From NCBI GenBank assembly GCA_963733375.1, contig CAVTDB010000013.1, positions 32,001-96,000 on the forward strand: a stretch of DNA of 64,000 nucleotides, read 5' to 3'. Below are positions 1 to 64,000 of this stretch, piece after piece (the stretch's first letter is position 1; the number at the start of each line of letters is the position of its first letter). Under the pieces are notes generated by a model. It ran no database searches. It was not told the DNA's origin and was given only the letters and a program-made list of their open reading frames with translations. The stretch is from Nitrospirota bacterium. GTDB taxonomy: Bacteria > Nitrospirota > JACRHJ01. The translations under genes were made by a program, and so were the position numbers.

Positions 1-3000
1 CAGGAACTTCAAAAGTACCATCGGGCGCGGCAAAAAGATGCTGAAACCCCTGATGTTCGCGGGCGGCGTCGCGGCGAATGCCGGCATGGTCCGTGCCTTC
101 AGGGAGGTCATGGACGCGGGCGAGAGCCTTGTAGTGCCCGAGCATTTCTCCGTCCTCCCGGCGGCTGGCGCGGCGCTCTACGCGGCGGCAAGGGGAGAGG
201 CTGCGGAAATTCCAGGGCGCGGAAAAGCTGCTCGCGTACCTGAAGGTCGTCCAGTACATGGGCGAGGGCCTGGCCCCGCTTCTGGCCGACGAGAAATTCC
301 TGATACGCTCCTCCCCGCTGTCCGAGGTCTATAAGGTTGAAGGGCCGGAGAAGGTCAACGCATACCTGGGCGTGGACATCGGCTCCATAAGCACTAACGT
401 GGTCGTTATAGACGAGCAGAAGCGCGTGCTTTCCAAGCGCTACCTGATGACGGCGGGCAGGCCTATCGAGGCGGTGCGCCAGGGCCTTCGCGAAGTCGGC
501 GCGGAGGTCGGAGACAAAGTGAGAATACTGGGCGCGGGCACGACCGGTTCGGGGCGGTACATGATAGCCGATTTCATCGGCGCGGATATCGTAAAAAACG
601 AGATAACCGCGCAGGCCACCGCCGCCGCGGACATCGACCCGCTGGTGGACACCATATTCGAGATAGGCGGCCAGGATAGCAAGTTCATAAGCTTAAGGGG
701 CGGCGTCGTGGTGGACTTCGAGATGAACAAGGTCTGCGCCGCGGGCACTGGCTCCTTTCTGGAGGAGCAGGCGGACAAGCTCGACATAAACATTAAAGTC
801 CAGTTCGGCGAGATGTCTCTATCGTCCCGGTGTCCCATATCGCTTGGCGAGCGCTGCACCGTCTTCATGGAATCGGCGGTGGTCTCCCATCAGCAGAAGG
901 GCGCGCCCACGGAAGACTTGGTTGCCGGGCTTGGCTACTCCATCGTCTATAACTATTTAAACAAGGTCGTCGGCGACAAGAAGGTCGGGGACAGAATATT
1001 CTTCCAGGGCGGCGTGGCTTTTAATAAGGGCGTCGCGGCGGCGTTCGAGCGCGTGACCGGCAAGCCCATCACCGTACCTCCGCACCACGACGTGACCGGC
1101 GCGATTGGCATGGCGTTAATCGCCAAAAAATACGCCGAGCAGACCGGCCTCAAAAAAAGCGGCTTCAAGGGCTTCGACCTGGGCAACCGTAAATACGCCG
1201 TAAAGTCCTTCGACTGCAAGGGCTGCTCCAACCAGTGCGAGATACGCCAGGTGACTATGGAAGGCGAGAGGGAAAAATTATTCTACGGCTCCCGTTGCGA
1301 AAAATACGACGTGAAGCGAAAGGCCGCGAAGGACGAGAACCAGCTCCCGCGCCTCTTCGCCCTCAGGGAGGAGCTTCTCCTCAAAGGCTACGATCCGTCC
1401 AAGAGCACCGATACATCGCGCGAAGCGGGTTTAAAAAAAAATAGGGATACCGTATGTGCTGTTCTTCCATGAGCAGTTCCCGTTCTGGCGCACTTTTTTA
1501 GAGACGCTTGGGTTTACCGTGGTGCTGTCCGACCGCTCCAACAAGCAGACCATACGCCGGGGGCTGGAGGCCGTAATCGCCGAGTCCTGCTTCCCCATAA
1601 AGATGGCGCACGGGCATATAATGGATTTAATCGATAAAGGGGTGGAGCGCATCTTCCTCCCGTCCTTTATCAACCTGGCCCAGGACGGAGACAAGATGGA
1701 GCGCGGGGTGGCATGCCCCTATGTCCAGACCATGCCGTACCTCGCGGCCGCGGCCATTCCGGGGCTGAGGCTAATCGCGCCGTCGATCGATTTCGGGCAG
1801 GGCATGGCCGAGATGGCCAGGGAGCTTAAAGGCTCGCTTTCGGATTATAAAATAAGCATAGGCCGGATAAGGGCCGCGCTGGTTGCTGGCGCGAAAGCCC
1901 AGAAGGAATTTTACGAGTCGACTAAAAAAGCGGGCAGGGAATTCCTGGAGAAGCTGGGTGAAAACGGCCGCGCCATCGTAATCATGAGCAGGCCGTACAA
2001 CGGCTGCGACGGCGGGCTGAACCTGGACCTGCCGGAGAAGCTTCGCGACCTGGGCATCGCCGCAATGCCGCTCGATTTCCTGCCGCTTGGCGATATAGAC
2101 ATAAGCAAAGATTGGCCGAACATGTACTGGCGGAGCGGCCAGAGGATACTGCAGGGCGCGGAGATAGTCCGGGGAGACAAGCGGCTTAACGCGCTATACA
2201 TAACGAACTACGGCTGCGGGCCGGACTCCTTCCTCACGAAGTATTTCAAGGAGGTGATGGTCGAGAAACCCTACCTCCAGCTCGAGGTGGACGAGCATTC
2301 GGCGGACGCGGGCGCGATAACCAGGTGCGAGGCGTTCCTCGATTCGCTTGAGAACGTCGGGATGCTTTCGACCGAGAGGCGGAGCTTCAGGACGGTCTCA
2401 TATTCCAAAATTGGCGGGAAGGGCCGGAAGATATTCATCCCCCGCATGTGCGACCACGCGTTCGTCCTTGCCTCCGCGTTCAAGCGCCACGGCATCGACG
2501 CGGCGCCGACTTCGCCCGCGGACTCGCTGACGCTCGAGCTTGGCCGGAAGCATACCTCCGGCAAGGAGTGCTACCCCTGCACCGTCACCACGGGCGACAT
2601 GGTAAAGATATGCGTGGCTGATGGGTTCGACCCCGCCGCTTCAGCGTTCTTCATGCCGTCCGGCACCGGCCCGTGCCGCTTCGGACAGTACAATATGCTG
2701 CACCGCCTAGTGCTGGACGAGATAGGTTTCCCGGACGTGCCCATCTATGCGCCGAACCAGGACGAGGGGCTGTATAAGGACCTCGGCATGGTCGGGAACA
2801 GTTTCGTGCGCTCCGCCTGGCAGGGCATCGTGGCTACGGACCTCCTGAATAAATGCCTGCACGAGACCCGTCCGCACGAGAAGGAAAAAGGGGCGGCCCA
2901 GGCCCTGCACAAGGAGTTCCTGGAGCGGGTATGCAACGTAATCGAAAAGGGCCTGCCAATGGAGCCCACGCTCCATGACATGAGAGACGCCTTCGAGGGC

Positions 3001-3612
3001 CTTCCGAAGGACGGCATTAAAAGGCCGCTCATCGGCATCGTCGGGGAGATCTATGTCCGGAGCAACGAGTTCTCCAACGAATCGGTCATCAAAAAAATCG
3101 AGGCCCTGGGCGGAGAGGTATGGCTTGCGCCGTTCGGGGAGTGGATACTCTACCAGAACCATACCAACATCGACGCCGCGAGAAGAAAGGGGAGCATATC
3201 GGAATATTTCTCCTGTCTCGCGACCCATTTAGTCCAGACCAGGATAGAACATAAATACAGCTCCATCTTCGAGGGCTTTTTGAATACCCTCCACGAGCCG
3301 CCGATAAAGGAGACCCTCGCGCTCGCCCTGCCGTACCTTAAACCCTCGTTCCAGGGCGAGGCGATCCTCTCGATGGGCAAGAGCGTGGACTTCACCCGCC
3401 ACGGCGTATCAGGCGTGGTGAACGCCATGCCGTTTAACTGCATGCCGGGTACCATCGTTACCGCGCTCCTGAAGAAATTCTCGGAGGACCACGGCGACTT
3501 CCCCTACATATCGATGTCCTACGACGGAAACGAGCAGGCAAACGGGATGACCCGCCTGGAGGCGTTCATACACCAGGCCATCCAGAGGATGAACGACAAC
3601 GTGCTGGTGTAG
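1..3612 (+). CDS. 2-hydroxyacyl-CoA dehydratase activator (BadF/BadG/BcrA/BcrD ATPase) fused to DUF2229/HgdB-like domains; 5'-truncated by window, frameshifted
   Basis: ORFs 38-334, 258-1472 and 1456-3612 join into one protein. Motifs GVDIGSISTN, EIGGQDSK, MNKVCAAGTGSFLEEQA, CxxCxNxC, ESCFPIK, GCGPDSF, DEHSADAG, GKECYPC, GPCRFGQY, PFNCMPG. Confidence 0.9.
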
Positions 3613-3623
3613 GTTGTTTTATC

Positions 3624-3652
3624 TTGACAGCCGTTGAATCCTTCGGTATAAG
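3624..3652 (+). promoter_or_regulatory. sigma70-type promoter for the metal-efflux operon (leaderless geometry)
   Basis: TTGACA (3624-3629), 17-nt spacer, TATAAG (3647-3652); GTG start 6 nt downstream at 3659. Confidence 0.7.
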
Positions 3653-3658
3653 TGAAAT

Positions 3659-4054
3659 GTGAGAATATTTCTCAAAATATTCCTGACTGCGGCAATCGGC
3701 ATTAACCTCCTTTGCGCGGTCATGCCTCCCAGGACCTGCGGGATGCCCTGCTGTCAGGGGGCACGGGGGGCATAATGGGAGCGATGGCGGCATTCTTCCT
3801 GCTCCGACTACTCTCCCTTGCAGATGCACGCCCCCGAAACGCCGCCCTGCTGTAAAATTCAGGCCGCTCAAAACACAGACCCCGCTACTCTGAACACCGT
3901 CCGGCCGGAGCCGTCGATGGACTTGACGCCCATATCCGGCCCGGGCTTCGCAGTCAATACCTTCGCAAAAAAGGCCCCGCTTGTAGACGGCTCCCCGCCA
4001 GGGGCGCTAAATTCAGTACCCGTCTATAAACTGACCTCCGCATATCTCTGCTGA
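3659..4054 (+). CDS. small Cys-rich exported/leader protein preceding heavy-metal efflux genes (frameshifted)
   Basis: GTG 3659 gives MRIFLKIFLTAAIGINLLCAVMPPRTCGMPCCQG; after indel(s) it joins ORF 3818-4054 (PPCCKIQ...GSPP...PVYKLTSAYLC). Confidence 0.6.
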
Positions 4055-4194
4055 CCCCCAAGCGGGGTGCGGGCATTTTGACATGCCTTTGCCCCCCATA
4101 GTCCCTTTTTTTCTTATTCGTAATCTAAAGCCGTAAACCGTGCGGAAGCTTCATTCTATGGCGTTAGTATCCGATTTTTAAGACAAAATAAGCG

Positions 4195-4872
4195 GTGTCT
4201 GGTAAATTTATGCGTATGCGCACAAAAGAGGTTTTACGTGTAACAGCCGCCGGGGTAGCCGGGGCCGTCATAGGGTATTTTATCCTGCACCCTTACAGCG
4301 CGGTCTTTTATAGCCTGTACCCCCTCCCGCACAGCCGGACGCCCGGAAGCAGTCTCAGCTTTCAAGAGGCGCTGGGCCAGTTCAGGCTCTTCCTGGATAC
4401 CTTCAACATGTGGTATGTCGGCATCCCGTACGCGTTAATCGGCGCGCTGGCCGGGATATCCATCGGTATCGCGGCGGAAGCCAGAAGGCGGCACGAGGAG
4501 ACCAAACGGCGGGAGGCGGCCAGGAAGGCGGCCCATGAAGCGCTCCAGGAGCTAATGGTGACGCTCTCCCACTATCTCCTGAACGCCTCGACCGTCATCG
4601 GCGGATATTCCAGGCTCCTGATTAAGAAAACGAAGGGCACGGACCTGGAGAAGCCTCTACAAGCAATCATGGAAGAGTCCGCGTACGTGGAGGCGGTCGT
4701 GAATTCGCTCCAGTCGCTTGAGGCCGTGAAGGAGGAGGAATATATTCCCGGCGGAAGTTCCCGGATGATAGATATAAAAGCGGAGCTTGAGCGCCGTATC
4801 GCGGAGTCGGCGGCGCGTAAGGACGCCGCAATAGAGAAAGAAGAAAAAAGTGAGACAACCTTCTTAAAATAA
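4195..4872 (+). CDS. membrane protein with HisKA-like dimerisation/phosphoacceptor helix but no HATPase domain
   Basis: Two hydrophobic segments, a coiled coil, then H-box-like LMVTLSHYLLNASTVIGGYSRLL; no N/G1/F/G2 boxes follow. Confidence 0.6.
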   Translation: MSGKFMRMRTKEVLRVTAAGVAGAVIGYFILHPYSAVFYSLYPLPHSRTPGSSLSFQEALGQFRLFLDTFNMWYVGIPYALIGALAGISIGIAAEARRRHEETKRREAARKAAHEALQELMVTLSHYLLNASTVIGGYSRLLIKKTKGTDLEKPLQAIMEESAYVEAVVNSLQSLEAVKEEEYIPGGSSRMIDIKAELERRIAESAARKDAAIEKEEKSETTFLK

Positions 4873-6142
4873 GCGCGGCGTGCGTCATGCTGGCCGCCTC
4901 ACTGCCCGCCTATGCGGGAGAGACGATAACGCTCTCAGACCTGCTCGGCGAAGCGAGGGCGAAAAACCCCGCACTCTCGGCGATGCAGTACAGGTACGAG
5001 GCGGGGCGGCAGCAGGTGTCCCAGGCCGGGGCGTTCCCGGACCCGATGCTGGAGTTTGGAATCCAGAACCTGCCGGTGAACTCGTTCTCTTTCAGCAAGG
5101 ACGATGATGACCTCGAAGATGGTCGGGCTGTCCCAGACGTTCCCGTTCTTCGGGAAGAGGGGGCTTAAGCGCGAGGCCGCGGCCTTCGAGGCACAGGCAC
5201 TGGAAGGGGACTACAAGGAAGTGGGCCTTCAGCTCGAAAAGGACGTGAAGACTGCCTATTTCGACCTCTATCTACTCAAAAAAAGCCGGGAGGTATTGGA
5301 TAAGACTGCTAATCTGCTCGACAACCTGCTGAAGATAACCCAGTCCCGCTACTCGGTCGGCCTGGGGAACTTCAAGGATATTATCAAAACGCAGGTTCAG
5401 CAGTCACTGTTAGTTGACAAAAGGCTTGCCCTGGAGAGGGACGAGCGGACAAAGAGGGCAGAGCTTGGGGCGCTGCTTGGACGGGGGGCGCCGGTCGCGG
5501 GCGAGGTAGAGGACGTGAAGCCCGCAGTCCTCACGCTGGACGAGAAGGCCCTGTCGGAATCGGCCGTGGCGAACCGGCCCGCGCTCAAGGCCGCGTCAGA
5601 GCGGATAAAAGAGGGGGAGGCCATGCTGGAGACGGCGAAGAGGGAATATTACCCGGACTTCACAGTCACCGCCCAGTACATGGAAAGGGACAGGCAGGAT
5701 ACAGGCGTAAAACCTTCCGACATGGTAACCGCGTGGTCTCCGTAAACCTGCCAATCTGGCGCAAATCGAAGCTTGCACCCGGCGTCCTTGAGGCGTCTCT
5801 TACGAAGAACGCAGCCGAGCAGGAGTAAAACGCAAAGGTGAACGAGATAAAGGCCCAGGTGGAGTCGCTTGTGGAGCAGGTGAATAAGGACGAATCTCAG
5901 ATTAAACTATACCGCGAAGTCGTCATACCGCAGGCCGGGGAGGACATAAACGCCGGGCTCGCGGGATACGAGGTGGGCAAGGTGCAGTATATGGACCTGC
6001 TGGACTCCATCCGGACGTTCCTCGACTACCAGACCGAATACTATAACCGGATAGCCGGAAGGGAGAAGGCCATAGCCGAGCTTGAGGCGGTTACGGGCAA
6101 AGAGTTAGGGCCGGCCCGGCCGGCGGCGGAGGTTCTAAATGA
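4850..6142 (+). CDS. TolC/CusC-family outer membrane efflux protein (frameshifted, one in-frame TAA)
   Basis: ORFs 4887-5168, 5104-5745 and 5838-~6140: signal peptide, FPDPMLEFG, SQTFPFFGKRGLK, NRPALKAA, YYPDF; first gene of an RND triad. Confidence 0.85.
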
Positions 6143-7619
6143 AAAACAAAATAATCGCCCTGATTATACTGTTTGCGGCGGTCTTCGCCGCGAGCGCGTA
6201 TTTAAGCCGGAGCTTCTGGCTCCATTACATGCCCTGGGGTACGGGCGGGCAGGCCGGACATGCGGTCGGCGCGAAGGACGACCAATGCAAGACCGTATAT
6301 ACCTGTCCCATGCACCACCAGATAATCAGGGACAGCCCCGGCGACTGCCCCATCTGCGGCATGACGCTGGTCAAGAAAGAGGTCGGCGCTCGGCGGCTCC
6401 GGCAAAGGGGGAAACGGGGGGAACGGGGGACGGCAAAGGGGATGGGGGGCGTGGAAAATATGTCTTCAACTCCGGGGACGACGCCGGCGGAGCAGTCCCT
6501 TAAGACCGTGACGCTCGACCCGCGCGAGAGGATGCTTGCGAACGTGGCGACCACCGAGGCGCGTGAGGAATCTATTTCCCAGGAAGTCGATACAGTGGGC
6601 AAGATAGCCATGGACGAGCGAATATCCGGAAAGTCTCCTCGCGGTACGCCGGACGGATTGAAAGACTGGCGGTGAACTTCACCGGGCAGTACGTGAGAAA
6701 AGGCCAGGAGATTTTCTCCATATACAGCCCGGATATGGTGACGACCCAGAAAGAATATCTTATCGCCAAGGCATCGGCTGCGCGGCTTAAGTCTTCCGAT
6801 TTCCCGGAGATAGCGTCCGGGTCGGAGGGAGTGCTGGACGCGGCCAGGACGAGGATGAAGCTCTGGGGCTTAACCGACGCGCAGATACACAGGCTGGACG
6901 CGACCGGAGAGGTGAATAACACCGTCTCGGTTTACTCCCCCGTATCCGGGACAGTCACGGCCATAAAGGCGAGACAGGGCGATTACGTGACGGAGGGCAC
7001 CGAGGTCTTCACGGTATCCGACCTCTCCCGCGTATGGATGGAGGCGGAGGTTTACGAATACGAGTTCTCGAAAGTATCGCTCGGCTCGCGGGTGGAGGTC
7101 ACGGCGGAGGCATATCCGGGCAGGGTATTTTGGGGGACGGTGTCGTTCATAGACCCCACGGTGAACCCGGACAGCAGGACGGTGCGAGTCCGGGCGGACC
7201 TGCCTAACAAAAACGGGATGTTGAAGCCTGAGATGTTCGTGACGGCGCGGCTTCTGTCGAAGCCCGTCAGGGGAGTCGTGGTCCCGGCCTCGGCTGTCCT
7301 CTATACCGGCAAGGGCAACGTGGCGTGGGTGGAGGAAAAGCCGAACGTGTTCACCATGCGCAGCGTCACCACCGGCCTTCGCTCGGGAGATGACTTCCAG
7401 ATACTGGCCGGGCTGAAGCCGGGCGAGCGCGTCGTGACCCAGGGCGGGTTCCTGATCGATTCCGAAGCCCAGCTCGAGCAGAGCGCGGGCGGAGGGGGCG
7501 GTATGGCCAATATGCCGGGCATGGAAAAATCGGGACCCTCACCCCCGACCCCTCTCCCAGAGACGGGCGAGGGGAGCAAGGCAAGAGGGAAAAATTCCAT
7601 GCCGGGCATGAAGATGTAA
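6139..7619 (+). CDS. cusB: CusB-like RND periplasmic adaptor with heavy-metal-binding domain
   Basis: YTCPMHHQIIRDSPGDCPICGMTL, IYSPDM..QKEYL, DLSRVW, IDPTVNPDSRTVRVR, LKPEMF, GFLIDSE, Met-rich MPGM tail; one frameshift near 6630. Confidence 0.9.
7536..7574. repeat. G/C-rich BoxC/PIT-type triplex repeat inside cusB coding sequence
   Basis: CCCTCACCCC-CGA-CCCCTCTCCC-AGAGAC-GGGCGAGGGG, read in frame as PSPPTPLPETGEG. Confidence 0.7.
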
Positions 7620-7620
7620 T

Positions 7621-10600
7621 ATGATAAATAGAATAATAGAGTACTCCGCAAAAAACAGGCTCATCGTCCTGTCGCTTTTCGCTCTCGTAATAATCTGGGG
7701 CGTATGGGCGCTGTACAGGACGCCGCTCGACGCCATACCCGACCTCTCCGACAACCAGGTCATCGTCTATACCCAGTGGCCGGGCAGAAGCCCGCAGACT
7801 ATCGAGGACCAGATAACCTACCCGCTGGTAACCAGGCTTCAGGGCGTGCCGAAGGTCCGGGTGGTACGCGCGACGTCGGCGTTCGGCTTTTCCCTCATCT
7901 ACGTCATCTTCGACGACGACGCGGATATCTACTGGCCAGGACAAGGGTCCTGGAGAGGCTTAACTACGCTTCCTCGGAGCTGCCCGCAGGTGTAAAGCCC
8001 GCACTAGGTCCCGACGGCACGGGGGTCGGGCAGGTTTACTGGTACACCCTGAAAGGCGACGGCTACACCTGGCGAGCCTTCGGGCCATACAGGACTGGTA
8101 CGTCCGCTACCAGCTCAATGCCGTGCCGGGCGTGGCGGAAGTCGCCTCGATGGGCGGGTTCATGAAGCAGTACGAGGTGGACCTGGACCCGAACAAGGTG
8201 CAGGCCTACCACGTCAGCACCACGGACATCACGGACGCCATAAAAAAGAGCAACAGCGAGGTCGAGGGGAACCTCTTCGACAAAAGCTCTATGACATTCA
8301 TGGTGCGGGGGTTGGGATATATCAAGGGCATACATGACCTGGAAAACGTGCAGGTGGCCGTCCACGGCGGGACGCCGATATTCGTAAAAGACATAGGCCG
8401 GGTGCAGATGGGCGTGCAGACCAGGCGGGGCCTTATAGAGAAGGACGGAATGGGCGAGGCGGTCGGCGGCATCGTGGTGATGCGCTACGGAGAGAACGCC
8501 AGCCAGGTAATCGAACGCGTAAAGGCAAAAATAGCCGAGATACAGCCTGGGACTCCCCAAGGGGGTAAGGATCGTCGCCTCTTACGACCGCTCGGATCTG
8601 ATAGACCGCGCGGTGCATACCTTAAAGCGCGCGTTGACCGAGGAATCGGTAATCGTCTCTCTCGTGATGCTGGTGTTCCTCCTGCATTTCCCCAGCGCGA
8701 TAGTCATCGTCCTGACGCTGCCCATCGCGGTGCTGATCGCCTTCATAACCATGAAACAGATGGGCATCACCTCCAACATCATGTCCCTTGGCGGCATCGC
8801 GATAGCCATCGGCGTCCTGGTGGACGCGGGCGTTATCATGGTGGAGAACTGCTACCGCCACCTCTCCGAGATGACGCCGGAGGAGAGGGTCCCGGCGGCT
8901 GGAAGTGGTGATAATTTCGACCAAGCAGGTCGGTCGGGCGATATTTTTTTCCCTTGCCATCATAGTCCTCTCCTTTGTCCCGGTATTCATGCTGAAAGGA
9001 CAGGAAGGGAAACTATTCCATCCGCTGGCCTTCACCAAGACCTTCTCGATGACGGGTTCCGCCCTAATCGCCATTACCCTGGTGCCGGTACTGATGTACT
9101 ACTTAATCCGGGGAAAGATGCCGCCGGAATCCAGTAACCCGGTGTCGCAGTTCTTCATCTTACTGTACTCACCTGTCATCAGGTGGGCGCTCAAATACAA
9201 GAAGACGGTCATCCTCCTAAACGTCCTGGCGCTGGTGGTGGCGATATTCCTGTACGCGGGGCTGGGACGCGAGTTCATGCCATCTCTTGACGAGGGAAGC
9301 CTGCTCTACATGCCCACCACGCTGCCTCCGATATCGATGACGGAGGCGAAGCGGCTTATCACTGTGCAGGACTCGATTATAAAGTCCGTGCCGGAGGTGG
9401 ACCATGTGCTGGGGAAGGTCGGGCGCGCGGACAGCGCCACGGACCCGGCTCCGGTCAGCATGTTCGAGACACTGATACTGCTGAAGCCGAAGGATAAGTG
9501 GCGGCCCGGTCTTACCAAGGCGGACATTAACGACGAACTGTCCGGAAAACTTAAGATACCCGGCGTCTCCGAGGGCTGGACCCAGCCCATCATAAACCGG
9601 ATACAGATGCTGTCTTCCGGCGTACGGACGGACATCGGCGTGAAGATAATGGGGAATAACCTGGACGTCTTGAACTCGCTTGCCCTGCAGGCGCAGGGGA
9701 TACTGGAGAAGGTGCCCGGCGCCGTGGACCTCTACGCCGAGCGGGTAACGGGCGGAGAGTACCTGGACATAAAGGTAGACCGGGAGGCTGCGGCCCGCTA
9801 CGGGCTGAAGGTCTGGGACGCGCAGGAGATAATAGAGAGCGCGATAGGCGGGATGGACGTAACCAAGACAGTGGAGGGCAGGGAGCGTTTCCCCGTCGTA
9901 GTCCGGTACGCGCGCGACTTCCGGGATAACCTGGACGTGCTGGGGACGCGTGCAGGTACCCGTAAACATGGGTAAAACGCATATACCGCTGGCGCAGCTC
10001 GCCTCAATTAAGGTAGACCCCGGCCCGGATATGATCAACTCGGAGAACGGGCTGCTGCGCTCCGTGGTCTTCCTGAACGTGCGCGGGCGTGACATGGGCT
10101 CTTTCGTGGAAGAGGCGAAGGCGAAGCTTGACGCGGGGCTTAAACTCCCGCCGGGATATTACGTCAACTGGTCGGGCAACTGGGAGAACCAGGTACGCGC
10201 CGGCGAAGCGGCTTCGACATCCTGGTACCGTTAGGCCTGGCGATAATTTTCATCCTGCTCTATTTCACGTTCCATTCCGCCGTAAGGAGGCGGCGATGGT
10301 CATGCTGTCCGTGCCGTTCGCGCTGGTCGGCGGAATATATCTCGTCTCGGCTTTGGGTTACAACATGTCCGTCGCCGTGTGGGTCGGGTTTATCGCGCTC
10401 TACGGCGTGGCGGTGGAGACGGGCGTGGTGATGGTCATATACCTGCACGAGGCGCTCGACAAGAAAATCCTCGCCGGGGCTGTCACGGAGAAAGATATCT
10501 ACGATGCGACATTCGAAGGCGCGGTGCTTCGGCTCCGGCCTAAACTGATGACGGTATCGGTCGCGCTGATGGGACTACTGCCTATCATGTGGTCGTCCGG

Positions 10601-10766
10601 CACCGGGTCCGACGTCATGAAGCCGATCGCCGCGCCGATGATCGGCGGGATGATCACCTCCGCCGTGCACGTTTTGATAATGACCCCGGTAATATTCGTC
10701 CTGATGAAGTCGCGTGATTTGAAAAAAGGCAGGCTAAAGATGTCCGATATGAAGCCGGTAAGTTGA
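7621..10766 (+). CDS. cusA: CusA/CzcA heavy-metal RND permease (several frameshifts)
   Basis: [80 protein letters not shown]. Confidence 0.93.
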
Positions 10767-10777
10767 CTTTAAAACCT

Positions 10778-10819
10778 CGCTTTCTTTTGCTACTTTTCTT
10801 TCTCGCGAAAGAAAAGTAG
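10778..10819. repeat. A/T-rich triplex-type module, single copy (locus 1)
   Basis: CTTTCTTTT-GCTAC-TTTTCTTTC-TCGC-GAAAGAAAA-GTAG between convergent cusA and antiporter genes. Confidence 0.9.
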
Positions 10820-10824
10820 AGGTC

Positions 10825-11835
10825 TTATTTTAAAATAAACAAATAAAGAATAAACAGCGCGTAAAGCCCCCCACAGGCGAGCAGTACGTGCGGCTTTATC
10901 TCCTTCTTTAGCTTTAGCGTTAAATATAGGCCCGAGGCGGACAAAAGCGCGAGGACGGCGGATACCATAGTGGGGCCCCTCAGGTCCCAGTGCGTGAATG
11001 CGACGCCTATGGCAACCGGGAAGCTGGCCTGAAAGACCATCGCCCCGGTGATGTTCCCGACGGCAAGGGTATCTTTTTTGTCCCTTATCCAGAGCACGCT
11101 GTTCATTTTCTCCGGGAAGCTCCGTCGCGATGGGCGTGACCAGCAGGGAGAGTATAAGGGTCGGCACGGAAAGCATCCCTGCCACGTGCTGTACCGCGAC
11201 GACGAAATAATGCGCACCACAACTATCAGGCCAAGGGCGACGATTATCTGAAGCGAGATGAACCGCTTTTTTGCGCGCTTGCTGTTAAAGAGCTTCGAGA
11301 GGTACAGGATTTCCAGCTCGCCGTGGCCTTCTCCTTTATGCCTTAAAGAGACGTACAGATAGACGCCGTATGAGAGCATGAGGCAGGCCGCGATAACATT
11401 ATCTAATAACGCCGTGCGGCGCGAACGTCGCGAGGCAGGCGACCGAAGACATCCCTATGAAGAAGGCTAAATCCCTCTCTTTTACGGCCACGTCGAACTT
11501 CAGGGCTTTCCTGCGCCTGCCCTTTTTGTGGTAGTAAAAGACGGCCGCGCCCGTTACGGACATCGCAAGCGTCGCGAGCATGAACGGAGCGCCCGCGATG
11601 GCCCCAGCGGCCACGTCCATGCCTTCCCTGTTACCCGCGATAAGGGCCAGTACGGGGATGGAGGTCTCCGGGAGCGCCGTGCCCACCGCCGCCAGCACTT
11701 GGAGCCGGTCGCGCCCCGCGATAAGTCCATCTTCTTCCCGGCCCATTCGACCCCGTTCGTGAACAGCTCGCAGGCGAAAAGTATCAGCGCGAGGCTTACG
11801 ATTAAAAGCAGGGGATATAAAAAATATTGAGCCAT
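10825..11835 (-). CDS. sodium:calcium antiporter (CaCA family), frameshifted
   Basis: ACELFTNGVEWAG, LAAVGTALPETSIP, GAIAGAPFMLATL, TPIATELPE, KDTLAVGNITGAMVFQ alpha-repeat motifs. Confidence 0.85.
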
Positions 11836-11845
11836 GATTTACATT

Positions 11846-11944
11846 CTACTTTTCTTTCACGTGAAAGAAAAGTAGCAAAAGAAAGCGGGGCCTTTAATTC
11901 CGGCTTTTCTTTGCCTACTTTCTTTTCACCCGAAAAGAAAGTAG
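11846..11944. repeat. A/T-rich triplex-type doublet (locus 2)
   Basis: CTAC-TTTTCTTTC-ACGT-GAAAGAAAA-GTAGC-AAAAGAAAG ... CTTTTCTTT-GCCTAC-TTTCTTTTC-ACCC-GAAAAGAAA-GTAG. Confidence 0.92.
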
Positions 11945-11945
11945 G

Positions 11946-11975
11946 TTGACAAAAAGATAATTCTGGGGCTAAGAT
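11946..11975 (+). promoter_or_regulatory. putative sigma70 promoter abutting repeat locus 2
   Basis: TTGACA 11946-11951, 18-nt spacer, TAAGAT 11970-11975. Confidence 0.5.
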
Positions 11976-11979
11976 AGTC

Positions 11980-12262
11980 ATGGTCGGAATTATCAACGTT
12001 GACTTGCGGAGAGGATTGGTTTTTCATGGCGTGGGAATGGCATATGATCGAGGAGGAGAAGGCGCTCCGGGCGCTCAAGAAGATGGTGGAAGGCGCGGCG
12101 GTAAAGCTGAAAGAGCCGACTTTAAGCGAACTGGAGGCGGTACGGCTGATGGAGATTACCCGCACATGGGTATCGAAGGTATTCCCGGAGAAACTCCGGG
12201 CTTACGACGCGGCTGAATAAGCCGCGCCTTGAGAACATCTATTACAGGAAGGCCGGCCATGA
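11980..12262 (+). CDS. hypothetical protein (frameshifted)
   Basis: ORF 11999-12220 (EEEKALRALKKMVE...VFPEKLRAYD) looks coding and appears to continue across an indel (KPRLENIYYRK). Confidence 0.45.
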
Positions 12263-12565
12263 AGGACGATAAGCTTGCGGAATCACTGGGAAGAATTGGC
12301 CGTCTCTCTCGGCGTTAAGGTCAATTACGAAAAGATTAAAAAACACACTGCGCGCCAGCCCAAAGGCGGCCTCTGCGTCGTAAATGGCGAGCCGCGCATC
12401 ATCGTGCACCGGCCCCTTGCCGCGTCCGAGAGGGTCCAGGTCCTAATCGAGTCCCTCCAGGGATACGACCTGGAAAACGTATACATGGCCCCTGAAGTCC
12501 GCCAGGCCATCGAAGGCGCCCTGCCGCTACTCCAAAGTGGAGGTAGTTATGAACAAAGACGCTGA
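12259..12565 (+). CDS. conserved hypothetical protein
   Basis: MKDDKLAES + EELAVSLGVKVNYE..KGGLCVVNGEPRIIVH..YDLENVYMAPEVRQAIE; one indel near 12290. Confidence 0.55.
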
Positions 12566-13400
12566 TATACGGGCATACAATCTCCGCGAAAACATTCCTT
12601 TTGGAAAAAGACACCCGAAATAGATGAAAAATTCCTCGACCATCATTATTTGAATCCATCAAATCCAGCTGATACGGATACCGGATCTCTTATCTCAGGC
12701 TTTTATCATCCGCTCAAAACGCAAACATGAAGGCGGGCGTCATTGGGGGATCAATTGGCGGTGTAGAAAAACTATCGAAAGTCCTTTTTAATTTTAATCC
12801 TGCTGCCGTAACACAACATTACGGAAAAGATGAAAGGGAATTACTTGGCACTATTAAAACAGAGCTAAAACCTAATGGCACAGTCAGTGAAAAACCTCGA
12901 AGCATATGGCTTAAATATTGTCGTACCATTTTAGAGGCTGCGGAGTTTTTTTTAGATTTCCATAATGACACCCGAGTTTTATGATTGGGTTAATCATTTA
13001 CTATAAAGATGAAAAATCATTAGATGCTTTGCCGATAGATTTCTTGAAAGAAAAAATTTATGGCATACGGATTTGCTCTCGCGTGTGATTTTCTTACAGG
13101 AACTTGGATTTGTTACAATATGGAAAGCCTGATGTTCAGCATAAAAGAAATATTTGAAGCATTATCTTTCGTTGAAACCAAAGTCATCGGACGACCCAGA
13201 TTTTAACAGCTGATACAACGTATTGCCAGGCAATGTCGGCGTGACTCCTTATAATGTTGATAATGCTGTTTTGGTTAATTGGAAGTGGCAAATTTTACAA
13301 ACACCCTAATATTGCGTGTAACGCGGACGCGTTGTGAGAAGGAAGGAAATATTTATCAATTATTGAGGGAAATATGATATCCAGGACAGCTTCAACTCTA
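12549..13400 (+). CDS. low-GC HhH/EndoIII-like hypothetical protein, heavily frameshifted
   Basis: Manual reassembly across indels gives LLSSAQNANMKAGVIGGSIGG, RSIWLKYCRTIL, approximately GIGFALACDFL.ELG...YGKPDV.IK, VTPYNVD.LFWLIGSGKFY. Confidence 0.5.
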
Positions 13401-13412
13401 GAAAAAGGTGGG

Positions 13413-13628
13413 ATGCCACAGACATACTCGAAGAATTATAGATTTTGCTCAACTTGCGAATTATTGGGGCGGCAATAGAACCGTTGATAATTTTGGATTC
13501 AAAAGCATCATGTTGACTCTTTAGCTATTGAAGGAAAATGTTTATTGCAAGGCGGCCCGTGGAAAGGGCAAAACAGGCAAGCGAATATGTCCTGTAATAA
13601 ATGGGAAAAATGGGCTGCACTAAAATAA
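13413..13628 (+). CDS. small Cys/Trp-rich protein (about 70 aa), not in the ORF track because of indels
   Basis: SD-like AAAGGTGG, then MPQTYSKNYRFCSTCE(Y)WGGNRTVD...EGKCLLQGGPWKGQNRQANMSCNKWEKWAALK*. Confidence 0.5.
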
Positions 13629-13746
13629 CTCGAAAACATAAAGGTCGAACAGCTCAAAGTAACTGCACAACCAGACGTAGGCAAATCCCGAAGGACAAAA
13701 TTACGCTTTCCACGCCTTTTTCCCCCTTTTCGGCTATAATTTAATA

Positions 13747-15278
13747 ATGGCCGAACTTCCACTCATACTCCCGTACGACCAGTACAACTATGAAACTGGT
13801 CGCCAACGTGCATCCGCTCGGACTGGAAAAACCCGGAACCGGCGCCGATGTATAACCTCGTGATAATCGGCGCGGGGACCGCGGGGCTTGTCACGGCGGC
13901 AATCGCGGCGGCGGTCGGGGCGAAGGTCGCGTTGATCGAGAAGCGGCTTATCGGCGGGGACTGCCTGAACCTCGGTTGTGTGCCCTCGAAGACCATAATC
14001 AGCTCGTCCAGGATTTCCCCCGAAGAGGTAAGAGAAGCCGCAAGTCACGGGGTGAATGTAATCTGCGGCGCGGAGGCGGATTTCCCGGCGGTGATGGAGC
14101 GGATGAGGCGGCTTCGGGCGCGCATAAGCCAGCACGATTCCGCCTCTCGCTTCCAGGAGATGGGCGTCGATATTTTCCTGGGCGCGGGGAAGTTCACGGG
14201 CCGCATTCGGCGTAGTGGGAGAGAGCGAATTAAAATTTAAAAAAGCGCTAATCGCGACAGGCGCGCGGCCTTTCGTGCCGCCGGTCGAGGGATTATCGGG
14301 CGTAGGATACTTAACGAACGAAAACATATTCAACCTGACCACCCGGCCCGCGCGGTTCGGGATACTGGGGGGCGGAGCTATGGGCTGCGAGATGGCGCAG
14401 GCGTTAGAGGCTGGGCTCCCAGGTGACCATCTTGCAAAATAAGAGACTGATGGAGAAGGAGGATTCCGAGGCCTCTGCCATTATCCATGGGGTTTTCCAC
14501 AAAGAAGGCGTCCGGATTGTGCTGGGAGACAAAAAAGTAACGAAGGTCGAAGTTCGCGGCAATGAAAAAATCATATTCTGGAGGGGCCGGAAGGGGCGGG
14601 AGACAGGACCGAGGAGCTTCACGTGGACGAGCTTTTAATATCAGTCGGCCGGACGCCGAACGTCAAAGGCCTGGGGCTGGAAGACGCGGGGGTGGAGTTC
14701 GACCTCCGCTCGGGGGTGAAGGTCGATGAGCATCTCCGGAGCACGAACCACGATATCTATGCCGCGGGCGACGTATGCCTGAAATATAAGTTCACCCATA
14801 CCGCCGACGCCGCCGCAAGGGTCGTTGCCGCGACGCCTTATTTTCCGCCCGCCGAAAATTCAGCACGACTTCCGTCCCCTGGTGCACGTTTACGGACCCG
14901 GAGGTGGCGCACGTCGGGCTTTGTCCGGAAGACAGCGCTTGCGATGCCGTGGAGATGGATACGTTCACGAAAGATTTCGGCGAGATCGACCGTACGGTTT
15001 TGAAGGCGAGGAAGAGGGGTTCGTCAAGATCCACGTGAAGAAGGGGACGGACAAGATCCTGGGCGCGACAATCGTGGCCAGAAACGCGGGCGACATGATA
15101 ACCGAGATCGCACTCGCCATGCACACGGAATCGGACTGAAGGAAATCTCCAGACCATCCACCCCTACCCCACCCGCGCCGAGGCCATAAAGCGCGCGGCT
15201 GACGAATATATGGCCTCAAGCCTCACTCCCGGCATGAAGAAGTGGCTCGGCAGGTGGATGGAAATGAAACGGAAGTAA
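13747..15278 (+). CDS. FAD-dependent pyridine nucleotide-disulfide oxidoreductase (LpdA/MerA-like), frameshifted
   Basis: GAGTAG, GGDCLNLGCVPSK, LIATGARP, GGGAMGCEMAQ, GRTPNV, YAAGDV, HPYPT; no C-terminal Cys-Cys pair seen. Confidence 0.85.
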
Positions 15279-15289
15279 AATATGCCGCA

Positions 15290-15799
15290 TTAAAACAGGT
15301 TCAGAAGCTCCTCGACCGCCTTCGCCTTCCTCTGCACTTCCTCCGCCATGTTCTGCTTGTAGTCCACCAGTTTAATGGCCACTTCAGTGTCGAATGCGCC
15401 TATTATCTGCGCCGCGAGGATGCCCGCGTTCTTCGCCCCGGCCTTGCCGATCGCCATCGTCGCGACGGGTACGCCGCCCGGCATCTGCGCCGTGGAGAGG
15501 AGCGAGTCCAGGCCATTTAAAGAAGAGGAATCTATGGGCACGCCGATTACCGGCAGAGTCGTCGCAGCCGCGATAAAACCGGCCAGGTGCGCCGCCCCGC
15601 CCGCGCCCGCTATGATGACTTTTAGGCCTTTGCCAGCGGCCTCGACCGCGAATTTATGCGCCTTCTCCGGCGTCCTGTGCGCGGACGCCACCGTCACCAC
15701 GGAAGGTATCTTGAACTCGTCCAATACCCTCTTCGCCTCCTGCATAACGGATAAGTCCGAGTCCGACCCCATCACTATCCCAACTAGCGGCTGTGCCAT
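15290..15799 (-). CDS. purE: N5-CAIR mutase
   Basis: VGIVMGSDSDL, SAHRTP, AGAGGAAHLAG, PVIGVP, QMPGGVPVAT; intact 169 aa. Confidence 0.97.
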   Translation of the reverse strand: MAQPLVGIVMGSDSDLSVMQEAKRVLDEFKIPSVVTVASAHRTPEKAHKFAVEAAGKGLKVIIAGAGGAAHLAGFIAAATTLPVIGVPIDSSSLNGLDSLLSTAQMPGGVPVATMAIGKAGAKNAGILAAQIIGAFDTEVAIKLVDYKQNMAEEVQRKAKAVEELLNLF

Positions 15800-15900
15800 A
15801 TCGCCTCCTGTTTTTTCTTAAGTACAGCCCATATAGCAAATACGGCCGGTTTAATAAAGTATTTTTCTTGTGCGGGGGAGGGCAGAGGATTAAAATAAGA

Positions 15901-15990
15901 TTATTTTTGGAAATTGTGGGACCAAAAACTTTTAGGTTTTTAACCCCCCGTTTTCTTTTGCTACTTTTCTTTCCCGTGAAAAAAGCGTAG
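15901..15990. repeat. A/T-rich triplex-type doublet, degenerate (locus 3)
   Basis: ACCAAAAACTTTT...TTAACCCCCCG-TTTTCTTTT-GCTAC-TTTTCTTTC-CCGT-GAAAAAAGCGTAG, 9 nt before the addB ATG. Confidence 0.75.
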
Positions 15991-15999
15991 GGACTTAAA

Positions 16000-18949
16000 A
16001 TGACACCTAATCTACATATCCTTCCCTTCGGGCCGCCCGCATGGGAGAAGCGAAAAGAAATACTTGCCGGGATTATCGCCTCGCGCCCTGGGCCCCCGTG
16101 GGATTTCCGCGATATGCTTTACCTCGTCCCGAACGAGCGCATGGTAAAGTCGGTACGCGCGCTGTTCCTTGACGCGCTCTTTGAAAAAACGGGGGCGGCC
16201 GGCTGTATCCCGCCCGGCGTCATGGCCTTGAACCGCTTCATCCAGTCACGGGTGGACGGCACTAAAACTATCTCTCCGCTGGCCAGAAAACTTCTGCTGG
16301 AGGAGGTTTGCCAGGGTATTGCCGGTGTCCCGGGGCTGGAAGACGAGGCCCTTCTGAGGTCGCTTTCAGGGCCGGTTTCAGAGGCGCTGGAAAAGGCGTA
16401 CCTTCATAATGCCGGGGACAGTCTTCTTCACGCAAGCGACAATCCGGCGCTCTTTGCCCTGGCACGCGCAAAGAAAGAGTACGAGAGGCGTCTTTCGGAA
16501 CTGGGCCTTTTGACCGGGCGCGTCTTTTGTCCCTGTGGGAGCCGAAGCCGGAAGGTTTTCCCGAATATCGCCTGATAATACTGGACGGTTTCTACGACGC
16601 CCTGCCGCACGAGCTTCGCCTTATGAAGGCGCTTTCAAGTGGCCGGACGCTCTATTTTATCCTCGAAGCGCCCGGGCTATCCGGCGGATTATCCGCCGAA
16701 AAAGGAAACCGGCGCCGCGCCCGGCGATGCCGCGACGTCAGAACTCGGTGGCGAAGGGATGCCGTACGCGGGTACAGAGCGGCTGATTAACGAGCTGTTC
16801 CCGGGCGTGGAAATAAGGCCGGATTATCCTCCCGCCGAAGAAGACGCTCAATTACTCTCCGGGGCGGTATTCCTGGGGAGGCCGCTTCGGGAGACGGTAA
16901 AGCTTTTAAAAGCCGGAAGTCCCAAGCCTCTCAATTGGCGGATTATCTCCGCCATGACTCTCGAAGACGAAGTCGCCTTTATCGCCCGCACTATAAAGGA
17001 ACGCGCACTGGCAGGAAATTTAAACCTGGATAAGACGCTGGTCATGTTCCCGGAGCCCATACGGTACCAGCACGCCTTCAAGAAAATCTTTGACGATTAC
17101 GGCATCCCGTACAGCTTCCAGGAGACGCGGCCGCTAATCGGCGAACCCCTGGCCCAGGTCTTCCTGGACCTTCTCTCCATCCCTGCCGGGGACTACCCGT
17201 TCCGCCTGATGAGGCGCGCGTTTTACTCGCCTTTAATCACGCTTGGAGAGGCGGGAAACAAGGCCCTGGAGTTCGACCGGTACGCCCGCATTGAGGGGAT
17301 TACCGGCGGGCGGCGGCGCTGGGAGGTTTTAGCCCGTGTCGCCAAATTACCTTTTACGGCCGAGCTTAGTGCGCTCCTTGATTTACTGAAGCCCCTGGAG
17401 GCGAGGGAACTGCATCCGGCAAAATGGGCGGAACTCGCATCAAGTCTGCTGGAGCGCTCCGGGATGGCATTGAAGGCATTGAATCCCCGGAACCTGTGCC
17501 GCCGATAGAGCAGCTTCAAGGGACCCTTTCCGAGCTTCGGGCGGCCCTTAAAAACCTGACCTTGCGGGTGACGCTCGGCCGCTTCATCGGGATATTAAAA
17601 GGGGCGCTTTCCGAGGTACAGGCGAAGAGGACAGCCGACGCCTTTTCAGGCGTGCGTGTGCTGGGCAGGCTGGAGGCGTTTTCGGAAGGGTTCGATACCG
17701 TCTTCATCGCCGGCCTGAACTCAGGCTCACTGCCATCGCCTGTGCGCCGTGATTTATTTTCCCTGGATGAAAAAGGGGCAGGGTCGGCATCCTTGGACGG
17801 CAAGACCCGCGACTGCCGCCTGTTCCTGGGGCTTGTCCTGGGGGCGCGGGAAGTTTACCTGTCGTACCCGAAAGAAAGCGGCGGGAAACCTTCGACCCCG
17901 TCGCCCTGGATCATGGCGCTAAGGCCGTTCGTTATCGCGGGCGCGGCGGAAGAAATTAACGATTACTGCCGCCCCTCCGGGCTGGAGGACGCGCTGGGAG
18001 AAGAAGAATTTATACGCGCGCTATCCATGAACGGATACGGGAGTGTTGCGGCCCCTGCCTCCCCCGTCCATCACCCCCGCCCCCCGTAATCCAAAAGCGG
18101 AGGTTCTCGGTTACGGAACTGGAAGATTACATCAAGTGCCCTTACAGGTACTATCACCGCTGGGTACTCCGGGATAATCCGCCGGAGGAACCGTCCGACG
18201 ACGCGGCTCCGGACGCTTCCGGCAGGGCGGTGCATGGCATACTGGCGAAGTTTTATGCGCGGCGCAGCGGGCCGGTGCGGAAAGATGAGATAGCATAGGC
18301 ATACAAGGAGCTGTCAAAGCTTGCCGATGAACAGTTTGCCGCGCTGGCCGATACCCTGGCGAACCGGGAGGCAAAACGCAAGTTCCTGGAAAAAATCGCG
18401 CCGAAGGTCCTGGCGGCGGACGCTGAACTGCCGCCCGGCACGGTAATAAAAGATGTGGAAAAGAAAATCGAGGGAGAGCTTCCCGTCAGCGACACGGAAA
18501 CAGTTACAGTCGTCGGGAAGATAGACCGTCTTGAGCTTAGCGCAGGCGGCTCGTTTGCGGTAGTGGACTACAAGACGGGCAAATATCCCGGAAAGGAAAT
18601 CCCGCTTGAGAAGGGTTTTCAGCTCCCGCTGTATGCGTACCTGCTCCGGCAATACCTGCCGGAACAAAGGCCGTCCGCATTCATTTATTACAACTTGGGC
18701 AAGGCAGGCGAGACCCGGGACATAGTATGCTACGACACCACCGCTTCACTCCGAAAAGCGGTAAACAGCAAGCAACGCAAGCGCGAAGGCGGCGGGGAAA
18801 TGGATGAGCATATCGACAGCATAGCCGAAAAAGCGTCAAAGGCCGTGCGCGGAATAATTGCCGGTGAATTTCCCAAGGCCAATAACGAGGACGAATGCAG
18901 GTACTGCGAAGTAGCAGACGCATGTCCCGGCGCGGAAGAAGAAGAGTGA
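16000..18949 (+). CDS. addB: AddB/RexB-like PD-(D/E)XK nuclease subunit with Fe-S cysteines, frameshifted
   Basis: ORFs 16000-16575, 16639-17508, 17424-18089 and 18455-18949; FSVTELEDYIKCPYRY, GKIDRLE, VVDYKTG, FQLPLYA, CRYCEVADAC; directly upstream of a UvrD-like gene. Confidence 0.8.
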
Positions 18950-18950
18950 T

Positions 18951-19064
18951 AAATCGTTACTTTTTTCGGGAAAAAGGTAACACCAAAAGACTTTTAAGTT
19001 TGTTTTTAAAGCCCACGCTTTCTTTTGCGTTACTTTTCTTTCTCGGAAAGAAAAGTAACGGTTT
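18951..19064. repeat. A/T-rich triplex-type doublet (locus 4), between addB and addA
   Basis: CGTTACTTTTTTC-GG-GAAAAAGGTAAC-ACCAAAAG ... CTTTCTTTT-GCGTTAC-TTTTCTTTC-TCG-GAAAGAAAA-GTAACGG. Confidence 0.9.
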
Positions 19065-19067
19065 GGA

Positions 19068-22000
19068 GTGGAATCGATGAGGGTCGAAGGACAGGCAAGG
19101 GCCGCAAGGCCGGATAAATCGGCGCTGCTGAAGGCGCCGGCGGGCTCGGGCAAGACGGGCGCGCTGGTGGGGCGTCTTTTGCACCTTCTGTCCGCGGGCG
19201 CCGAGCCGCCTGATATTGCCGCCATAACTTTCACCGAGAAGGCTGCGGCGGAGATGAAGGAGCGGCTTTATAAAACCTTAAGCGACCCGGAGCTATGCCG
19301 GTTGACCGCGAAAGAGGCGCTCGAACTTCTGCCTGAAGACGCGCCATTTCCTTTGACCTTGACACTGGAAGAGATATTCTCGAAGTTAGTCCGCGAGCCG
19401 GACTCGCTTAAGGTAAGCACCATCCACGCGTTCCTGCTGGACCTGCTCAGGGCGCATCCTCTGGAGGCCGGCCTGCCGGCGGACTTCGAGGTCCTGCCGG
19501 AAACGGGCCTTCTGCTTCGGCGCGAGGCGGCGGTCGATGAAGTTATAAAGGCCCTTGAAAAAGGAGAACTGCCCCGCGAGTACAACGAGCTTTACCGCGC
19601 CGGATATGACGTAAGGAAACTCCGGGCTTTAATCTCCCTCTCGCTTGAGAAGCGGGGGGCGGTAATGCGGGCGCGCGCGAACTCTGGCGGGCTGACGCTT
19701 GAAATTGAAAGGGCCCATTCGCTGCTCCGGGAGATGACACAGTCGGGTGCCGCGCAGTCGCTGGCGATGCGGGCTTTGGAGCTTATACCGGAACTGCTGG
19801 AAGGGCCGTTTTTGGATGCGATTTCCAGGCTGTCGACGTTAAAAGACCCGGAGGAACTGCCGGACATATATGACGGACTAAAGGACCTGTTCTATAAAAA
19901 AACGGACGGCGAGCCTCTCGCCAAAATACCACCGTCAAAAAAGATTTCAAGGAGGTTTACGGCAATGAGGAGTGGGCGGCCAAGCGGGCGCGCTGGGAGG
20001 AAATATATCCGGAACTCAGGGAATCGTTCTCAGGCCTTCGCATACCTTTTCGACTCGTACGTACAGGCGGCGGCGAAGGACGCCTTCCTTAAGCTGTCCG
20101 CGCTCTCCGATAAGGTTTACAGGGCAATGTGTCTCCGGGACGGCTTCATAGACTTCGAGGACATAGAGCTTTACGCGCTGAAGCTTTTATCTTCCCGCTC
20201 CAGCGTCCGGGTCCCGAAACACCTGCTGGTGGACGAGTTCCAGGACACGTCCCAAATCCAGTGGGACCTGCTGTATAAGATGGCGGAGGAGCAGTTCTCG
20301 GGACAGGGCGTGGAAGGTCCCGGTAGCCCCACCTTCTTCGCCGTCGGAGACATTAACCAGTCCATCTACCGCTTCAGGAAGGCGGAGCCCCGGCTGATGA
20401 AAAGCTTAAGGCCGCTGATGGAGGAGCGTATTTTACCCGGAAGGCGGGATTTCCCGGAGCTCGATATTAATTTCCGCAGCGCGCCCGAGATAACCCGGTT
20501 CACGGACCAGACTTTCGCGCCGCTTCTCGGGGAGGATTACAAGGGGGGCCGGGCGGCAAGGCAAGGTTTCAAGGGAAGCGTCCGGCTCAGGGTTTCCGCC
20601 GACGAGCCGTGGGCGCTGGCGGATGAGGCGCTTCGGGCGCTCGACCTGGACGTTTGGGCGGGCGGAGGAATCCGCAAGGCTCATTTCGGGGATATGGCCG
20701 TGCTGATACAGTCCCGGACGCGGCTGAAGGAGTACGAGAGGGCGCTTCGGGAAAACGGCATCCCGTTTCAGGTATCCGGCGGCACCGGGTTTTTCCAGCA
20801 GGACGAGGTTTTAACCATCCTGTCCGTCCTCAAATTCCTGGAGAACCGTCTTGACGTCTTCTCTTTACGGCAGGCGCTTAAATCTCCGCTCTTCGGTATC
20901 CCGGAATGGATTATCCCGCCGCTAACCGGCAAAGACTTCCTGGCCGAAATCGCCGGAATTCAACCGGACGCCGCGGAGCTTTTCGAGATGTGGACCCAGG
21001 CGGCGAAGACCCTGCCGCTGTCCGAACTCGTGGACGAGGTAATAAAAACATCGTCGGCATATCCAAGGCTCGGGCGAATCGGCGGCGCGCAGGCGGTATT
21101 CAACATCGACAAGCTCTCCGGCCTCGCGCGGGAGTTCGAAGCCGGGGGGTCAAAAGGCGCGGGCGGCGGCGGGCGGCGGCCTGCATGATTTCATCCAGTG
21201 GGTGCGGGAGTACCGCCGGAGCGAGGACCTGCCCTCGGCAGGCATACGGACGGGGGACTCCAAATACCTGACGATTCTAACCGTACACTCGGCAAAGGGG
21301 CTCGAGTTTCCTATCGTGTTGCTGCCGGGCATGGGCGCGGGCACCAGGAACGGTACCGACGAAGTCCTGTTCGGCCCGCCCGGCGGGGACCTTCCTTTCG
21401 CCATAAAGACCGACTCGCTCCTGGAGCAGAACAGGGATTACCAGACGCTTAAGGACCGGGAGGCCGAAGAGCGGGCATGGGAGCGTAAAAGGCTTTTTTA
21501 CGTCGCGGTGACGAGGGCGCGCGACCATCTGGTGATGCTGTCGGATAAGCCGGAAGGAGCAAAGGATACCTTCCTGAGACTGCTTATAGACCCGGAAGCC
21601 CGTCAACTTGCCCCGCCGCCCGAATGCCTGTTCCCGGATGGCTTTTCAGCGGAGGTGCCTGAATATGATTACCCCGAATCGAGCCCTATGCAAGGGGTGA
21701 AGCAGATGCCCCTCTCCCATCCGTGGGCCACCTTGCGGCCGCGAAGGGGCCGAAGATGGAAAGATGCAATGCGCCTGAGCATGAGGGCGGGGAGAGGGGG
21801 AATATGAACGTGCCCCCGCCCGGGAACCTGGCCCCCCTGTCCGGCGGCAAAGGCGTCCGCTTCATATCGCCAAGCGCTCTTGCAGACCACGCCCTGATAA
21901 AAGCGGCGTCGCCGGAGGGCTCAATGGTTACGGGCAAGCTGGTGCACGAGGCGCTGGAATCCTTCGGCAGGACCGGCTTCTACAATTTAAGGCGGCTGAC

Positions 22001-22368
22001 CTCCTTCGGCCAGTCCTCCAGGCAGGAGGCCGCCGAGGCTGAAAAAATCCTGTCCAGCCTTCTGTCGAAGCCGCCTGATGAAAGAACTGCTCTCCGCGGG
22101 CGTCGGGAAGCATTTCGAGCTTCCGCTTCTTCTCCGGAATAAAGACGAAATAATTTACGGTTTCGCCGACCTGGTTATCGTGGCGGACGGTGTTGCTACG
22201 GTCATAGATTTCAAGACCGGCATGTCGGACGTCCCGGAAGAGCTGTGCCGCTTGGCGTACCGGCCCCAGCTTGAGGCGTACGCGGAGGCGGTACGGGAGG
22301 TTTTTGGCGTGCCGATCGTAGAGAAATACCTGCTGATTGCCGAAACCGGCAAGCTGTTAGCAGTCTAA
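19068..22368 (+). CDS. addA: AddA-like UvrD helicase/nuclease, frameshifted
   Basis: APAGSGKT, ITFTEKAAAEMKERL, LVDEFQDTS, VGDINQSIYRFR, NFRS, TVHSAKGLEFP, RLFYVAVTRARD, C-terminal ADLV..IDFKTG..QLEAY. Confidence 0.88.
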
Positions 22369-22373
22369 TTTCC

Positions 22374-22402
22374 TTTACCAAACCGGAATTTTCTGGTAAA
22401 GT
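22374..22402 (+). promoter_or_regulatory. putative gap-pgk promoter overlapping an inverted repeat
   Basis: TTTACC-17 nt-TAAAGT with TG extension; TTTACCA-N13-TGGTAAA is self-complementary. Confidence 0.45.
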
Positions 22403-22436
22403 TTTAGCTTTCTTGCCTTTTTTATCATCTTATCAT

Positions 22437-22533
22437 CTACTTTTCTTTCACGAAAAAGAAAAGTAGCAAAAGAAAACGGGACTTTAACCCCGGCTTTTCT
22501 TTGCTACTTTCTTTTCACCTGAAAAGAAAGTAG
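22437..22533. repeat. A/T-rich triplex-type doublet (locus 5), upstream of gap
   Basis: CTACTTTTCTTTC-ACGA-AAAAGAAAAGTAGC-AAAAGAAAA ... CTTTTCTTT-GCTAC-TTTCTTTTC-ACCT-GAAAAGAAA-GTAG. Confidence 0.92.
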
Positions 22534-22554
22534 GGTTTTTTTTAGTATAATTAA

Positions 22555-23601
<1,047 letters not shown>

Positions 23602-23605
23602 AATA

Positions 23606-23642
23606 CCCCCTCCCTTTGTCCCTCCCCCGCAGGCGGGGAGGG
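23606..23642. repeat. G/C-rich triplex-type repeat between gap and pgk
   Basis: CCCCCTCCC-TTTGT-CCCTCCCCC (mirror)-GCAGGC-GGGGAGGG (complement). Confidence 0.7.
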
Positions 23643-23673
23643 TCAAAAGGCGGTGATATATCCGGAGGCGCCC

Positions 23674-24876
23674 ATGAACAAGCTGACCATAGAAGACCTC
23701 GACATTAAAAACAAGCGGCTCTTTATCCGCGTGGACTTCAACGTCCCGCTGGACGAGAACCAGAACATAACCGACGACACGCGCATCCGCTCCGCGCTGC
23801 CCACCATAAACTACGCCATCGACGGAGGGGCCAAGATAATCCTGGCCTCTCACCTGGGCCGCCCGAAGGGAAAGCCGGACGTAAAGTACAGCCTTCTCCC
23901 CGTGGCGAAAAGGCTCCAGCGCCTGTTAGACCGCGAGGTGACGTTCCTGAAGGACTGCGTAGGCCCTGAGACGGAGGATGCGGTAGCGAAGATGAAGCCC
24001 GGCGACGTGGTACTGCTGGAGAACCTCCGCTTCCACGCCGAAGAAGAAACAAACGACCCGGATTTCGCGCGCAAGCTCGCCTCCCTTTGCGATTTTTACG
24101 TCAACGACGCTTTCGGAACCGCGCACCGCGCCCACGCCTCGACCGAAGGCATCACGCATTACGTCCAAAAATCCGTTGCCGGTTTCCTCCTGAAGCGCGA
24201 GGTGGACTACCTTGTAGGGGCAGTCGCAAACCCCGTCCGTCCGTTCGTCGCAATCCTGGGCGGCGCGAAGGTGTCCGGCAAGATAGGCGTCATCGAGAAC
24301 CTCCAGGACAAGGTGGACAAGGTGATAATCGGCGGCGGCATGGCGTTCACCTTCATCAAGGCGATGGGTTACGAGGTCGGGGACTCGATGGTCGAGGAGG
24401 GGATGCTGGACGTCGCGCGCCAGATACGCCTCAAGGCCAAGGAACGCGGGGTGAAGTTTTACCTGCCGGTGGACTGCGTGGTAGCGCAGTCGATGGAGGC
24501 CGGCGCGGAGACGAAGATCGTCACCTCCCAGGAGATAAAGAAGAACTGGCGGGCGCTGGATATCGGCCCGGCGTCGGTAAAGCTTTTCTCCGAGGCGCTC
24601 GGCAACGCCAAGACCATCATCTGGAACGGCCCGATGGGCGTATTCGAGATGGACGCCTATTCCAGGGGCACCATAGCAGTGGCCCATGCCGTCGCGGACT
24701 CCTACGCGCTTTCCATAGTCGGCGGCGGGGACACGGACCTTGCCGTCCATAAGGCCGGAGAGTCGGAGAACATGTCCTTCATATCCACCGGCGGAGGCGC
24801 GTCTCTGGAACTGCTGGAGGGCAAGGAGCTTCCGGGGCTTGCTTCCCTTACGGACAAGCCAGAGAAGGCAAAATAA
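23674..24876 (+). CDS. pgk: phosphoglycerate kinase
   Basis: [51 protein letters not shown]. Confidence 0.98.
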
Positions 24877-24882
24877 GAAAAG

Positions 24883-24989
24883 CCGTTACCTTTTTGGAAA
24901 AAGGTAACACCAAAAACTTTTGGGGTTAAACACCCCGGCTTTCTTTTGTGTTACTTTTCTTTCTCCCGAAAGAAAAGTAACGAGTTTAA
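24883..24989. repeat. A/T-rich triplex-type doublet (locus 6)
   Basis: CCGTTACCTTTTT-GG-AAAAAGGTAAC-ACCAAAAAC ... CTTTCTTTT-GTGTTAC-TTTTCTTTC-TCCC-GAAAGAAAA-GTAACG. Confidence 0.92.
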
Positions 24990-25038
24990 GCTTTTCGCCC
25001 CAGCAGACCTGGGGCATTTTTTTCTGGGGGACCTCGGA

Positions 25039-25635
25039 ATGGCCAATACCATAAAAGACGTTACCGGGCGCGACTCCAAGACCCGCCCCGACCCGTTCGC
25101 GATCATCGAAAAATATTACACGCCCGGCACGAAATCTTACGAATACATAATCCTGCGCGGCCGGATGGTGGCGGACAAGGCGCTTGCCATCGCAGAGAAC
25201 GTCACCTGGCTTCCGCCGGGGATGGCGTTCATCGAGGAGGCGTCCCTTCTGCACGACATCGGGATATTCATGTGCGACGCGCCTCATCTCGGCTGTACCG
25301 GAGATTACCCATACATCGCGCACGGATACCTGGGCAGGCAGATACTGGAGGACGAAGGCTGCCCACTGCACGCTCTGGTTTGCGAGCGGCACGTGGGGAT
25401 GGGCCTCACGAAGGCCGAGATAGTCGAAAAAAAGCTCCCCGTCCCGCACCGGGAGATGATGTCCATCACGCCGGAGGAGGAGATAATCTGCTTCGCGGAC
25501 AAGTTTTTCCCGGCGACGCCCGAGAGGATGCTGACCGAACAGAGTTTCGAGCAGACGCGTGCGACGATAGCGGAGCTTGGCGCGCGGCCCCTTCGCACAT
25601 TCGACAGGTGGGCGGCGAAGTTCGGGGTAAATTAG
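25039..25635 (+). CDS. HD/HDIG-domain metal-dependent phosphohydrolase
   Basis: LLHDIG, HGYLG, CERHVG, ICFADKFF. Confidence 0.85.
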   Translation: MANTIKDVTGRDSKTRPDPFAIIEKYYTPGTKSYEYIILRGRMVADKALAIAENVTWLPPGMAFIEEASLLHDIGIFMCDAPHLGCTGDYPYIAHGYLGRQILEDEGCPLHALVCERHVGMGLTKAEIVEKKLPVPHREMMSITPEEEIICFADKFFPATPERMLTEQSFEQTRATIAELGARPLRTFDRWAAKFGVN

Positions 25636-25654
25636 ATTATTTAAACGAGGCAAC

Positions 25655-26272
25655 TTGTCAAAAATATTCCCCGCCATAAAACGCATAATCGCGCCTGATT
25701 ATTCAGAGCTGTCATTATTTGTCATGGGCTATACATGCGTTTTATTTTTTGTCGCAAATATTGCCTGGTTCAAGAATCTCGGTCCTCATTTTACGGGCGG
25801 TCAAGGCGAAGGCGTAATCATTTATATTATTTTTTTGGCTGGAATTTTACTTTCCCTTTTTCATGCATTTTCCAAAAGAAAAATAACTTCCGTTGAAAAA
25901 ATCATCCTGCTTTTCTTCGCGGTCTTATTGAACGGGTTTGCCGGACTGTGGGCAGGTACATACTATTTAGAACGAATGAAAAACATTTTTTTAATTTTCC
26001 CCATATGGAATATTTTCAGCAGCTACATGCTTATCGGCTCAATCAGGGAAGGATACGGCAGAGGAATTGACGAAAATCGTATTACCGACGGGAATGTAAA
26101 AATAATAGAGGTTGCGATAAGCGCCTTAATCGCCACGTCTGTTTTCGTCATAAGCAAATATATGTTTCATAATGTTTGGGCTGTTACTTTGTCTTTATGC
26201 ATTGTATATGCGACAAATTTGAATGCGCCGGTCGTTTCCTTAATTACCAGTAATTTAAAAAATCAATGTTAG
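25655..26272 (+). CDS. hypothetical integral membrane protein (low GC)
   Basis: 205-aa ORF with several hydrophobic helices; visibly AT-richer than its flanks. Confidence 0.65.
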   Translation: MSKIFPAIKRIIAPDYSELSLFVMGYTCVLFFVANIAWFKNLGPHFTGGQGEGVIIYIIFLAGILLSLFHAFSKRKITSVEKIILLFFAVLLNGFAGLWAGTYYLERMKNIFLIFPIWNIFSSYMLIGSIREGYGRGIDENRITDGNVKIIEVAISALIATSVFVISKYMFHNVWAVTLSLCIVYATNLNAPVVSLITSNLKNQC

Positions 26273-26898
26273 CCCTGACTGGGTATATTAAGATTTTCAC
26301 CGCGCTTATCGCCATCGTGGACCCAATCGGCGCGGTGCCGATAGTCGTAAGCCTCACCGCCGGGATGAGCGAAAAGGAGCGGCGCAGTATCGCCCCCGTG
26401 ACCGGGTTTGCGGTCGGCGTTATCCTGGTAAGCTCGGCGCTCTTCGGCAAATTTATCCTGAGCTTCTTCGGCATCAGCATCGGCTCGTTCAAGGTCGGCG
26501 GCGGGATAATAATCCTTCTAATGGCGGTCGCCATGATGCAGGCGCATTTCGTCCCGGGCAGGCAGACTACGGAAGAGTACCAGGAGGCGGAGGAAAAAAA
26601 GAGCATCGCCGTGGTGCCCATCGCCATGCCGCTTCTGGCCGGCCCCGCCGCGATTTCGGCGGTAATCGTCTATTCCCAGGCCCCCTACGAGCCCCTGCAC
26701 ATAACCATCATCGCGCTGATCTGCATCCTGGTCGCGTTTTTGACATGGGCCCTGCTTCGGGCCGCAGGCACGATAAGCCGCGTGATGAGCAGGACGGCGA
26801 TCAACATCGTCACCCGCCTGATGGGGCTTCTGCTTGCGGCAATCTCCGTGGAACTGATTACCGGCGGCCTTGCCCAGATATTCCCGGCGCTGACGTAA
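26266..26898 (+). CDS. MarC family membrane protein
   Basis: IVDPIGAVP, FKVGGGII, VVPIAMPLLAGPAAIS, TRLMGLLL. Confidence 0.92.
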   Translation: MLALTGYIKIFTALIAIVDPIGAVPIVVSLTAGMSEKERRSIAPVTGFAVGVILVSSALFGKFILSFFGISIGSFKVGGGIIILLMAVAMMQAHFVPGRQTTEEYQEAEEKKSIAVVPIAMPLLAGPAAISAVIVYSQAPYEPLHITIIALICILVAFLTWALLRAAGTISRVMSRTAINIVTRLMGLLLAAISVELITGGLAQIFPALT

Positions 26899-26966
26899 GG
26901 TAAACGACTCTTCCTCTCATCATTTTCCCCCGGCGAAAATTATCACATTTGCTATACTTTAGCCTT

Positions 26967-27812
26967 ATGAAACCCCTCCTTCTCCCGGCCGTCCTGTTAA
27001 TAACCGCATCACTATGCGCCCTTTTCACCCTGCCCGCGCAGGCGCACGGGGTATTCCAGACCCAGGCGGAGCAGGACGAGGCCCTGAAATACTCCAAGGT
27101 GGACGAGAAGCTTGGGGCGGCTCTGCCGAAAGGCCTGATTTTCACCGACGAGACGGGCAGGCCTTTCAAGCTCGACGACTATCTCCGCGATAAACCCGTG
27201 CTCCTGACGCTCAACTACTACGAGTGCCCGATGCTCTGCCCGATAATATTGGGCAACCTGGCCGGTACGATGGGTAAAATGTCGGGCTTAACGCCGGGCA
27301 AGGATTTTAAACTTCTGACCGTCAGCATTAATTCCGAAGGCAGCCTTAAAAACGCTTCCGACCGGGCAAACGAGACTTACAAGATGGTCGCCAAATTCGG
27401 CGACGCCCGTCCCTGGTGGCCCTTCCTTCTGGGAACGGAGCCGACCATCCGGGCGTTGACGGACGCCGTCGGCTTTCACTACAAAAAGCTCGGGAAGGAT
27501 AACTTCGCCCATCCCTCGGTCCTTGTCGTGCTCTCCCCTGGCGGCAAGGTCTCCCGTTACCTGTACGGGATAGAGCAGGAGCCCCGGGACCTCCGGCTCG
27601 CGCTTACGGAGGCGGCGAAGGGGAAAATCGGGGCGTCCGCCACTTTGAACAGGCTGTTTCTGTTCTGCTACCACTACGACCCCGTGGGAAAGAAATACCA
27701 GCTTCTGGCGCTGAATGTGGCAAAGGTCATCGGCGGGTTTGTCGTGGTCAGCCTGGGGATCCTTTTCGGGTTCCTATGGCTTGCGGAACGCCGGAGAAAG
27801 ACCGATGCCTGA
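26967..27812 (+). CDS. SCO family copper chaperone
   Basis: YYECPMLC, FAHPS, SRYLYGI, LFCYHYDP; first gene of the oxidase operon. Confidence 0.9.
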   Translation: MKPLLLPAVLLITASLCALFTLPAQAHGVFQTQAEQDEALKYSKVDEKLGAALPKGLIFTDETGRPFKLDDYLRDKPVLLTLNYYECPMLCPIILGNLAGTMGKMSGLTPGKDFKLLTVSINSEGSLKNASDRANETYKMVAKFGDARPWWPFLLGTEPTIRALTDAVGFHYKKLGKDNFAHPSVLVVLSPGGKVSRYLYGIEQEPRDLRLALTEAAKGKIGASATLNRLFLFCYHYDPVGKKYQLLALNVAKVIGGFVVVSLGILFGFLWLAERRRKTDA

Positions 27813-29106
27813 AGTCCCGTTTCCTTACGGCGCCCCGTCGCACGTCGCCGCGGAAGTCGATTCCGTATTCATATTCATACTGGTCATCACGGCGTTCTTT
27901 TTCATCACGACTCAGGGCGCGCTGATATATTTCGCGCTCAAGTACCGGCACAGGAAGGGCCAGCCGGACGTAGCGACCTCCGTCCACCATATCGAACCGG
28001 ATACTCGAAGGCATATGGATAGGCGTCCCGAGCCTCGCCGTGGCCGCGATATTCTTCTACGGCTATACTGTGTGGGAGGACATCCGCACGGTGCCCCAGG
28101 GCGCCGAGGAGATAGCCGTCACGGCCCGGCAGTGGCTCTACCAGTTCGAGTACCCGGACGGGCGCAAGACCATTAACGAGGTTCGGGTGCCGGTGGGCGA
28201 GGCGGTGAAATTCAACCTGACGTCGGCGGACGTCATCCACGGTTTTTATCTTCCCGCCTTCCGCATAAAGCAGGACGCGGTGCCGGGCAGATATACTTAC
28301 GTATGGCTCAAGGCGGAGAAGGCGGGTGATTACGACATATACTGCACGCAGTACTGCGGCGTGGGCCACTCCCAGATGCGGGCGATCCTGAAGGTCATGC
28401 CGAAGGCCCAGTACCAGCAGTGGTACCAGCAGGAGATTGCCGCGGCAGAGAAGGTCCTGCCCGCTCGCGGATAAGGGAAAAGCGGTGGTGATGAAACTCG
28501 GATGCCTCGCCTGCCACTCAACCGACGGCAGCGTAAAGATCGGCCCTACCTGGAAAGACCTTTACGGGAGCAAGGTCACATTATCCGACGGCAGTACCGT
28601 AACCGCCGACGACAACTATATCAGGGAATCGATACTCGTTCCCGGAGCGAAGATAGTGAAAGGCTTCCCGAACGTGATGCCGACGTTCAAGGGCATCATA
28701 AAGGACGACGAGATAACCGCCGTGATAGCGTACCTGAAAACTCTTTCGACGACTGGGCCGGACACAGGAGAAGGCCGGAGAGAAGACAGCCGCCCCGGCG
28801 GCCCCGGCCCCGCGTCCTTCCGCGAAGACGGGCAAGGAGCTGGTGGAGAAAAACGGCTGTCTCGCGTGCCACACGACGGACGGGAGCGCCAAGGTCGGCC
28901 CGACTTGGAAAGGTCTTTACGGAAGCAAGGTCCCGCTGGCTGACGGCAAGGCGGTGACGGCCGACGACGCATATATCCGGGAGTCATATATTTGAGCCGG
29001 GCGAAGGTCGGTCAAGGGCTATCAGGCCATAATGCCGTCGTTCAAGGGGACGCTAACTGAGGACGACGTGAAGTCGATTACGGAATATATAAAGACATTG
29101 AAGTAA
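27805..29106 (+). CDS. coxB: cytochrome c oxidase subunit II with two C-terminal cytochrome c domains, frameshifted
   Basis: QWLYQFEY, DVIHGF, CuA motif CTQYCGVGHSQM, then two CLACH(S/T)TDGS..GPTWK.LYG..MP.FKG repeats. Confidence 0.9.
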
Positions 29107-29127
29107 CGAACCCCCTCTGTCCCGCTC

Positions 29128-29170
29128 GTAGGGCGTGACCCCTCGGCACGCCAGGGGTGTCGTGCCCTAC
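29128..29170. repeat. GTAG-family REP-like palindrome between coxB and coxA
   Basis: GTAGGGCGTGACCCCT...AGGGGTGTCGTGCCCTAC imperfect inverted repeat with GTAG/CTAC ends. Confidence 0.6.
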
Positions 29171-29205
29171 AATAAGGGCTTGGGGAGTTATGATTAGGAA
29201 AATCA

Positions 29206-30831
29206 ATGGACTGAGACTCTTTCGCATACGAAAAAAATTATTTAAACGAGACACGCGGCCTTTCCTCGTGGATATTCACGCTCGACCACAAGAGGATAGG
29301 CATTATGTACCTGTGCCTCATCATGTTCTTCTTTCTGGTCGGCGGGGTATTCGGCCTGCTGGTGCGCCTGGAGCTTCTGAAGCCGAACAACTGGCTGATG
29401 TCCAACCAGACATACAACGAAGTGTTCACCCTGCACGGCGCGATAATGATATTCCTGTTCGTGATCCCCGTCATACCTTCCGGGCTGGGGAATTTTTTCA
29501 TCCCGCTGATGATAGGCGCGCGTGACGTTGCGTTCCCGAAGCTCAATAACTTGAGCCTCTGGCTTTTCGGCGCGGGCGTCCTTGTCGTAATCGCCTCGCT
29601 TTCGCATCCGATAGACACCGGCTGGACGTTCTACACGCCCTACTCCGCTAAGACCGCCGCCGCCGTGACCGTGCTGGTCGGCGGCCTGTTCCTTATCGGG
29701 ATGTCCACCATACTCACCGGGCTCAATTTCATCGTCACGATACACAGGCTCCGCGCGCCGGGGATGACGTGGTTTCGGCTGCCGCTTTTCATCTGGGGCA
29801 TGTACGCGACCAGCATCATAAACGTCGTCGCCACCCCGGTTATCGGCATGACCTTCCTGATGCTCCTTGCCGAGAGGGTGTTCGGCGTCGGGTTCTTCGA
29901 CCCCGCGAAGGGCGGGGACCCGATCCTGTTCCAGCATTTCTTCTGGTTCTATTCGCACCCGGTGGTCTATGTGATGATACTTCCGGCGATGGGCATCATA
30001 AGCGAGGTGATACCGGTATTTGCCAGGAAGCCCATCTTCGGGTACAGGGCGATCGCGTATTCCTCGCTTGCCATCGCGTTCGCCGGGTTTCTGGTCTGGG
30101 GCCACCACATGTTCGTCGCCGGGATGTCCAACGCCGCGGACATCTTCTTCTCCTTCTTCACGTTTTTCGTCGCCGTGCCGACGGGCGTCAAGGTCTTCAA
30201 CTGGATAGTCACGCTCTACAAGGGCTCGATACACCTGGACTCGCCCATGTTATACGCGCTCACTTTCATATTCTCGTTCATCATCGGGGGGCTTACCGGG
30301 CTGTTTTTGGGTGCGCTGGCGACGAACGTCCACCTGCATGACACCTATTTCGTGGTCGCGCACTTCCATTACACGATGATGGGCGGGACGGTGATGGGGC
30401 TCTTCGCCGGACTGCACTACTGGTACCCGAAGATGACCGGCAGGATGCTGAACGAGAAGACCGCGAAGGCCGCGTGGGCGTTTGTTTTCGTCGGCTTCTT
30501 CGTGACCTTTTTCAACATGTTCATACTGGGTTTCCGGGGCATGCCGCGCCGCTGGGCGACCTATCCGCCGCAGTACCAGTTCCAGCACATCATATCCACG
30601 GTAGGCTCCTGGATACTTGCGGTCGGCATCATAATAATGTTCTATAACTTCATACGGTGCCTGAAGAAGGGCGAGAAGGCGCCGCCCAACCCCTGGAACG
30701 CCCTGACGTTAGAGTGGCAGGTGCCGTCGCCGCCGCCGACGGAGAACTTCGAGACGATACCGGTGATAACGGACTGGCCTTACGGATACCCGAAAAGGGA
30801 AGCCGGCAAGGGGACTGAATGGACGATCTGA
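29206..30831 (+). CDS. coxA: cytochrome c oxidase subunit I, A2-type
   Basis: [50 protein letters not shown]. Confidence 0.96.
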
Positions 30832-31416
30832 AAAAAGAAGGCGTCAAGAGACAACCCGGTTTTCGTGCTGGAAACGTCCAAGCTCGGCATCTGGACGTTC
30901 CTCGCCACGGAGGTCCTGCTCTTCGGCGCGCTCTTCACGTCTACACGATGTTTCGGATCAAGTACCCGGACATGTTCTACGTCCAGCACTTAAGGCTTAA
31001 CCGCGTCATGGGGTTCGTCAATACGATAATCCTGATATGCAGCAGCTTAAGCGTCGCCATCGGCATCGCCGCTATAAGGAGAGGGAAGCAGAAGGTATTG
31101 AAAAACGCCCTTATCGTCACCCTTATCCTTGCCGGGGCGTTCCTGGTGGTAAAGGGTTTCGAGTACCGCGAGCATTTCCTGCGCGGGGAGCTGCCTGGCA
31201 CCAACATATTTTTTTCGCTATATTTTATCATGACGGCCATCCACGCCCTTCACGTCATAGCCGGGATGGGCGCGCTTAGTTACTGCCTCATCCGTACATC
31301 CAGGGGGCGATTTCTCGGCGGAGTACGCGGTCCCGGTGGAAATCTCGGGCATTTACTGGCATTTCGTGGACCTTGTCTGGATTTACCTTTTCCCGATGCT
31401 GTACCTGATGGGTTGA
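30819..31416 (+). CDS. coxC: cytochrome c oxidase subunit III (short), frameshifted
   Basis: [55 protein letters not shown]. Confidence 0.88.
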
Positions 31417-31421
31417 AATTT

Positions 31422-31685
31422 ATGGCCGCATACAGAACATATATCCTTGTCTGGGTGACGCTGCTTTGCCTCACGGTACTCACGTGGGCGGTCTCGTACG
31501 TCCATTTAGGGATCTTCAACGCGGTGGTGGCCTTGACGATAGCCTCGGTGAAGGCGTCGCTGGTCGCGCTTTTCTTCATGCACTTAAAGTCCGAGAAAGA
31601 GCTGGTCTGGGCTTTCGCGCTGTTCCCGCTCGGTTTCCTGGGGCTTTTGATTATCGGTACTTTCGTGGATTCGATGTTTAGATAA
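31422..31685 (+). CDS. cytochrome c oxidase subunit IV family protein
   Basis: YILVWVTLLCLT, IASVKASLVALFFMHLK. Confidence 0.88.
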   Translation: MAAYRTYILVWVTLLCLTVLTWAVSYVHLGIFNAVVALTIASVKASLVALFFMHLKSEKELVWAFALFPLGFLGLLIIGTFVDSMFR

Positions 31686-31794
31686 AACCGTTACTTTTCT
31701 TTCGGGAAAGAAAAGTAACCAAAAGAAAGCCGGACAGTTTAAAGCCCAAAAGTTTTTGGCGCTACCTTTTTCCAAAAAGGTAGCAAAGGTTTAA
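31683..31794. repeat. A/T-rich triplex-type doublet (locus 7)
   Basis: TAAAACCGTTAC-TTTTCTTTC-GG-GAAAGAAAA-GTAACC-AAAAGAAAG ... GTTTTTGG-CGCTAC-CTTTTT-CC-AAAAAG-GTAGC. Confidence 0.92.
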
Positions 31795-31806
31795 AGGGAG
31801 GAAACT

Positions 31807-32675
31807 ATGCTAGGGAAAGTTACGCTCGGCGCTTTTTTCCTGCTCCTGGTCTGGGGCAACCTCGTCGCCGGTATGAAGGCGGGGCTCGGTTGTCCGGACT
31901 GGCCGCTCTGCCACGGGCGGGTGGTGCCGCCGTTTCGGTGGGACATATACATGGAGTTCGGCCACCGGATAATCGCCGCCGTCTCCACGGCGTGTCTCGC
32001 CTGGCTCGCCGCAAGGCGGCTTAAGGATTACCGCGGGCTGGCAAAGGCCGTCCCCGCCGCGGCGATAGGGCTTATAGCCTTCGAGATATTGCTTGGCGGG
32101 TTCGTCGTGATGTTCGGCCTGCCCGTGCAACTCACGACGGTCCATTTCATGGTCGGGCTCGGCATGTTCACCCTGGTCTTCTATATGGCGGTATTCGACG
32201 GGCATAAAAGGAAACCGGCCTTCTCGGCGGGCGGCATCGCGGGGCTCCTTCTGGGGCTGGGCGCGCTCGTGTACTTCCAGGCGGCGCTGGGCGCGTATGT
32301 GCGGCATTCCGGCTCCGGGCTCGCCTGTCCGGACTTCCCATCCTGCCTGGGAAAGATACTGCCCCCGCTTTCCGACCCTAAGGTGCTCGCGCAATACTCG
32401 CACAGGCTGGCGGCATTCCTGATTTTAGCCACAGCCCTGGTATTTTACGCATATGCCCTTGTCGATATCTCGGCTTCAAAGTTTAAAGTCTGGTCTCTTG
32501 CGATACTGGGCCTGGTGGGGCCCAGATAATAGCCGGCGCGGTGGTCGTGATGTCCGGGCTGTATTTCGCGGCGACCGCCATCCACTTGGCGATCGCGCTG
32601 GGGCTTTTGATGGTGATAGGCCGTCTCTGGGCGGACGAGGCCATAAAAGCTGACGAGAAGGAGTTTCTGCCATGA
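31807..32675 (+). CDS. ctaA: haem A synthase (CtaA/COX15)
   Basis: AGLGCPDWPLCHG, MEFGHR, VRHSGSGLACPDFPSC, YSHR; frameshift near 32520. Confidence 0.88.
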
Positions 32676-33592
32676 ACCGCATGCATAAAGAAAACGGAGA
32701 CCGCAAAATTCCCGCCGGAAGGAGTATCTGCCATAGCCTGGAGTGGAACAATCCTGAAACCCGGCATCGCCCCGGCCGCGGCTTTAGCCTCGCTTGCGGG
32801 CATGTCGCTTGCCGCCAGGGGCCTGCCGTACACGCAGGCGTCGATAACGACCCTTTTCTGCGTCGTGTCGGCGGTATGCGGCTCAGGGCTTTTAAACGTC
32901 CTGCTGGAGGAGAAGACGGACGCCCTGATGCCCAGGTGCGCCGCCCGGGGCCGGGCCCTGGACAGAGATCGGCAGAAAAAACGCGGCGATATTGGCCGCA
33001 GTTCTCATCAGCGCTTCCCTGGCCGTATCGTGGCTGGCCGTAAACAGGACCGTCTCCTTGATAATCGCCGCCGCGGTATTTTTGTATGCGGTCTTCTATA
33101 CCCTCTATTTAAAAAAGAATTCCCCGTTCGGGACAGTGCTTGGGGCCATCCCCGGTGCGCTCCCGGTGCTGGCGGGATACGCGTCGGTGGACGCAAAATC
33201 GGCCCGGCGGGCTGGATATTGTTCCTCGTTATGTTAGTCTGGCAGCCGCCGCACTTCCTTGCGCTCTCACTGAAATACCGGGATGAGTATGAGGCCGCCG
33301 GTTTTCCGGCGATGCCCGTGCGCCTGGGGGAGCGCTACGCCAAGGCGTCGTTATTCATGTACGCCACCGCGCTCCTGCCTTTGACGCTCTCTTTGGCGTG
33401 GTTCGGCTACTGCACGGTCTGGTTCGGCCTGGCGGCATTTGTCGCGGGGATTTTATTCCTTTTCCTCATATGGTCGTCCGTGATGAAAAAGCGGGAATTC
33501 GGAAGGGCTTTTTAATTTCCATCATGTATATCGCGGTGGTCCTGCTGGCCCTGGTCATAGACCAGAAATTCGGCCTTGAACGCCGCATTTGA
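32672..33592 (+). CDS. cyoE: protohaem IX farnesyltransferase (haem O synthase), frameshifted
   Basis: EEKTDALM, YTLYLKK, GAIPGALP, WQPPHFLAL, YRDEYEAAG. Confidence 0.85.
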
Positions 33593-33618
33593 CAGGGAAA
33601 CGCCTTTTCTGCTAAACT
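33589..33618 (+). promoter_or_regulatory. putative sigma70 promoter for the glycosyltransferase pair
   Basis: TTGACA 33589-33594, 18-nt spacer, TGn-TAAACT 33613-33618. Confidence 0.55.
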
Positions 33619-33907
33619 AAAATGAGAAAAATACAATTCTTTACCAAAGAAGACTTTAGAGTAATATCCAATTAAGAACCTTCCACCAGTAGTCCGATGA
33701 AGTCCATAAAGAAATCGGGTCTTAAAAACCTGCTTAAACGCTAATTACAATTGATATGTCTTGCAGCGCGCCCCTGTGGAGCGGCTCCACAAGGGCGTCT
33801 GGGAAGCCGGGGACGGACAAACCATACAGAGACTTGTGCCGACACCCGAAGGTAAAATGCCCTTCCCGGCTTCCATGCCTGTGTCATCCGCGAACGGGGT
33901 CGAAACC

Positions 33908-35059
33908 ATGCGCGTAGTAATGTTCTATCACTCGATCGTCTCGGACTGGAACCACACGAACGCGCATTTCCTCCGGGGAGTGGTGACGGAGATGACGGCG
34001 CGCGGGCACGACGTGACGGTCTTCGAACCGAAGGACGGCTGGAGCAGACAGAGCCTTATGACGGAGCATGGCCGCGAGGCGCTTCGGAAGTTCCGGCGTG
34101 CGTACCCTCATATCAGTTACAGCTATTACAACACGGATAATATCAACCTCGACCTGGCGCTGGACGGCGCGGAACTGGTGATGGTCCACGAGTGGAACGA
34201 AAGGGCGCTGGTGTCGAAAATCGGGGAGCACCGGAAAAAGAGGGGGCGATATAAGCTCCTTTTCCACGACGCGCACCGCCGCGCCCTGGCCTCCACGGAT
34301 TCCATGTCCGGATATGACCTCTCCGGCTACGACGGCGTCCTTGCATATGGCGCGGCAATCCGCGATATCTATCTCTCGCGCGGCTGGGCCAGGGATGCAT
34401 GGGTGTGGCACGAAGCCGCGGACGTGCGGGTTTTCAGGCCGTTAAACGACAAGGAGCCCTGGGGAGACGTGGTCTTTATAGGAAACTGGGGCGAGGAGGG
34501 GCGGCTGGCCGGGATAATGGAGTTCCTGGTCGAGCCGGTGAAGGCGCTGGGCCTTAAGGCGCGGGTCTATGGGGCTGGCTACCCGGAAGAGGCGCAGAGG
34601 GAGTTTAAAAAGGCCGGGATAGAATATGGCGGCTGGCTTCCGAACTTCGAGGTGCCGCAGGTACTCTCACGCTATAAATTAACGGTACACATCCCCGAAA
34701 GGCCATACTCCGAGGCCCTGGCCGGAATACCCGCGATAGAACATTTTGAGGCCCTGGCCTGCGGCATCCCCCTATCTCGGCCCCCTGGAACGATGACGAA
34801 GGGCTTTTTGCCGAGGGGCGGGATTATCTTTGCGCAAAAGACGGCAAGGAGATGGCGGGGCTGATGGCGGAGCTGACAGCCGACGCGCAGTCTCAGGGAG
34901 AGGCTTTCAGAGCATGGGCTGATGACCGTCCTGACGTGGCATACGTGCGGACACAGGGTAAACGAGCTGATGGATGTGCTGATTAAGGTCTCAGGGGCAT
35001 GCAAGGTATCGAGGGGGAAAAAGGTCTCGAGAGAAAAAAAGCTGGCGGGCGCGCGGTAA
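33908..35059 (+). CDS. CgeB-like GT-B glycosyltransferase, frameshift near 34780
   Basis: FYHSIVSDWNHTNAHFLRG, VHEWNE, WHEAAD, IGNWG, FEALACGIP. Confidence 0.8.
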
Positions 35060-35088
35060 GCCGGCCGGGAAATACGACGGGGGGGGAA

Positions 35089-36174
35089 ATGCGCATCGTA
35101 ATACTCGGTCTTTCCATAACTTCTTCCTGGGGCAACGGCCATGCCAACACCTATCGGGGCCTGGTGCGGGAGCTTTCCGCCTTTGGCCATGACGTCCTCT
35201 TCCTTGAGCGGGACATGCCGTGGTTCGCCCAGAACCGCGACCTCCCGGAGCCGCCGTACTGCCGGACCTATCTCTATAACGGCATACCCGAACTGAAGAA
35301 AAAGTTTACTGAGGATATAAGGGACGCGGACTGCGTCATCGTCGGCTCATGCGTGCCGGAAGGCGAGAAGGTGGGCGACCTCGTGACATCCAGGGCGCAG
35401 GGAGTGACGGCATTTTACGATATGGACGCCCCCGTCACACTCTCGTATCTGCAAAAAAATAAATGCAGCTACTTAACCCGCAAACAGGTAAGGAGTTACT
35501 GCCTCTACCTCTCCTCTACCTCCGGCCCGACCCTTGAAAGGATAGAGCGGGAGTTCGGCTCGCCTATGGCGCGCCCCCTTTTACTGTCTTCGGACCCGGA
35601 TAACTACTACCCGGAATGCGGCCAGCCCACATGGGACCTGGGGTATCTGGGGACGTACAGCCATGACCGCCAGACAGACCTTGAAGAACTGATGCTGAAG
35701 GCCGCCGGCACGCTCAAAACGAGGTCTTTCGTGGTGGCGGGGCCACGGTACCCGGAAGAGATAATCTGGCCGTTCAACGTGCAGAGGATAGAGCACCTGC
35801 CGCCGGATATGCACAGGAAGTTCTACAACCAGCAGAGGTTCACCCTTAACGTCACCCGCTCCGACATGAAAAAGGCGGGCTACTCCCCGTCCGCGCGCCT
35901 TTTCGAGGCGGCGGCCTGCGGCACGCCGATTATAAGCGACCTGTGGGAAGGCTTAAGCGATATCTTTGAGCCTGGAAGAGAGGTGCTTGTCTCGCGCTCG
36001 GCGGAGGAGACGATGGACTACCTGCTTTACCTGCCCGAGAGTGAAAGGGTAACGATGGGGATCCGGGCCAGGGAGCGTGTTTTAAGCTCTCATACCGCCG
36101 TACACAGGGCGGCCGAGCTTGAAAAATATATCAAACAGGCGGCATATGCGGGAGAATATCAAAAGGCGGGATAA
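35089..36174 (+). CDS. CgeB-like GT-B glycosyltransferase
   Basis: LGLSITSSWGNGHA, LGYLGTYS, RFTLNVTR, SPSARLFEAAACG. Confidence 0.85.
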   Translation: MRIVILGLSITSSWGNGHANTYRGLVRELSAFGHDVLFLERDMPWFAQNRDLPEPPYCRTYLYNGIPELKKKFTEDIRDADCVIVGSCVPEGEKVGDLVTSRAQGVTAFYDMDAPVTLSYLQKNKCSYLTRKQVRSYCLYLSSTSGPTLERIEREFGSPMARPLLLSSDPDNYYPECGQPTWDLGYLGTYSHDRQTDLEELMLKAAGTLKTRSFVVAGPRYPEEIIWPFNVQRIEHLPPDMHRKFYNQQRFTLNVTRSDMKKAGYSPSARLFEAAACGTPIISDLWEGLSDIFEPGREVLVSRSAEETMDYLLYLPESERVTMGIRARERVLSSHTAVHRAAELEKYIKQAAYAGEYQKAG

Positions 36175-36606
36175 ACCGACCGGACTCCGCCTTCTTTTTA
36201 AGCTCCCTCAGCATCGTTGCGGTAACTTTGCGTATCCTGGCCGCCGGCAGCATCATCAAGAACGGCCTCAGGCCGGCGAACCTCTCCCTGCTTACGACCT
36301 GCACGGCTCCGCCCAGGTCCGTAAACAGAAACTCGTGCTTTGCGGATACCCCGAATTTCCTGGCCGACCAGACCACCTGGTCGTGCGGCACCACGCACTC
36401 GACCAGGGGCTTTATCGAAAACGGCAGCGCGTAAAGTCTTATTTTAAGCGACAGCCTCTGCCCCTCGGAAATGAAATAACAGACCCTCCGGTCTCGCGGC
36501 CTCCTTCATGGAATGGTTCCACTGGTTCCAGCACGCAAGGTCGGTGAAGATGTCCCAGACGCGGTCCATCCCGGAGAATATAGTCACGGATTCGACTATT
36601 TCCATC
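36131..36606 (-). CDS. SRPBCC (START/polyketide cyclase-like) family protein, frameshifted
   Basis: Reassembled IVESVTI..DRVWDIFTDLACWNQWN...VVWSARKFGVSAKHEFLF...VVSRERFAG...MLRELKKKAE. Confidence 0.65.
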
Positions 36607-36617
36607 GGGTAATTATA

Positions 36618-38587
36618 TCACACCCGGACCGGCATCAGCATGATGGGTATGCCCTGGTTGTAGAAGTAGCGCTGGACCGCGAAGATGGTGTAGTTGTGGA
36701 GCATCCCGGTGAATATGTTGGGGTTCGGGAAAACTAACTGTCCGCCGAAGAAGGTGACGTTCGGGAAGCGTTCGAGTATTTTTGGGGAGACCTTCGATAT
36801 CTCGCCTACGACGTCCGTGCCGAACGAGGAGTAGCCCTCCGCGTAAAGGCCATGCGTCCGGGCCAGCTTCACGTATTTGTCCAGGTCTTCGTTTACCTTC
36901 TTCTTGAGGGCCTCCAGCTCTTCCGCGCCCTTGAAAGTGCCCGCGTCCACTATGCCCACTTCGATAAACACGAAGTTCTTGAACGTCCCTCCGAACTGGC
37001 GGATGACGTTTAAGAACGTGTGCAGCCCCAGGCCGTTATATCCGCTGACCAGGATAATCGCCGTCTTCGCCCTGGGGTCGGCGGCTGGCGCGTTGCCCGC
37101 CGTCTTCGCCGGGGCCTCATGGATACTGTACCCCGCCGCCTCGACAAGCGAGTCCAGCCTGGCTAAGGAGCTTGGCGGTATTTAGGTAATGCCTTTTTAT
37201 CAGTAACGCCATGCCTATCAGTACCCCTGTTATGACTATCGTTATCCAGCCGCCTTCCGTGAATTTCAGTATGACGACCGAGACGAGTATGAAGGAGGTC
37301 AGGGAAAGTCCCAGCCCGTTTATGAAAAGCTTTTTCCTCCAGTGCTCAGCAACGCCGCGCTCGATCCACCAGTGCCGCACCATGCCGAGCTGGGACAGTG
37401 AAAACGTTATGAAGACGTTTATGGAGTAGAGCACCACGAGAAAACCCACCGAGCCCCTGGTAATCACCATCATCAGGAAGGCGACCAGCCCCATTATGAA
37501 TATGCCCTTCTGGGTGACGAGCCTGTCGGAAAACGTCGCGAACTTGGTCGGGAACCAGCGGTCGAGCGCCATGTTCGCCAGGACCCTCGGCCCGTCCAGG
37601 AAGCCCGCCTGGGCCGCGACCAGGAGCAGTATCGCCTCCGAGACCAGGGTAACGATCAGCAGGACGTATCCCCCGGTGCCCCAGCCTTTCGTGACCGACT
37701 CGTACAGCACGGCGTTCAGGGTCTTGCCATGTACGGGGTGAACGCCGTAGAGCAGGTAGGCGACCATCAGGCCCACGACCATGAACGAAAGCGAAAAGGC
37801 CATGTACCGCATGGTATGTTTGCCCGTCTTCACCTTCGGCTCGCGTAGGATGGGCAGGCCGTTACTGACGGCCTCGATGCCGGTAAAGGTGCCCGCGCCC
37901 ATGCTGTACGCCCTGAGGATCAAGAAAATCATCCCGAAAGTCCCGAGGGCCGACCGGGTACTATGCACGTCCGCCCTCGTCGCGGCCATCATTGCCGGGA
38001 AATGCCCGGAGTTGGCCGCCACCGCATAGACGATGAAAAAGATGTGGGTCAGGAGGAAGACCATGAACAGGGGCACGAGCGGGAGGACCGATTCCTTGAC
38101 GCCCCGCATGTTCATTACCGTCATGCAAAGCAGCGCAAAAAAGGCGAAATAGAGCTTGTACGGAAGCCATGCCGCCGGCAGGAAACTGAAGATGGAGTCC
38201 GCGCCGGCGGCTATGGAGATGGTGATGGTCAGGACGTAGTCTATCAGCAGCGCGCAGCCGGAAACCATGCCCGCTTTCGGGGAGAGGAGCTTGCTCGCCA
38301 CCAGGTATCCGCCGCCGCCGGTCGGGAAAAGCTCTATTATCTGCGAGTAGCTGGTGCTGATTATGAATACGGTAACGCCGGAGGCGATGGCGACGAAGAG
38401 CGCCAGGTGCGGGTGGCTCTAAGAGGGCGAGGAAGGCCTCCTCGGGGCCGTAAGAGGAGGAGGACAGCCCGTCCGCGCCGAGGCCCACCCAGGCGAAGAA
38501 GGCGATAAGCGAGACGTTGTGGAAGACGTGCGGGTCGTAAATGTCGCGCGCGCCGCCGATGACAACCTTCTTTAGCCAGCCGAACAT
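36618..38587 (-). CDS. APC-family permease, KimA/YdaO-like (probable K+ importer), frameshifted
   Basis: AWVGLGADGLSSSSYGPEEAF, GGGGY, LLIDYVLTI, FTGIEAVSNG, LDGPRV, LYSINVF, cytosolic C-terminal domain; c-di-AMP riboswitch upstream. Confidence 0.88.
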
Positions 38588-38606
38588 GTGGATTATTATA
38601 ACTCCT

Positions 38607-38641
38607 GAAAAAGAAAGCCGCCGGCAAGACCGGTGGCTTTT
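38607..38641 (-). terminator. intrinsic terminator of the riboswitch expression platform
   Basis: Minus strand AAAGCCACCGG-TCTTG-CCGGCGGCTTT-CTTTTT just before the SD and ATG. Confidence 0.8.
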
Positions 38642-38659
38642 GGCTGCTGCCCGGGGTTG

Positions 38660-38822
38660 CTCTCCAAATGCCTGCGAGGTTAGCTGCCGGGCTCAGGCTT
38701 GATAGTACCTTATCCCTTAGAAAGAGCCCGATAAACCGGGCAGCTTGAAAAAGGGAATTCGCCCCGTAAACTTTGGGTCCCCCGCATCCTTCCGGGTTTG
38801 CCCGGAAGAATTTCGGCCGCAA
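38660..38822 (-). ncRNA. c-di-AMP (ydaO-yuaA) riboswitch
   Basis: Minus strand GGCCGAAA..GGATGCGGGGGACCCA..GGGGCGAATTCCC..GGGATAAGGT..GCCTGAGCCCGGCAGCTAACCTCGCAGGC matches the ydaO consensus blocks; downstream gene is KimA-like. Confidence 0.88.
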
Positions 38823-38840
38823 TTATTTAAAAACGGGATT

Positions 38841-38869
38841 AAAATAGTCCTGTTTTTATACGTTGTCAA
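38841..38869 (-). promoter_or_regulatory. putative promoter of the riboswitch leader
   Basis: Minus strand TTGACA-17 nt-TATTTT. Confidence 0.55.
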
Positions 38870-38913
38870 GAATTTTTATAAAGAGCGACGCCTGATGAAT
38901 TTTTCGGAAAATG

Positions 38914-38942
38914 TTGACTATCGCGGCTATTAAAAATAGAAT
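38914..38942 (+). promoter_or_regulatory. trmFO promoter (leaderless-like)
   Basis: TTGACT-17 nt-TAGAAT; ATG 8 nt downstream, no SD. Confidence 0.65.
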
Positions 38943-38950
38943 GTCTTAAT

Positions 38951-40263
38951 ATGACTGAGAAAATATTGACTGTAATCGGCGGCGGGCTTGCCGGGTCGGA
39001 GGCGGCCTGGGCCGCGGCCAGACGCGGGATAAAGGTGCGGCTTTTCGAGATGCGGCCCGGGACCATGACCCCGGCGCACAAGACGGGGCATCTGGCGGAG
39101 CTGGTATGCTCAAACTCGCTAAGGTCCCTGGACCTGCATAACGCGGTCGGCCTTCTAAAGGAAGAGATGCGGAGCCTCGGCTCGCTCGTTATGGAGGCGG
39201 CGGACAGGACTGCCGTCCCCGCCGGTAGCGCCCTTGCCGTGGACCGGGAGGCCTTCGGCAGATATATAACCGACGCAATCCTTGGCCATCCCGGTATAGA
39301 GGTAATCAGGCAGGAGATAGCCCAGGTCCCGGAGCCTGTCTCGGTAATCGCCACGGGTCCTCTGACGTCCGACAAGATGGCGGACGCAATAGGCCGCGCT
39401 TACCGGGACGGAGCACCTGCATTTCTATGACGCCATCGCGCCCATAATCGACGCCGATTCCGTTGATATGGATATTGCCTTTCGTGCCTCGCGCTACGGC
39501 AAGGGCGGGGACGACTACGTCAACTGCCCGATGACAAAGGAGCAGTACGACGCCTTTTACGACGCGCTCTCTACAGCCGAGAAGGCCCCGGTGCGCGAGT
39601 TCGAGAACATGCGCTGCTTCGAGGGCTGCATGCCCATAGAGACGATGGCGGAGCGCGGCCGGGAGACGCTGGCGCACGGCCCGATGAAGCCGGTGGGGAT
39701 TACAGACCCTAAAACGGGCGGACGGCCTTACGCGGTCGTCCAGCTGCGGGCCGAGGACGCGGAGCGGACGGCGTATAATATCGTCGGTTTCCAGACCCGG
39801 CTTAAATGGCCAGAACAGGCAAGGGTATTCAGGATGATACCGGGGCTTCAAAACGTGAAATTTATAAGGTACGGGAGCCTGCACCGGAACACGTTCATAA
39901 ACGGCCCATTGTTCCTTGAGCCTACCCTTGAGATGAAGGGGCGGCCGGGTCTTTTCTTCGCCGGGCAGGTATCGGGCGTGGAAGGGTACGTCGAGTCCTC
40001 CGCGATGGGCATACTCGCGGGTATTAACGCGGCGCGTCTTATAAAAGGGCTGGCCCTGGTGACTCCGCCGGAGACGACGGCGCACGGGGCGCTTATCACG
40101 CACCTGACCAAGACGGAGCCCGGCCGCTTCCAGCCGACGAACGTGATTTTTTCCCTTTTCCCGCCGCTCGACGTGAAGGTGAAGAAAAAAGAGGAGCGGC
40201 GTGAGCTGTTGGTGAAAAGGGCGCTTAGCGGATCTGGAAGCGTGGAAGAACAACCTGGACTGA
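38951..40263 (+). CDS. trmFO: tRNA m5U54 methyltransferase TrmFO (Gid), frameshifted
   Basis: [60 protein letters not shown]. Confidence 0.95.
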
Positions 40264-40280
40264 TTCCGGGAGGTTTACAA

Positions 40281-41708
40281 ATGTTTGAAGAACTCGATGA
40301 ACTAAAAAAACACCTGGACAGCCTGCGCCCGATAGACGCGGACAAGATGGCGGCCATGCAGGAAAAGCTTAAAATAGATTGGACATACAACAGCAACGCA
40401 ATAGAAGGAAACAAGCTGTCTTTGCAGGAAAAGGCATTCTTTTTGAGGGAAGGTCTTACCTAGAAGGGAAAACGACTCTCGGAATTTCTGGAAGCAAAGG
40501 ACCATGTCGAGGCCATTTCGTTCCTGGAAGAGGTAGTACAGGAAAAGAAGCCTTTAACAGAAAGGCTGATAAAAGATTTACACGCAATAGTTATGCAGGA
40601 CAACAAGTATGTATGGATAGGCTCGCCCGAAAATAGGATAAAGAAAAGGATTGAATCTGGAAATTACAAGTACGACAACAACGATGTGGTGAAACTCGGC
40701 GGCACCATACATTATTACAAGGACTATTTGCAGGTTCAGGGAGAGATGGAGGCCTTGATAAAATGGTATCAGGAAAACAAAGTTCATAGGGTAGAGCTGG
40801 CGGCCAGGCTCGACGATAAGCTAGTGGCAATACATCCTTTTACGGAAGGTAATGGGCGAGTGTAGAGGCTAGTTATGAACATGATATTGATGCAGGAAGG
40901 CTATGAACGAGCAATAATACGAAACGAAGACAAGATGGAATACTAACAGGCGTTGGACCTCGCGGACAAGGGCGACTACGGTACTTTTATTGCAATAGTC
41001 GAGAGGGAAGATTACAGGACGATGAAGATGGTCATAGACGTAATAGAAGGCAGTGAGGCATTAGGAAAAGAAGATCTGAAACGCATGATAGAAGGTTTTT
41101 AGGAGGAAGTTACAAAACTGGATAAGGATATTGGTGTTATATCTAAGAATGTTGATGATAATATTAGAAAGAAAAACATAGAAAATATTTTATCTTATTT
41201 AGAGGAAACTGCTAAAGGCATAATAGATGAAAACGCAACTAAAGAAAGGATTTTTTTTATAGAATCTCGTAATAATTAGAAATAGTTGGTTGAATCATTT
41301 CTTACACTTTTTTGTTTAAATCAAAATATAAAACAGATATGGTGGGAGAAAGAATCATGGGAAGATAAAGGTCATTTTAAGTGTACAATAGAAGAAGGTT
41401 GCGGTTTTATGATAGTTTTGTAGAGCAGAAGAATGTATATACGCTCCTCGACGCTCCTTTTTGGAGTAATTCCTCGAAAGTATAAATGTATTTTAGTTGC
41501 TTTTTCAAAAGTATCAGGTTTTTTAAGTGACAGTGAGAGTGAGATTATTGGCAAAGATATAAAAGAAAAACACATTGAATTGGGGAATGTTTGGGGTGAT
41601 TATGATAAAAAAGTTCTCGAAGAATTTTTCGTCGATGTGTTTAAAACTTTTATTAAAACTATAAAAAAAGAAATAGAAATAAGAAGGCATATAGCATCAA
41701 ATGACTGA
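40281..41708 (+). CDS. Fic family protein (class II) with low-GC C-terminal extension; several in-frame stops (error or pseudogene)
   Basis: [11 protein letters not shown] inhibitory motif and [16 protein letters not shown] Fic motif; in-frame TAG at 40461 and 40863, with further stops downstream. Confidence 0.75.
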
Positions 41709-42603
41709 TTATCTTTCAGAGTTCTTGAACTACCTGCGCTACGAGAGAGGCGCGTCGGAGAACACCGTCGTCAGCTATGAGAACGACCTCCGGCAGTTCG
41801 TCCTTCACCTGAAAGGTTCGGGCGATGCGGAGCCGGACCTCTTAACGGTGGATAACCTGGACGTGCGGGGGTTTCTCGCGTCTTTGGTGAAGCAGGGACT
41901 TAAAAAATCGTCGGCCCAGAGGAAGCTCGCCGGCATAAGGAGTTTCTACCGCTATCTTTTCCGCGAGGGCTTAATCGAGAAGAACCCGGCGAAGGTCGTG
42001 GCGACGCCAAGGAAGGAAAAATCCCAGCCGTCCGTGCTATCGGTGGACGACGCGGTGATGCTTGTCGAAGCCCCGCGCGGGGATACGCTGGACGGCCTTC
42101 GCGACCGGGCTATACTTGAGATATTCTACTCGGCGGGCGTAAGGATATCGGAGCTTCAGGGTCTTAACCGGGAGCAGGTGGACCTGCCTCAGGGTTTGGC
42201 CAGGGTGACTGGAAAGGGAAATAAGGAGCGGTTCGTGCCGCTTGGGGCGAAGGCGGTTGCCGCTATATCCGCGTATATTTCCGCGTTAGACGCGGAGAAC
42301 AAGGTTGACATCTCGGCCCCGGACGTACCCCTGTTCCTGAACAAGTACAGCCTTCGGCTGTCCGTGCGGGGCGTGCGGCGGGTCGTGATGAAATACGTCG
42401 GCGAAAAACTTATACGGGGTAAGGTCTCGCCGCATACGCTCCGGCATACCTTCGCCACGCACCTGCTCGGAGCGGGCGCGGACCTCCGGTCGATCCAGGA
42501 GATGCTGGGCCATGTGTCGCTCTCCACGACGCAGAAGTACACGCACCTGGACCTGGAGAAGCTGATGAACGTTTACGACAAAGCCCATCCGAGGGCGAAA
42601 TAG
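41701..42603 (+). CDS. xerC: tyrosine recombinase XerC
   Basis: RDRAILEIFYSAGVRISEL, GKGNKER, PHTLRHTFATHLL, QEMLGH..LSTTQKYT; trmFO-xerC-hslVU context. Confidence 0.92.
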   Translation: MTDYLSEFLNYLRYERGASENTVVSYENDLRQFVLHLKGSGDAEPDLLTVDNLDVRGFLASLVKQGLKKSSAQRKLAGIRSFYRYLFREGLIEKNPAKVVATPRKEKSQPSVLSVDDAVMLVEAPRGDTLDGLRDRAILEIFYSAGVRISELQGLNREQVDLPQGLARVTGKGNKERFVPLGAKAVAAISAYISALDAENKVDISAPDVPLFLNKYSLRLSVRGVRRVVMKYVGEKLIRGKVSPHTLRHTFATHLLGAGADLRSIQEMLGHVSLSTTQKYTHLDLEKLMNVYDKAHPRAK

Positions 42604-42608
42604 AACGA

Positions 42609-42702
42609 CCGCTACCTTTTTGGAAAAAGGTAGCACCAAAAACTTTTAGACTTTAACCCCCGCTTTCTTTTGCTACTTTTCTTTCCCGTGAAAGAAAAGT
42701 AG
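42609..42702. repeat. A/T-rich triplex-type doublet (locus 8)
   Basis: CCGCTACCTTTTT-GG-AAAAAGGTAGC-ACCAAAAAC ... CTTTCTTTT-GCTAC-TTTTCTTTC-CCGT-GAAAGAAAA-GTAG. Confidence 0.92.
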
Positions 42703-42718
42703 AGAAAGGGTTTTTTCT

Positions 42719-43246
42719 ATGATGCACGGAACTACGATATTATGCGTGAGGCGCGACGGTAAGGTCTCCATCGGGGGCGACGGGCAGGTCACGATGGGCG
42801 CGACGGTAATGAAGCACAACGCGCGCAAGGTCCGGAAGCTGTATAATAACACGATACTGGCCGGTTTTGCCGGGGCGACCGCGGACGCGTTCACCCTTAT
42901 CGAGAAGTTCGAGGGCAGGATCGAGGAATACCACGGCAACATAGCGCGCGCGGCGGTCGAGCTCGCCAAGGAATGGCGTACGAACAAGATGCTCCGCCAG
43001 CTGGAGGCCCTGCTGATAGTCGCGGACAAGGAGCATACGTTCATCATCTCCGGCACCGGCGACGTGATAGAGCCGGAAGACGGCATCGCGGCCATAGGCT
43101 CCGGCGGGCCGTTCGCCCAGGCGGCGGCGCAGGCGCTTATTAAGCACTCGTCTCTTGACTCGCAGGGCGTGGTGACGGAGGCCATGGAGATCGCGTCGAA
43201 GATTTGCATATACACGAACTCAAACCTTATTATAGAGGAGCTTTAA
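42719..43246 (+). CDS. hslV: HslV protease subunit
   Basis: [33 protein letters not shown]. Confidence 0.97.
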
Positions 43247-43249
43247 AAG

Positions 43250-44623
43250 ATGCGGGAGCTGACCCCGAGGGAAGTTGTTGCGGAGCTTGATAAATACATC
43301 ATCGGCCAGAATAACGCGAAACGCGCCGTGGCGATTGCGCTACGCACGAGGTGGCGCAGGATGCTTTTGCCTGAGGAGCTTCGTGACGAAGTCGTGCCGA
43401 AAAATATCATAATGATAGGCTCGACCGGCGTGGGCAAGACGGAGATCGCGAGGCGGCTCGCGAAGCTCGTCGACGCGCCGTTTGTCAAGGTGGAGGCGTC
43501 TAAGTTTACCGAGGTCGGCTATGTCGGGCGAGATGTCGAGTCCATCATCCGCGACATTACCGAGCAGTCCGTCGCGATGGTGCGCTAGGAGCATACCGCC
43601 GCCGTGCGCGAGAAGGCGGAGGCCGCCGCCGAGGAGCGGGTACTGGACGCGCTTCTGCCAAGGCGCAGGGGTGATATCGGCCTCGGGTTCCGCGAGTCTG
43701 GCATTGACTCGACCGGCCAGCCCGCCGAGCCGTTCGAAGCCGACAGCGCGACACGGGAGAAGTTCCGGAAAATGCTCCGGGAGGGCAAGCTGGACGACCG
43801 GACGGTGGAGCTGGAGGTCCGGGAGAAGGGCGGCATGCCGCTTGGCGTCATCTCAAATATCGGCATGGAAGAGCTGGAGATAAGCCTCAAGGAGATGATG
43901 GGCAATATGTTCCCGGAGAAGTCCAAGAGACGGAGCCTGAAAGTCCCGGAGGCGATGAAAGTCCTGACGCAGGAGGAGGCCTCGAAGCTTGTCGATATGG
44001 ACAAGGTGTCCAGGGAGGCGATATCGCGCGTGGAGCAGTCCGGCATCGTGTTCATAGACGAGCTGGACAAGGTCGCCGGCAGAGAGTCCGGCGGCGGGCC
44101 GGACGTATCCCGCGAAGGCGTGCAGAGGGACCTTCTTCCGATTATCGAAGGCTCGACAGTCAACAGCAAGCACGGCGCCGTGCATACGGACCACATACTT
44201 TTTATAGCCGCGGGCGCGTTCCATGTGGCGAAGCCGTCCGACCTCATCCCGGAGCTGCAGGGCCGCTTCCCGATTAGGGTGGAGCTGGACAACCTGACGG
44301 AAGACGATTTCGTCCGGATACTGACGGAGCCGAAAAACGCGCTGATACGGCAGTACGTCGAACTACTCGGCACGGAAGGGCTGGAGATGGAGTTTACGGA
44401 CGACGCTATACGGGAGATAGCGAAGATCGCCGCGTCCGTGAACAGCCGGACGGAGAATATCGGGGCCAGGCGGCTTTATACCGTGATGGAGAAGCTACTC
44501 GAAGAAGTCAGCTTCCACGCCCCGGACGCGACAGAAAAGAAGATAACCGTGAATGCGGAATACGTCCGCGGCCAGTTGATGGATATAACGAAAGACGAGG
44601 ATTTAAGCAGGTTTATTTTGTAA
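43250..44623 (+). CDS. hslU: HslU ATPase subunit (single in-frame TAG at 43586)
   Basis: [64 protein letters not shown]. Confidence 0.95.
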
Positions 44624-44730
44624 AACCGTTACCTTTTTGTAAAAAGGTAACACCAAAAACTTTTGGGCTGAACACCCCCGCTTTCTTTTGTGTTACTTTT
44701 CTTTCCCGCGAAAGAAAAGTAACGGTTTTA
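44621..44730. repeat. A/T-rich triplex-type doublet (locus 9) with perfect 12-bp terminal inverted repeats
   Basis: TAAAACCGTTAC...GTAACGGTTTTA; begins on the hslU stop codon. Confidence 0.93.
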
Positions 44731-44746
44731 ATCTTTCGAGGACTCT

Positions 44747-45628
44747 ATGAAAAAGCTCATCGAGAAGGCCGACATCCTGATGGAGGCTCTGCCGTACATC
44801 AAGAACTTCTACGGCAAGACTATCGTCATAAAGTACGGCGGACACGCCATGTCGGACGAGGCGCTTAAGAAATCGTTCGCGAAGGACGTGGTGCTGATGA
44901 AATATATCGGCATAAACCCGGTGATCGTACACGGCGGCGGCCCGCAGATATCCCAGACGATGGAACGCATGGGGCTTAAGCCGAAATTCGTTTCAGGTTA
45001 TCGAGTAACGGATTCGGATACGATGGACATAGTCGAGATGGTCCTGGGCGGGGCGATAAATAAAGAGATAGTGAACCTGATAAACTCAAACGGCGGACGC
45101 GCGGCTGGTCTTACCGGCAAGGACGGCGGTCTTATCAAGGCAAAGAAGAAATTTCTTAAGGGCACGTCCGCAGAAACAGGCGCGCCTGAGATAATCGACG
45201 CCGGGCACCTGGGCGAGGTCGAGGCGGTGGACTCCGCAATCCTGGAAGCGCTGGACAAGGGCGGGTTTATCCCGGTCATCGCGCCTATCGGCGTGGGCGA
45301 GAAGGGCGAGACTTATAACATAAACGCAGACTTGGTCGCCGGGGCGGTGGCGGCGGCGCTGTCCGCGGCAAAGCTGATGCTCCTGACCGACGTGGAGGGG
45401 ATACTGGACGCGGACGGGAAGCTGATTTCCACCCTGACCAAAACGAAGGTCGCGGAGCTGATAAAGAAAAAGGTTATTTCCGGCGGCATGCTCCCGAAGG
45501 TCGCGGCATGTTTCGACGCCTTGGGCGGCAAGGTGGGCAAGGTGCATGTCGTGGACGGCCGCGTCCCGCACGCGCTTTTACTTGAGATATTCACCGACAA
45601 GGGCATCGGTACGGAAATATCGCTGTAG
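44747..45628 (+). CDS. argB: acetylglutamate kinase
   Basis: [50 protein letters not shown]. Confidence 0.97.
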
Positions 45629-46392
45629 TAGGGAAGGTCCTGTAGCGCCGTCCTCTAAGGATGCTAGCGGTCGGCATTCCTGTAGCGGCGCGATGTCCCC
45701 TGCCAGAAGGTTTGAGACGAAATTTTTAAGTTCCGCCTGTTCGTCCTCGGCAAGGTGCGAAAATTTAATCGCCATGCCCGGAGGTTGTTATATAGATTAC
45801 GCGGCCCTTCAGGGACAGGCTTTTCCCGCCAATTCTCAGGGTGACTGATACTTCCGTCCCGATGCCGGGAGGCGCGGGTGCGACTACGAAAATACCATGC
45901 TCCGAGATAGTCTGGGCAAGGTAAACCCCCTCCGCTTCTCCATGGCGAACCGTTACCCGCTGGTCGCAATCCGTCCGCAGATGCTTTCTTGCCCATCCCT
46001 GGGGCAGGGCGAGACAAGTCTGCATGGCTTTGTTCAGCTCGCTTAAGTTTACAGGCTTCCGCGAGATAATGCGTATAGCCGAGCGATATGCACGACTTCT
46101 TTAATTTTTCGTGCTCGGGGCCGCTTACTATTACGACCGGAATTTCCGCAAGGGACTTCTCCTGCTTCATCGTGGACAGGTTCTGCGTGCCCTCTGCCGC
46201 CAGCATATCCATGTCAAGCACCATGACGTCCGGCCGGAAAAGCCTCGCAAGGCGCAGGGCCTCGTTCCCGTTTTCGGCGGTGATGACTTGAAGACCCATC
46301 CTTACCAAAAGGACGGTCATAAACCTTACAAAGGTTTTACCGTCGCCCACTACGAGTATCTGTCTTTTAACCTGTCCGGAGATTTGAGCCAT
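45578..46392 (-). CDS. response regulator receiver plus PilZ-like domain protein, frameshifted; 3' end uncertain
   Basis: Receiver ([29 protein letters not shown]), then [26 protein letters not shown]. Confidence 0.7.
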
Positions 46393-46515
46393 GTTTTTCG
46401 CCTCTTGTCTAAAAGTTAATTATATATTAAAAATTTCTATTTATAACGAATAGTTATAAGGTTAATGAAAATTAATGATAGCGTTAAAATAAAATATTTA
46501 TTTCGCCCGCCTCCC

Positions 46516-46544
46516 TTGACATATCGCTTGCCCCCGATTATACT
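46516..46544 (+). promoter_or_regulatory. near-consensus sigma70 promoter for yqeY-mutS2
   Basis: TTGACA-17 nt-TATACT with AT-rich upstream tract. Confidence 0.75.
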
Positions 46545-46622
46545 TCATCGTCAAACTCGAAGACTACTCCGGCTCCTGTAAACTATTTTTCCTGAATATT
46601 CAATTAGATAGCGAGGCTAAAA

Positions 46623-47069
46623 GTGACTCTGAAGGAGCGGCTAAACGCGGATATGAAGGAGGCCCTGAAGGCCCATGACGCAGCTCGCCTGTCCACGATA
46701 AGGATGGTTTTCTCAGCCGTCCGGAATAAGGAGATAGATTCCCGCAAGGATATGGACGACGAAGGTGTGCTCTCAGTGCTTGCGACTTCGGCCAAACAGC
46801 GCAGGGAATCCATAGAGCAGTACGAGAAGGCCGGGCGGCAGGACTTAGTTGACAAGGAGAAGGCGGAGCTGGAAGTAATCCAGTCCTATATGCCCCAGCA
46901 GATGGGCCGCGAGGAGATAGAGGCGCTGGTGAAGGACGCGGTCGCCGAGTCCGGGGCCAAAGGGCCTGGCGACATGGGCAAGGTGATGAAGGTGCTGATG
47001 CCTAAAGTAAAAGGGCGCGCGGACGGCAAACTTGTAAACGAGGTCGTCAAAGAGACGTTAGGGGGATGA
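46623..47069 (+). CDS. GatB/YqeY domain protein
   Basis: LNADMKEALK, KQRRESIEQY..AGR, YMPQQ, DMGKVM, GRADG. Confidence 0.93.
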   Translation: MTLKERLNADMKEALKAHDAARLSTIRMVFSAVRNKEIDSRKDMDDEGVLSVLATSAKQRRESIEQYEKAGRQDLVDKEKAELEVIQSYMPQQMGREEIEALVKDAVAESGAKGPGDMGKVMKVLMPKVKGRADGKLVNEVVKETLGG

Positions 47070-47086
47070 AAATCTTAAGAAAAGGC

Positions 47087-47235
47087 AAAACCGCACTTTT
47101 CTTTGCGGAAAGAAAAGCGCCCAAAAGAAACGAGAGTAACTTCCTTATGGCAGGTCTAACCCCAAAAGGGGGTTTTTTTGTCCGGTTTCTCTTTGCGTTA
47201 CTTTCTCTTTCCCCAAAGAGAAAGTAACGGTTTAA
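47087..47235. repeat. A/T-rich triplex-type doublet (locus 10) with a variant module and an internal hairpin
   Basis: CAC-TTTTCTTT-GCGG-AAAGAAAA-GCGCCC-AAAAGAAA ... TTTCTCTTT-GCGTTAC-TTTCTCTTT-CCCC-AAAGAGAAA-GTAACGGTTTAA-ATG. Confidence 0.9.
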
Positions 47236-49617
47236 ATGAACGAACACGCATTAAAAGTACTCGAGTTTTACAAGGTCTCCGAGGCTGTTTCCACCCGCGC
47301 GGTATCCGGGCCGGGAAGGGCCGAGGCCCTGTCATTCGCCCCATCGTCCGATATAAAAGAAGTCACTCTACGCCTTAAAGAGGCGGACGAGCTGAAAAAA
47401 TATCTCACGTCCCGGCACGAGTTCCCCATACGCGGCCTGAAGGATATATCGGTCCAGCTTAAAAAGGCGGCGGTGGAAGGGGCGGCGCTATCTCCCGAAG
47501 AGCTTTTACGGGTGCTCTCCGTGGCGCGGGCCTCCCGGCTGATGAAGTCCGCGCTCGCGAAAGTAAAGCAGGAATATCCTACCCTAATCAAAAGGGCCGC
47601 GGCCCTCTCGGTCTTTGAAAACATAGAGATGGACATCGCCCGCGCGATAGGCGAGGACTCGGAGGTGCTGGATTCGGCCTCCCCGGAGCTTAAAAGGATA
47701 CGGCACGCGCTGACCCAGGTACGCTCCCGGCTGAACCGCGAATTGGAATCCATCATCCAGGGCCCGTCGTACTCGAAGGCCATTCAGGAGCCGGTGATAA
47801 CCATGCGCGGCGACCGCTACTGACTCCCGCTCAAGACTAATTTCCGCACCTACCTCCAGGGCATAGTCCACGACCACTCGCAGACCGGCTCTACTGTATT
47901 CGTGGAGCCTGCGGCAACGGTTGAGCTTAACAACCGGCTGGTGGGCCTGAGAAACGACGAGGTCCGGGAGATAGAGCGCATCCTCTGGCGGCTCACCGCT
48001 ACCGTCCGGGAGAGTTGCGACCCGCTCGAAGCGTCTTATATGGCGCTCGTAAAGCTCGACGCGCTTTATGCCGTCGCGCAGTTCGCCCTGGATATAGACG
48101 GGAACCTGCCTTCGGTAAACGACAGGGGTTATGTCGAGCTGAAGGACGCACGCCACCCCCTGCTTGTGATGTCCAAGGGCAAGGGCGCGACCGTCCCCCT
48201 GGACATTAAGCTCGGGCGCGAATTCGATACGCTTGTAATCACGGGCCCCAATACCGGCGGAAAGACCGTCGTGTTAAAGACGCTCGGCCTTTTGACCTTG
48301 ATGGCGCAGTCGGGTTTTCTTATCCCTGCCGCGCCGGACTCGGTTATCCCCGTATTCGAAGACGTATATTCGGATATCGGCGACGAGCAGAGCGTGGAGC
48401 AGAATTTAAGCACCTTCTCGTCGCACATGAACCAGATCGTCTCAATGCTGGGCGGCGCCAATCGCAATACGCTGGTACTATTAGACGAGCTTGGAGCGGG
48501 TACGGACCCGTCCGAAGGCTCGGCGCTAGGCGTCGCTATCATCGAGGAGCTTCACCGGCGCGGGACAAAGACCGTGGTCACGACGCACCACGGGGCGCTT
48601 AAGGTCTTTGCGGCGAACACGCCGGGCGTTATGAACGCATCGGTGGAGTTCGACCCGGAGACGCTTCTACCCACATACAGCCTGGCCATCGGAAGGCCGG
48701 GGCGGAGCAGCGCGATACTCGTCGCCTCGCGTCTCGGGATGCCGAAAGGTGTCCTGGAGCGGGCGAAAGAAGGCCGGGCGGCGGGCGAGGCGGAGCTTGA
48801 CACGCTCATCGAGAAGCTGGAAAAAGAGGCGCAGGCCGCGCGTGAGGATAGAAGAAAGGCCGCACAGGAGGCACAAGGCGCGCGTGCGGAAAAGGAACGG
48901 CTTCAGGAACTGGTGCGGCGTGCGGAGGACGAGCGGCGCGAGGCGGTGCAGAAGGCAAAGGAAAAGGCGCAGAACGTCATTAATTCATTGAAGTTCAAGC
49001 TCCGGGAGCTGGAAGACCTGGCGAAGAAAGCCGCCGCGATATCGCCTGAGCGCGCGGAGGTAAAGAAGCACTCGGAAGAGGTGCAGGCGCTTGAAGCGCA
49101 GTTAAAGGACGAGTCGGTCCCGGCGGGTCCTATCAGAAGGCTTGAGATGGAGGCGCTTTCCGTCGGTGACACGGTAAAAGTCTATAAATACAACCGGCTC
49201 GGGCAGGTAATAGAAATAAAAAAAGACAAGAAAAAAGTCGTCGTACAGCTTGGCACGATGCGGGTGACGCTATCGCCTAGCGAGCTTGAGCTGTCCACCC
49301 GCTCCGCACCCGACAGGGCCAGGACGACCGCGTTCACGGTATCGCGGGCCGAGGAAGACGAGGACGAAACGTCCCCCGGCATGGAGTTGAATATCATAGG
49401 CCTACGGGTGGAAGAAGCTATGTCGAAGGTGCAGAAATTTTTGGAAAAGTCCATGCTTTCCGGCCTGGGCAGCGTCCGTATAATCCACGGCCGTGGCACG
49501 GGCGCACTCCGTAAAGCCATCCGGGAAGAACTGACGATTACCCCCGGCGTGAAGGATTTCCACGACGAGGTGTTCGAGCTTGGCGGCGACGCGGTGACGG
49601 TGGTGACGTTTAAATAA
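47236..49617 (+). CDS. mutS2: endonuclease MutS2 (single in-frame TGA at 47821)
   Basis: ARHPLL, ITGPNTGGKT, DIGDEQS, LSTFSSH, DELGAGTDP, Smr domain IIHGRGTGAL. Confidence 0.95.
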
Positions 49618-49644
49618 TGCCGTCTCGGTCATTAGAGTAACGCC

Positions 49645-49683
49645 TCCCCCATCCCCCTCTTAGCCTACGAGGGGGATGGGGGA
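49645..49683. repeat. G/C-rich 15-bp inverted repeat (REP/triplex-type)
   Basis: TCCCCCATCCCCCTC-TTAGCCTAC-GAGGGGGATGGGGGA. Confidence 0.7.
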
Positions 49684-49701
49684 CTTCGGAAAGGATTTTG
49701 G

Positions 49702-50644
49702 ATGTCAAGTGCGATGCCCCTGGTAAGCGTTATAATACCGACATACAACGGCGAAGCCTCTATCCGTGAGGCGGTCGAGAGTGCGCTTTCTCAAACTTTT
49801 ACTGACATGGAAATTATGGTCGTTAACGACGGCTCGACCGACGGCACCGGGAAAAAACTTGAAGATTTGATAACAGATGGTCGAATAAAATACATACCTC
49901 AGATGAACGCAGGGCCGGGGGCTGCGCGGAATACCGGCATAAAAAATACATCGGGAGAGCTTATCGCCCTCTTAGACCACGACGATTTATGGATGCCGGA
50001 AAAGATAGAGAAGCAGGTCCGCTTCATGCGGGAGAATCCGTGGGCGGATGTCGTTTTCAGCGACGGCTATTGCATTGATGAAAAAGGGGGAATGAGCGCG
50101 CGCGAGAGAGAGCGCGCGCCAAGAAAATATTCGGCCCGGCCTGATTTTATAGAGATGTTCGGCCAGGGTCTTAATGCCCTGCCGACCTCGGTCATGTTCA
50201 GGCGGCAAGCAGTTGAACTAGTCGGGGATTTTAAAGAGAATAAACCGGGCGCTTGGTTGTCGGACGATTGGGACATGTGGTTCCGGATGGCGGCAAAAGG
50301 CCTGCGTTTTGCCTTTATTAGTGAACTGCTCTATATAAAAGAGGGGGCACTCGGCGAACTTGACCATGCAAGTACTATCCAGCTCATGCACAAAGGCCCA
50401 TAACGCCTGTAAGAAAATCGGAGAAGATTTCGCCGTGAGGGATTTAGCGCCTATCAGGAAAAGGTTCGCCACGGGACGCTTTGACGCCGCCCGTAAGTTC
50501 ATGTACATGGGCCGCTTCAGGGACGGCCTGGCTTCCGGCATTTGTGCCGCCACGTTTCAGGGAAAATATTATTTTAAATTGCCTGGGCTCATTGTGAGAT
50601 ATTTTAGACTTATGCTTAAAAGAAATTTTAAGATTAATCAATAA
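49702..50644 (+). CDS. GT2 family glycosyltransferase, frameshift near 50350
   Basis: VSVIIPTYN, VNDGSTD, NAGPGAARN, LDHDD, DWDMWFR. Confidence 0.88.
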
Positions 50645-52565
50645 TCTTTCTCGCAACGAATTAATTTTGATTGATTTTGTTATACTTATAATATAAAATA
50701 GTTAGTTTCACCGAAGGAAGGCCGTAATTTGGACGGGTTGATCCCCGATGAGGCGCTCGACAGGGTACGTTCCGCGACGGATATCGTGGAGCTTGTATCG
50801 CAGCACGTAACGCTGAAACATACCGGCGCGAACTATCTGGGGCTTTGCCCGTTCCATCAGGAGAAGACGCCGTCATTCACCGTCAGCCCGGCTAAGCAGA
50901 TATTCCACTGCTTCGGATGCGGGGCGGGCGGGGACGCCGTCGGCTTCATGATGCGCCAGGGGAACTACAGCTTCCCGGAGGCGGTGCGCTTCCTTGCGGA
51001 CCGGGCGGGGATAGAACTGCCGGAGCGGGCGGAGCAGACATCCCACGAAGACTGGGAGAAGCTTTTCGCGGCGAACGAAGAGGCGGCGAAATTCTTTCAG
51101 GACAGGCTCTGGAATTCAGCCGACGGGAAAAAGGCGCTGGGCTACCTGAAAGACAGGGGTATGCCTGACGACTCCGCGAAGGCGTTTGAAATAGGATATT
51201 CACCTGCGTCGTGGGACGGGTTGACCGGCCATTTGAAGGGCCTGGGGCTCGATTTTAAAATACTGGAAAAAGCAGGTCTTATAGTAAAAAAAGCGGACGG
51301 CGCCGGTTACTACGACCGTTTCAGGGGCCGCCTGATGTTCCCGATAAGGGACATTAAAGACAGGGTCATAGGCTTCGGCGGCAGGGCGATGATTAAGGAC
51401 GAGATGCCGAAGTACCTGAATTCGCCGGATACGCCGCTTTTCAAGAAGGGCGAGACGCTTTACGGCATCGGGAGTTGCCAAGGAAGCGATAAGAAAGCGG
51501 GATTTCGCCATAGTGGTGGAAGGCTACATGGACGCCATCGCCTGCCACAGGGCGGGCGTTGCAAACGCCGTAGCCACGCTCGGCACCGCGCTCACGCCCG
51601 GACATTTGCGGCTGCTGTCGCGTTTTTCAAAGAACGTGTTGCTGGTTTTCGACGCGGACGATGCCGGTCTAAAAGCGGCGCAGCGCTCTCTGGACGTTTT
51701 TTTAAGCTCCACGCCGAAGATGGTCGGCAAAGGTGGCGCTACTGCCGGAAGGGGACGACCCGGACAGCCTGCTCATCCGGGAAGGGGCCGAGGCCCTGAA
51801 GGAGAGCCTTAAAGGGCGCGAAAAGTTGCTGGAGTTTGTAATCAAACGCGAGGCCGCGGGCGTCTTGGATATAGACGCCAAAATCAAGGCGGTAGGTACC
51901 TTGACCGGAATCCTCGCGCGGGTGGACGACGCGGTCGAGCGCAGCTATTACGTAAAGATGGCGGCGTCCGAGCTTAAAGTCGATGAGTCGGCGGTCAAAG
52001 AAGAGCTTGAGAAAAAGACCGCGCAGGTTCGGCAAGTACGGGCATTTACCGTTCCTCGCAAGGCGCGGGGGCTGCGGGGCTTAAGGGCAAAAATTTCGCC
52101 TCTCTGGACAAGATCGAGGCGGGGCTTATCCAGTCGGCGCTCAGGGACACGGACGCGGCGCTTTATGCGGCGGATAACTTGGGCGCGGAGGATTTTTCGG
52201 ACGAGCGGCTGAAAAAAGCCGCCGATGGTATTATTTAAGATGGCCCTGGCCGGGGAGCCGGTAGAGGTCCCGAAGCTCCTTGACGCGCTCCAGGACGAGG
52301 ATGCCAGGCGTGCGGTACTTGAGCTGTCCGTACGGGATACCGTTTCGGAAGACGCCCTGGCATACGCGGAGGGCGCGGTCCTCATGCTTTTAGAGGCCCG
52401 GTATAAGAAGATAGTTGAGGAAGTGCACGTCCTGCTTCAGAGGGCGGGCGCGCTGGGCGAGCCGGAGGCGGTAAAGGAAATTTCGGATTTCCGCATGAAT
52501 ATGATCAAGGCGCTTTCGAAGAAAGATTTTGAACTTTTAAATACATTGCAGAAGGAGCTGGCCGA

Positions 52566-54391
<1,826 letters not shown>

Positions 54392-54392
<1 letters not shown>

Positions 54393-55726
54393 TGGCCGAC
54401 GTAATACCGTTTCGGGGAGTAAGGTACAACCATTCGTCAAAATTATCGAAGCTTGTCGCGCCGCCCTATGACGTAATCTCGCCGCAGTACAGGCAGGAAC
54501 TCTACGACCGGGACCCTCATAACGTCGTCCGGATAGATTTCGGCATGCCCGAGGAGGGCGACTCCGCGGACAACAACCAGTACACGCGCGCGGCGAAAAG
54601 CCTGAAGCGGTGGATCGGAGACGGGGTCCTGCGGCGCGAAGAGAAGCCCGCGCTGTACCTCTACGAAGTGGAGTACGAGACCCCGGCGGGCGAGAAGAAG
54701 TCCATGCGCGGCTTCATCTGTCTTCTTCGGCTGGAGGAGTGGGACAAGGGCATAGTCCTCCCGCATGAAGGCACTCTGAAGGGGCCCAAGGCGGACCGGT
54801 TCGAGCTATTAAAATCCGCTTCCGCCGCCGCGAGCCAGGTGTTCTCGCTGTACTCGGACCCGGAAAAAAAGATATCGAAGGCGTTCGAGTCCGCCGCGGC
54901 TAAGCCCCCTTCCGGGGAGGCGACCGACGACGACGGCTCCGTGCACAGGATCTGGGTCGTGACAGACCCGGAGATAATCAAGGCGGTGCAAAAGGCCATG
55001 GCGGACAAGAAGGTTTTCATTGCCGACGGCCATCACCGTTACGAGACGGCGCTTGGCTACCGCGACTACAGGAGAAGCGAGGCCGCCGCATGGACGGGCG
55101 GCGAGGGCTTTAATTTCATCCCCATGTTCCTCTCCAACATGGACGAGGACGGCCTTACGGTACTGCCTACCCATCGGCTGATAAGCGACGCGGGCGAGCT
55201 TACGCTGGACTCCGTGCTGGAGCGGTCCTCGCATTATTTCAAAGTAAAGCGGTTCTCGTTCCTCACGGAAAACGAGTATGACGCGCGGTCGGAGTTCCTT
55301 CGTTCACTTTCGGAAGCGGGAAAGAATTCCCACTCCTTCGGCTTCTGCTGGGACAGCGCCCCATGCTATTACCTCCTTACCCTTAAGGACCTGGACGACG
55401 TCGCGAAGGCGCAGTGGTGCCCGCGCTCGGATACCTATTGCAGCCTGGACGTCACGATACTTCATTCGCTTATAGTGGAGCGCGTGCTTGGCATCGACAC
55501 GGAGAAGATTGCCGTGTCCCAGCCGGTGCAGTTCGAGAAAAACGCCGACAGGGCGATAGAGCGGGTCGCGGCCGGCGAGTTCGCCATGTGCTTCCTGCTG
55601 AACCCGACCAAGGTGCAGGAGGTGAAGGAGGTCGCGCTGGCCCATGAGATAATGCCGCAGAAATCGACTTACTTTTATCCGAAGCTCCTGACCGGCCTGG
55701 TGATAGCGGATTTGAACCATATATAA
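54392..55726 (+). CDS. DUF1015 family protein
   Basis: PFRG, APPYDVI, PHEGT, IADGHHRYET, PTHR, MPQKSTYFYPK. Confidence 0.9.
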
Positions 55727-55838
55727 ACCGTTACTTTCTTTTCGAGAAAAGAAAGTAACACAAAGAAAAGCTGGGGTTAAAGTCTCGCTTTCTTTTGTGT
55801 TACTTTTCTTTCCCGCGAAAGAAAAGTAACGACTTTAA
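55724..55838. repeat. A/T-rich triplex-type doublet (locus 11)
   Basis: TAAACCGTTAC-TTTCTTTTC-GA-GAAAAGAAA-GTAACAC-AAAGAAAAG ... CTTTCTTTT-GTGTTAC-TTTTCTTTC-CCGC-GAAAGAAAA-GTAACG. Confidence 0.93.
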
Positions 55839-55848
55839 GAATTAAAAA

Positions 55849-56307
55849 ATGCCTAAACTTACCACCATCGCCGGGATAATCAAGGAAGTCCTGAAGGCGC
55901 GGGGCCTGGGAAGCGGGGATACGCTCTCTAAGCTCCGGGGTAAATGGGCAAACGCTGTGGGAGGGAAAATCGCACAGCACGCACAGCCTCAGATGATCAG
56001 AGAGGGGCGGCTCACCTTGACCGTTGACAGCCCCGCCTGGATGTCCCAGCTCTACCATGCTCTCCCCCGAGATTATAGAAAAAATAAACGCGGCGCTTGA
56101 AGAGGGCGCGGTCCGGGAACTGAAGTTCTGCCTGGGTACGCCCGCAAAGAATGAAAAGAGAAAAGAAGGCGGCTCCCATAAAGAAGCGTGAGATTTCGCC
56201 CGAGGAGAAAGACGCCATAGAGGCGCGCCACGGCGAAAATTGGGGACAAGGAGCTTCGGTCCTCCGCAAAGAAAATGCTGTCCAAATCATGCAGGAGGGT
56301 GAAGTAA
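55849..56307 (+). CDS. DUF721/DciA-like protein, frameshifted
   Basis: WANAVGGKIAQHAQP..GRLTLTVDSPAWMSQL; reassembled tail EIIEKINAAL...IGDKELR. Confidence 0.75.
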
Positions 56308-56994
56308 TGGCCTGCGACTGCAAGAACTGCATCGTCAGGGGCCTCACTATTTTTTCCGGCCTCGGCATAAGCGAGCTTGAGAAGGTCGGGACGCTGATAT
56401 ACCTGAAAAGCTTCCGCCGCAAGAAAGTAATCTTCCTCGAAGACACGCCAAGCAATACCGTTTACGTCCTGAAGACCGGCACGGTCAAGTGCTATAAATC
56501 GCTGCCCGACGGCCGCGAGCTGATAATCAGCATCCTCACCCCCGGCGACATGCTGGGCTTCGACTCCCTCTACGAAGACCACTACTCAAATACCGCCGAG
56601 GCCATACAGGACACGGAGCTTTGCTGCATCCGAAAAAAGGACCTGGTGGACCTCCTTCAAGAGCAGCCCCGAGGTCGGCGTCCGGTTCATCAAGAAGATG
56701 AACAAGGAGCTTCAACTCGCGCAGGAGCGCATCCGGGACCTGGGCCTGAAGGACGCGCGTGAGCGTGTGGCGACTCTTCTGATGACGCTCTTCATCTCTC
56801 GCGGAGAGGGCCAGGTGCCCAAGTTCACCCTGTCCCGGCAGGAGATCTCCGAGATGGCGGGCGTCGCCCAGGAAACGGTGATAAGGATAATTTCCGAATT
56901 CAAATCGGACGGGCTGATTAAATCGGAAGGCAAAAACATCGTAGTGCTGAAGCCGGATGAACTGCGGAAGACGGCAGGGATATTTGAGATATAA
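56307..56994 (+). CDS. Crp/Fnr family regulator with N-terminal Cys cluster, one frameshift
   Basis: MACDCKNC, cNMP-binding fold (GTVK, PGDMLG, TAEA..TELCCI), HTH LSRQEISEMAGVAQETVIR. Confidence 0.88.
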
Positions 56995-56997
56995 TTT

Positions 56998-57097
56998 CTT
57001 CTTTTCTTTTACGGAAAAGAAAAGAAGCAAAAGAAAACGGGGCTAATTTAAGTCCGGCTTTCTTTTGCTACTTTTCTTTCACCCGAAAGAAAAGTAG
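56998..57097. repeat. A/T-rich triplex-type doublet (locus 12)
   Basis: CTTC-TTTTCTTTT-ACGG-AAAAGAAAA-GAAGC-AAAAGAAAA ... CTTTCTTTT-GCTAC-TTTTCTTTC-ACCC-GAAAGAAAA-GTAG(GAGG). Confidence 0.92.
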
Positions 57098-57104
57098 GAG
57101 GTTT

Positions 57105-57912
57105 ATGAAAGAACTGACAGTTGCAAAACGCGCCGCAAAAGAGGCGGGAAAAATATTGCTCTCCTACATGGGGAAGCTGGAGCATGTCGAGTATAAGGGC
57201 CGGCGCGACCCGGTAAGCGAGGCGGACAAGGCGTCCGAGAAGCGGGTCGCGGAGATAATCAGGGAGGCGTTTCCGGCGCACGGATTTCTGGCGGAGGAGA
57301 AGACCTCGTGGACAGGCCAGGACAAAAGCGCCCGCTGGATTGTGGACCCGCTGGACGGCACGGTTAATTATGCGCACGGCTATCCGCACTTCTCGGTCTC
57401 CATCGCGTTCGAGAGGGACGGAGAAGTTCAGGCGGGCGTGGTATTCGACCCGGTGAAGAAAGACCTGTTTTCCGCCGTCAAAGGCGGCGGCGCTTTTTTG
57501 AACAACACGCCGATACGGGTATCAAAGACGAGGACGTTGATAAAGTCGCTTATCGTGACCGGCTTCCCTTACGACATCGAGAGCCGCCCGAAGGAAATCC
57601 TCGAACCGTTTAACCGGATGGTCCTGGCGTCGCAAGGGGTACGGCGTGACGGCTCCGCCGCACTGAACCTGTGCTACCTTGCCGTGCGGCCGCTTCGACG
57701 GCTACTGGGAAATGGGGCTTAAGCCCTGGGACACCGCGGCGGGAATGCTCATCCTGCGCGAGGCGGGCGGAGTAGTGACGGACTTCAAAGGCGAGCCGTT
57801 CAAGCCGGAGATGCAGGAGATACTGGCGAGCAACGGAAAGATACAGAAAGAAATGATGGAGGACTCTGGAAAAAAAGGGGCACTAAAAATTACTCCCTCG
57901 GCCAGACCTTGA
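57105..57912 (+). CDS. suhB: inositol monophosphatase family protein, frameshifted
   Basis: [42 protein letters not shown]. Confidence 0.9.
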
Positions 57913-58799
57913 ACTTCTCCACCATCCGTATCGGATTATAAGACTGCTTGGATTTTTTCAGGTTCGGCTCGCCCAGGTCCTGCTCGCGGTTCACGAATTC
58001 GATATCCGGGAACTCCTGCTTTAAGAACTCGCTCGAAATATATTGATACAGCCCCGAGTATTCCTGGTTCGCTTTCTCCACGTGCACGACGACCATTTCC
58101 TCGTTTAAAAGCTCGCCCAGCGACAGCGCCTCGACAACGCCGTTTATAAGGACTACGCCGCCGATGGTGGAGAGGTCTTTCAGGTGGTCCAGCGCGTGCT
58201 GCGTCGCCTCCGCCTCGCCGAAAGTGGACGGTATGTTTACGGAGCATTTCTCGCGGCACCAGCGATCGACCAGGTCCTTTGCCTGCGGGACAAGCTCCGG
58301 CGTGAGCCTTCTGTATTCCGGGTCATACCTCTTTAGGAATCGGTTCAGCAGGTTCTTCTTGTCGTGGAATTTCCTGCCGGAGAGCGAGATGAGTTCGGCC
58401 GTGCTGTAAACGTAATCGCTGTCGTCCTGGCTCAGTTCGTATTTATATTTAGGGTCCCCCTCGATATATTTTTTGATGAATTCCGCTGATGCCAGGTTGA
58501 CCACGGGCAACTCGTCATCTCTCCCGCATGAAATCCATCTGACTGTTCATCGTTTCCGGGATTTTATTATCGCCGACGGGCGGGAAGAAGTAATATTCCC
58601 CCTGGTAGGACTTTGCGTAGAAGAGGAGGTTGCCGTTAAGAGTGCTGATTTTATAATCGTGGACGTGCTTGAACATGAAGAGGTTCGTGAAGCAAAGCTC
58701 CGAGACCTCCGGCCTGAGGGCGCGGAATATCGCCTCCACCGGCTCCCGGTCGGAAAGCTCAATAGGGCGGAACGCTGGAAATTTCGGGAAGTCGGCCAT
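57890..58799 (-). CDS. DUF2156 (aminoacyl-transferase/MprF C-terminal-like) protein, frameshifted
   Basis: [53 protein letters not shown]. Confidence 0.85.
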
Positions 58800-58826
58800 T
58801 GAAGAAATTATAACACCAAAACCCTT

Positions 58827-58956
58827 CTTACTTTTCTTTCGCGAAAAAGAAAAGAAACAAAAGAAAACGGGGCTGAAAAACAATTTATCGGGTTTAAACA
58901 GTCCGGCTTTTCTTTGTGTTACTTTCTTTTCACCTGAAAAGAAAGTAACGACTTTA
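58827..58956. repeat. A/T-rich triplex-type doublet (locus 13)
   Basis: CTTAC-TTTTCTTTC-GCGA-AAAAGAAAA-GAAAC-AAAAGAAAA ... CTTTTCTTT-GTGTTAC-TTTCTTTTC-ACCT-GAAAAGAAA-GTAACG. Confidence 0.9.
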
Positions 58957-58960
58957 GACT

Positions 58961-61780
58961 TTATATGTTCAACGCCTTTTTTAAGAACTGCCCCGTATAC
59001 GACCCTTTGGCCTTCGCTATGTCTTCCGGCGTGCCCATCGCGACTATGCGTCCGCCGCCGTCCCCGCCTTCCGGGCCGAGGTCTATTATATGGTCCGCCG
59101 TCTTTATCACGTCCAGGTTATGCTCGATGACCACCACCGTGTTCCCCGTCTCCACCAGCCGGTTCAGCACGTCGAGGAGCTTCTGGATGTCCGCGAAGTG
59201 CAGCCCTGTGGTCGGCTCATCAAGGATATACAAGGTTCGACCGGTGCTGCGCTTCGACAGTTCTTTCGAGAGCTTCACCCTCTGCGCCTCGCCGCCGGAG
59301 AGCGTCGTGGCGGACTGCCCGAGCTTTATGTAGCCTAGCCCCACGTCGTTTATGGTCACCAGCTTGTTGTGTATCACCGGGATGTTCTCGAAGAAGTCCA
59401 GCCCCTCGGATACGGTCATTTCAAGCACGTCCGTAATACTTTGACCCTTGTACTTTATCTCCAGCGTCTCGCGGTTATAGCGCTTGCCCTTGCATACGTC
59501 GCAGGTCACGAACACGTCCGGCAGGAAGTGCATCTCTATCTTTATCACTCCGTCGCCCTGGCATGCCTCGCACCGCCCGCCCTTGACGTTAAAGCTGTAC
59601 CGGCCCGCCTTGTAGCCGCGCATCCTGGAGTCGGGCACCTGCGCGAACATCTCCCGTATGTGCGTGAACAGCCCGGTATAAGTCGCCGGGTTGGAACGCG
59701 GAGTCCTGCCGATGGGCGACTGGTCGATGTCTATGACCTTGTCCACCTCGTGCAGGCCGAGCACGCCGTCGCACAGGCCCGCGCGCTCGGTGGAGCGGTA
59801 GAACTGCTGCGCGAGGGTCTTGTACAACACCTCCAGCACCAGCGAGGATTTCCCGGAGCCGGAGACGCCCGTCACGCAGGTCAGCACGCCCAGCGGTATG
59901 CGGACGTCGATATTTTTCAGGTTATTTTCACGCGCCTTCTTTATGGTGATATACTTCCTGGCGGTCCTGCGCATCAGCGGGACGAGTATCTTTCTTCTGC
60001 CGGAGAGGTATGCGCCGGTTAGCGAATCCTCGTTCTCCATTATCTCTTTAGGCGTCCCCTGCGCCACCACATATCCGCCGTGTTCCCCGGCGCCCGGCCC
60101 CATGTCGATTACGTAATCGGAGCGCAGTATCGTGTCCTCGTCGTGCTCCACGACCAGCACGGTATTGCCGAGGTTCTTAAGCGACAGAAGCGTATCCAGC
60201 AGTTTCTCGTTGTCTCTCTGGTGGAGGCCGATGGACGGCTCGTCGAGTATATAGAGCACGCCCATGAGCGAGGAGCCTATCTGCGTCGCAAGCCTTATCC
60301 GCTCCGCCTCGCCGCCGGAGAGCGTCGCCGCGCGCCTGTCCAGCGTGAGGTAGTCCAGCCCCACGTTTATGAGGAACCCAAGCCGCTCGTTAATCTCCTT
60401 CAGGATCTTCTGCGCGATGAAAGACTCTTTCTCCGTCAGCGGCAGTTCCGTAAAGAACTCACGCGCCCGGCGCACGGAAAGTCTCGTCGCCTGCGTGATA
60501 TTTACGTCTCCCACCTTTATGGAAAGAGATTCCTTCCTCAGCCTGTCGCCTTTGCATGCCGGGCACGGGTGCGCGCCCATGTATTCCTCTATCTCCTGGC
60601 GGATGTAGGCGGACTCGGTCTCATGGTATCGCCTGGCCAGGTTTTTCACCACGCCCTCGAACTCGCGGGTGTAGAACTGCTTCCGGCCGTCGCGCATGAA
60701 CCAGAACTTTACTTCCTCGCCGCCGGAGCCGTATAAAATCGCATCTTGAGCCTTCTTCGGCAGCTTCTTCCAGGGCGCCGTGAGCGAGAACCCGAAATGG
60801 TCGGCTAACGCCTCCAGCATCTGGTAGTAGAATACCGTCGTGCGCTTCGACCACGGCTTGACCGCGCCCTCGCGTATCGATAAATCTTTATTCGGGATGA
60901 CCAGGTCCGGGTCTATGTCCATCTTCGCGCCCAGGCCGTCGCACTCCGGGCACGCGCCGTGCGGGTTATTGAACGAGAACATCCTGGGCGTCATCTCCGG
61001 GTAGGATATGCCGCAGTAGATGCAGGCGAGCTTTTCGGAATAGAGTATGTCTTTCGCGCCGGCCTCGACGGGAGAGATTACGACGATGCCTTCGGAGAGC
61101 TTCAGCGCGACTTCCAGGGAATCGGCCAGCCGCTTTTCGATTCCCTCCTTTATGACGAGCCTGTCGATGACTATCTCGATGGTGTGCTTCTTGTTCTTGT
61201 CCAGGACGATATTCTCGGAGAGGTCCCGCACCGCCTTGTCTATGCGCGCGCGGACGTAGCCCTCCTTCTTCATCTGGGCGAGCTCTTTTCGATATTCCCC
61301 TTTGCGTCCGCGGACGATGGGAGCGAGCACCGAAATCTTGGCGCCGGGGGGCATCGCGGTTATCTTGTCCACCATCTGCGAGACGGTCTGGGAGGTGATT
61401 TCCTTGCCGCAGTTGTAGCAGTACGGGTGGCCTATGCGTGCGTACAGAAGGCGCAGGTAGTCGTAGATTTCCGTCACCGTGCCGACGGTACTGCGCGGGT
61501 TCTTCGAGGTGGTCTTCTGCTCGATGGAGATGGCGGGTGAGAGGCCCTCGATAGAGTCCACGTCCGGCTTGTCCATCTGTTCCAGGAACTGCCGGGCGTA
61601 TGCGGACAGGGACTCGACGTATCGCCTCTGTCCCTCGGCGTATATGGTGTCGAATGCGAGGGAGGATTTCCCCGAGCCGGAAAGCCCCGTGATTACAACG
61701 AGTTTGTCCCTGGGTATCTCCAGGTCTATGTTTTTTAAGTTATGCTCGCGCGCGCCCTTGATGATAAGCTTGTCCTGCAT
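58961..61780 (-). CDS. uvrA: excinuclease ABC subunit A
   Basis: [24 protein letters not shown], two ABC modules (LSGGEA) and Zn fingers; intact 939 aa. Confidence 0.98.
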
Positions 61781-61838
61781 CTGCTTTAGAACCCCTCTAC
61801 TCCCCTAACCCATTATAAAACAAGACAGTGAACTCACA

Positions 61839-61867
61839 ATTTTAACACCGGAAGGGGCGTAGCGCAA
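61839..61867 (-). promoter_or_regulatory. putative uvrA promoter
   Basis: Minus strand TTGCGC-17 nt-TAAAAT with TG extension. Confidence 0.55.
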
Positions 61868-61953
61868 GAAGATTCAGGGCGGGCGGCCTGCGGGATGCGG
61901 AAACTGTTTTTGAGCGGTATAATTTAAAGTGTACCGTTTTATGGAGGTGCGAT

Positions 61954-62235
61954 ATGAAGTATTACGTGAGGTGGGAAGTCCAGGAGGGCAATGATGCCAA
62001 GGAAGTGATATTAAAACAGCTCGAACATATCGAGAAGTCCGGCAAGATGAAGCACGGCGGGGTGCTCCTGGGCGTCCGGGGCGGCTATTTCATTTTCGAC
62101 ATTGAGAAGCCCTCGGAGCTGCTATACCTGCTCGGAACGGCCATCTTTGATAACTGCCACGTAGAGAGCTATCCGGTGGTTTCATACAAGGAGCTGGGTG
62201 AATTCCTGAAGGAGGACCTGAAGAAGGCGGCTTGA
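61954..62235 (+). CDS. small hypothetical protein (possibly DUF3303-like)
   Basis: SD GGAGGT; 93 aa with GGYFIFDIE and VESYPV pattern; TATAAT at 61918. Confidence 0.7.
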   Translation: MKYYVRWEVQEGNDAKEVILKQLEHIEKSGKMKHGGVLLGVRGGYFIFDIEKPSELLYLLGTAIFDNCHVESYPVVSYKELGEFLKEDLKKAA

Positions 62236-62355
62236 TCGCAGTTTCCAGAGCCGAAGGGCTTTACCTGTCCAGAGCGGTAGCGAAGACAGAAGGCGAAGAA
62301 ACAAGGCGGCGTAAAAGTTGCCTGTTTCCCGGGCAACATGCAAAGTGAGGGGCAA

Positions 62356-62547
62356 ATGATGAACATCGACGATTTACATGAACAGATTATGCTTTTTGAG
62401 GAATTGGAAGATTATTTTTCCCGGGTCCATGCAAAGCCTGCGGATGAGGCGCGCAGAAAACAGTTGCTGCAACAGGTAGTCCAACTGAAAGAGAAAGCAA
62501 GCGTGGAATTTCAGGCGCTTAAAGACAAAGAAGAGATAGCGGCTTAA
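62356..62547 (+). CDS. small helical hypothetical protein
   Basis: SD GAGGGG; about 63 aa coiled-coil-like ORF followed by a terminator. Confidence 0.6.
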   Translation: MMNIDDLHEQIMLFEELEDYFSRVHAKPADEARRKQLLQQVVQLKEKASVEFQALKDKEEIAA

Positions 62548-62577
62548 AAGGGAATTTCATTCGGCATGGATATGGAA

Positions 62578-62607
62578 GCGCCCGCAGACAATGCGGGCGT
62601 TTTTTTT
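62578..62607 (+). terminator. intrinsic terminator
   Basis: GCGCCCGCA-GACAA-TGCGGGCGT followed by a T run. Confidence 0.85.
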
Positions 62608-62703
62608 AATTTAATGTTTCCGCATCCCCCGCATCGTTAAATTCTTGAAAAAGACACATGTATTCTGTTAAAATGAAGCAATCTCTTTTCCCGTAAGGAC
62701 TCA

Positions 62704-63588
62704 GTGAAATTTAACAGCATCTCCATAATGGCAATCTTTGTCTTGCTGGTCTGCCCGGCGGCCGCGAATGCGGTGTACAGGGCGGTGTTGGAGGAGCACG
62801 TAACTTACGAGGCTGTCAAGGGTGACTATATAGAGAAGATAGCCGGCATTACCGGAGTAGAGGTGAAATGCCTTCTGGAGCAGAATCCTGAATACAAAAG
62901 GAAAAAGTTTCTGCATCCTGGCGACAGATTCAGCGCCGTGCGCCGGACTATAGTACCAGACAAGGTCGCGGACGGTACGCTTATAAACATACCGGACAGG
63001 ACGCTTTACCAATTCAAGGCCGGGAATCTTGTAACGCATTACCCGGTCTGTGTTGGGATGAGAAACCTCATCTGGCAGACGCCCATAGGAGAGTTCGTTG
63101 TGATAGGCAAGGCGAAGAACCCGACCTGGCACGTCCCCAAGCTCATACAAAAGGAGATGGCCCGGAAAGGCGAGCCCGTGAAGGATGTAGTCCCGCCGGG
63201 CAAGGACAATCCGCTGGGCAGGTTCGAAGTCAGGCTTTCGGTCAGGGAGTACCTCATCCACGAAACAATCTGGCCGGAATCAATATACAATTACCGCAGC
63301 CACGGCTGCATCCGCCTGAAGCCGGGCGACGCCGAGAAGTACTTTAACAGCGTGACCAAGGGCGAGAGGGTGAGCGTTATTTATGAACCGGTCAAGGTTG
63401 CCTTGACGGACTCCGGCAGGGTATTCCTGGAGGTGCACGAGGACGCGTACGGCAAGGTCGGAGACCTCTATGGGATTGCGTCCGCCGAAATAACCGGCGC
63501 GAACGCCGATAGTAAGGTGGACTGGGACAAGGTGAAAGACGTTGTCGGCAAGAAATCCGGCATCGCCGAGGACATAACGAAGGAGTAA
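62704..63588 (+). CDS. L,D-transpeptidase (ErfK/YkuD family, LysM-like N-terminus)
   Basis: Signal peptide, INIPDRTLY, TPIG, NPTW, PPGKDNPLG, IHET, SHGCIRL. Confidence 0.92.
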   Translation: MKFNSISIMAIFVLLVCPAAANAVYRAVLEEHVTYEAVKGDYIEKIAGITGVEVKCLLEQNPEYKRKKFLHPGDRFSAVRRTIVPDKVADGTLINIPDRTLYQFKAGNLVTHYPVCVGMRNLIWQTPIGEFVVIGKAKNPTWHVPKLIQKEMARKGEPVKDVVPPGKDNPLGRFEVRLSVREYLIHETIWPESIYNYRSHGCIRLKPGDAEKYFNSVTKGERVSVIYEPVKVALTDSGRVFLEVHEDAYGKVGDLYGIASAEITGANADSKVDWDKVKDVVGKKSGIAEDITKE

Positions 63589-63594
63589 TGGCGG

Positions 63595-64000
63595 ATGATT
63601 AGCAGGAGAGGTTTTATCAGGGGCTTGCTCGGCGCCGCCCTGTATATCGGGGCGTCAGGGTCTTTTGCGAGTGCCGAGAATGACGCTGGACAAACCATAC
63701 GGATGTACAACACGCACACGCGCGAATCTATCTCCGTGGCCCACAGGGACGCGCGAGGATACATTCCAGAGGCGTTAGATAGGATAAACCACTTCCTGAG
63801 GTGCCACTACAACAACGAGGTGCACCCGATCGACCCCGCCCTTATTGACCTGCTCTGCAAGGTTGACAGAGCAGCACGGCGGCGGGAACGTGCTGCAGGT
63901 GATATCGGGTTACCGCTCCCCGGCGTACAACGCAATCCTTGCGAGCAATTCGTCGGGAGTTGCAAGATCGAGCATGCACATGAAAGGCCAGGCCATCGAC
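63595..64000 (+). CDS. YcbK/DUF882 (peptidase M15) family protein, 3'-truncated by window
   Basis: Tat signal MISRRGFIRG, YNTHTRE, INHFLRCH, IDPALID, ISGYRSP.YN, SMHMKGQAID. Confidence 0.85.
   Translation, partial: MISRRGFIRGLLGAALYIGASGSFASAENDAGQTIRMYNTHTRESISVAHRDARGYIPEALDRINHFLRCHYNNEVHPIDPALIDLLCKVDRAARRRERAAGDIGLPLPGVQRNPCEQFVGSCKIEHAHERPGHR

Follow-up and report, generated by a model that had tools for sequence, protein, structure and literature searches.

The closest described systems are the potential intrastrand triplex (PIT), BoxC and TMECO repeats of E. coli, together with the ITxF catalogue (Holder et al. 2015, PMC4666352). In the sections of that paper used here, these repeats are dispersed and mostly intergenic, and each has three blocks separated by two loops: first a pyrimidine block, then a purine block, and last a block that meets a triad code. 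Where one strand belongs to class II, the other belongs to a pyrimidine-motif class. The same sections describe a link to genome rearrangement, regard A/T-rich motifs as largely chance and report that both DNA and RNA form intrastrand pyrimidine-motif triplexes. The second group consists of hairpin-type (H-type) pseudoknots with a major-groove pyrimidine-motif triplex, such as those of telomerase RNA and the SAM-II and preQ1-II riboswitches. In the parts of the article used here (PMC7583470), the 5' strand pairs with the hairpin loop, and a U/T-rich loop 1 follows the major groove of stem 2, where it forms U.A-U and C+.G-C triples. According to these parts, RNA triplexes are destabilised by two or more C.G-C triples in a row, and long U.A-U helices that contain a single C+.G-C are stable.

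The element described here resembled the PIT, BoxC and TMECO repeats in its dispersed and mostly intergenic distribution, in its block order and in the coupling of the two strand classes, and we count the rearrangement link as a further likeness. The present motifs may be listed in the supplementary tables or database of Holder et al.

Module design and copies in the window

The element was a structured module of about 45 nt with the order arm-loop-arm-tail-flank. Specifically, it contained an A/T-rich homopyrimidine/homopurine hairpin of 13 to 14 bp, a linker, a tail of 8 to 16 nt that was the mirror image of the purine arm, and two bases past the tail that were complementary to the hairpin loop. 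Each hairpin had a Watson-Crick stem extension of 3 to 5 bp (GTTA/TAAC, CTA/TAG and others). The linker, which the initial annotation of this DNA had described as freely varying, was just 1 to 3 nt and was the only spacing between the extension and the tail. Viewed as duplex DNA, the tail and adjacent arm formed a mirror repeat with a 5- to 7-bp spacer. The tail cytosines were isolated without exception. Only 3 to 4 of the 13 to 14 stem pairs were G-C and a T-run followed some copies only, so that a simple terminator reading fails, in line with the earlier view.

Type A had the arms CT4CT3C and GA3GA4G and the tail A4GA3G, and type B had the arms CT3CT4C and GA4GA3G and the tail A3GA4G. Type C was a short A5 form in which the mirror was restricted to the A-run. 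The outer GG of its purine arm lay opposite cc in the tail strand, not GG, a facing that satisfied neither triplex code in the 90 copies of this type, and its flank was CT whatever the loop.

In the window (the whole 64-kb stretch analysed), the parse gave 23 family modules at 12 loci within 10778-58949, somewhat fewer than the approximately 25 modules and 13 loci proposed initially. Another parsed hairpin, number 24, at 15967, was probably a chance match. The exact hairpin pattern of type A occurred eight times and that of type B three times, and neither occurred in 100 dinucleotide shuffles. The proposed dispersed A/T-rich element with a mirrored tail is real, and the case for it is stronger than the initial reading could show. 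Variants A, B, D, A' and the short A5 form were all found where they had been placed. The modules are given below; all come from the parse, with further evidence in brackets (G002 is a sister genome).

10778..10819, minus strand: single type-A module; hairpin CTA-CTTTTCTTTC-gcga-GAAAGAAAAG-TAG, linker c, tail AAAAGAAAG, then cg (sequence)
11846..11887, plus strand: type-A module, left half of an A>B< composite (fold)
11902..11945, minus strand: type-B module, right half of the composite with 11846..11887 (fold)
18956..18992, plus strand: degenerate C/A-hybrid module; composite inverted relative to G002
19016..19060, minus strand: type-A module
22437..22478, plus strand: A'-like module; C.A mismatch in the closing pair, tail consistent with the purine arm
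22492..22533, minus strand: type-B module; the whole composite 22437-22533 is missing from the orthologous G002 site
24885..24918, plus strand: type-C module, CCTTTTT-gg-AAAAAGG, tail A5, then CTTTT
24937..24981, minus strand: type-A module, loop ggga, flank cc; loop gga, flank ct in G002 (G002 comparison)
31690..31731, plus strand: type-A module, loop gg, flank cc; loop ga, flank ct in G002, a compensatory change (G002 comparison, fold)
31751..31784, minus strand: type-C module
42611..42644, plus strand: type-C module
42661..42702, minus strand: type-A module
44628..44661, plus strand: type-C module
44679..44723, minus strand: type-A module, degenerate in G002 (G002 comparison)
47096..47132, plus strand: short variant, arms CTTTTCTTT/AAAGAAAAG, tail AAAAGAAA
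47184..47229, minus strand: type-D module, arms CTTTCTCTTT/AAAGAGAAAG, tail AAAGAGAAA
55730..55772, plus strand: type-B module
55786..55830, minus strand: type-A module
56998..57039, plus strand: type-A' module, arms T4CT4/A4GA4, tail AAAAGAAAA
57056..57097, minus strand: type-A module; its last stem bases overlap the ribosome-binding site of the next gene
58831..58869, plus strand: A'-like module with a closing-pair mismatch
58905..58949, minus strand: type-B module

Three tracts and a loop that change together

Across the genome (2.39 Mb, 81% complete, 55% G+C), 330 A/T-rich pyrimidine/purine hairpins were parsed, and 243 had a perfect mirrored tail (C 90, A 76, B 39, B-short 18, A' 10, others 10). 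These modules lay at 154 loci, so the expectation of hundreds of modules per genome held, and the expected density of one locus per 5 kb gave way to about one per 15 kb.

The mirror rule was examined in the 159 hairpins whose arms measured at least 8 nt and whose tails measured at least 7 nt. In this genome-wide extraction, tails were not independent of arms: 147 of the 159 tails were exact register-0 mirrors of the purine arm, 0 to 3 were mirrors shifted by 1 to 2 registers, and 65 of 66 modules on a contig of the sister species were perfect register-0 mirrors. The earlier claim that tail, Y-arm and R-arm change together was borne out, because no A-arm/B-tail or B-arm/A-tail chimera occurred among 115 A or B modules, type switches between orthologues were concordant, and the mirrored tail accompanied at least 12 arm patterns, namely (4,3), (3,4), (4,4), A5, A6, (5,3), (6,3), (6,5), (4,3,4), TTTCTCTTT, AAGAAA and one 16-nt pattern. 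A search with the hairpin only, set up in advance as a test, gave 75 matches; 62 of them carried a mirrored run of 8 nt or more, compared to 0 of 75 control (opposite) flanks. The direct-repeat layout, which would be better suited to a Watson-Crick switch or to repeats of a protein site, was essentially never seen.

The same module was found in Clostridia, Lentisphaerae, Pseudomonadota, Desulfobacterales, Hydrogenedentota, one candidate-phyla-radiation genome and DPANN archaea. These taxa added new arm patterns of up to 16 nt, and each had a mirrored tail; variants included (4,4), (4,3,4) twice, (6,5), (6,3), (5,3) and a 16-nt tail. The tail ended at 8 nt regardless of the closing pair in Stenotrophomonas and Desulfobacterales.

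Contrary to what had been supposed, loops did not vary freely. In modules with a four-base loop, loop base N2 and the second base after the tail (P2) formed a Watson-Crick pair in 109 of 112 cases (G-C 58, C-G 51), whereas shuffles averaged 55.7 and did not exceed 73, and adjacent column pairs gave 0 to 67 of 112. N3 and P1 paired in 101 of 112. When the loop had two bases, the flank was mostly CT irrespective of N2. Other phyla added the loop/flank pairs GA/TC and TG/CA and the 4-bp versions GCGC+G/CGCG, AGCT+G/CAGC and TTGT+G/CACA. Because N2 pairs beyond the tail, the topology is that of a pseudoknot whose tail runs alongside the stem. Both loop classes occurred on A, B, B-short and A' backgrounds, and arm, loop, arm, tail and flank follow one another along the DNA; therefore, simple recombination between two ancestors cannot yield all combinations, and repeated coordinated change is needed. 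Taken together, selection acts on the three-tract geometry.

Orthologous loci, composites and possible mobility

Comparison with G002 (approximately 94% identity) mapped 78 orthologous pairs from 109 modules. Tails were identical in 59 pairs, arms in 53 and loops in 34. Flanks at these loci differed at 26 to 34% of sites, a divergence that gives a neutral expectation of about 7% for an identical 9-mer. Ten of the 78 pairs showed concordant type switches, for example from A to B with all else unchanged or from A5 to A6 in three tracts together, and loops and flanks showed compensatory changes (gg/cc versus ga/ct, gcga/cg versus ga/ct, gggt/cc versus gcgt/cg). Whole-module replacement was also frequent, and A-gggt-cc versus B-acgg-cg was seen three times; given these recurrences, many switches were copy replacements drawn from a limited repertoire, not independent mutations.

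Such replacement, the recurrence among the ten switches and the scarcity of genuine single mismatches (about four in otherwise nearly mismatch-free modules) are what would be expected if a few mirror-symmetric master copies had expanded and been kept uniform by gene conversion or re-insertion, with no structural selection on the tail. We consider this very unlikely. Between same-type orthologues, loops differed at 10% of sites and in length in 12 of 55 pairs while the arms around them were invariant, and conversion tracts cannot skip the loop. The interleaved loop classes and arm types, the result of the hairpin-only search and the mirroring of at least 12 arm patterns in several phyla also argue against it. 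The earlier suggestion of more than a few clonal expansions must be qualified in view of the frequent replacement of whole modules between orthologues.

The usual arrangement in this Nitrospirota genome was two unlike modules, tail to tail, flanking a small G+C hairpin in a MITE-like intergenic composite of about 130 nt. Among 95 tail-to-tail composites, none was homotypic (expected 25.6), which means that paired tails are never perfect complements. The minimum-free-energy fold of an A+B composite had three hairpins with both tails paired together (-47.6 kcal/mol), so conventional folding explains A+B composites without a triplex. In A+B pairs, each tail exactly complements an arm of the partner module. 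Tails could then be the A- and U-tracts of a small bidirectional terminator built on the central G+C hairpin, or competitors of the pyrimidine arm for the purine arm, and a terminator scan flagged central hairpins followed by a T-rich tail (e.g., 24920-24938 and 22492-22477). We give this idea little credence. Terminator-like sites were not enriched in the region (21 versus 23.0 expected), and the central stems were 4 to 5 bp at most, with half of them missing in the short form. In the commonest composites, A+C and B+C, the tails match their own hairpin, not that of the partner; single modules obey the mirror rule too; homotypic composites, which would pair their tails perfectly, are the ones not seen; and a direct copy, the better competitor for the purine arm, is not used.

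The composites had inverted ends (AAACC-GTTAC ... GTAAC-GGTTT), 227 of the 243 modules were intergenic, and the sister species differed by presence/absence, inversion and module replacement. In addition, the module lay at one end of longer non-coding repeats, which measured about 215 nt in Desulfobacterales and, in one Eubacteriales genome, about 520 nt, and all types shared the self-mirror core AAAGAAA. These features would suit a MITE- or REP-like mobile repeat whose tracts are duplex-DNA binding sites or A-tract shape signals for a transposase or host protein, with the hairpin as a terminal inverted repeat and no triplex, an account that we regard as unlikely. To a protein, a mirror image is a different site, direct-copy tails numbered 12 of 159 and were all of self-mirror types, and mirrored tails of 13 to 16 nt with three to four G positions exist. 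By our reading, the G shift alters the core spacing by 2, which fixed protein spacing would not tolerate, and the Watson-Crick covariation of loop and flank is left unexplained. No recurrent transposase-like ORF adjoined the modules at 150 loci in many taxa, and in the repeat-rich genus 3 of 3 genomes lacked Y1 transposase. Our searches found no Rfam family (the comparison with Rfam had been proposed initially), RAYT or transposase that accounts for the element, and neither a target-site duplication nor a parent insertion sequence.

Proposed fold, and comparison with known systems

The best explanation, which we hold with somewhat better than even confidence, is a structured module with a selected three-tract geometry and a putative pseudoknot-triplex fold and role. 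The single-stranded module, as DNA or RNA, would fold as an H-type pseudoknot in which the tail sits in the groove of the stem it belongs to, each tail base facing one base pair, and the loop-flank mini-helix locks it in position. The three-tract coupling in the fold-back triplex proposed initially was upheld; its simple paper-clip form, which overlooked the paired stem extension, was not. The fold would be coherent on the strand with a 5' pyrimidine tail (class IV of Holder et al.), with T/U.A-T/U and isolated C+.G-C triples parallel to the purine arm and the short linker crossing the major groove over the stem extension, like loop 1 in telomerase-type pseudoknots. We count the isolated tail cytosines as fitting the RNA triplex rules given in the parts of PMC7583470 used here. 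The complementary strand would meet the purine-motif code (class II); by our own geometric reasoning, a 1- to 3-nt linker beside a paired extension is awkward for this purine-tail strand. Orientation was only weakly biased relative to transcription (23 versus 14); relative to the G-rich strand, the counts were 29 versus 14 (p = 0.03). Upstream stop codons preceded modules in the purine-tail orientation in the Eubacteriales genome. These data therefore single out no strand or molecule. The sequence pattern is the one that a triple-helix fold of the three tracts would be expected to leave. Our best guess is that non-autonomous mobile repeats carry the module at their ends as a structure for recognition or stability, in the form of single-stranded DNA or of a transcript.

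The stability triple helices of ENE, MALAT1 and PAN RNAs, including ENE-like elements of transposon RNAs, are similar in their long U.A-U run broken by single C+.G-C triples and in a possible tie to mobile-element transcripts and RNA-end protection. However, ENEs clamp a 3' A-rich tract within a U-rich internal loop, whereas the present tail would fold onto the purine arm of a simple hairpin; the reviews searched contained no report of prokaryotic ENEs. REP/BIME elements with RAYT and bacterial MITEs (Correia, ERIC/RU and others) are intergenic repeats as well, short and palindromic, which often lie within operons as inverted pairs, show presence/absence polymorphism and are targets for other insertions. 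The G+C-rich sequence of REPs, their GTAG tag and their association with Y1 transposase are all features that the present element does not share. In the case of H-DNA homopurine/homopyrimidine mirror repeats, the likeness is the mirror repeat of tail and adjacent arm in the duplex; to our knowledge, their tract does not usually recur as part of an inverted repeat, and they are without the loop-flank pairing seen here.

The topology of H-type pseudoknots matches that proposed for the pyrimidine-tail strand. In the parts of PMC7583470 used here, they have 2 to 5 triples, occur in single copy and function as RNAs that have a defined ligand or partner, whereas the present element implies 8 to 16 consecutive triples with a loop helix of 2 to 4 bp and is a multicopy repeat in both orientations that is absent from Rfam. 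TMECO, as presented in the sections of PMC4666352 used here, is G/C-rich (CCCTCNCCC / GGGNGAGGG / GGGNGAGGG), with a 3-nt second loop and without a stem extension. In contrast, the present element has A/T-rich tracts in a genome of 55% G+C, a hairpin that runs 3 to 5 bp past the triplex tracts, a loop-flank helix that makes it a pseudoknot, obligately heterotypic module pairs and a family that extends across many phyla.

Module anatomy and genome census

The genome of the window (G000) has a G+C content of 55%, and short A/T-rich elements lie between the genes of the window. Exact matching identified the type-A hairpin (TTTTCTTTC, 3-12 nt, GAAAGAAAA) eight times and the type-B hairpin three times in this stretch, and neither was found in 100 dinucleotide shuffles. 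When the window was parsed, 23 family modules were assigned to 12 loci that spanned positions 10778-58949. The dispersed repeat system described in the initial annotation was confirmed by this parse, by the shuffles, and by a census of the genome; the estimate of 13 loci and about 25 modules was nearly right, being slightly high on both counts.

In hairpin-then-tail orientation, each module had an outer stem of 3-5 bp, a homopyrimidine arm, a loop of 2-4 nt, a complementary homopurine arm, a linker of 1-3 nt ending in C, a purine tail, and then c(g/c/t)gg. The outer stem covaried, with pairs such as GTTA/TAAC, CTA/TAG, GTA/TAC, and CCA/TGG.

The census covered 2.39 Mb in 26 contigs, an assembly that is 81% complete. 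The tail was the exact reversal of the purine arm, and hence its mirror image, in 243 of the 330 A/T-rich pyrimidine/purine hairpins in the whole genome. These 243 mirrored modules (90 of type C, 76 of type A, 39 of type B, 18 of type B-short, 10 of type A', and 10 others) were distributed over 154 loci. Based on a crude gene call, 227 of the 243 were intergenic. Co-directional genes flanked 108 of the 142 classifiable loci, and the median distances to the flanking ORFs were 17.5 and 23.5 nt; the modules fill operon spacers. The outer end of a module was often 5-15 nt from the next start codon (window 57056-57110, position 9030 of contig C12 of G000, and several other loci), and the ribosome-binding site at those loci directly followed or overlapped the last bases of the stem.

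Joint constraint on the three tracts and the loop-flank contact

The register of the mirror was examined in the 159 G000 modules whose perfect arms are 8 nt or longer and whose tails are 7 nt or longer. At register 0, the mirror was perfect in 147 of the 159 modules, and registers shifted by 1-2 nt fit 0-3 of them. A tail that was a direct copy of the arm fit 12 modules, all of which belonged to self-mirror types. Similar results were obtained with a 412-kb contig of the sister species G002 (mirror, 65/66; direct copy, 9/66). No A arm with a B tail, and no B arm with an A tail, was found genome-wide. These findings support part of the triple-helix interpretation of the initial annotation, namely, a selected three-tract geometry; the triplex itself is suggested by the mirror register.

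A second coupling was found in the 112 modules of types A, B, B-short, and A' that have a four-base loop. Loop base N2 and P2, the second base after the tail, formed a Watson-Crick pair in 109 of the 112 modules (58 G-C and 51 C-G), and loop base N3 paired with P1, the first base after the tail, in 101. When P2 was shuffled, the pairings averaged 55.7 and never exceeded 73, and other pairs of columns matched in 0-67 of the 112 modules. The loops, which had been described as varying freely, thus covary with the flank. Both loop classes occurred on all four arm backgrounds. The exceptions were two-base loops, which were mostly found with the flank CT whatever the identity of N2, and type C, in which the flank CT was constant.

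Because the DNA reads arm, loop, arm, tail, and flank in that order, the arm-tail and loop-flank couplings are interleaved. Simple recombination therefore cannot reshuffle both intact, which argues for repeated coordinated change. The results showed that the three tracts and the loop-flank contact are jointly constrained, and that in this register every base of the tail lies next to a single stem base pair. A model in which the tracts are protein sites on duplex DNA cannot explain these results, as it leaves the mirror image, the variable spacing of the cores, and the loop-flank pairing unaccounted for.

Many modules were arranged tail to tail in composites of about 130 nt, in which the modules are inverted and the outer flanks read AAACC...GGTTT. 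The paired modules surround a small G+C hairpin with a covarying stem (GGAC/GTCC, GGGG/CCCC, and GGGC/GCCC). The most common composite was C+A (41 copies), followed by A+B (18 copies), and homotypic composites were found in 0 of 95 cases (25.6 expected from the type frequencies). It could be proposed that composites are Watson-Crick switches or bidirectional terminators, a model that fits the minimum-free-energy fold of the A+B pairs. It fails for A+C pairs and single modules, and it leaves the absence of direct copies and of homotypic pairs unexplained. A cross-module model, in which each tail is the Watson-Crick complement of its partner's arm, fits the A+B pairs but is refuted by the A+C composites, in which each tail matches its own hairpin, as well as by B+C composites and single modules, and it fails as a general rule.

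Change between sister species and occurrence across phyla

The window and G002 are collinear, with an identity of about 94%. Among the 109 modules of the G002 contig, 78 were mapped to an orthologous module, 8 had none, and 23 were unmappable. Tails were identical in 59, arms in 53, and loops in 34 of the 78 orthologous pairs. In the 55 pairs of the same type, differences were found at 142 of 550 sites in the 10 nt outside the hairpin and at 186 of 550 sites in the centre, a divergence at which an unconstrained 9-mer is expected to be identical in about 7% of pairs. The loops of these pairs differed at 14 of 134 sites and had changed length in 12 of 55 cases. The invariance of the arms goes beyond gene conversion alone because the loops between them diverge.

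Concordant type switches were observed in 10 pairs (A/B four times, C/A twice, and A'/B, A'/B-short, A/B-short, and A5/A6 once each), and in one A-to-B switch the loop, extension, and flank were all unchanged. Several pairs also had compensatory changes in loop and flank (gg/cc versus ga/ct, gcga/cg versus ga/ct, ggga/cc versus gga/ct, and gggt/cc versus gcgt/cg). The combination A-gggt-cc versus B-acgg-cg recurred three times. Since combinations recur, much of the switching is replacement by another copy. Larger differences and regions of unusual composition in the window were as follows.

18956-19060, composite inverted relative to G002 locus L100 (C-like then A here, A-like then C there) between collinear flanks
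22437-22533, whole composite with presence/absence between the two species
11846, locus of an insertion in G002; this was considered as a transposase and rejected, since it is an ordinary 508-aa gene, which stands at the first A/T-rich island, where the window has a composite repeat
12001-14000, A/T-rich island with a G+C content of 0.47 (about 0.57 elsewhere)
40001-42000, A/T-rich island with a G+C content of 0.43

Type-A hairpins were present in 9 of the 11 other genomes of the same family and in 0 of the 29 genomes searched from the phylum's other families. Scans for exact patterns in a single genome of each species also located the module in Stenotrophomonas, Desulfobacterales, and a Feifaniaceae genome. 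Among the matches listed, type B with its tail occurred in many Clostridia/Eubacteriales, Lentisphaerae/Victivallaceae, Hydrogenedentota, and Oscillospiraceae. The type-B scan pattern included the tail, so only bystander modules in its loci count as evidence. Bystanders among the matches listed had arm patterns absent from our genome: (4,4), (4,3,4) twice, (6,5), (6,3), and (5,3). Each had a mirrored tail.

As a prospective test, we ran a scan in which the pattern held the (4,4) hairpin and omitted the tail, and obtained 75 usable matches. On one flank, 62 of the 75 matches had a mirrored run of 8 nt or more, and on the other flank 0 of the 75 did; the remaining 13 matches had no long mirrored run. 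The mirrored matches came from Stenotrophomonas, Lysobacteraceae, Solimonas, Lentisphaerae, Ruminococcus, Oscillospiraceae, Clostridiales, a Peribacteria genome, Micrarchaeota, and others. Four of the (4,4) matches had a mirrored tail of 16 nt in which four positions are G, and the tail ended at 8 nt in Stenotrophomonas-type lineages. New loop/flank pairs were also found (TG/CA and GA/TC), as were 4-bp helices (GCGC+G/CGCG, AGCT+G/CAGC, and TTGT+G/CACA). The Micrarchaeota (DPANN archaea; L338 and L340) and Peribacteria (candidate phyla radiation; L330) records are metagenome bins that may be contaminated, and the mirrored tail was present in L338 and L330 but not in L340.

Pure descent with gene conversion keeps a low probability because of the frequent module replacement noted above. 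Four points weaken this explanation, namely, how many variants there are, the interleaving of the two couplings, the divergence of loops between invariant arms, and the outcome of the prospective test.

Outside Nitrospirota, longer conserved non-coding repeats have the module as their sharply defined left end. One Eubacteriales genome has a repeat of about 520 nt (L234:4562-5100 and eleven sister copies) with a promoter-like site, TTGTTT...TATAAT, about 180 nt inside, and a repeat of about 215 nt with a long G+C-rich hairpin was found in Desulfobacterales (L164, L168, and L173) and Stenotrophomonas (L165). Rfam yielded no relevant matches to these longer repeats, and BLAST of one Desulfobacterales copy against plasmids yielded no match.

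In at least 11 modules, the loop and the purine arm were separated by a 34-37 nt sequence with the core CTGTCCAGAGCGA and its own CTGTC/GACAG inverted repeat. Its 28 copies in G000 lie outside the window (C13:104156-104316 plus 27 further sites), and the G002 positions concerned are near 292644 and 310541 of contig C6. The sequence also occurred inside other repeats and inside itself, and it was present in G000 hairpins and absent from the same hairpins of G002. Because of its copy number, its nesting, and this presence/absence pattern, it resembles a very small insertion with recent mobility and GAAA-type target sites.

Putative fold, role, and relation to known systems

Covariation of loop and flank within the genome, the additional pair types in other phyla, and the compensatory changes between orthologues point to the loop-flank helix of an H-type pseudoknot. 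A single-stranded module probably folds as such a pseudoknot with the tail as its third strand; major-groove Hoogsteen triples made by the connecting strand are suggested by the mirror register. In the classes described in portions of Holder et al. (PMC4666352), the purine-tail strand would be class II (purine motif) and the pyrimidine-tail strand class IV (pyrimidine motif). By our own geometric reasoning, the pyrimidine-tail strand is the coherent one. On that strand, the flank would pair with the loop, the tail would descend the major groove parallel to the purine arm, and the linker of 1-2 nt would cross the groove over the 3-5 bp extension to begin the stem, like loop 1 of a telomerase-type pseudoknot.

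Cytosines in the tails were always isolated. This is in line with a published review (PMC7583470), according to which such helices lose stability when C.G-C triples follow one another and long U.A-U helices that contain one C+.G-C are stable. Orientation showed weak biases: in single modules, the pyrimidine tail came first in the mRNA sense in 23 versus 14 cases and lay on the G-rich strand in 29 versus 14 cases (p = 0.03). One Eubacteriales family had the opposite orientation after upstream stop codons. Mismatches were scarce, and the roughly four genuine mismatched modules for a wobble versus C.A comparison of the functional strand were too few to decide the strand.

Our favoured guess is that non-autonomous mobile repeats use the module as a structure for recognition or protection, because it ends differing non-coding repeats across phyla, turns over quickly, and attracts insertions. 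A role in the stability or processing of operon mRNA is the main alternative. Taking the recognition or protection role together with the fold, it is possible, although we would not call it probable, that this is a prokaryote-wide, horizontally spread module whose selected state is a pseudoknot-locked intramolecular triple helix of 8-16 consecutive triples, which would provide, in single-stranded DNA or RNA, a structural end for the recognition, copying, or protection of non-coding repeats.

Natural triple helices are hard to demonstrate. The kind of evidence that established RNA secondary structures, many independent coordinated changes, is now at hand for a third strand, with an internal control (the direct copy of the arm is unused, save in self-mirror types) and a second covarying contact that fixes the topology. 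If the reading is true, the module would be the first natural long triplex class beyond the eukaryotic/viral ENEs to be backed by three-way sequence covariation. The carriers include cultured organisms (Stenotrophomonas and Porcipelethomonas) and the natural variants range from 8 to 16 triples, so the question is directly testable with oligonucleotides and in-cell probing. The module also occupies a large share of the operon-internal spacers in this Nitrospirota lineage, attracts other insertions, and turns over fast between sister species, and it therefore matters for the annotation, assembly, and intergenic evolution of such genomes.

Several known systems were compared with the module. A REP/RAYT system was rejected because the Y1 transposase (PF01797) is absent from all three genomes of the genus, which have 77 (G000, 81% complete), 21 (its congener G001), and 66 (G002) type-A hairpins. 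REP/BIME elements are G+C-rich imperfect palindromes with a GTAG/CGTC tag, whereas 3-4 of the 13-14 pairs in the module stem are G-C; the outer module bases are GTTAC, CTAC, GTAC, and so on. The composites resemble MITEs in their terminal inverted repeats, small size, and non-coding nature. The filled and empty sites that were compared showed no clean target-site duplication, and clustering of 1951 ORFs from 150 module-bearing loci revealed no recurrent transposase or mobile-element-like gene near modules. Intrinsic terminators were rejected since the stems are A/T-rich and a T run follows only some copies; terminator-like sites were not enriched (21 found versus 23.0 expected). At the gathering threshold, Rfam identified no family matching the module in the window, its only hit being a c-di-AMP riboswitch (RF00379, 38655-38828, minus strand, 71.3 bits).

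A description of the module was not found in the literature on bacterial triple-helix elements, Nitrospirota repeats, and prokaryotic mirror repeats/H-DNA; the ITxF database or the supplements of PMC4666352 may list such motifs. In the available portions of triple-helix reviews (including PMC7583470), the prokaryotic examples named are only riboswitches and group II introns.

The nearest described systems are the BoxC/PIT/TMECO repeats and the ITxF catalogue. To our knowledge, the potential intrastrand triplex repeats of bacteria have had no agreed function since their description in the 1990s. Parts of PMC4666352 define an ITxF as three blocks of 6-15 nt, with loops of 1-6 nt, AAT/GGC/TAT or TAT/CGC triads, and at most one mismatch. 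Modules with an exact mirror have these blocks and triads, with block lengths of 9-10 nt; the second connector, made up of stem extension and linker, measures 4-6 nt in types A and B when the paired extension is treated as part of the loop, and 9 nt in type C. A small second family in G000 consists of G-rich pyrimidine/purine hairpins (CCCTCTCCC/GGGAGAGGG and TCCCCCTCTT/AAGAGGGGGA) at C8:20319, C13:5232 (minus strand), C7:14499, C26:327717, and other places, with a tail-less copy at window position 23620. Some of these are followed by a mirrored G-rich tract, and they resemble E. coli BoxC/TMECO. The A/T-rich module tracts differ from the E. coli TMECO/BoxC consensus, CCCTCNCCC N3-6 GGGNGAGGG N3 GGGNGAGGG. 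Unlike the BoxC/PIT/TMECO repeats, the Nitrospirota module family is A/T-rich, has a paired stem extension, a putative pseudoknot lock, and heterotypic pairs, and spans phyla.

Follow-up and report, generated by a model that had tools for sequence, protein, structure and literature searches.

Why do the repeated hairpins scattered through this DNA stand in inverted pairs, and why are the two halves of a pair almost never alike? The window, i.e. the whole 64,000-nt stretch of a Nitrospirota genome that we analysed, contains 29 occurrences of the hairpin-arm motif against 1.6 expected from shuffles. The original prediction had placed 13 loci in it and had read 12 of them as a hairpin with a purine tail, a spacer, and a pyrimidine tail with its own hairpin. 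All 13 were found at the expected positions and 12 had this layout; the thirteenth, at 10790, is a lone module. The doublets were also said to read alike on both strands, and this strand symmetry follows from the layout. Our classifier reproduced the predicted module types at 10 doublets; at 15901 and 18951 the C halves are decayed. The genomes compared within the genus were G000 (the window's genome, 81% complete), G001 (97%) and G002 (94%). The features are given below in window positions, with no strand assigned to the doublets.

10770 to 10819, minus strand: single type A module with no partner, reading pyrimidine tail, then hairpin on the plus strand; G002 has the module, and the region differs in G001.
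11846 to 11945: A+B doublet; G001 has one hybrid hairpin here, with the A left arm fused to the B loop and right arm, and G002 has a 508-aa ORF in its place.
15901 to 15990: doublet of decayed C and decayed A; G002 has it too, there with the C half intact, and G001 lacks it, with about 10 nt separating the stop codon from the start codon.
18956 to 19060: hybrid C + A doublet with a decayed C half; inverted order (A+C) with the same flanks in G002, absent from G001.
22437 to 22533: A+B doublet upstream of the gap gene; at the orthologous site G001 and G002 are both empty and show no clean target duplication.
23600 to 23670, minus strand: member of a second, G/C-rich family of triplex-type modules, with a C-rich arm, a G-rich arm and a mirror G-rich tail (mirror 8/8); it sits in a 68-nt stretch missing from G002.
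24885 to 24981: C+A doublet; present in G001 and G002, with a mini-insert in the A-half loop in G001.
24997 to 25015: canonical G/C-rich terminator, directly after the preceding doublet.
31690 to 31784: A+C doublet; same types in G002.
38655 to 38828: c-di-AMP riboswitch, the sole Rfam match in the window at the gathering score; no repeat locus was matched.
42611 to 42702: C+A doublet, typed by the classifier and compared with G002.
44628 to 44723: C+A doublet whose outer flank contains the TAA stop of the upstream gene; in G002 the A half is decayed, with internal deletions.
47093 to 47229: A+D doublet with a long spacer, typed by the classifier and compared with G002.
55730 to 55830: B+A doublet, typed by the classifier and compared with G002.
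56995 to 57097: E+A doublet, typed by the classifier and compared with G002.
58828 to 58949: doublet of decayed A/E and B with a long spacer, typed by the classifier and compared with G002.

A genome-wide scan of the window's genome (2.4 Mb) gave 253 tailed hairpin modules, which read pyrimidine arm, loop, purine arm, a 5- to 6-nt connector, and a tail mirroring the purine arm. In types A, B, D, E and F, the blocks are 9-10 nt long, the first loop is 2-6 nt, and the connector of 5-6 nt consists of one strand of a basal stem plus a linker. This conserved, non-purine basal stem of 4-5 bp separates the triplex region from the tail. The blocks are A/T-rich (A3-G-A4 and similar). Types A and B are mirror images of each other and type C is a third kind; type D has the arm A3-G-A-G-A3 and an identical, mirror-symmetric tail, and type E (A' in the original prediction) has A4-G-A4 in both arm and tail. 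The match between tail and purine arm in types A, B, D, E and F is the one an intrastrand triplex requires, and the tail of type C mirrors only the A5 run of its arm, allowing at most 5 triplets. Variation is concentrated in loops (20 kinds in 79 A modules), linkers and spacers, with hardly any in arms and tails.

When arms and tails were written as run-length codes, 126 of the 155 non-C modules proved to be exact mirrors: 3-4 arms with 4-3 tails in 58, 4-3 with 3-4 in 57, 4-4 with 4-4 in 8, 3-1-3 with 3-1-3 in 2, and 5-3 with 3-5 in 1. None of the 155 joins a 3-4 arm to a 3-4 tail or a 4-3 arm to a 4-3 tail, and 14 more deviate solely by a purine run that reaches into the basal stem. In a general scan of 320 asymmetric cores, a mirror tail (at most 1 mismatch) was found in 149 and a direct repeat in 32. 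The same mirror rule governs G/C-rich sister families in this genome, where A or T stands opposite A; the reverse-Hoogsteen code permits either base at that position. As written, one DNA strand of a module could fold as a purine-motif triplex (Y-R-RH), and the opposite strand, or an RNA, could fold as a pyrimidine-motif triplex (H-Y-R). We infer from the order of the bases that the A/T-rich modules may form such triplexes. Counting against this, with the basal stem paired just 1-2 linker bases would join the tail to the triplex region, which would be a tight geometry. Moreover, whole-module gene conversion would keep arm and tail matched without selection for a triplex.

The pairing itself follows two rules. 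All 101 adjacent module pairs in the genome are tail-to-tail; they take up 202 of the 253 modules and leave 51 unpaired. Only two are homotypic (one B+B, one C+C) and 99 are heterotypic, whereas random pairing would give 29.9 ± 4.4 homotypic pairs (20,000 shuffles; shuffle minimum 13). In G002, 1 of 45 is homotypic against 13.1 expected. Pairing is strongly non-random across the genome. The view that every doublet includes an A module holds in the window but not across the genome, where 71 of 101 do and the A-less ones include B+C (19) and C+E (5). Type C occurs in 69 of the 101, and type frequencies predict about 24.5 A+B doublets, against 23 observed. TTAA, noted before as usual in the spacer, is present in 75 of the 101 spacers (6.1 ± 2.3 in shuffled spacers). 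A perfect stem of at least 4 bp occurs in 40 of 101 (20.4 ± 3.6 in shuffles), too weak a signal for the spacer to be a conserved third hairpin. The outer flanks are inverted repeats with the consensus (T)AAAACC beside the hairpin. Basal-stem variants occur in at least 40 distinct combinations, with the same A variants joined to both B and C partners; the two partners share a variant in 68 of 101 doublets against 63.3 ± 2.1, a marginal co-variation.

Predicted folding separates like from unlike pairs. In simulated homotypic pairs, made by joining two natural halves of one type, 88-94% of the base pairs in the minimum free energy (MFE) structure lay between the halves, i.e. one long hairpin, and the longest perfect inter-half run had a median of 14-17. 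In real A+C and B+C pairs the longest run was 6-7 and 26% of MFE pairs lay between halves; in real A+B pairs these values were 9 and 54%. The proposal that mismatched partners avoid one long palindrome therefore agrees with the predicted folds. Its corollary, that they also stop the tails from cross-pairing, does not extend to A+B doublets, since their tails are predicted to pair (mean 6.9 bp), with both hairpins kept in 52%. Similarly, one purine-motif plus one pyrimidine-motif fold per strand is fully available to only about one third of the doublets, because the rest contain type C with its 5 triplets.

The doublets turn over rapidly between congeners. Of 41 orthologous sites in G002, 19 have the same types and order, 8 are type-switched, 8 are absent and 6 are partial; five of the eight switches exchange A and B completely, in both arms and the tail. 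Between congeners, doublets were lost, inverted, switched between A and B in a concerted manner, or collapsed to a hybrid hairpin. Filled and empty sites in the congeners differed by replacement, by remnants or at best by a TAA(A) overlap, with no consistent target-site duplication. A search for Y1 transposases (RAYT, PF01797) gave 0 matches in G000, G001 and G002, and matched 6 of 14 control genomes. Most likely, the modules are gained, lost, inverted and overwritten like structure-prone non-coding DNA. Heterotypic pairing is not mere descent, because the variant combinations are so many, the same A variants take B as well as C partners, and types switch at orthologous sites.

The design is already known from the BoxC/PIT/TM_ECO repeats of E. 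coli, which are Y-R-RH and form two-type inverted pairs; such elements also occur in other bacteria (Hoyne et al., 2000, as cited in Holder, 2015, PMC4666352). Holder (2015; PMC4666352) defines the Y-R-RH class II motif, gives the ITxF definition as consecutive Y, R and RH blocks on one strand (6-15 nt, at most 1 mismatch, loops of 1-6 nt), and reports intrastrand-triplex repeats in hundreds of genomes. Types A, B, D, E and F fall within the ITxF definition, and type C, with 5 possible triplets, falls outside it. As in E. coli, the elements here are intergenic and dispersed, with three blocks, a mirror third strand, loops less conserved than stems, tail-to-tail inverted pairs of two types, and loci that vary between close relatives. 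The E. coli pairs occupy 5 of 18 sites, always type A plus type B, and TM_ECO loci likewise differ between close relatives, with a partial-deletion 'palindromic effect' (Holder, 2015, PMC4666352) that the collapse of the 11846 doublet in G001 resembles. One E. coli inverted pair that we read directly is tail-to-tail with a 16-nt spacer. The TM_ECO consensus has three 9-nt stems, the first C-rich and the other two G-rich, with a loop of 3-6 nt after the first and one of 3 nt after the second (Holder, 2015, PMC4666352). The A/T-rich family does not fit it, having different blocks, while separate G/C-rich copies in the same genome fit or nearly fit (e.g. C8:20323, C25:85565). Unlike TM_ECO, the modules here have A/T-rich instead of G/C-rich blocks, are about ten times denser (253 in 2.4 Mb vs 23 in MG1655), are mostly paired (202/253 vs 10/23 in MG1655), differ between partners in the triplex blocks and not in the loops, and have the basal stem between triplex region and tail. 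They resemble H-DNA in their homopurine/homopyrimidine mirror repeat (purine arm, 5-6 nt, tail), but their arms reach just 9-10 nt and an inverted repeat is added to the mirror repeat. This combination lets a single strand fold back twice, so that, unlike H-DNA, no supercoiled duplex is needed. Our literature search found Holder (2015), whose supplements (Fig. S6, Tables S1-S13) may hold A/T-rich cases, and nothing that dealt with A/T-rich doublets of unlike halves or with this lineage. The A/T-rich three-type system of about 100 doublets, their placement against TAA stop codons, and their fast turnover between congeners are new.

From the anatomy, pairing statistics, turnover and predicted folding, we lean towards a lineage-specific, A/T-rich branch of the 'potential intrastrand triplex' repeats already known, in which heterotypy is a survival filter against palindromes. 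Copies would be gained, lost, inverted and overwritten through recombination or gene conversion among themselves. A homotypic pair would be a near-perfect palindrome of ~100 bp that could form one long hairpin or cruciform, and would be deleted or collapsed; unlike partners, limiting perfect inter-half complementarity to about 6-13 bp, would persist. Deletion of homotypic pairs would then be the cause of the heterotypic rule. Several observations weigh against this account. A+B doublets are half-palindromic in predicted folds, yet compared with the remaining heterotypic classes they show no depletion, and the B+B and C+C doublets persist. The arrival of copies at new sites is left unexplained, with empty sites showing no consistent target duplication. 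Against a triplex stand the frequency of type C and, by analogy, TM_ECO, whose single strands formed a triplex in vitro, with none in duplex DNA and none in vivo, where the DMS footprint was unprotected (Holder, 2015, PMC4666352). With many doublets of three module types, a near-absolute rule against pairing with one's own type and relatives that show turnover, this genome is a favourable case in which the reality of the triplex and the reason why partners differ become testable.

The doublets occupy short intergenic spacers, usually abutting a TAA stop codon; 74 of 98 lie between co-directional genes, at a median of 11 nt past the stop and 30 nt ahead of the next start. This placement would suit an RNA device, which we consider unlikely. 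In operon-transcribed doublets, the downstream module would fold in either orientation as a U.A-U / C+.G-C triple helix (H-Y-R), block 3'-exonucleases and set the stability of the upstream cistron, like REP or MALAT1/ENE. The lack of orientation bias (C>A 20 vs A>C 11) would be expected of a strand-symmetric device. The A/T-rich blocks with isolated C in T runs also suit the pyrimidine motif, for which an isolated C is optimal. The triple helices of MALAT1 and the PAN ENE are built from two U-rich strands, one Hoogsteen and one Watson-Crick, and a 3' strand rich in A. A module read on its H-Y-R strand shares this topology, but the modules are much shorter, bacterial, and known here as DNA alone. 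The pyrimidine motif can form in RNA and the purine motif is not formed by RNA (Holder, 2015, PMC4666352). The G/C-rich sister modules, with T opposite A in the tail, fit the purine motif only, which speaks against an RNA device, as do the mere U5 of type C and the E. coli PIT elements, for which neither promoter or terminator activity nor an RNA polymerase effect was found (as cited in Holder, 2015, PMC4666352). Quite improbable is the fuller version, a strand-symmetric RNA or single-stranded DNA device whose 3' module would cap the upstream mRNA after the TAA stop as a miniature MALAT1-like U.A-U/C+.G-C triple helix, with partners differing so as to fold separately and not as one long hairpin. 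If true, bacteria would have a triple-helix stabiliser of mRNA that works in either orientation and has spread as a repeat. The stop-codon placement makes an effect on mRNA ends testable.

A mobile MITE- or REPIN-like element, with the doublet copied by a trans-acting enzyme and heterotypy reflecting a few amplified heterotypic masters, is distinctly unlikely. In enterobacteria, BIMEs combine the REP types Y and Z; their palindromic units are non-identical, alternate in inverted orientation, and lie in intergenic regions, frequently between cistrons. REPINs are described as REP doublets mobilised by RAYT. The comparison drawn originally with both is apt. Like BIMEs, the doublets are inverted, alternating, non-identical intergenic units; like REPINs, they are a lineage-restricted family in which the doublet is commoner than the unpaired module (101 vs 51). 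Presence varies between congeners, the flanks are inverted repeats, and exactly the same A module is present in distant phyla, all of which would favour mobility. The REP-like G/C stem with its GTAG tag is lacking here, however, REPs have no mirror tail, and REPIN halves are two REP copies and not different types. Without a Y1 transposase in the three genus genomes, the RAYT/REPIN reading was rejected. The lack of a consistent target-site duplication counts against mobility too, and because types switch at fixed sites and halves re-assort, pairing is not frozen by descent.

We also doubt strongly that arms and tails are recognition sites of a nucleoid or topology protein needing two unlike half-sites per site. 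BIMEs are sites for IHF and gyrase, and the near-invariant arms and tails amid variable loops, linkers and spacers, together with a heterotypic inverted layout recalling the Y/Z pairs, fit such an array. A two-fold symmetric protein would, however, read inverted and not mirror repeats, the unrelated A/T-rich and G/C-rich families share mirror geometry alone, and we know of no candidate protein. Bidirectional intrinsic terminators are very improbable: although the spacer hairpin with a T-rich tail is flagged as terminator-like in some doublets (e.g. 11886, 22492, 24920) and in other phyla the A modules are found mainly at convergent gene pairs (20 vs 5 divergent), terminator-like matches in the region do not exceed shuffles (30 vs 28.1), a separate canonical terminator follows the 24885 doublet, most spacers lack a stem of 4 bp, the E. 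coli PIT elements lack terminator activity, and the A/T-rich stems have their T-run 5' of the hairpin, unlike the G/C-rich hairpin-then-U-run of intrinsic terminators.

The orientation of unpaired modules was decisive neither in G000 (R 14 vs Y 21) nor in other phyla (R 16 vs Y 9). Many of the unpaired modules are halves of disrupted doublets.

All 13 loci of the original prediction were found in place in the window, where the hairpin arm motif occurred 29 times versus 1.6 expected from shuffles. An Rfam search of the window gave no match at the repeat loci; its sole match was a c-di-AMP riboswitch (ydaO/yuaA leader) at 38655-38828 on the minus strand (71.3 bits). On the purine-tail strand, each module reads basal stem strand (4-5 nt), pyrimidine arm, loop (2-6 nt), purine arm with basal stem, linker (1-2 nt) and purine tail. 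The basal stem varies (GTTAC, CTAC, GTAC, GTTC and others), and the opposite arm changes to match. Six types of arm and tail were distinguished.

Module types
Type A: arm G-A3-G-A4-G, tail A4-G-A3-G
Type B (reverse of A): arm A4-G-A3, tail A3-G-A4
Type C: arm A5GG, tail CC-A5-C
Type D (rarer): arm 3-1-3, tail 3-1-3
Type E (rarer): arm 4-4, tail 4-4
Type F (rarer): arm 5-3, tail 3-5

Of the non-C modules, 155 had a recognisable tail; in run-length code, this tail was an exact mirror of the arm in 126, and 14 more deviated solely by a purine run reaching into the basal stem. No 3-4 arm had a 3-4 tail, and no 4-3 arm had a 4-3 tail. A sequence-agnostic scan of G000, the genome of the window, found 332 purine-arm hairpins, 320 with asymmetric cores; 149 of these 320 carried a mirror tail with at most one mismatch, and 32 a direct repeat. 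The same geometry was found with unrelated sequence in a sister genus (G3-A-G4 arm, G4-A-G3 tail) and in G/C-rich modules of G000, of which about 14 further copies accompany the one in the window:

23600-23670: G/C-rich BoxC-like triplex-type module, within a 68-nt stretch missing at the orthologous site of the congener G002

In these modules, a C-rich arm is combined with a G-rich arm, and the tail, also G-rich, mirrors the latter and has A or T opposite A. The reverse-Hoogsteen code allows either base opposite A, according to Holder 2015 (PMC4666352), and the degeneracy fits this code, while plain duplication would not yield it. Because a mirror repeat carries no Watson-Crick meaning, the tail is most naturally read as the third strand of a putative triplex. 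Gene conversion of whole modules would leave arm and tail matched even if nothing selected for it, so copy numbers are not the strongest evidence for the triplex rule; the strongest is that the mirror geometry recurs in six asymmetric block sequences unrelated to one another. In type C only the A5 run is mirrored, so that no more than five triplets are possible; Holder 2015 set the minimum at 6. The A/T-rich blocks, with isolated C within T runs, suit the pyrimidine motif, and the G/C-rich sister families are compatible with the purine motif only; Holder 2015 states that the pyrimidine motif can form in RNA whereas the purine motif cannot. G000 also has a third hairpin family, in about 8 copies, with the purine arm AAGAGGGGG, then a G5-rich tail, partially matching the purine-motif code, and the conserved motif GTTATGA. 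Examples on G000 contigs are as follows:

C6:56572, AAGAGGGGG hairpin family
C7:14500, AAGAGGGGG hairpin family
C9:78342, AAGAGGGGG hairpin family
C26:224358, AAGAGGGGG hairpin family

G000 contains 253 tailed modules, 202 of them in 101 adjacent pairs. Every pair is tail-to-tail, and its two hairpins lie a median of 39 nt apart. The pairs were A+C (43), A+B (23), B+C (19), C+E (5) and rarer mixtures. Only two were homotypic, one B+B and one C+C, versus 29.9 ± 4.4 expected under random re-pairing (minimum 13 in 20,000 shuffles). Pairing is thus non-random with respect to variant genome-wide, which confirms and generalises the observation of the original prediction, and heterotypic tail-to-tail pairing is a near-absolute rule in G000. 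On a 412-kb contig of G002, 1 of 45 pairs was homotypic versus 13.1 ± 2.8 expected, and in another genus all four pairs seen were heterotypic, a sample too small for a test. TTAA was present in 75 of the 101 G000 spacers versus 6.1 in shuffled spacers. The claim that every doublet includes an A-type module held in the window only; genome-wide, 71 of 101 do.

Homotypic pairs were simulated in silico by joining two natural halves of one type. Their longest perfect inter-half run had a median of 14-17 nt and a maximum of 53, and 88-94% of their minimum-energy (MFE) base pairs joined the two halves, so that they fold as a single long hairpin. For the real A+C and B+C doublets, the inter-half run was 6-7 nt and 26% of MFE pairs lay between halves; plain RNA folding kept both hairpins in 91% of A+C and 84% of B+C, leaving the tails unpaired. 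For real A+B doublets, the run was 9 nt, 54% of MFE pairs lay between halves, the tails cross-paired (6.9 bp on average) and both hairpins were kept in only 52%. The proposal that mismatched partners avoid one long palindrome is therefore physically sound by the MFE folds, but clear-cut for C-containing pairs only; likewise, mismatch leaves the tails unpaired in A+C and B+C but not in A+B. Compared with the remaining heterotypic classes, A+B doublets showed no depletion: type frequencies predict about 24.5, and 23 were observed. Overall, the interpretation in the original prediction is supported in part. Long near-perfect palindromes get deleted in bacteria. Homotypic pairs, which fold as one long hairpin in the simulation, might be removed in this way. 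The 'palindromic effect' described in Holder 2015 (PMC4666352) agrees with palindrome deletion.

Heterotypy could be mere descent from a few ancestral doublets, but this is probably not so because partners re-assort, types switch and orders invert. At least 40 basal-stem variant combinations were present in doublets, and distinctive A variants (GTTC, GGTACC) were paired with B as well as C partners. For 41 doublets, the flanks could be placed on a contig of G002: type and order were kept at 19 sites, type had switched at 8, the doublet was absent (under 45 nt left) at 8, and 6 were partial. Five of the 8 switches were complete between A and B, the tail changing along with both arms, and the order was reversed within the same flanks at two partial sites and at the 18951 locus. 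At three sites (C13:29006, C15:15533 and C24:5365), the partner of the C module in G000 was a type B module with a CCGT loop, and in G002 a type A module with an ACCC loop, which resembles concerted evolution of a whole subfamily through gene conversion. With so much switching, A+B doublets would be expected to turn into A+A or B+B over time if these were not eliminated, yet 23 A+B versus 1 homotypic pair were observed in G000. On this equilibrium argument, heterotypic pairing would be actively maintained. Turnover was also evident in the window: the 22437 doublet is absent in both G002 and a second congener, G001, and those at 15901 and 18951 are absent from G001. At 11846, G001 has a single hybrid hairpin, an A left arm joined to a B loop and right arm, and G002 has a 508-aa ORF on the minus strand (16454-17980 of stretch L025) that is in neither G000 nor G001. 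Comparison of filled and empty sites among congeners gave no consistent target duplication, and no Y1 transposase was found in the three genomes of the genus.

Among the 98 doublets with two flanking ORFs, the flanking genes were co-directional for 74, convergent for 15 and divergent for 9, versus an intergenic background of 64%, 18% and 18%. Between co-directional genes, doublets started a median of 11 nt past the stop (mode 3-4 nt) and left a median of 30 nt to the next start, distances that are approximate given gene calls by a simple longest-ORF heuristic. The conserved outer flank (T)AAAACC provides the stop codon, and where a gene ends no more than 20 nt from a doublet, its stop was TAA in 48 of 60 cases versus 46% genome-wide. 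Heterotypic doublets were not clearly biased in orientation with respect to transcription (C>A 20, A>C 11; B>A 10, A>B 7). A search of sequencing runs yielded no RNA datasets.

Holder 2015 (PMC4666352) reports 'intrastrand triplex motifs' from thousands of prokaryotic genomes, the best-studied being E. coli BoxC (PIT element, TM_ECO), a class II purine motif (Y-R-RH) whose complementary strand is a pyrimidine motif. In E. coli, 5 of 18 sites hold inverted pairs, which always combine the two types called A and B in that paper; work from 2000 cited there had comparable findings. According to the same paper, TM_ECO forms a stable triplex on isolated single strands, but neither duplex DNA nor in vivo DMS footprinting showed one, and earlier work cited there found promoter and terminator activity absent. 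The pair in the E. coli hrpB-mrcB spacer, located from Table 1 coordinates of that paper and our own reading of the sequence, is tail-to-tail with a 16-nt spacer, and its partners differ in both loops. Given such two-type pairs in E. coli, the organisation in the window is a rediscovery: tail-to-tail heterotypic organisation was already known from the intrastrand-triplex class and is found here in a new lineage. By its sequence, the G000 element is a new A/T-rich member of this class, and an unusually dense one.

Of the family's 11 other genomes, 9 carry module A with its tail; none of 29 genomes from other families of the phylum has an exact match. Hairpins with a purine arm and a purine tail were present in 12 of 12 genomes of the order. 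Among the matches listed, the identical 36-40-nt module A also occurred, besides Nitrospirota, in Clostridia/Oscillospiraceae, Victivallaceae, Methylomirabilota and Patescibacteria MAGs and in Butyricicoccus porcorum. Loci in Clostridia/Oscillospiraceae MAGs and B. porcorum were on four stretches from other genomes:

L077, 1493-1740: A module
L091: A module
L105: A module
L093, 1950-1990: A module; a TGA stop codon forms part of its basal stem

At such A-pattern-selected loci outside the lineage, modules were mostly single among the matches listed, and the five tail-to-tail pairs listed were A+A (4) and A+other (1), the A+A partners differing in basal stem and loop. E. coli, Clostridia and G000 share a partner difference, halves never being identical, and a perfect inter-half complementarity of about one block length.

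A second tiny repeat (mini-insert) of about 36-40 nt, with a core starting CTGTCCAGAGCG and ending GACAG, has 34 full copies in G000, including one in the window:

62255-62295 (C13:94264): mini-insert copy

This copy lies in one of two window stretches, 40227-41729 (1.5 kb) and 61938-62305 (0.37 kb), that are missing at the syntenic place in G002. Nine copies sit exactly within the loop or at the purine-arm start of A/B modules, two lie in loops of another hairpin family, and several are self-nested or self-tandem. At the 24885 locus, the A loop carries a mini-insert in G001 but not in G000 or G002, indicating an insertion polymorphism. Some IS elements target REP loops, and the mini-insert is reminiscent of them.
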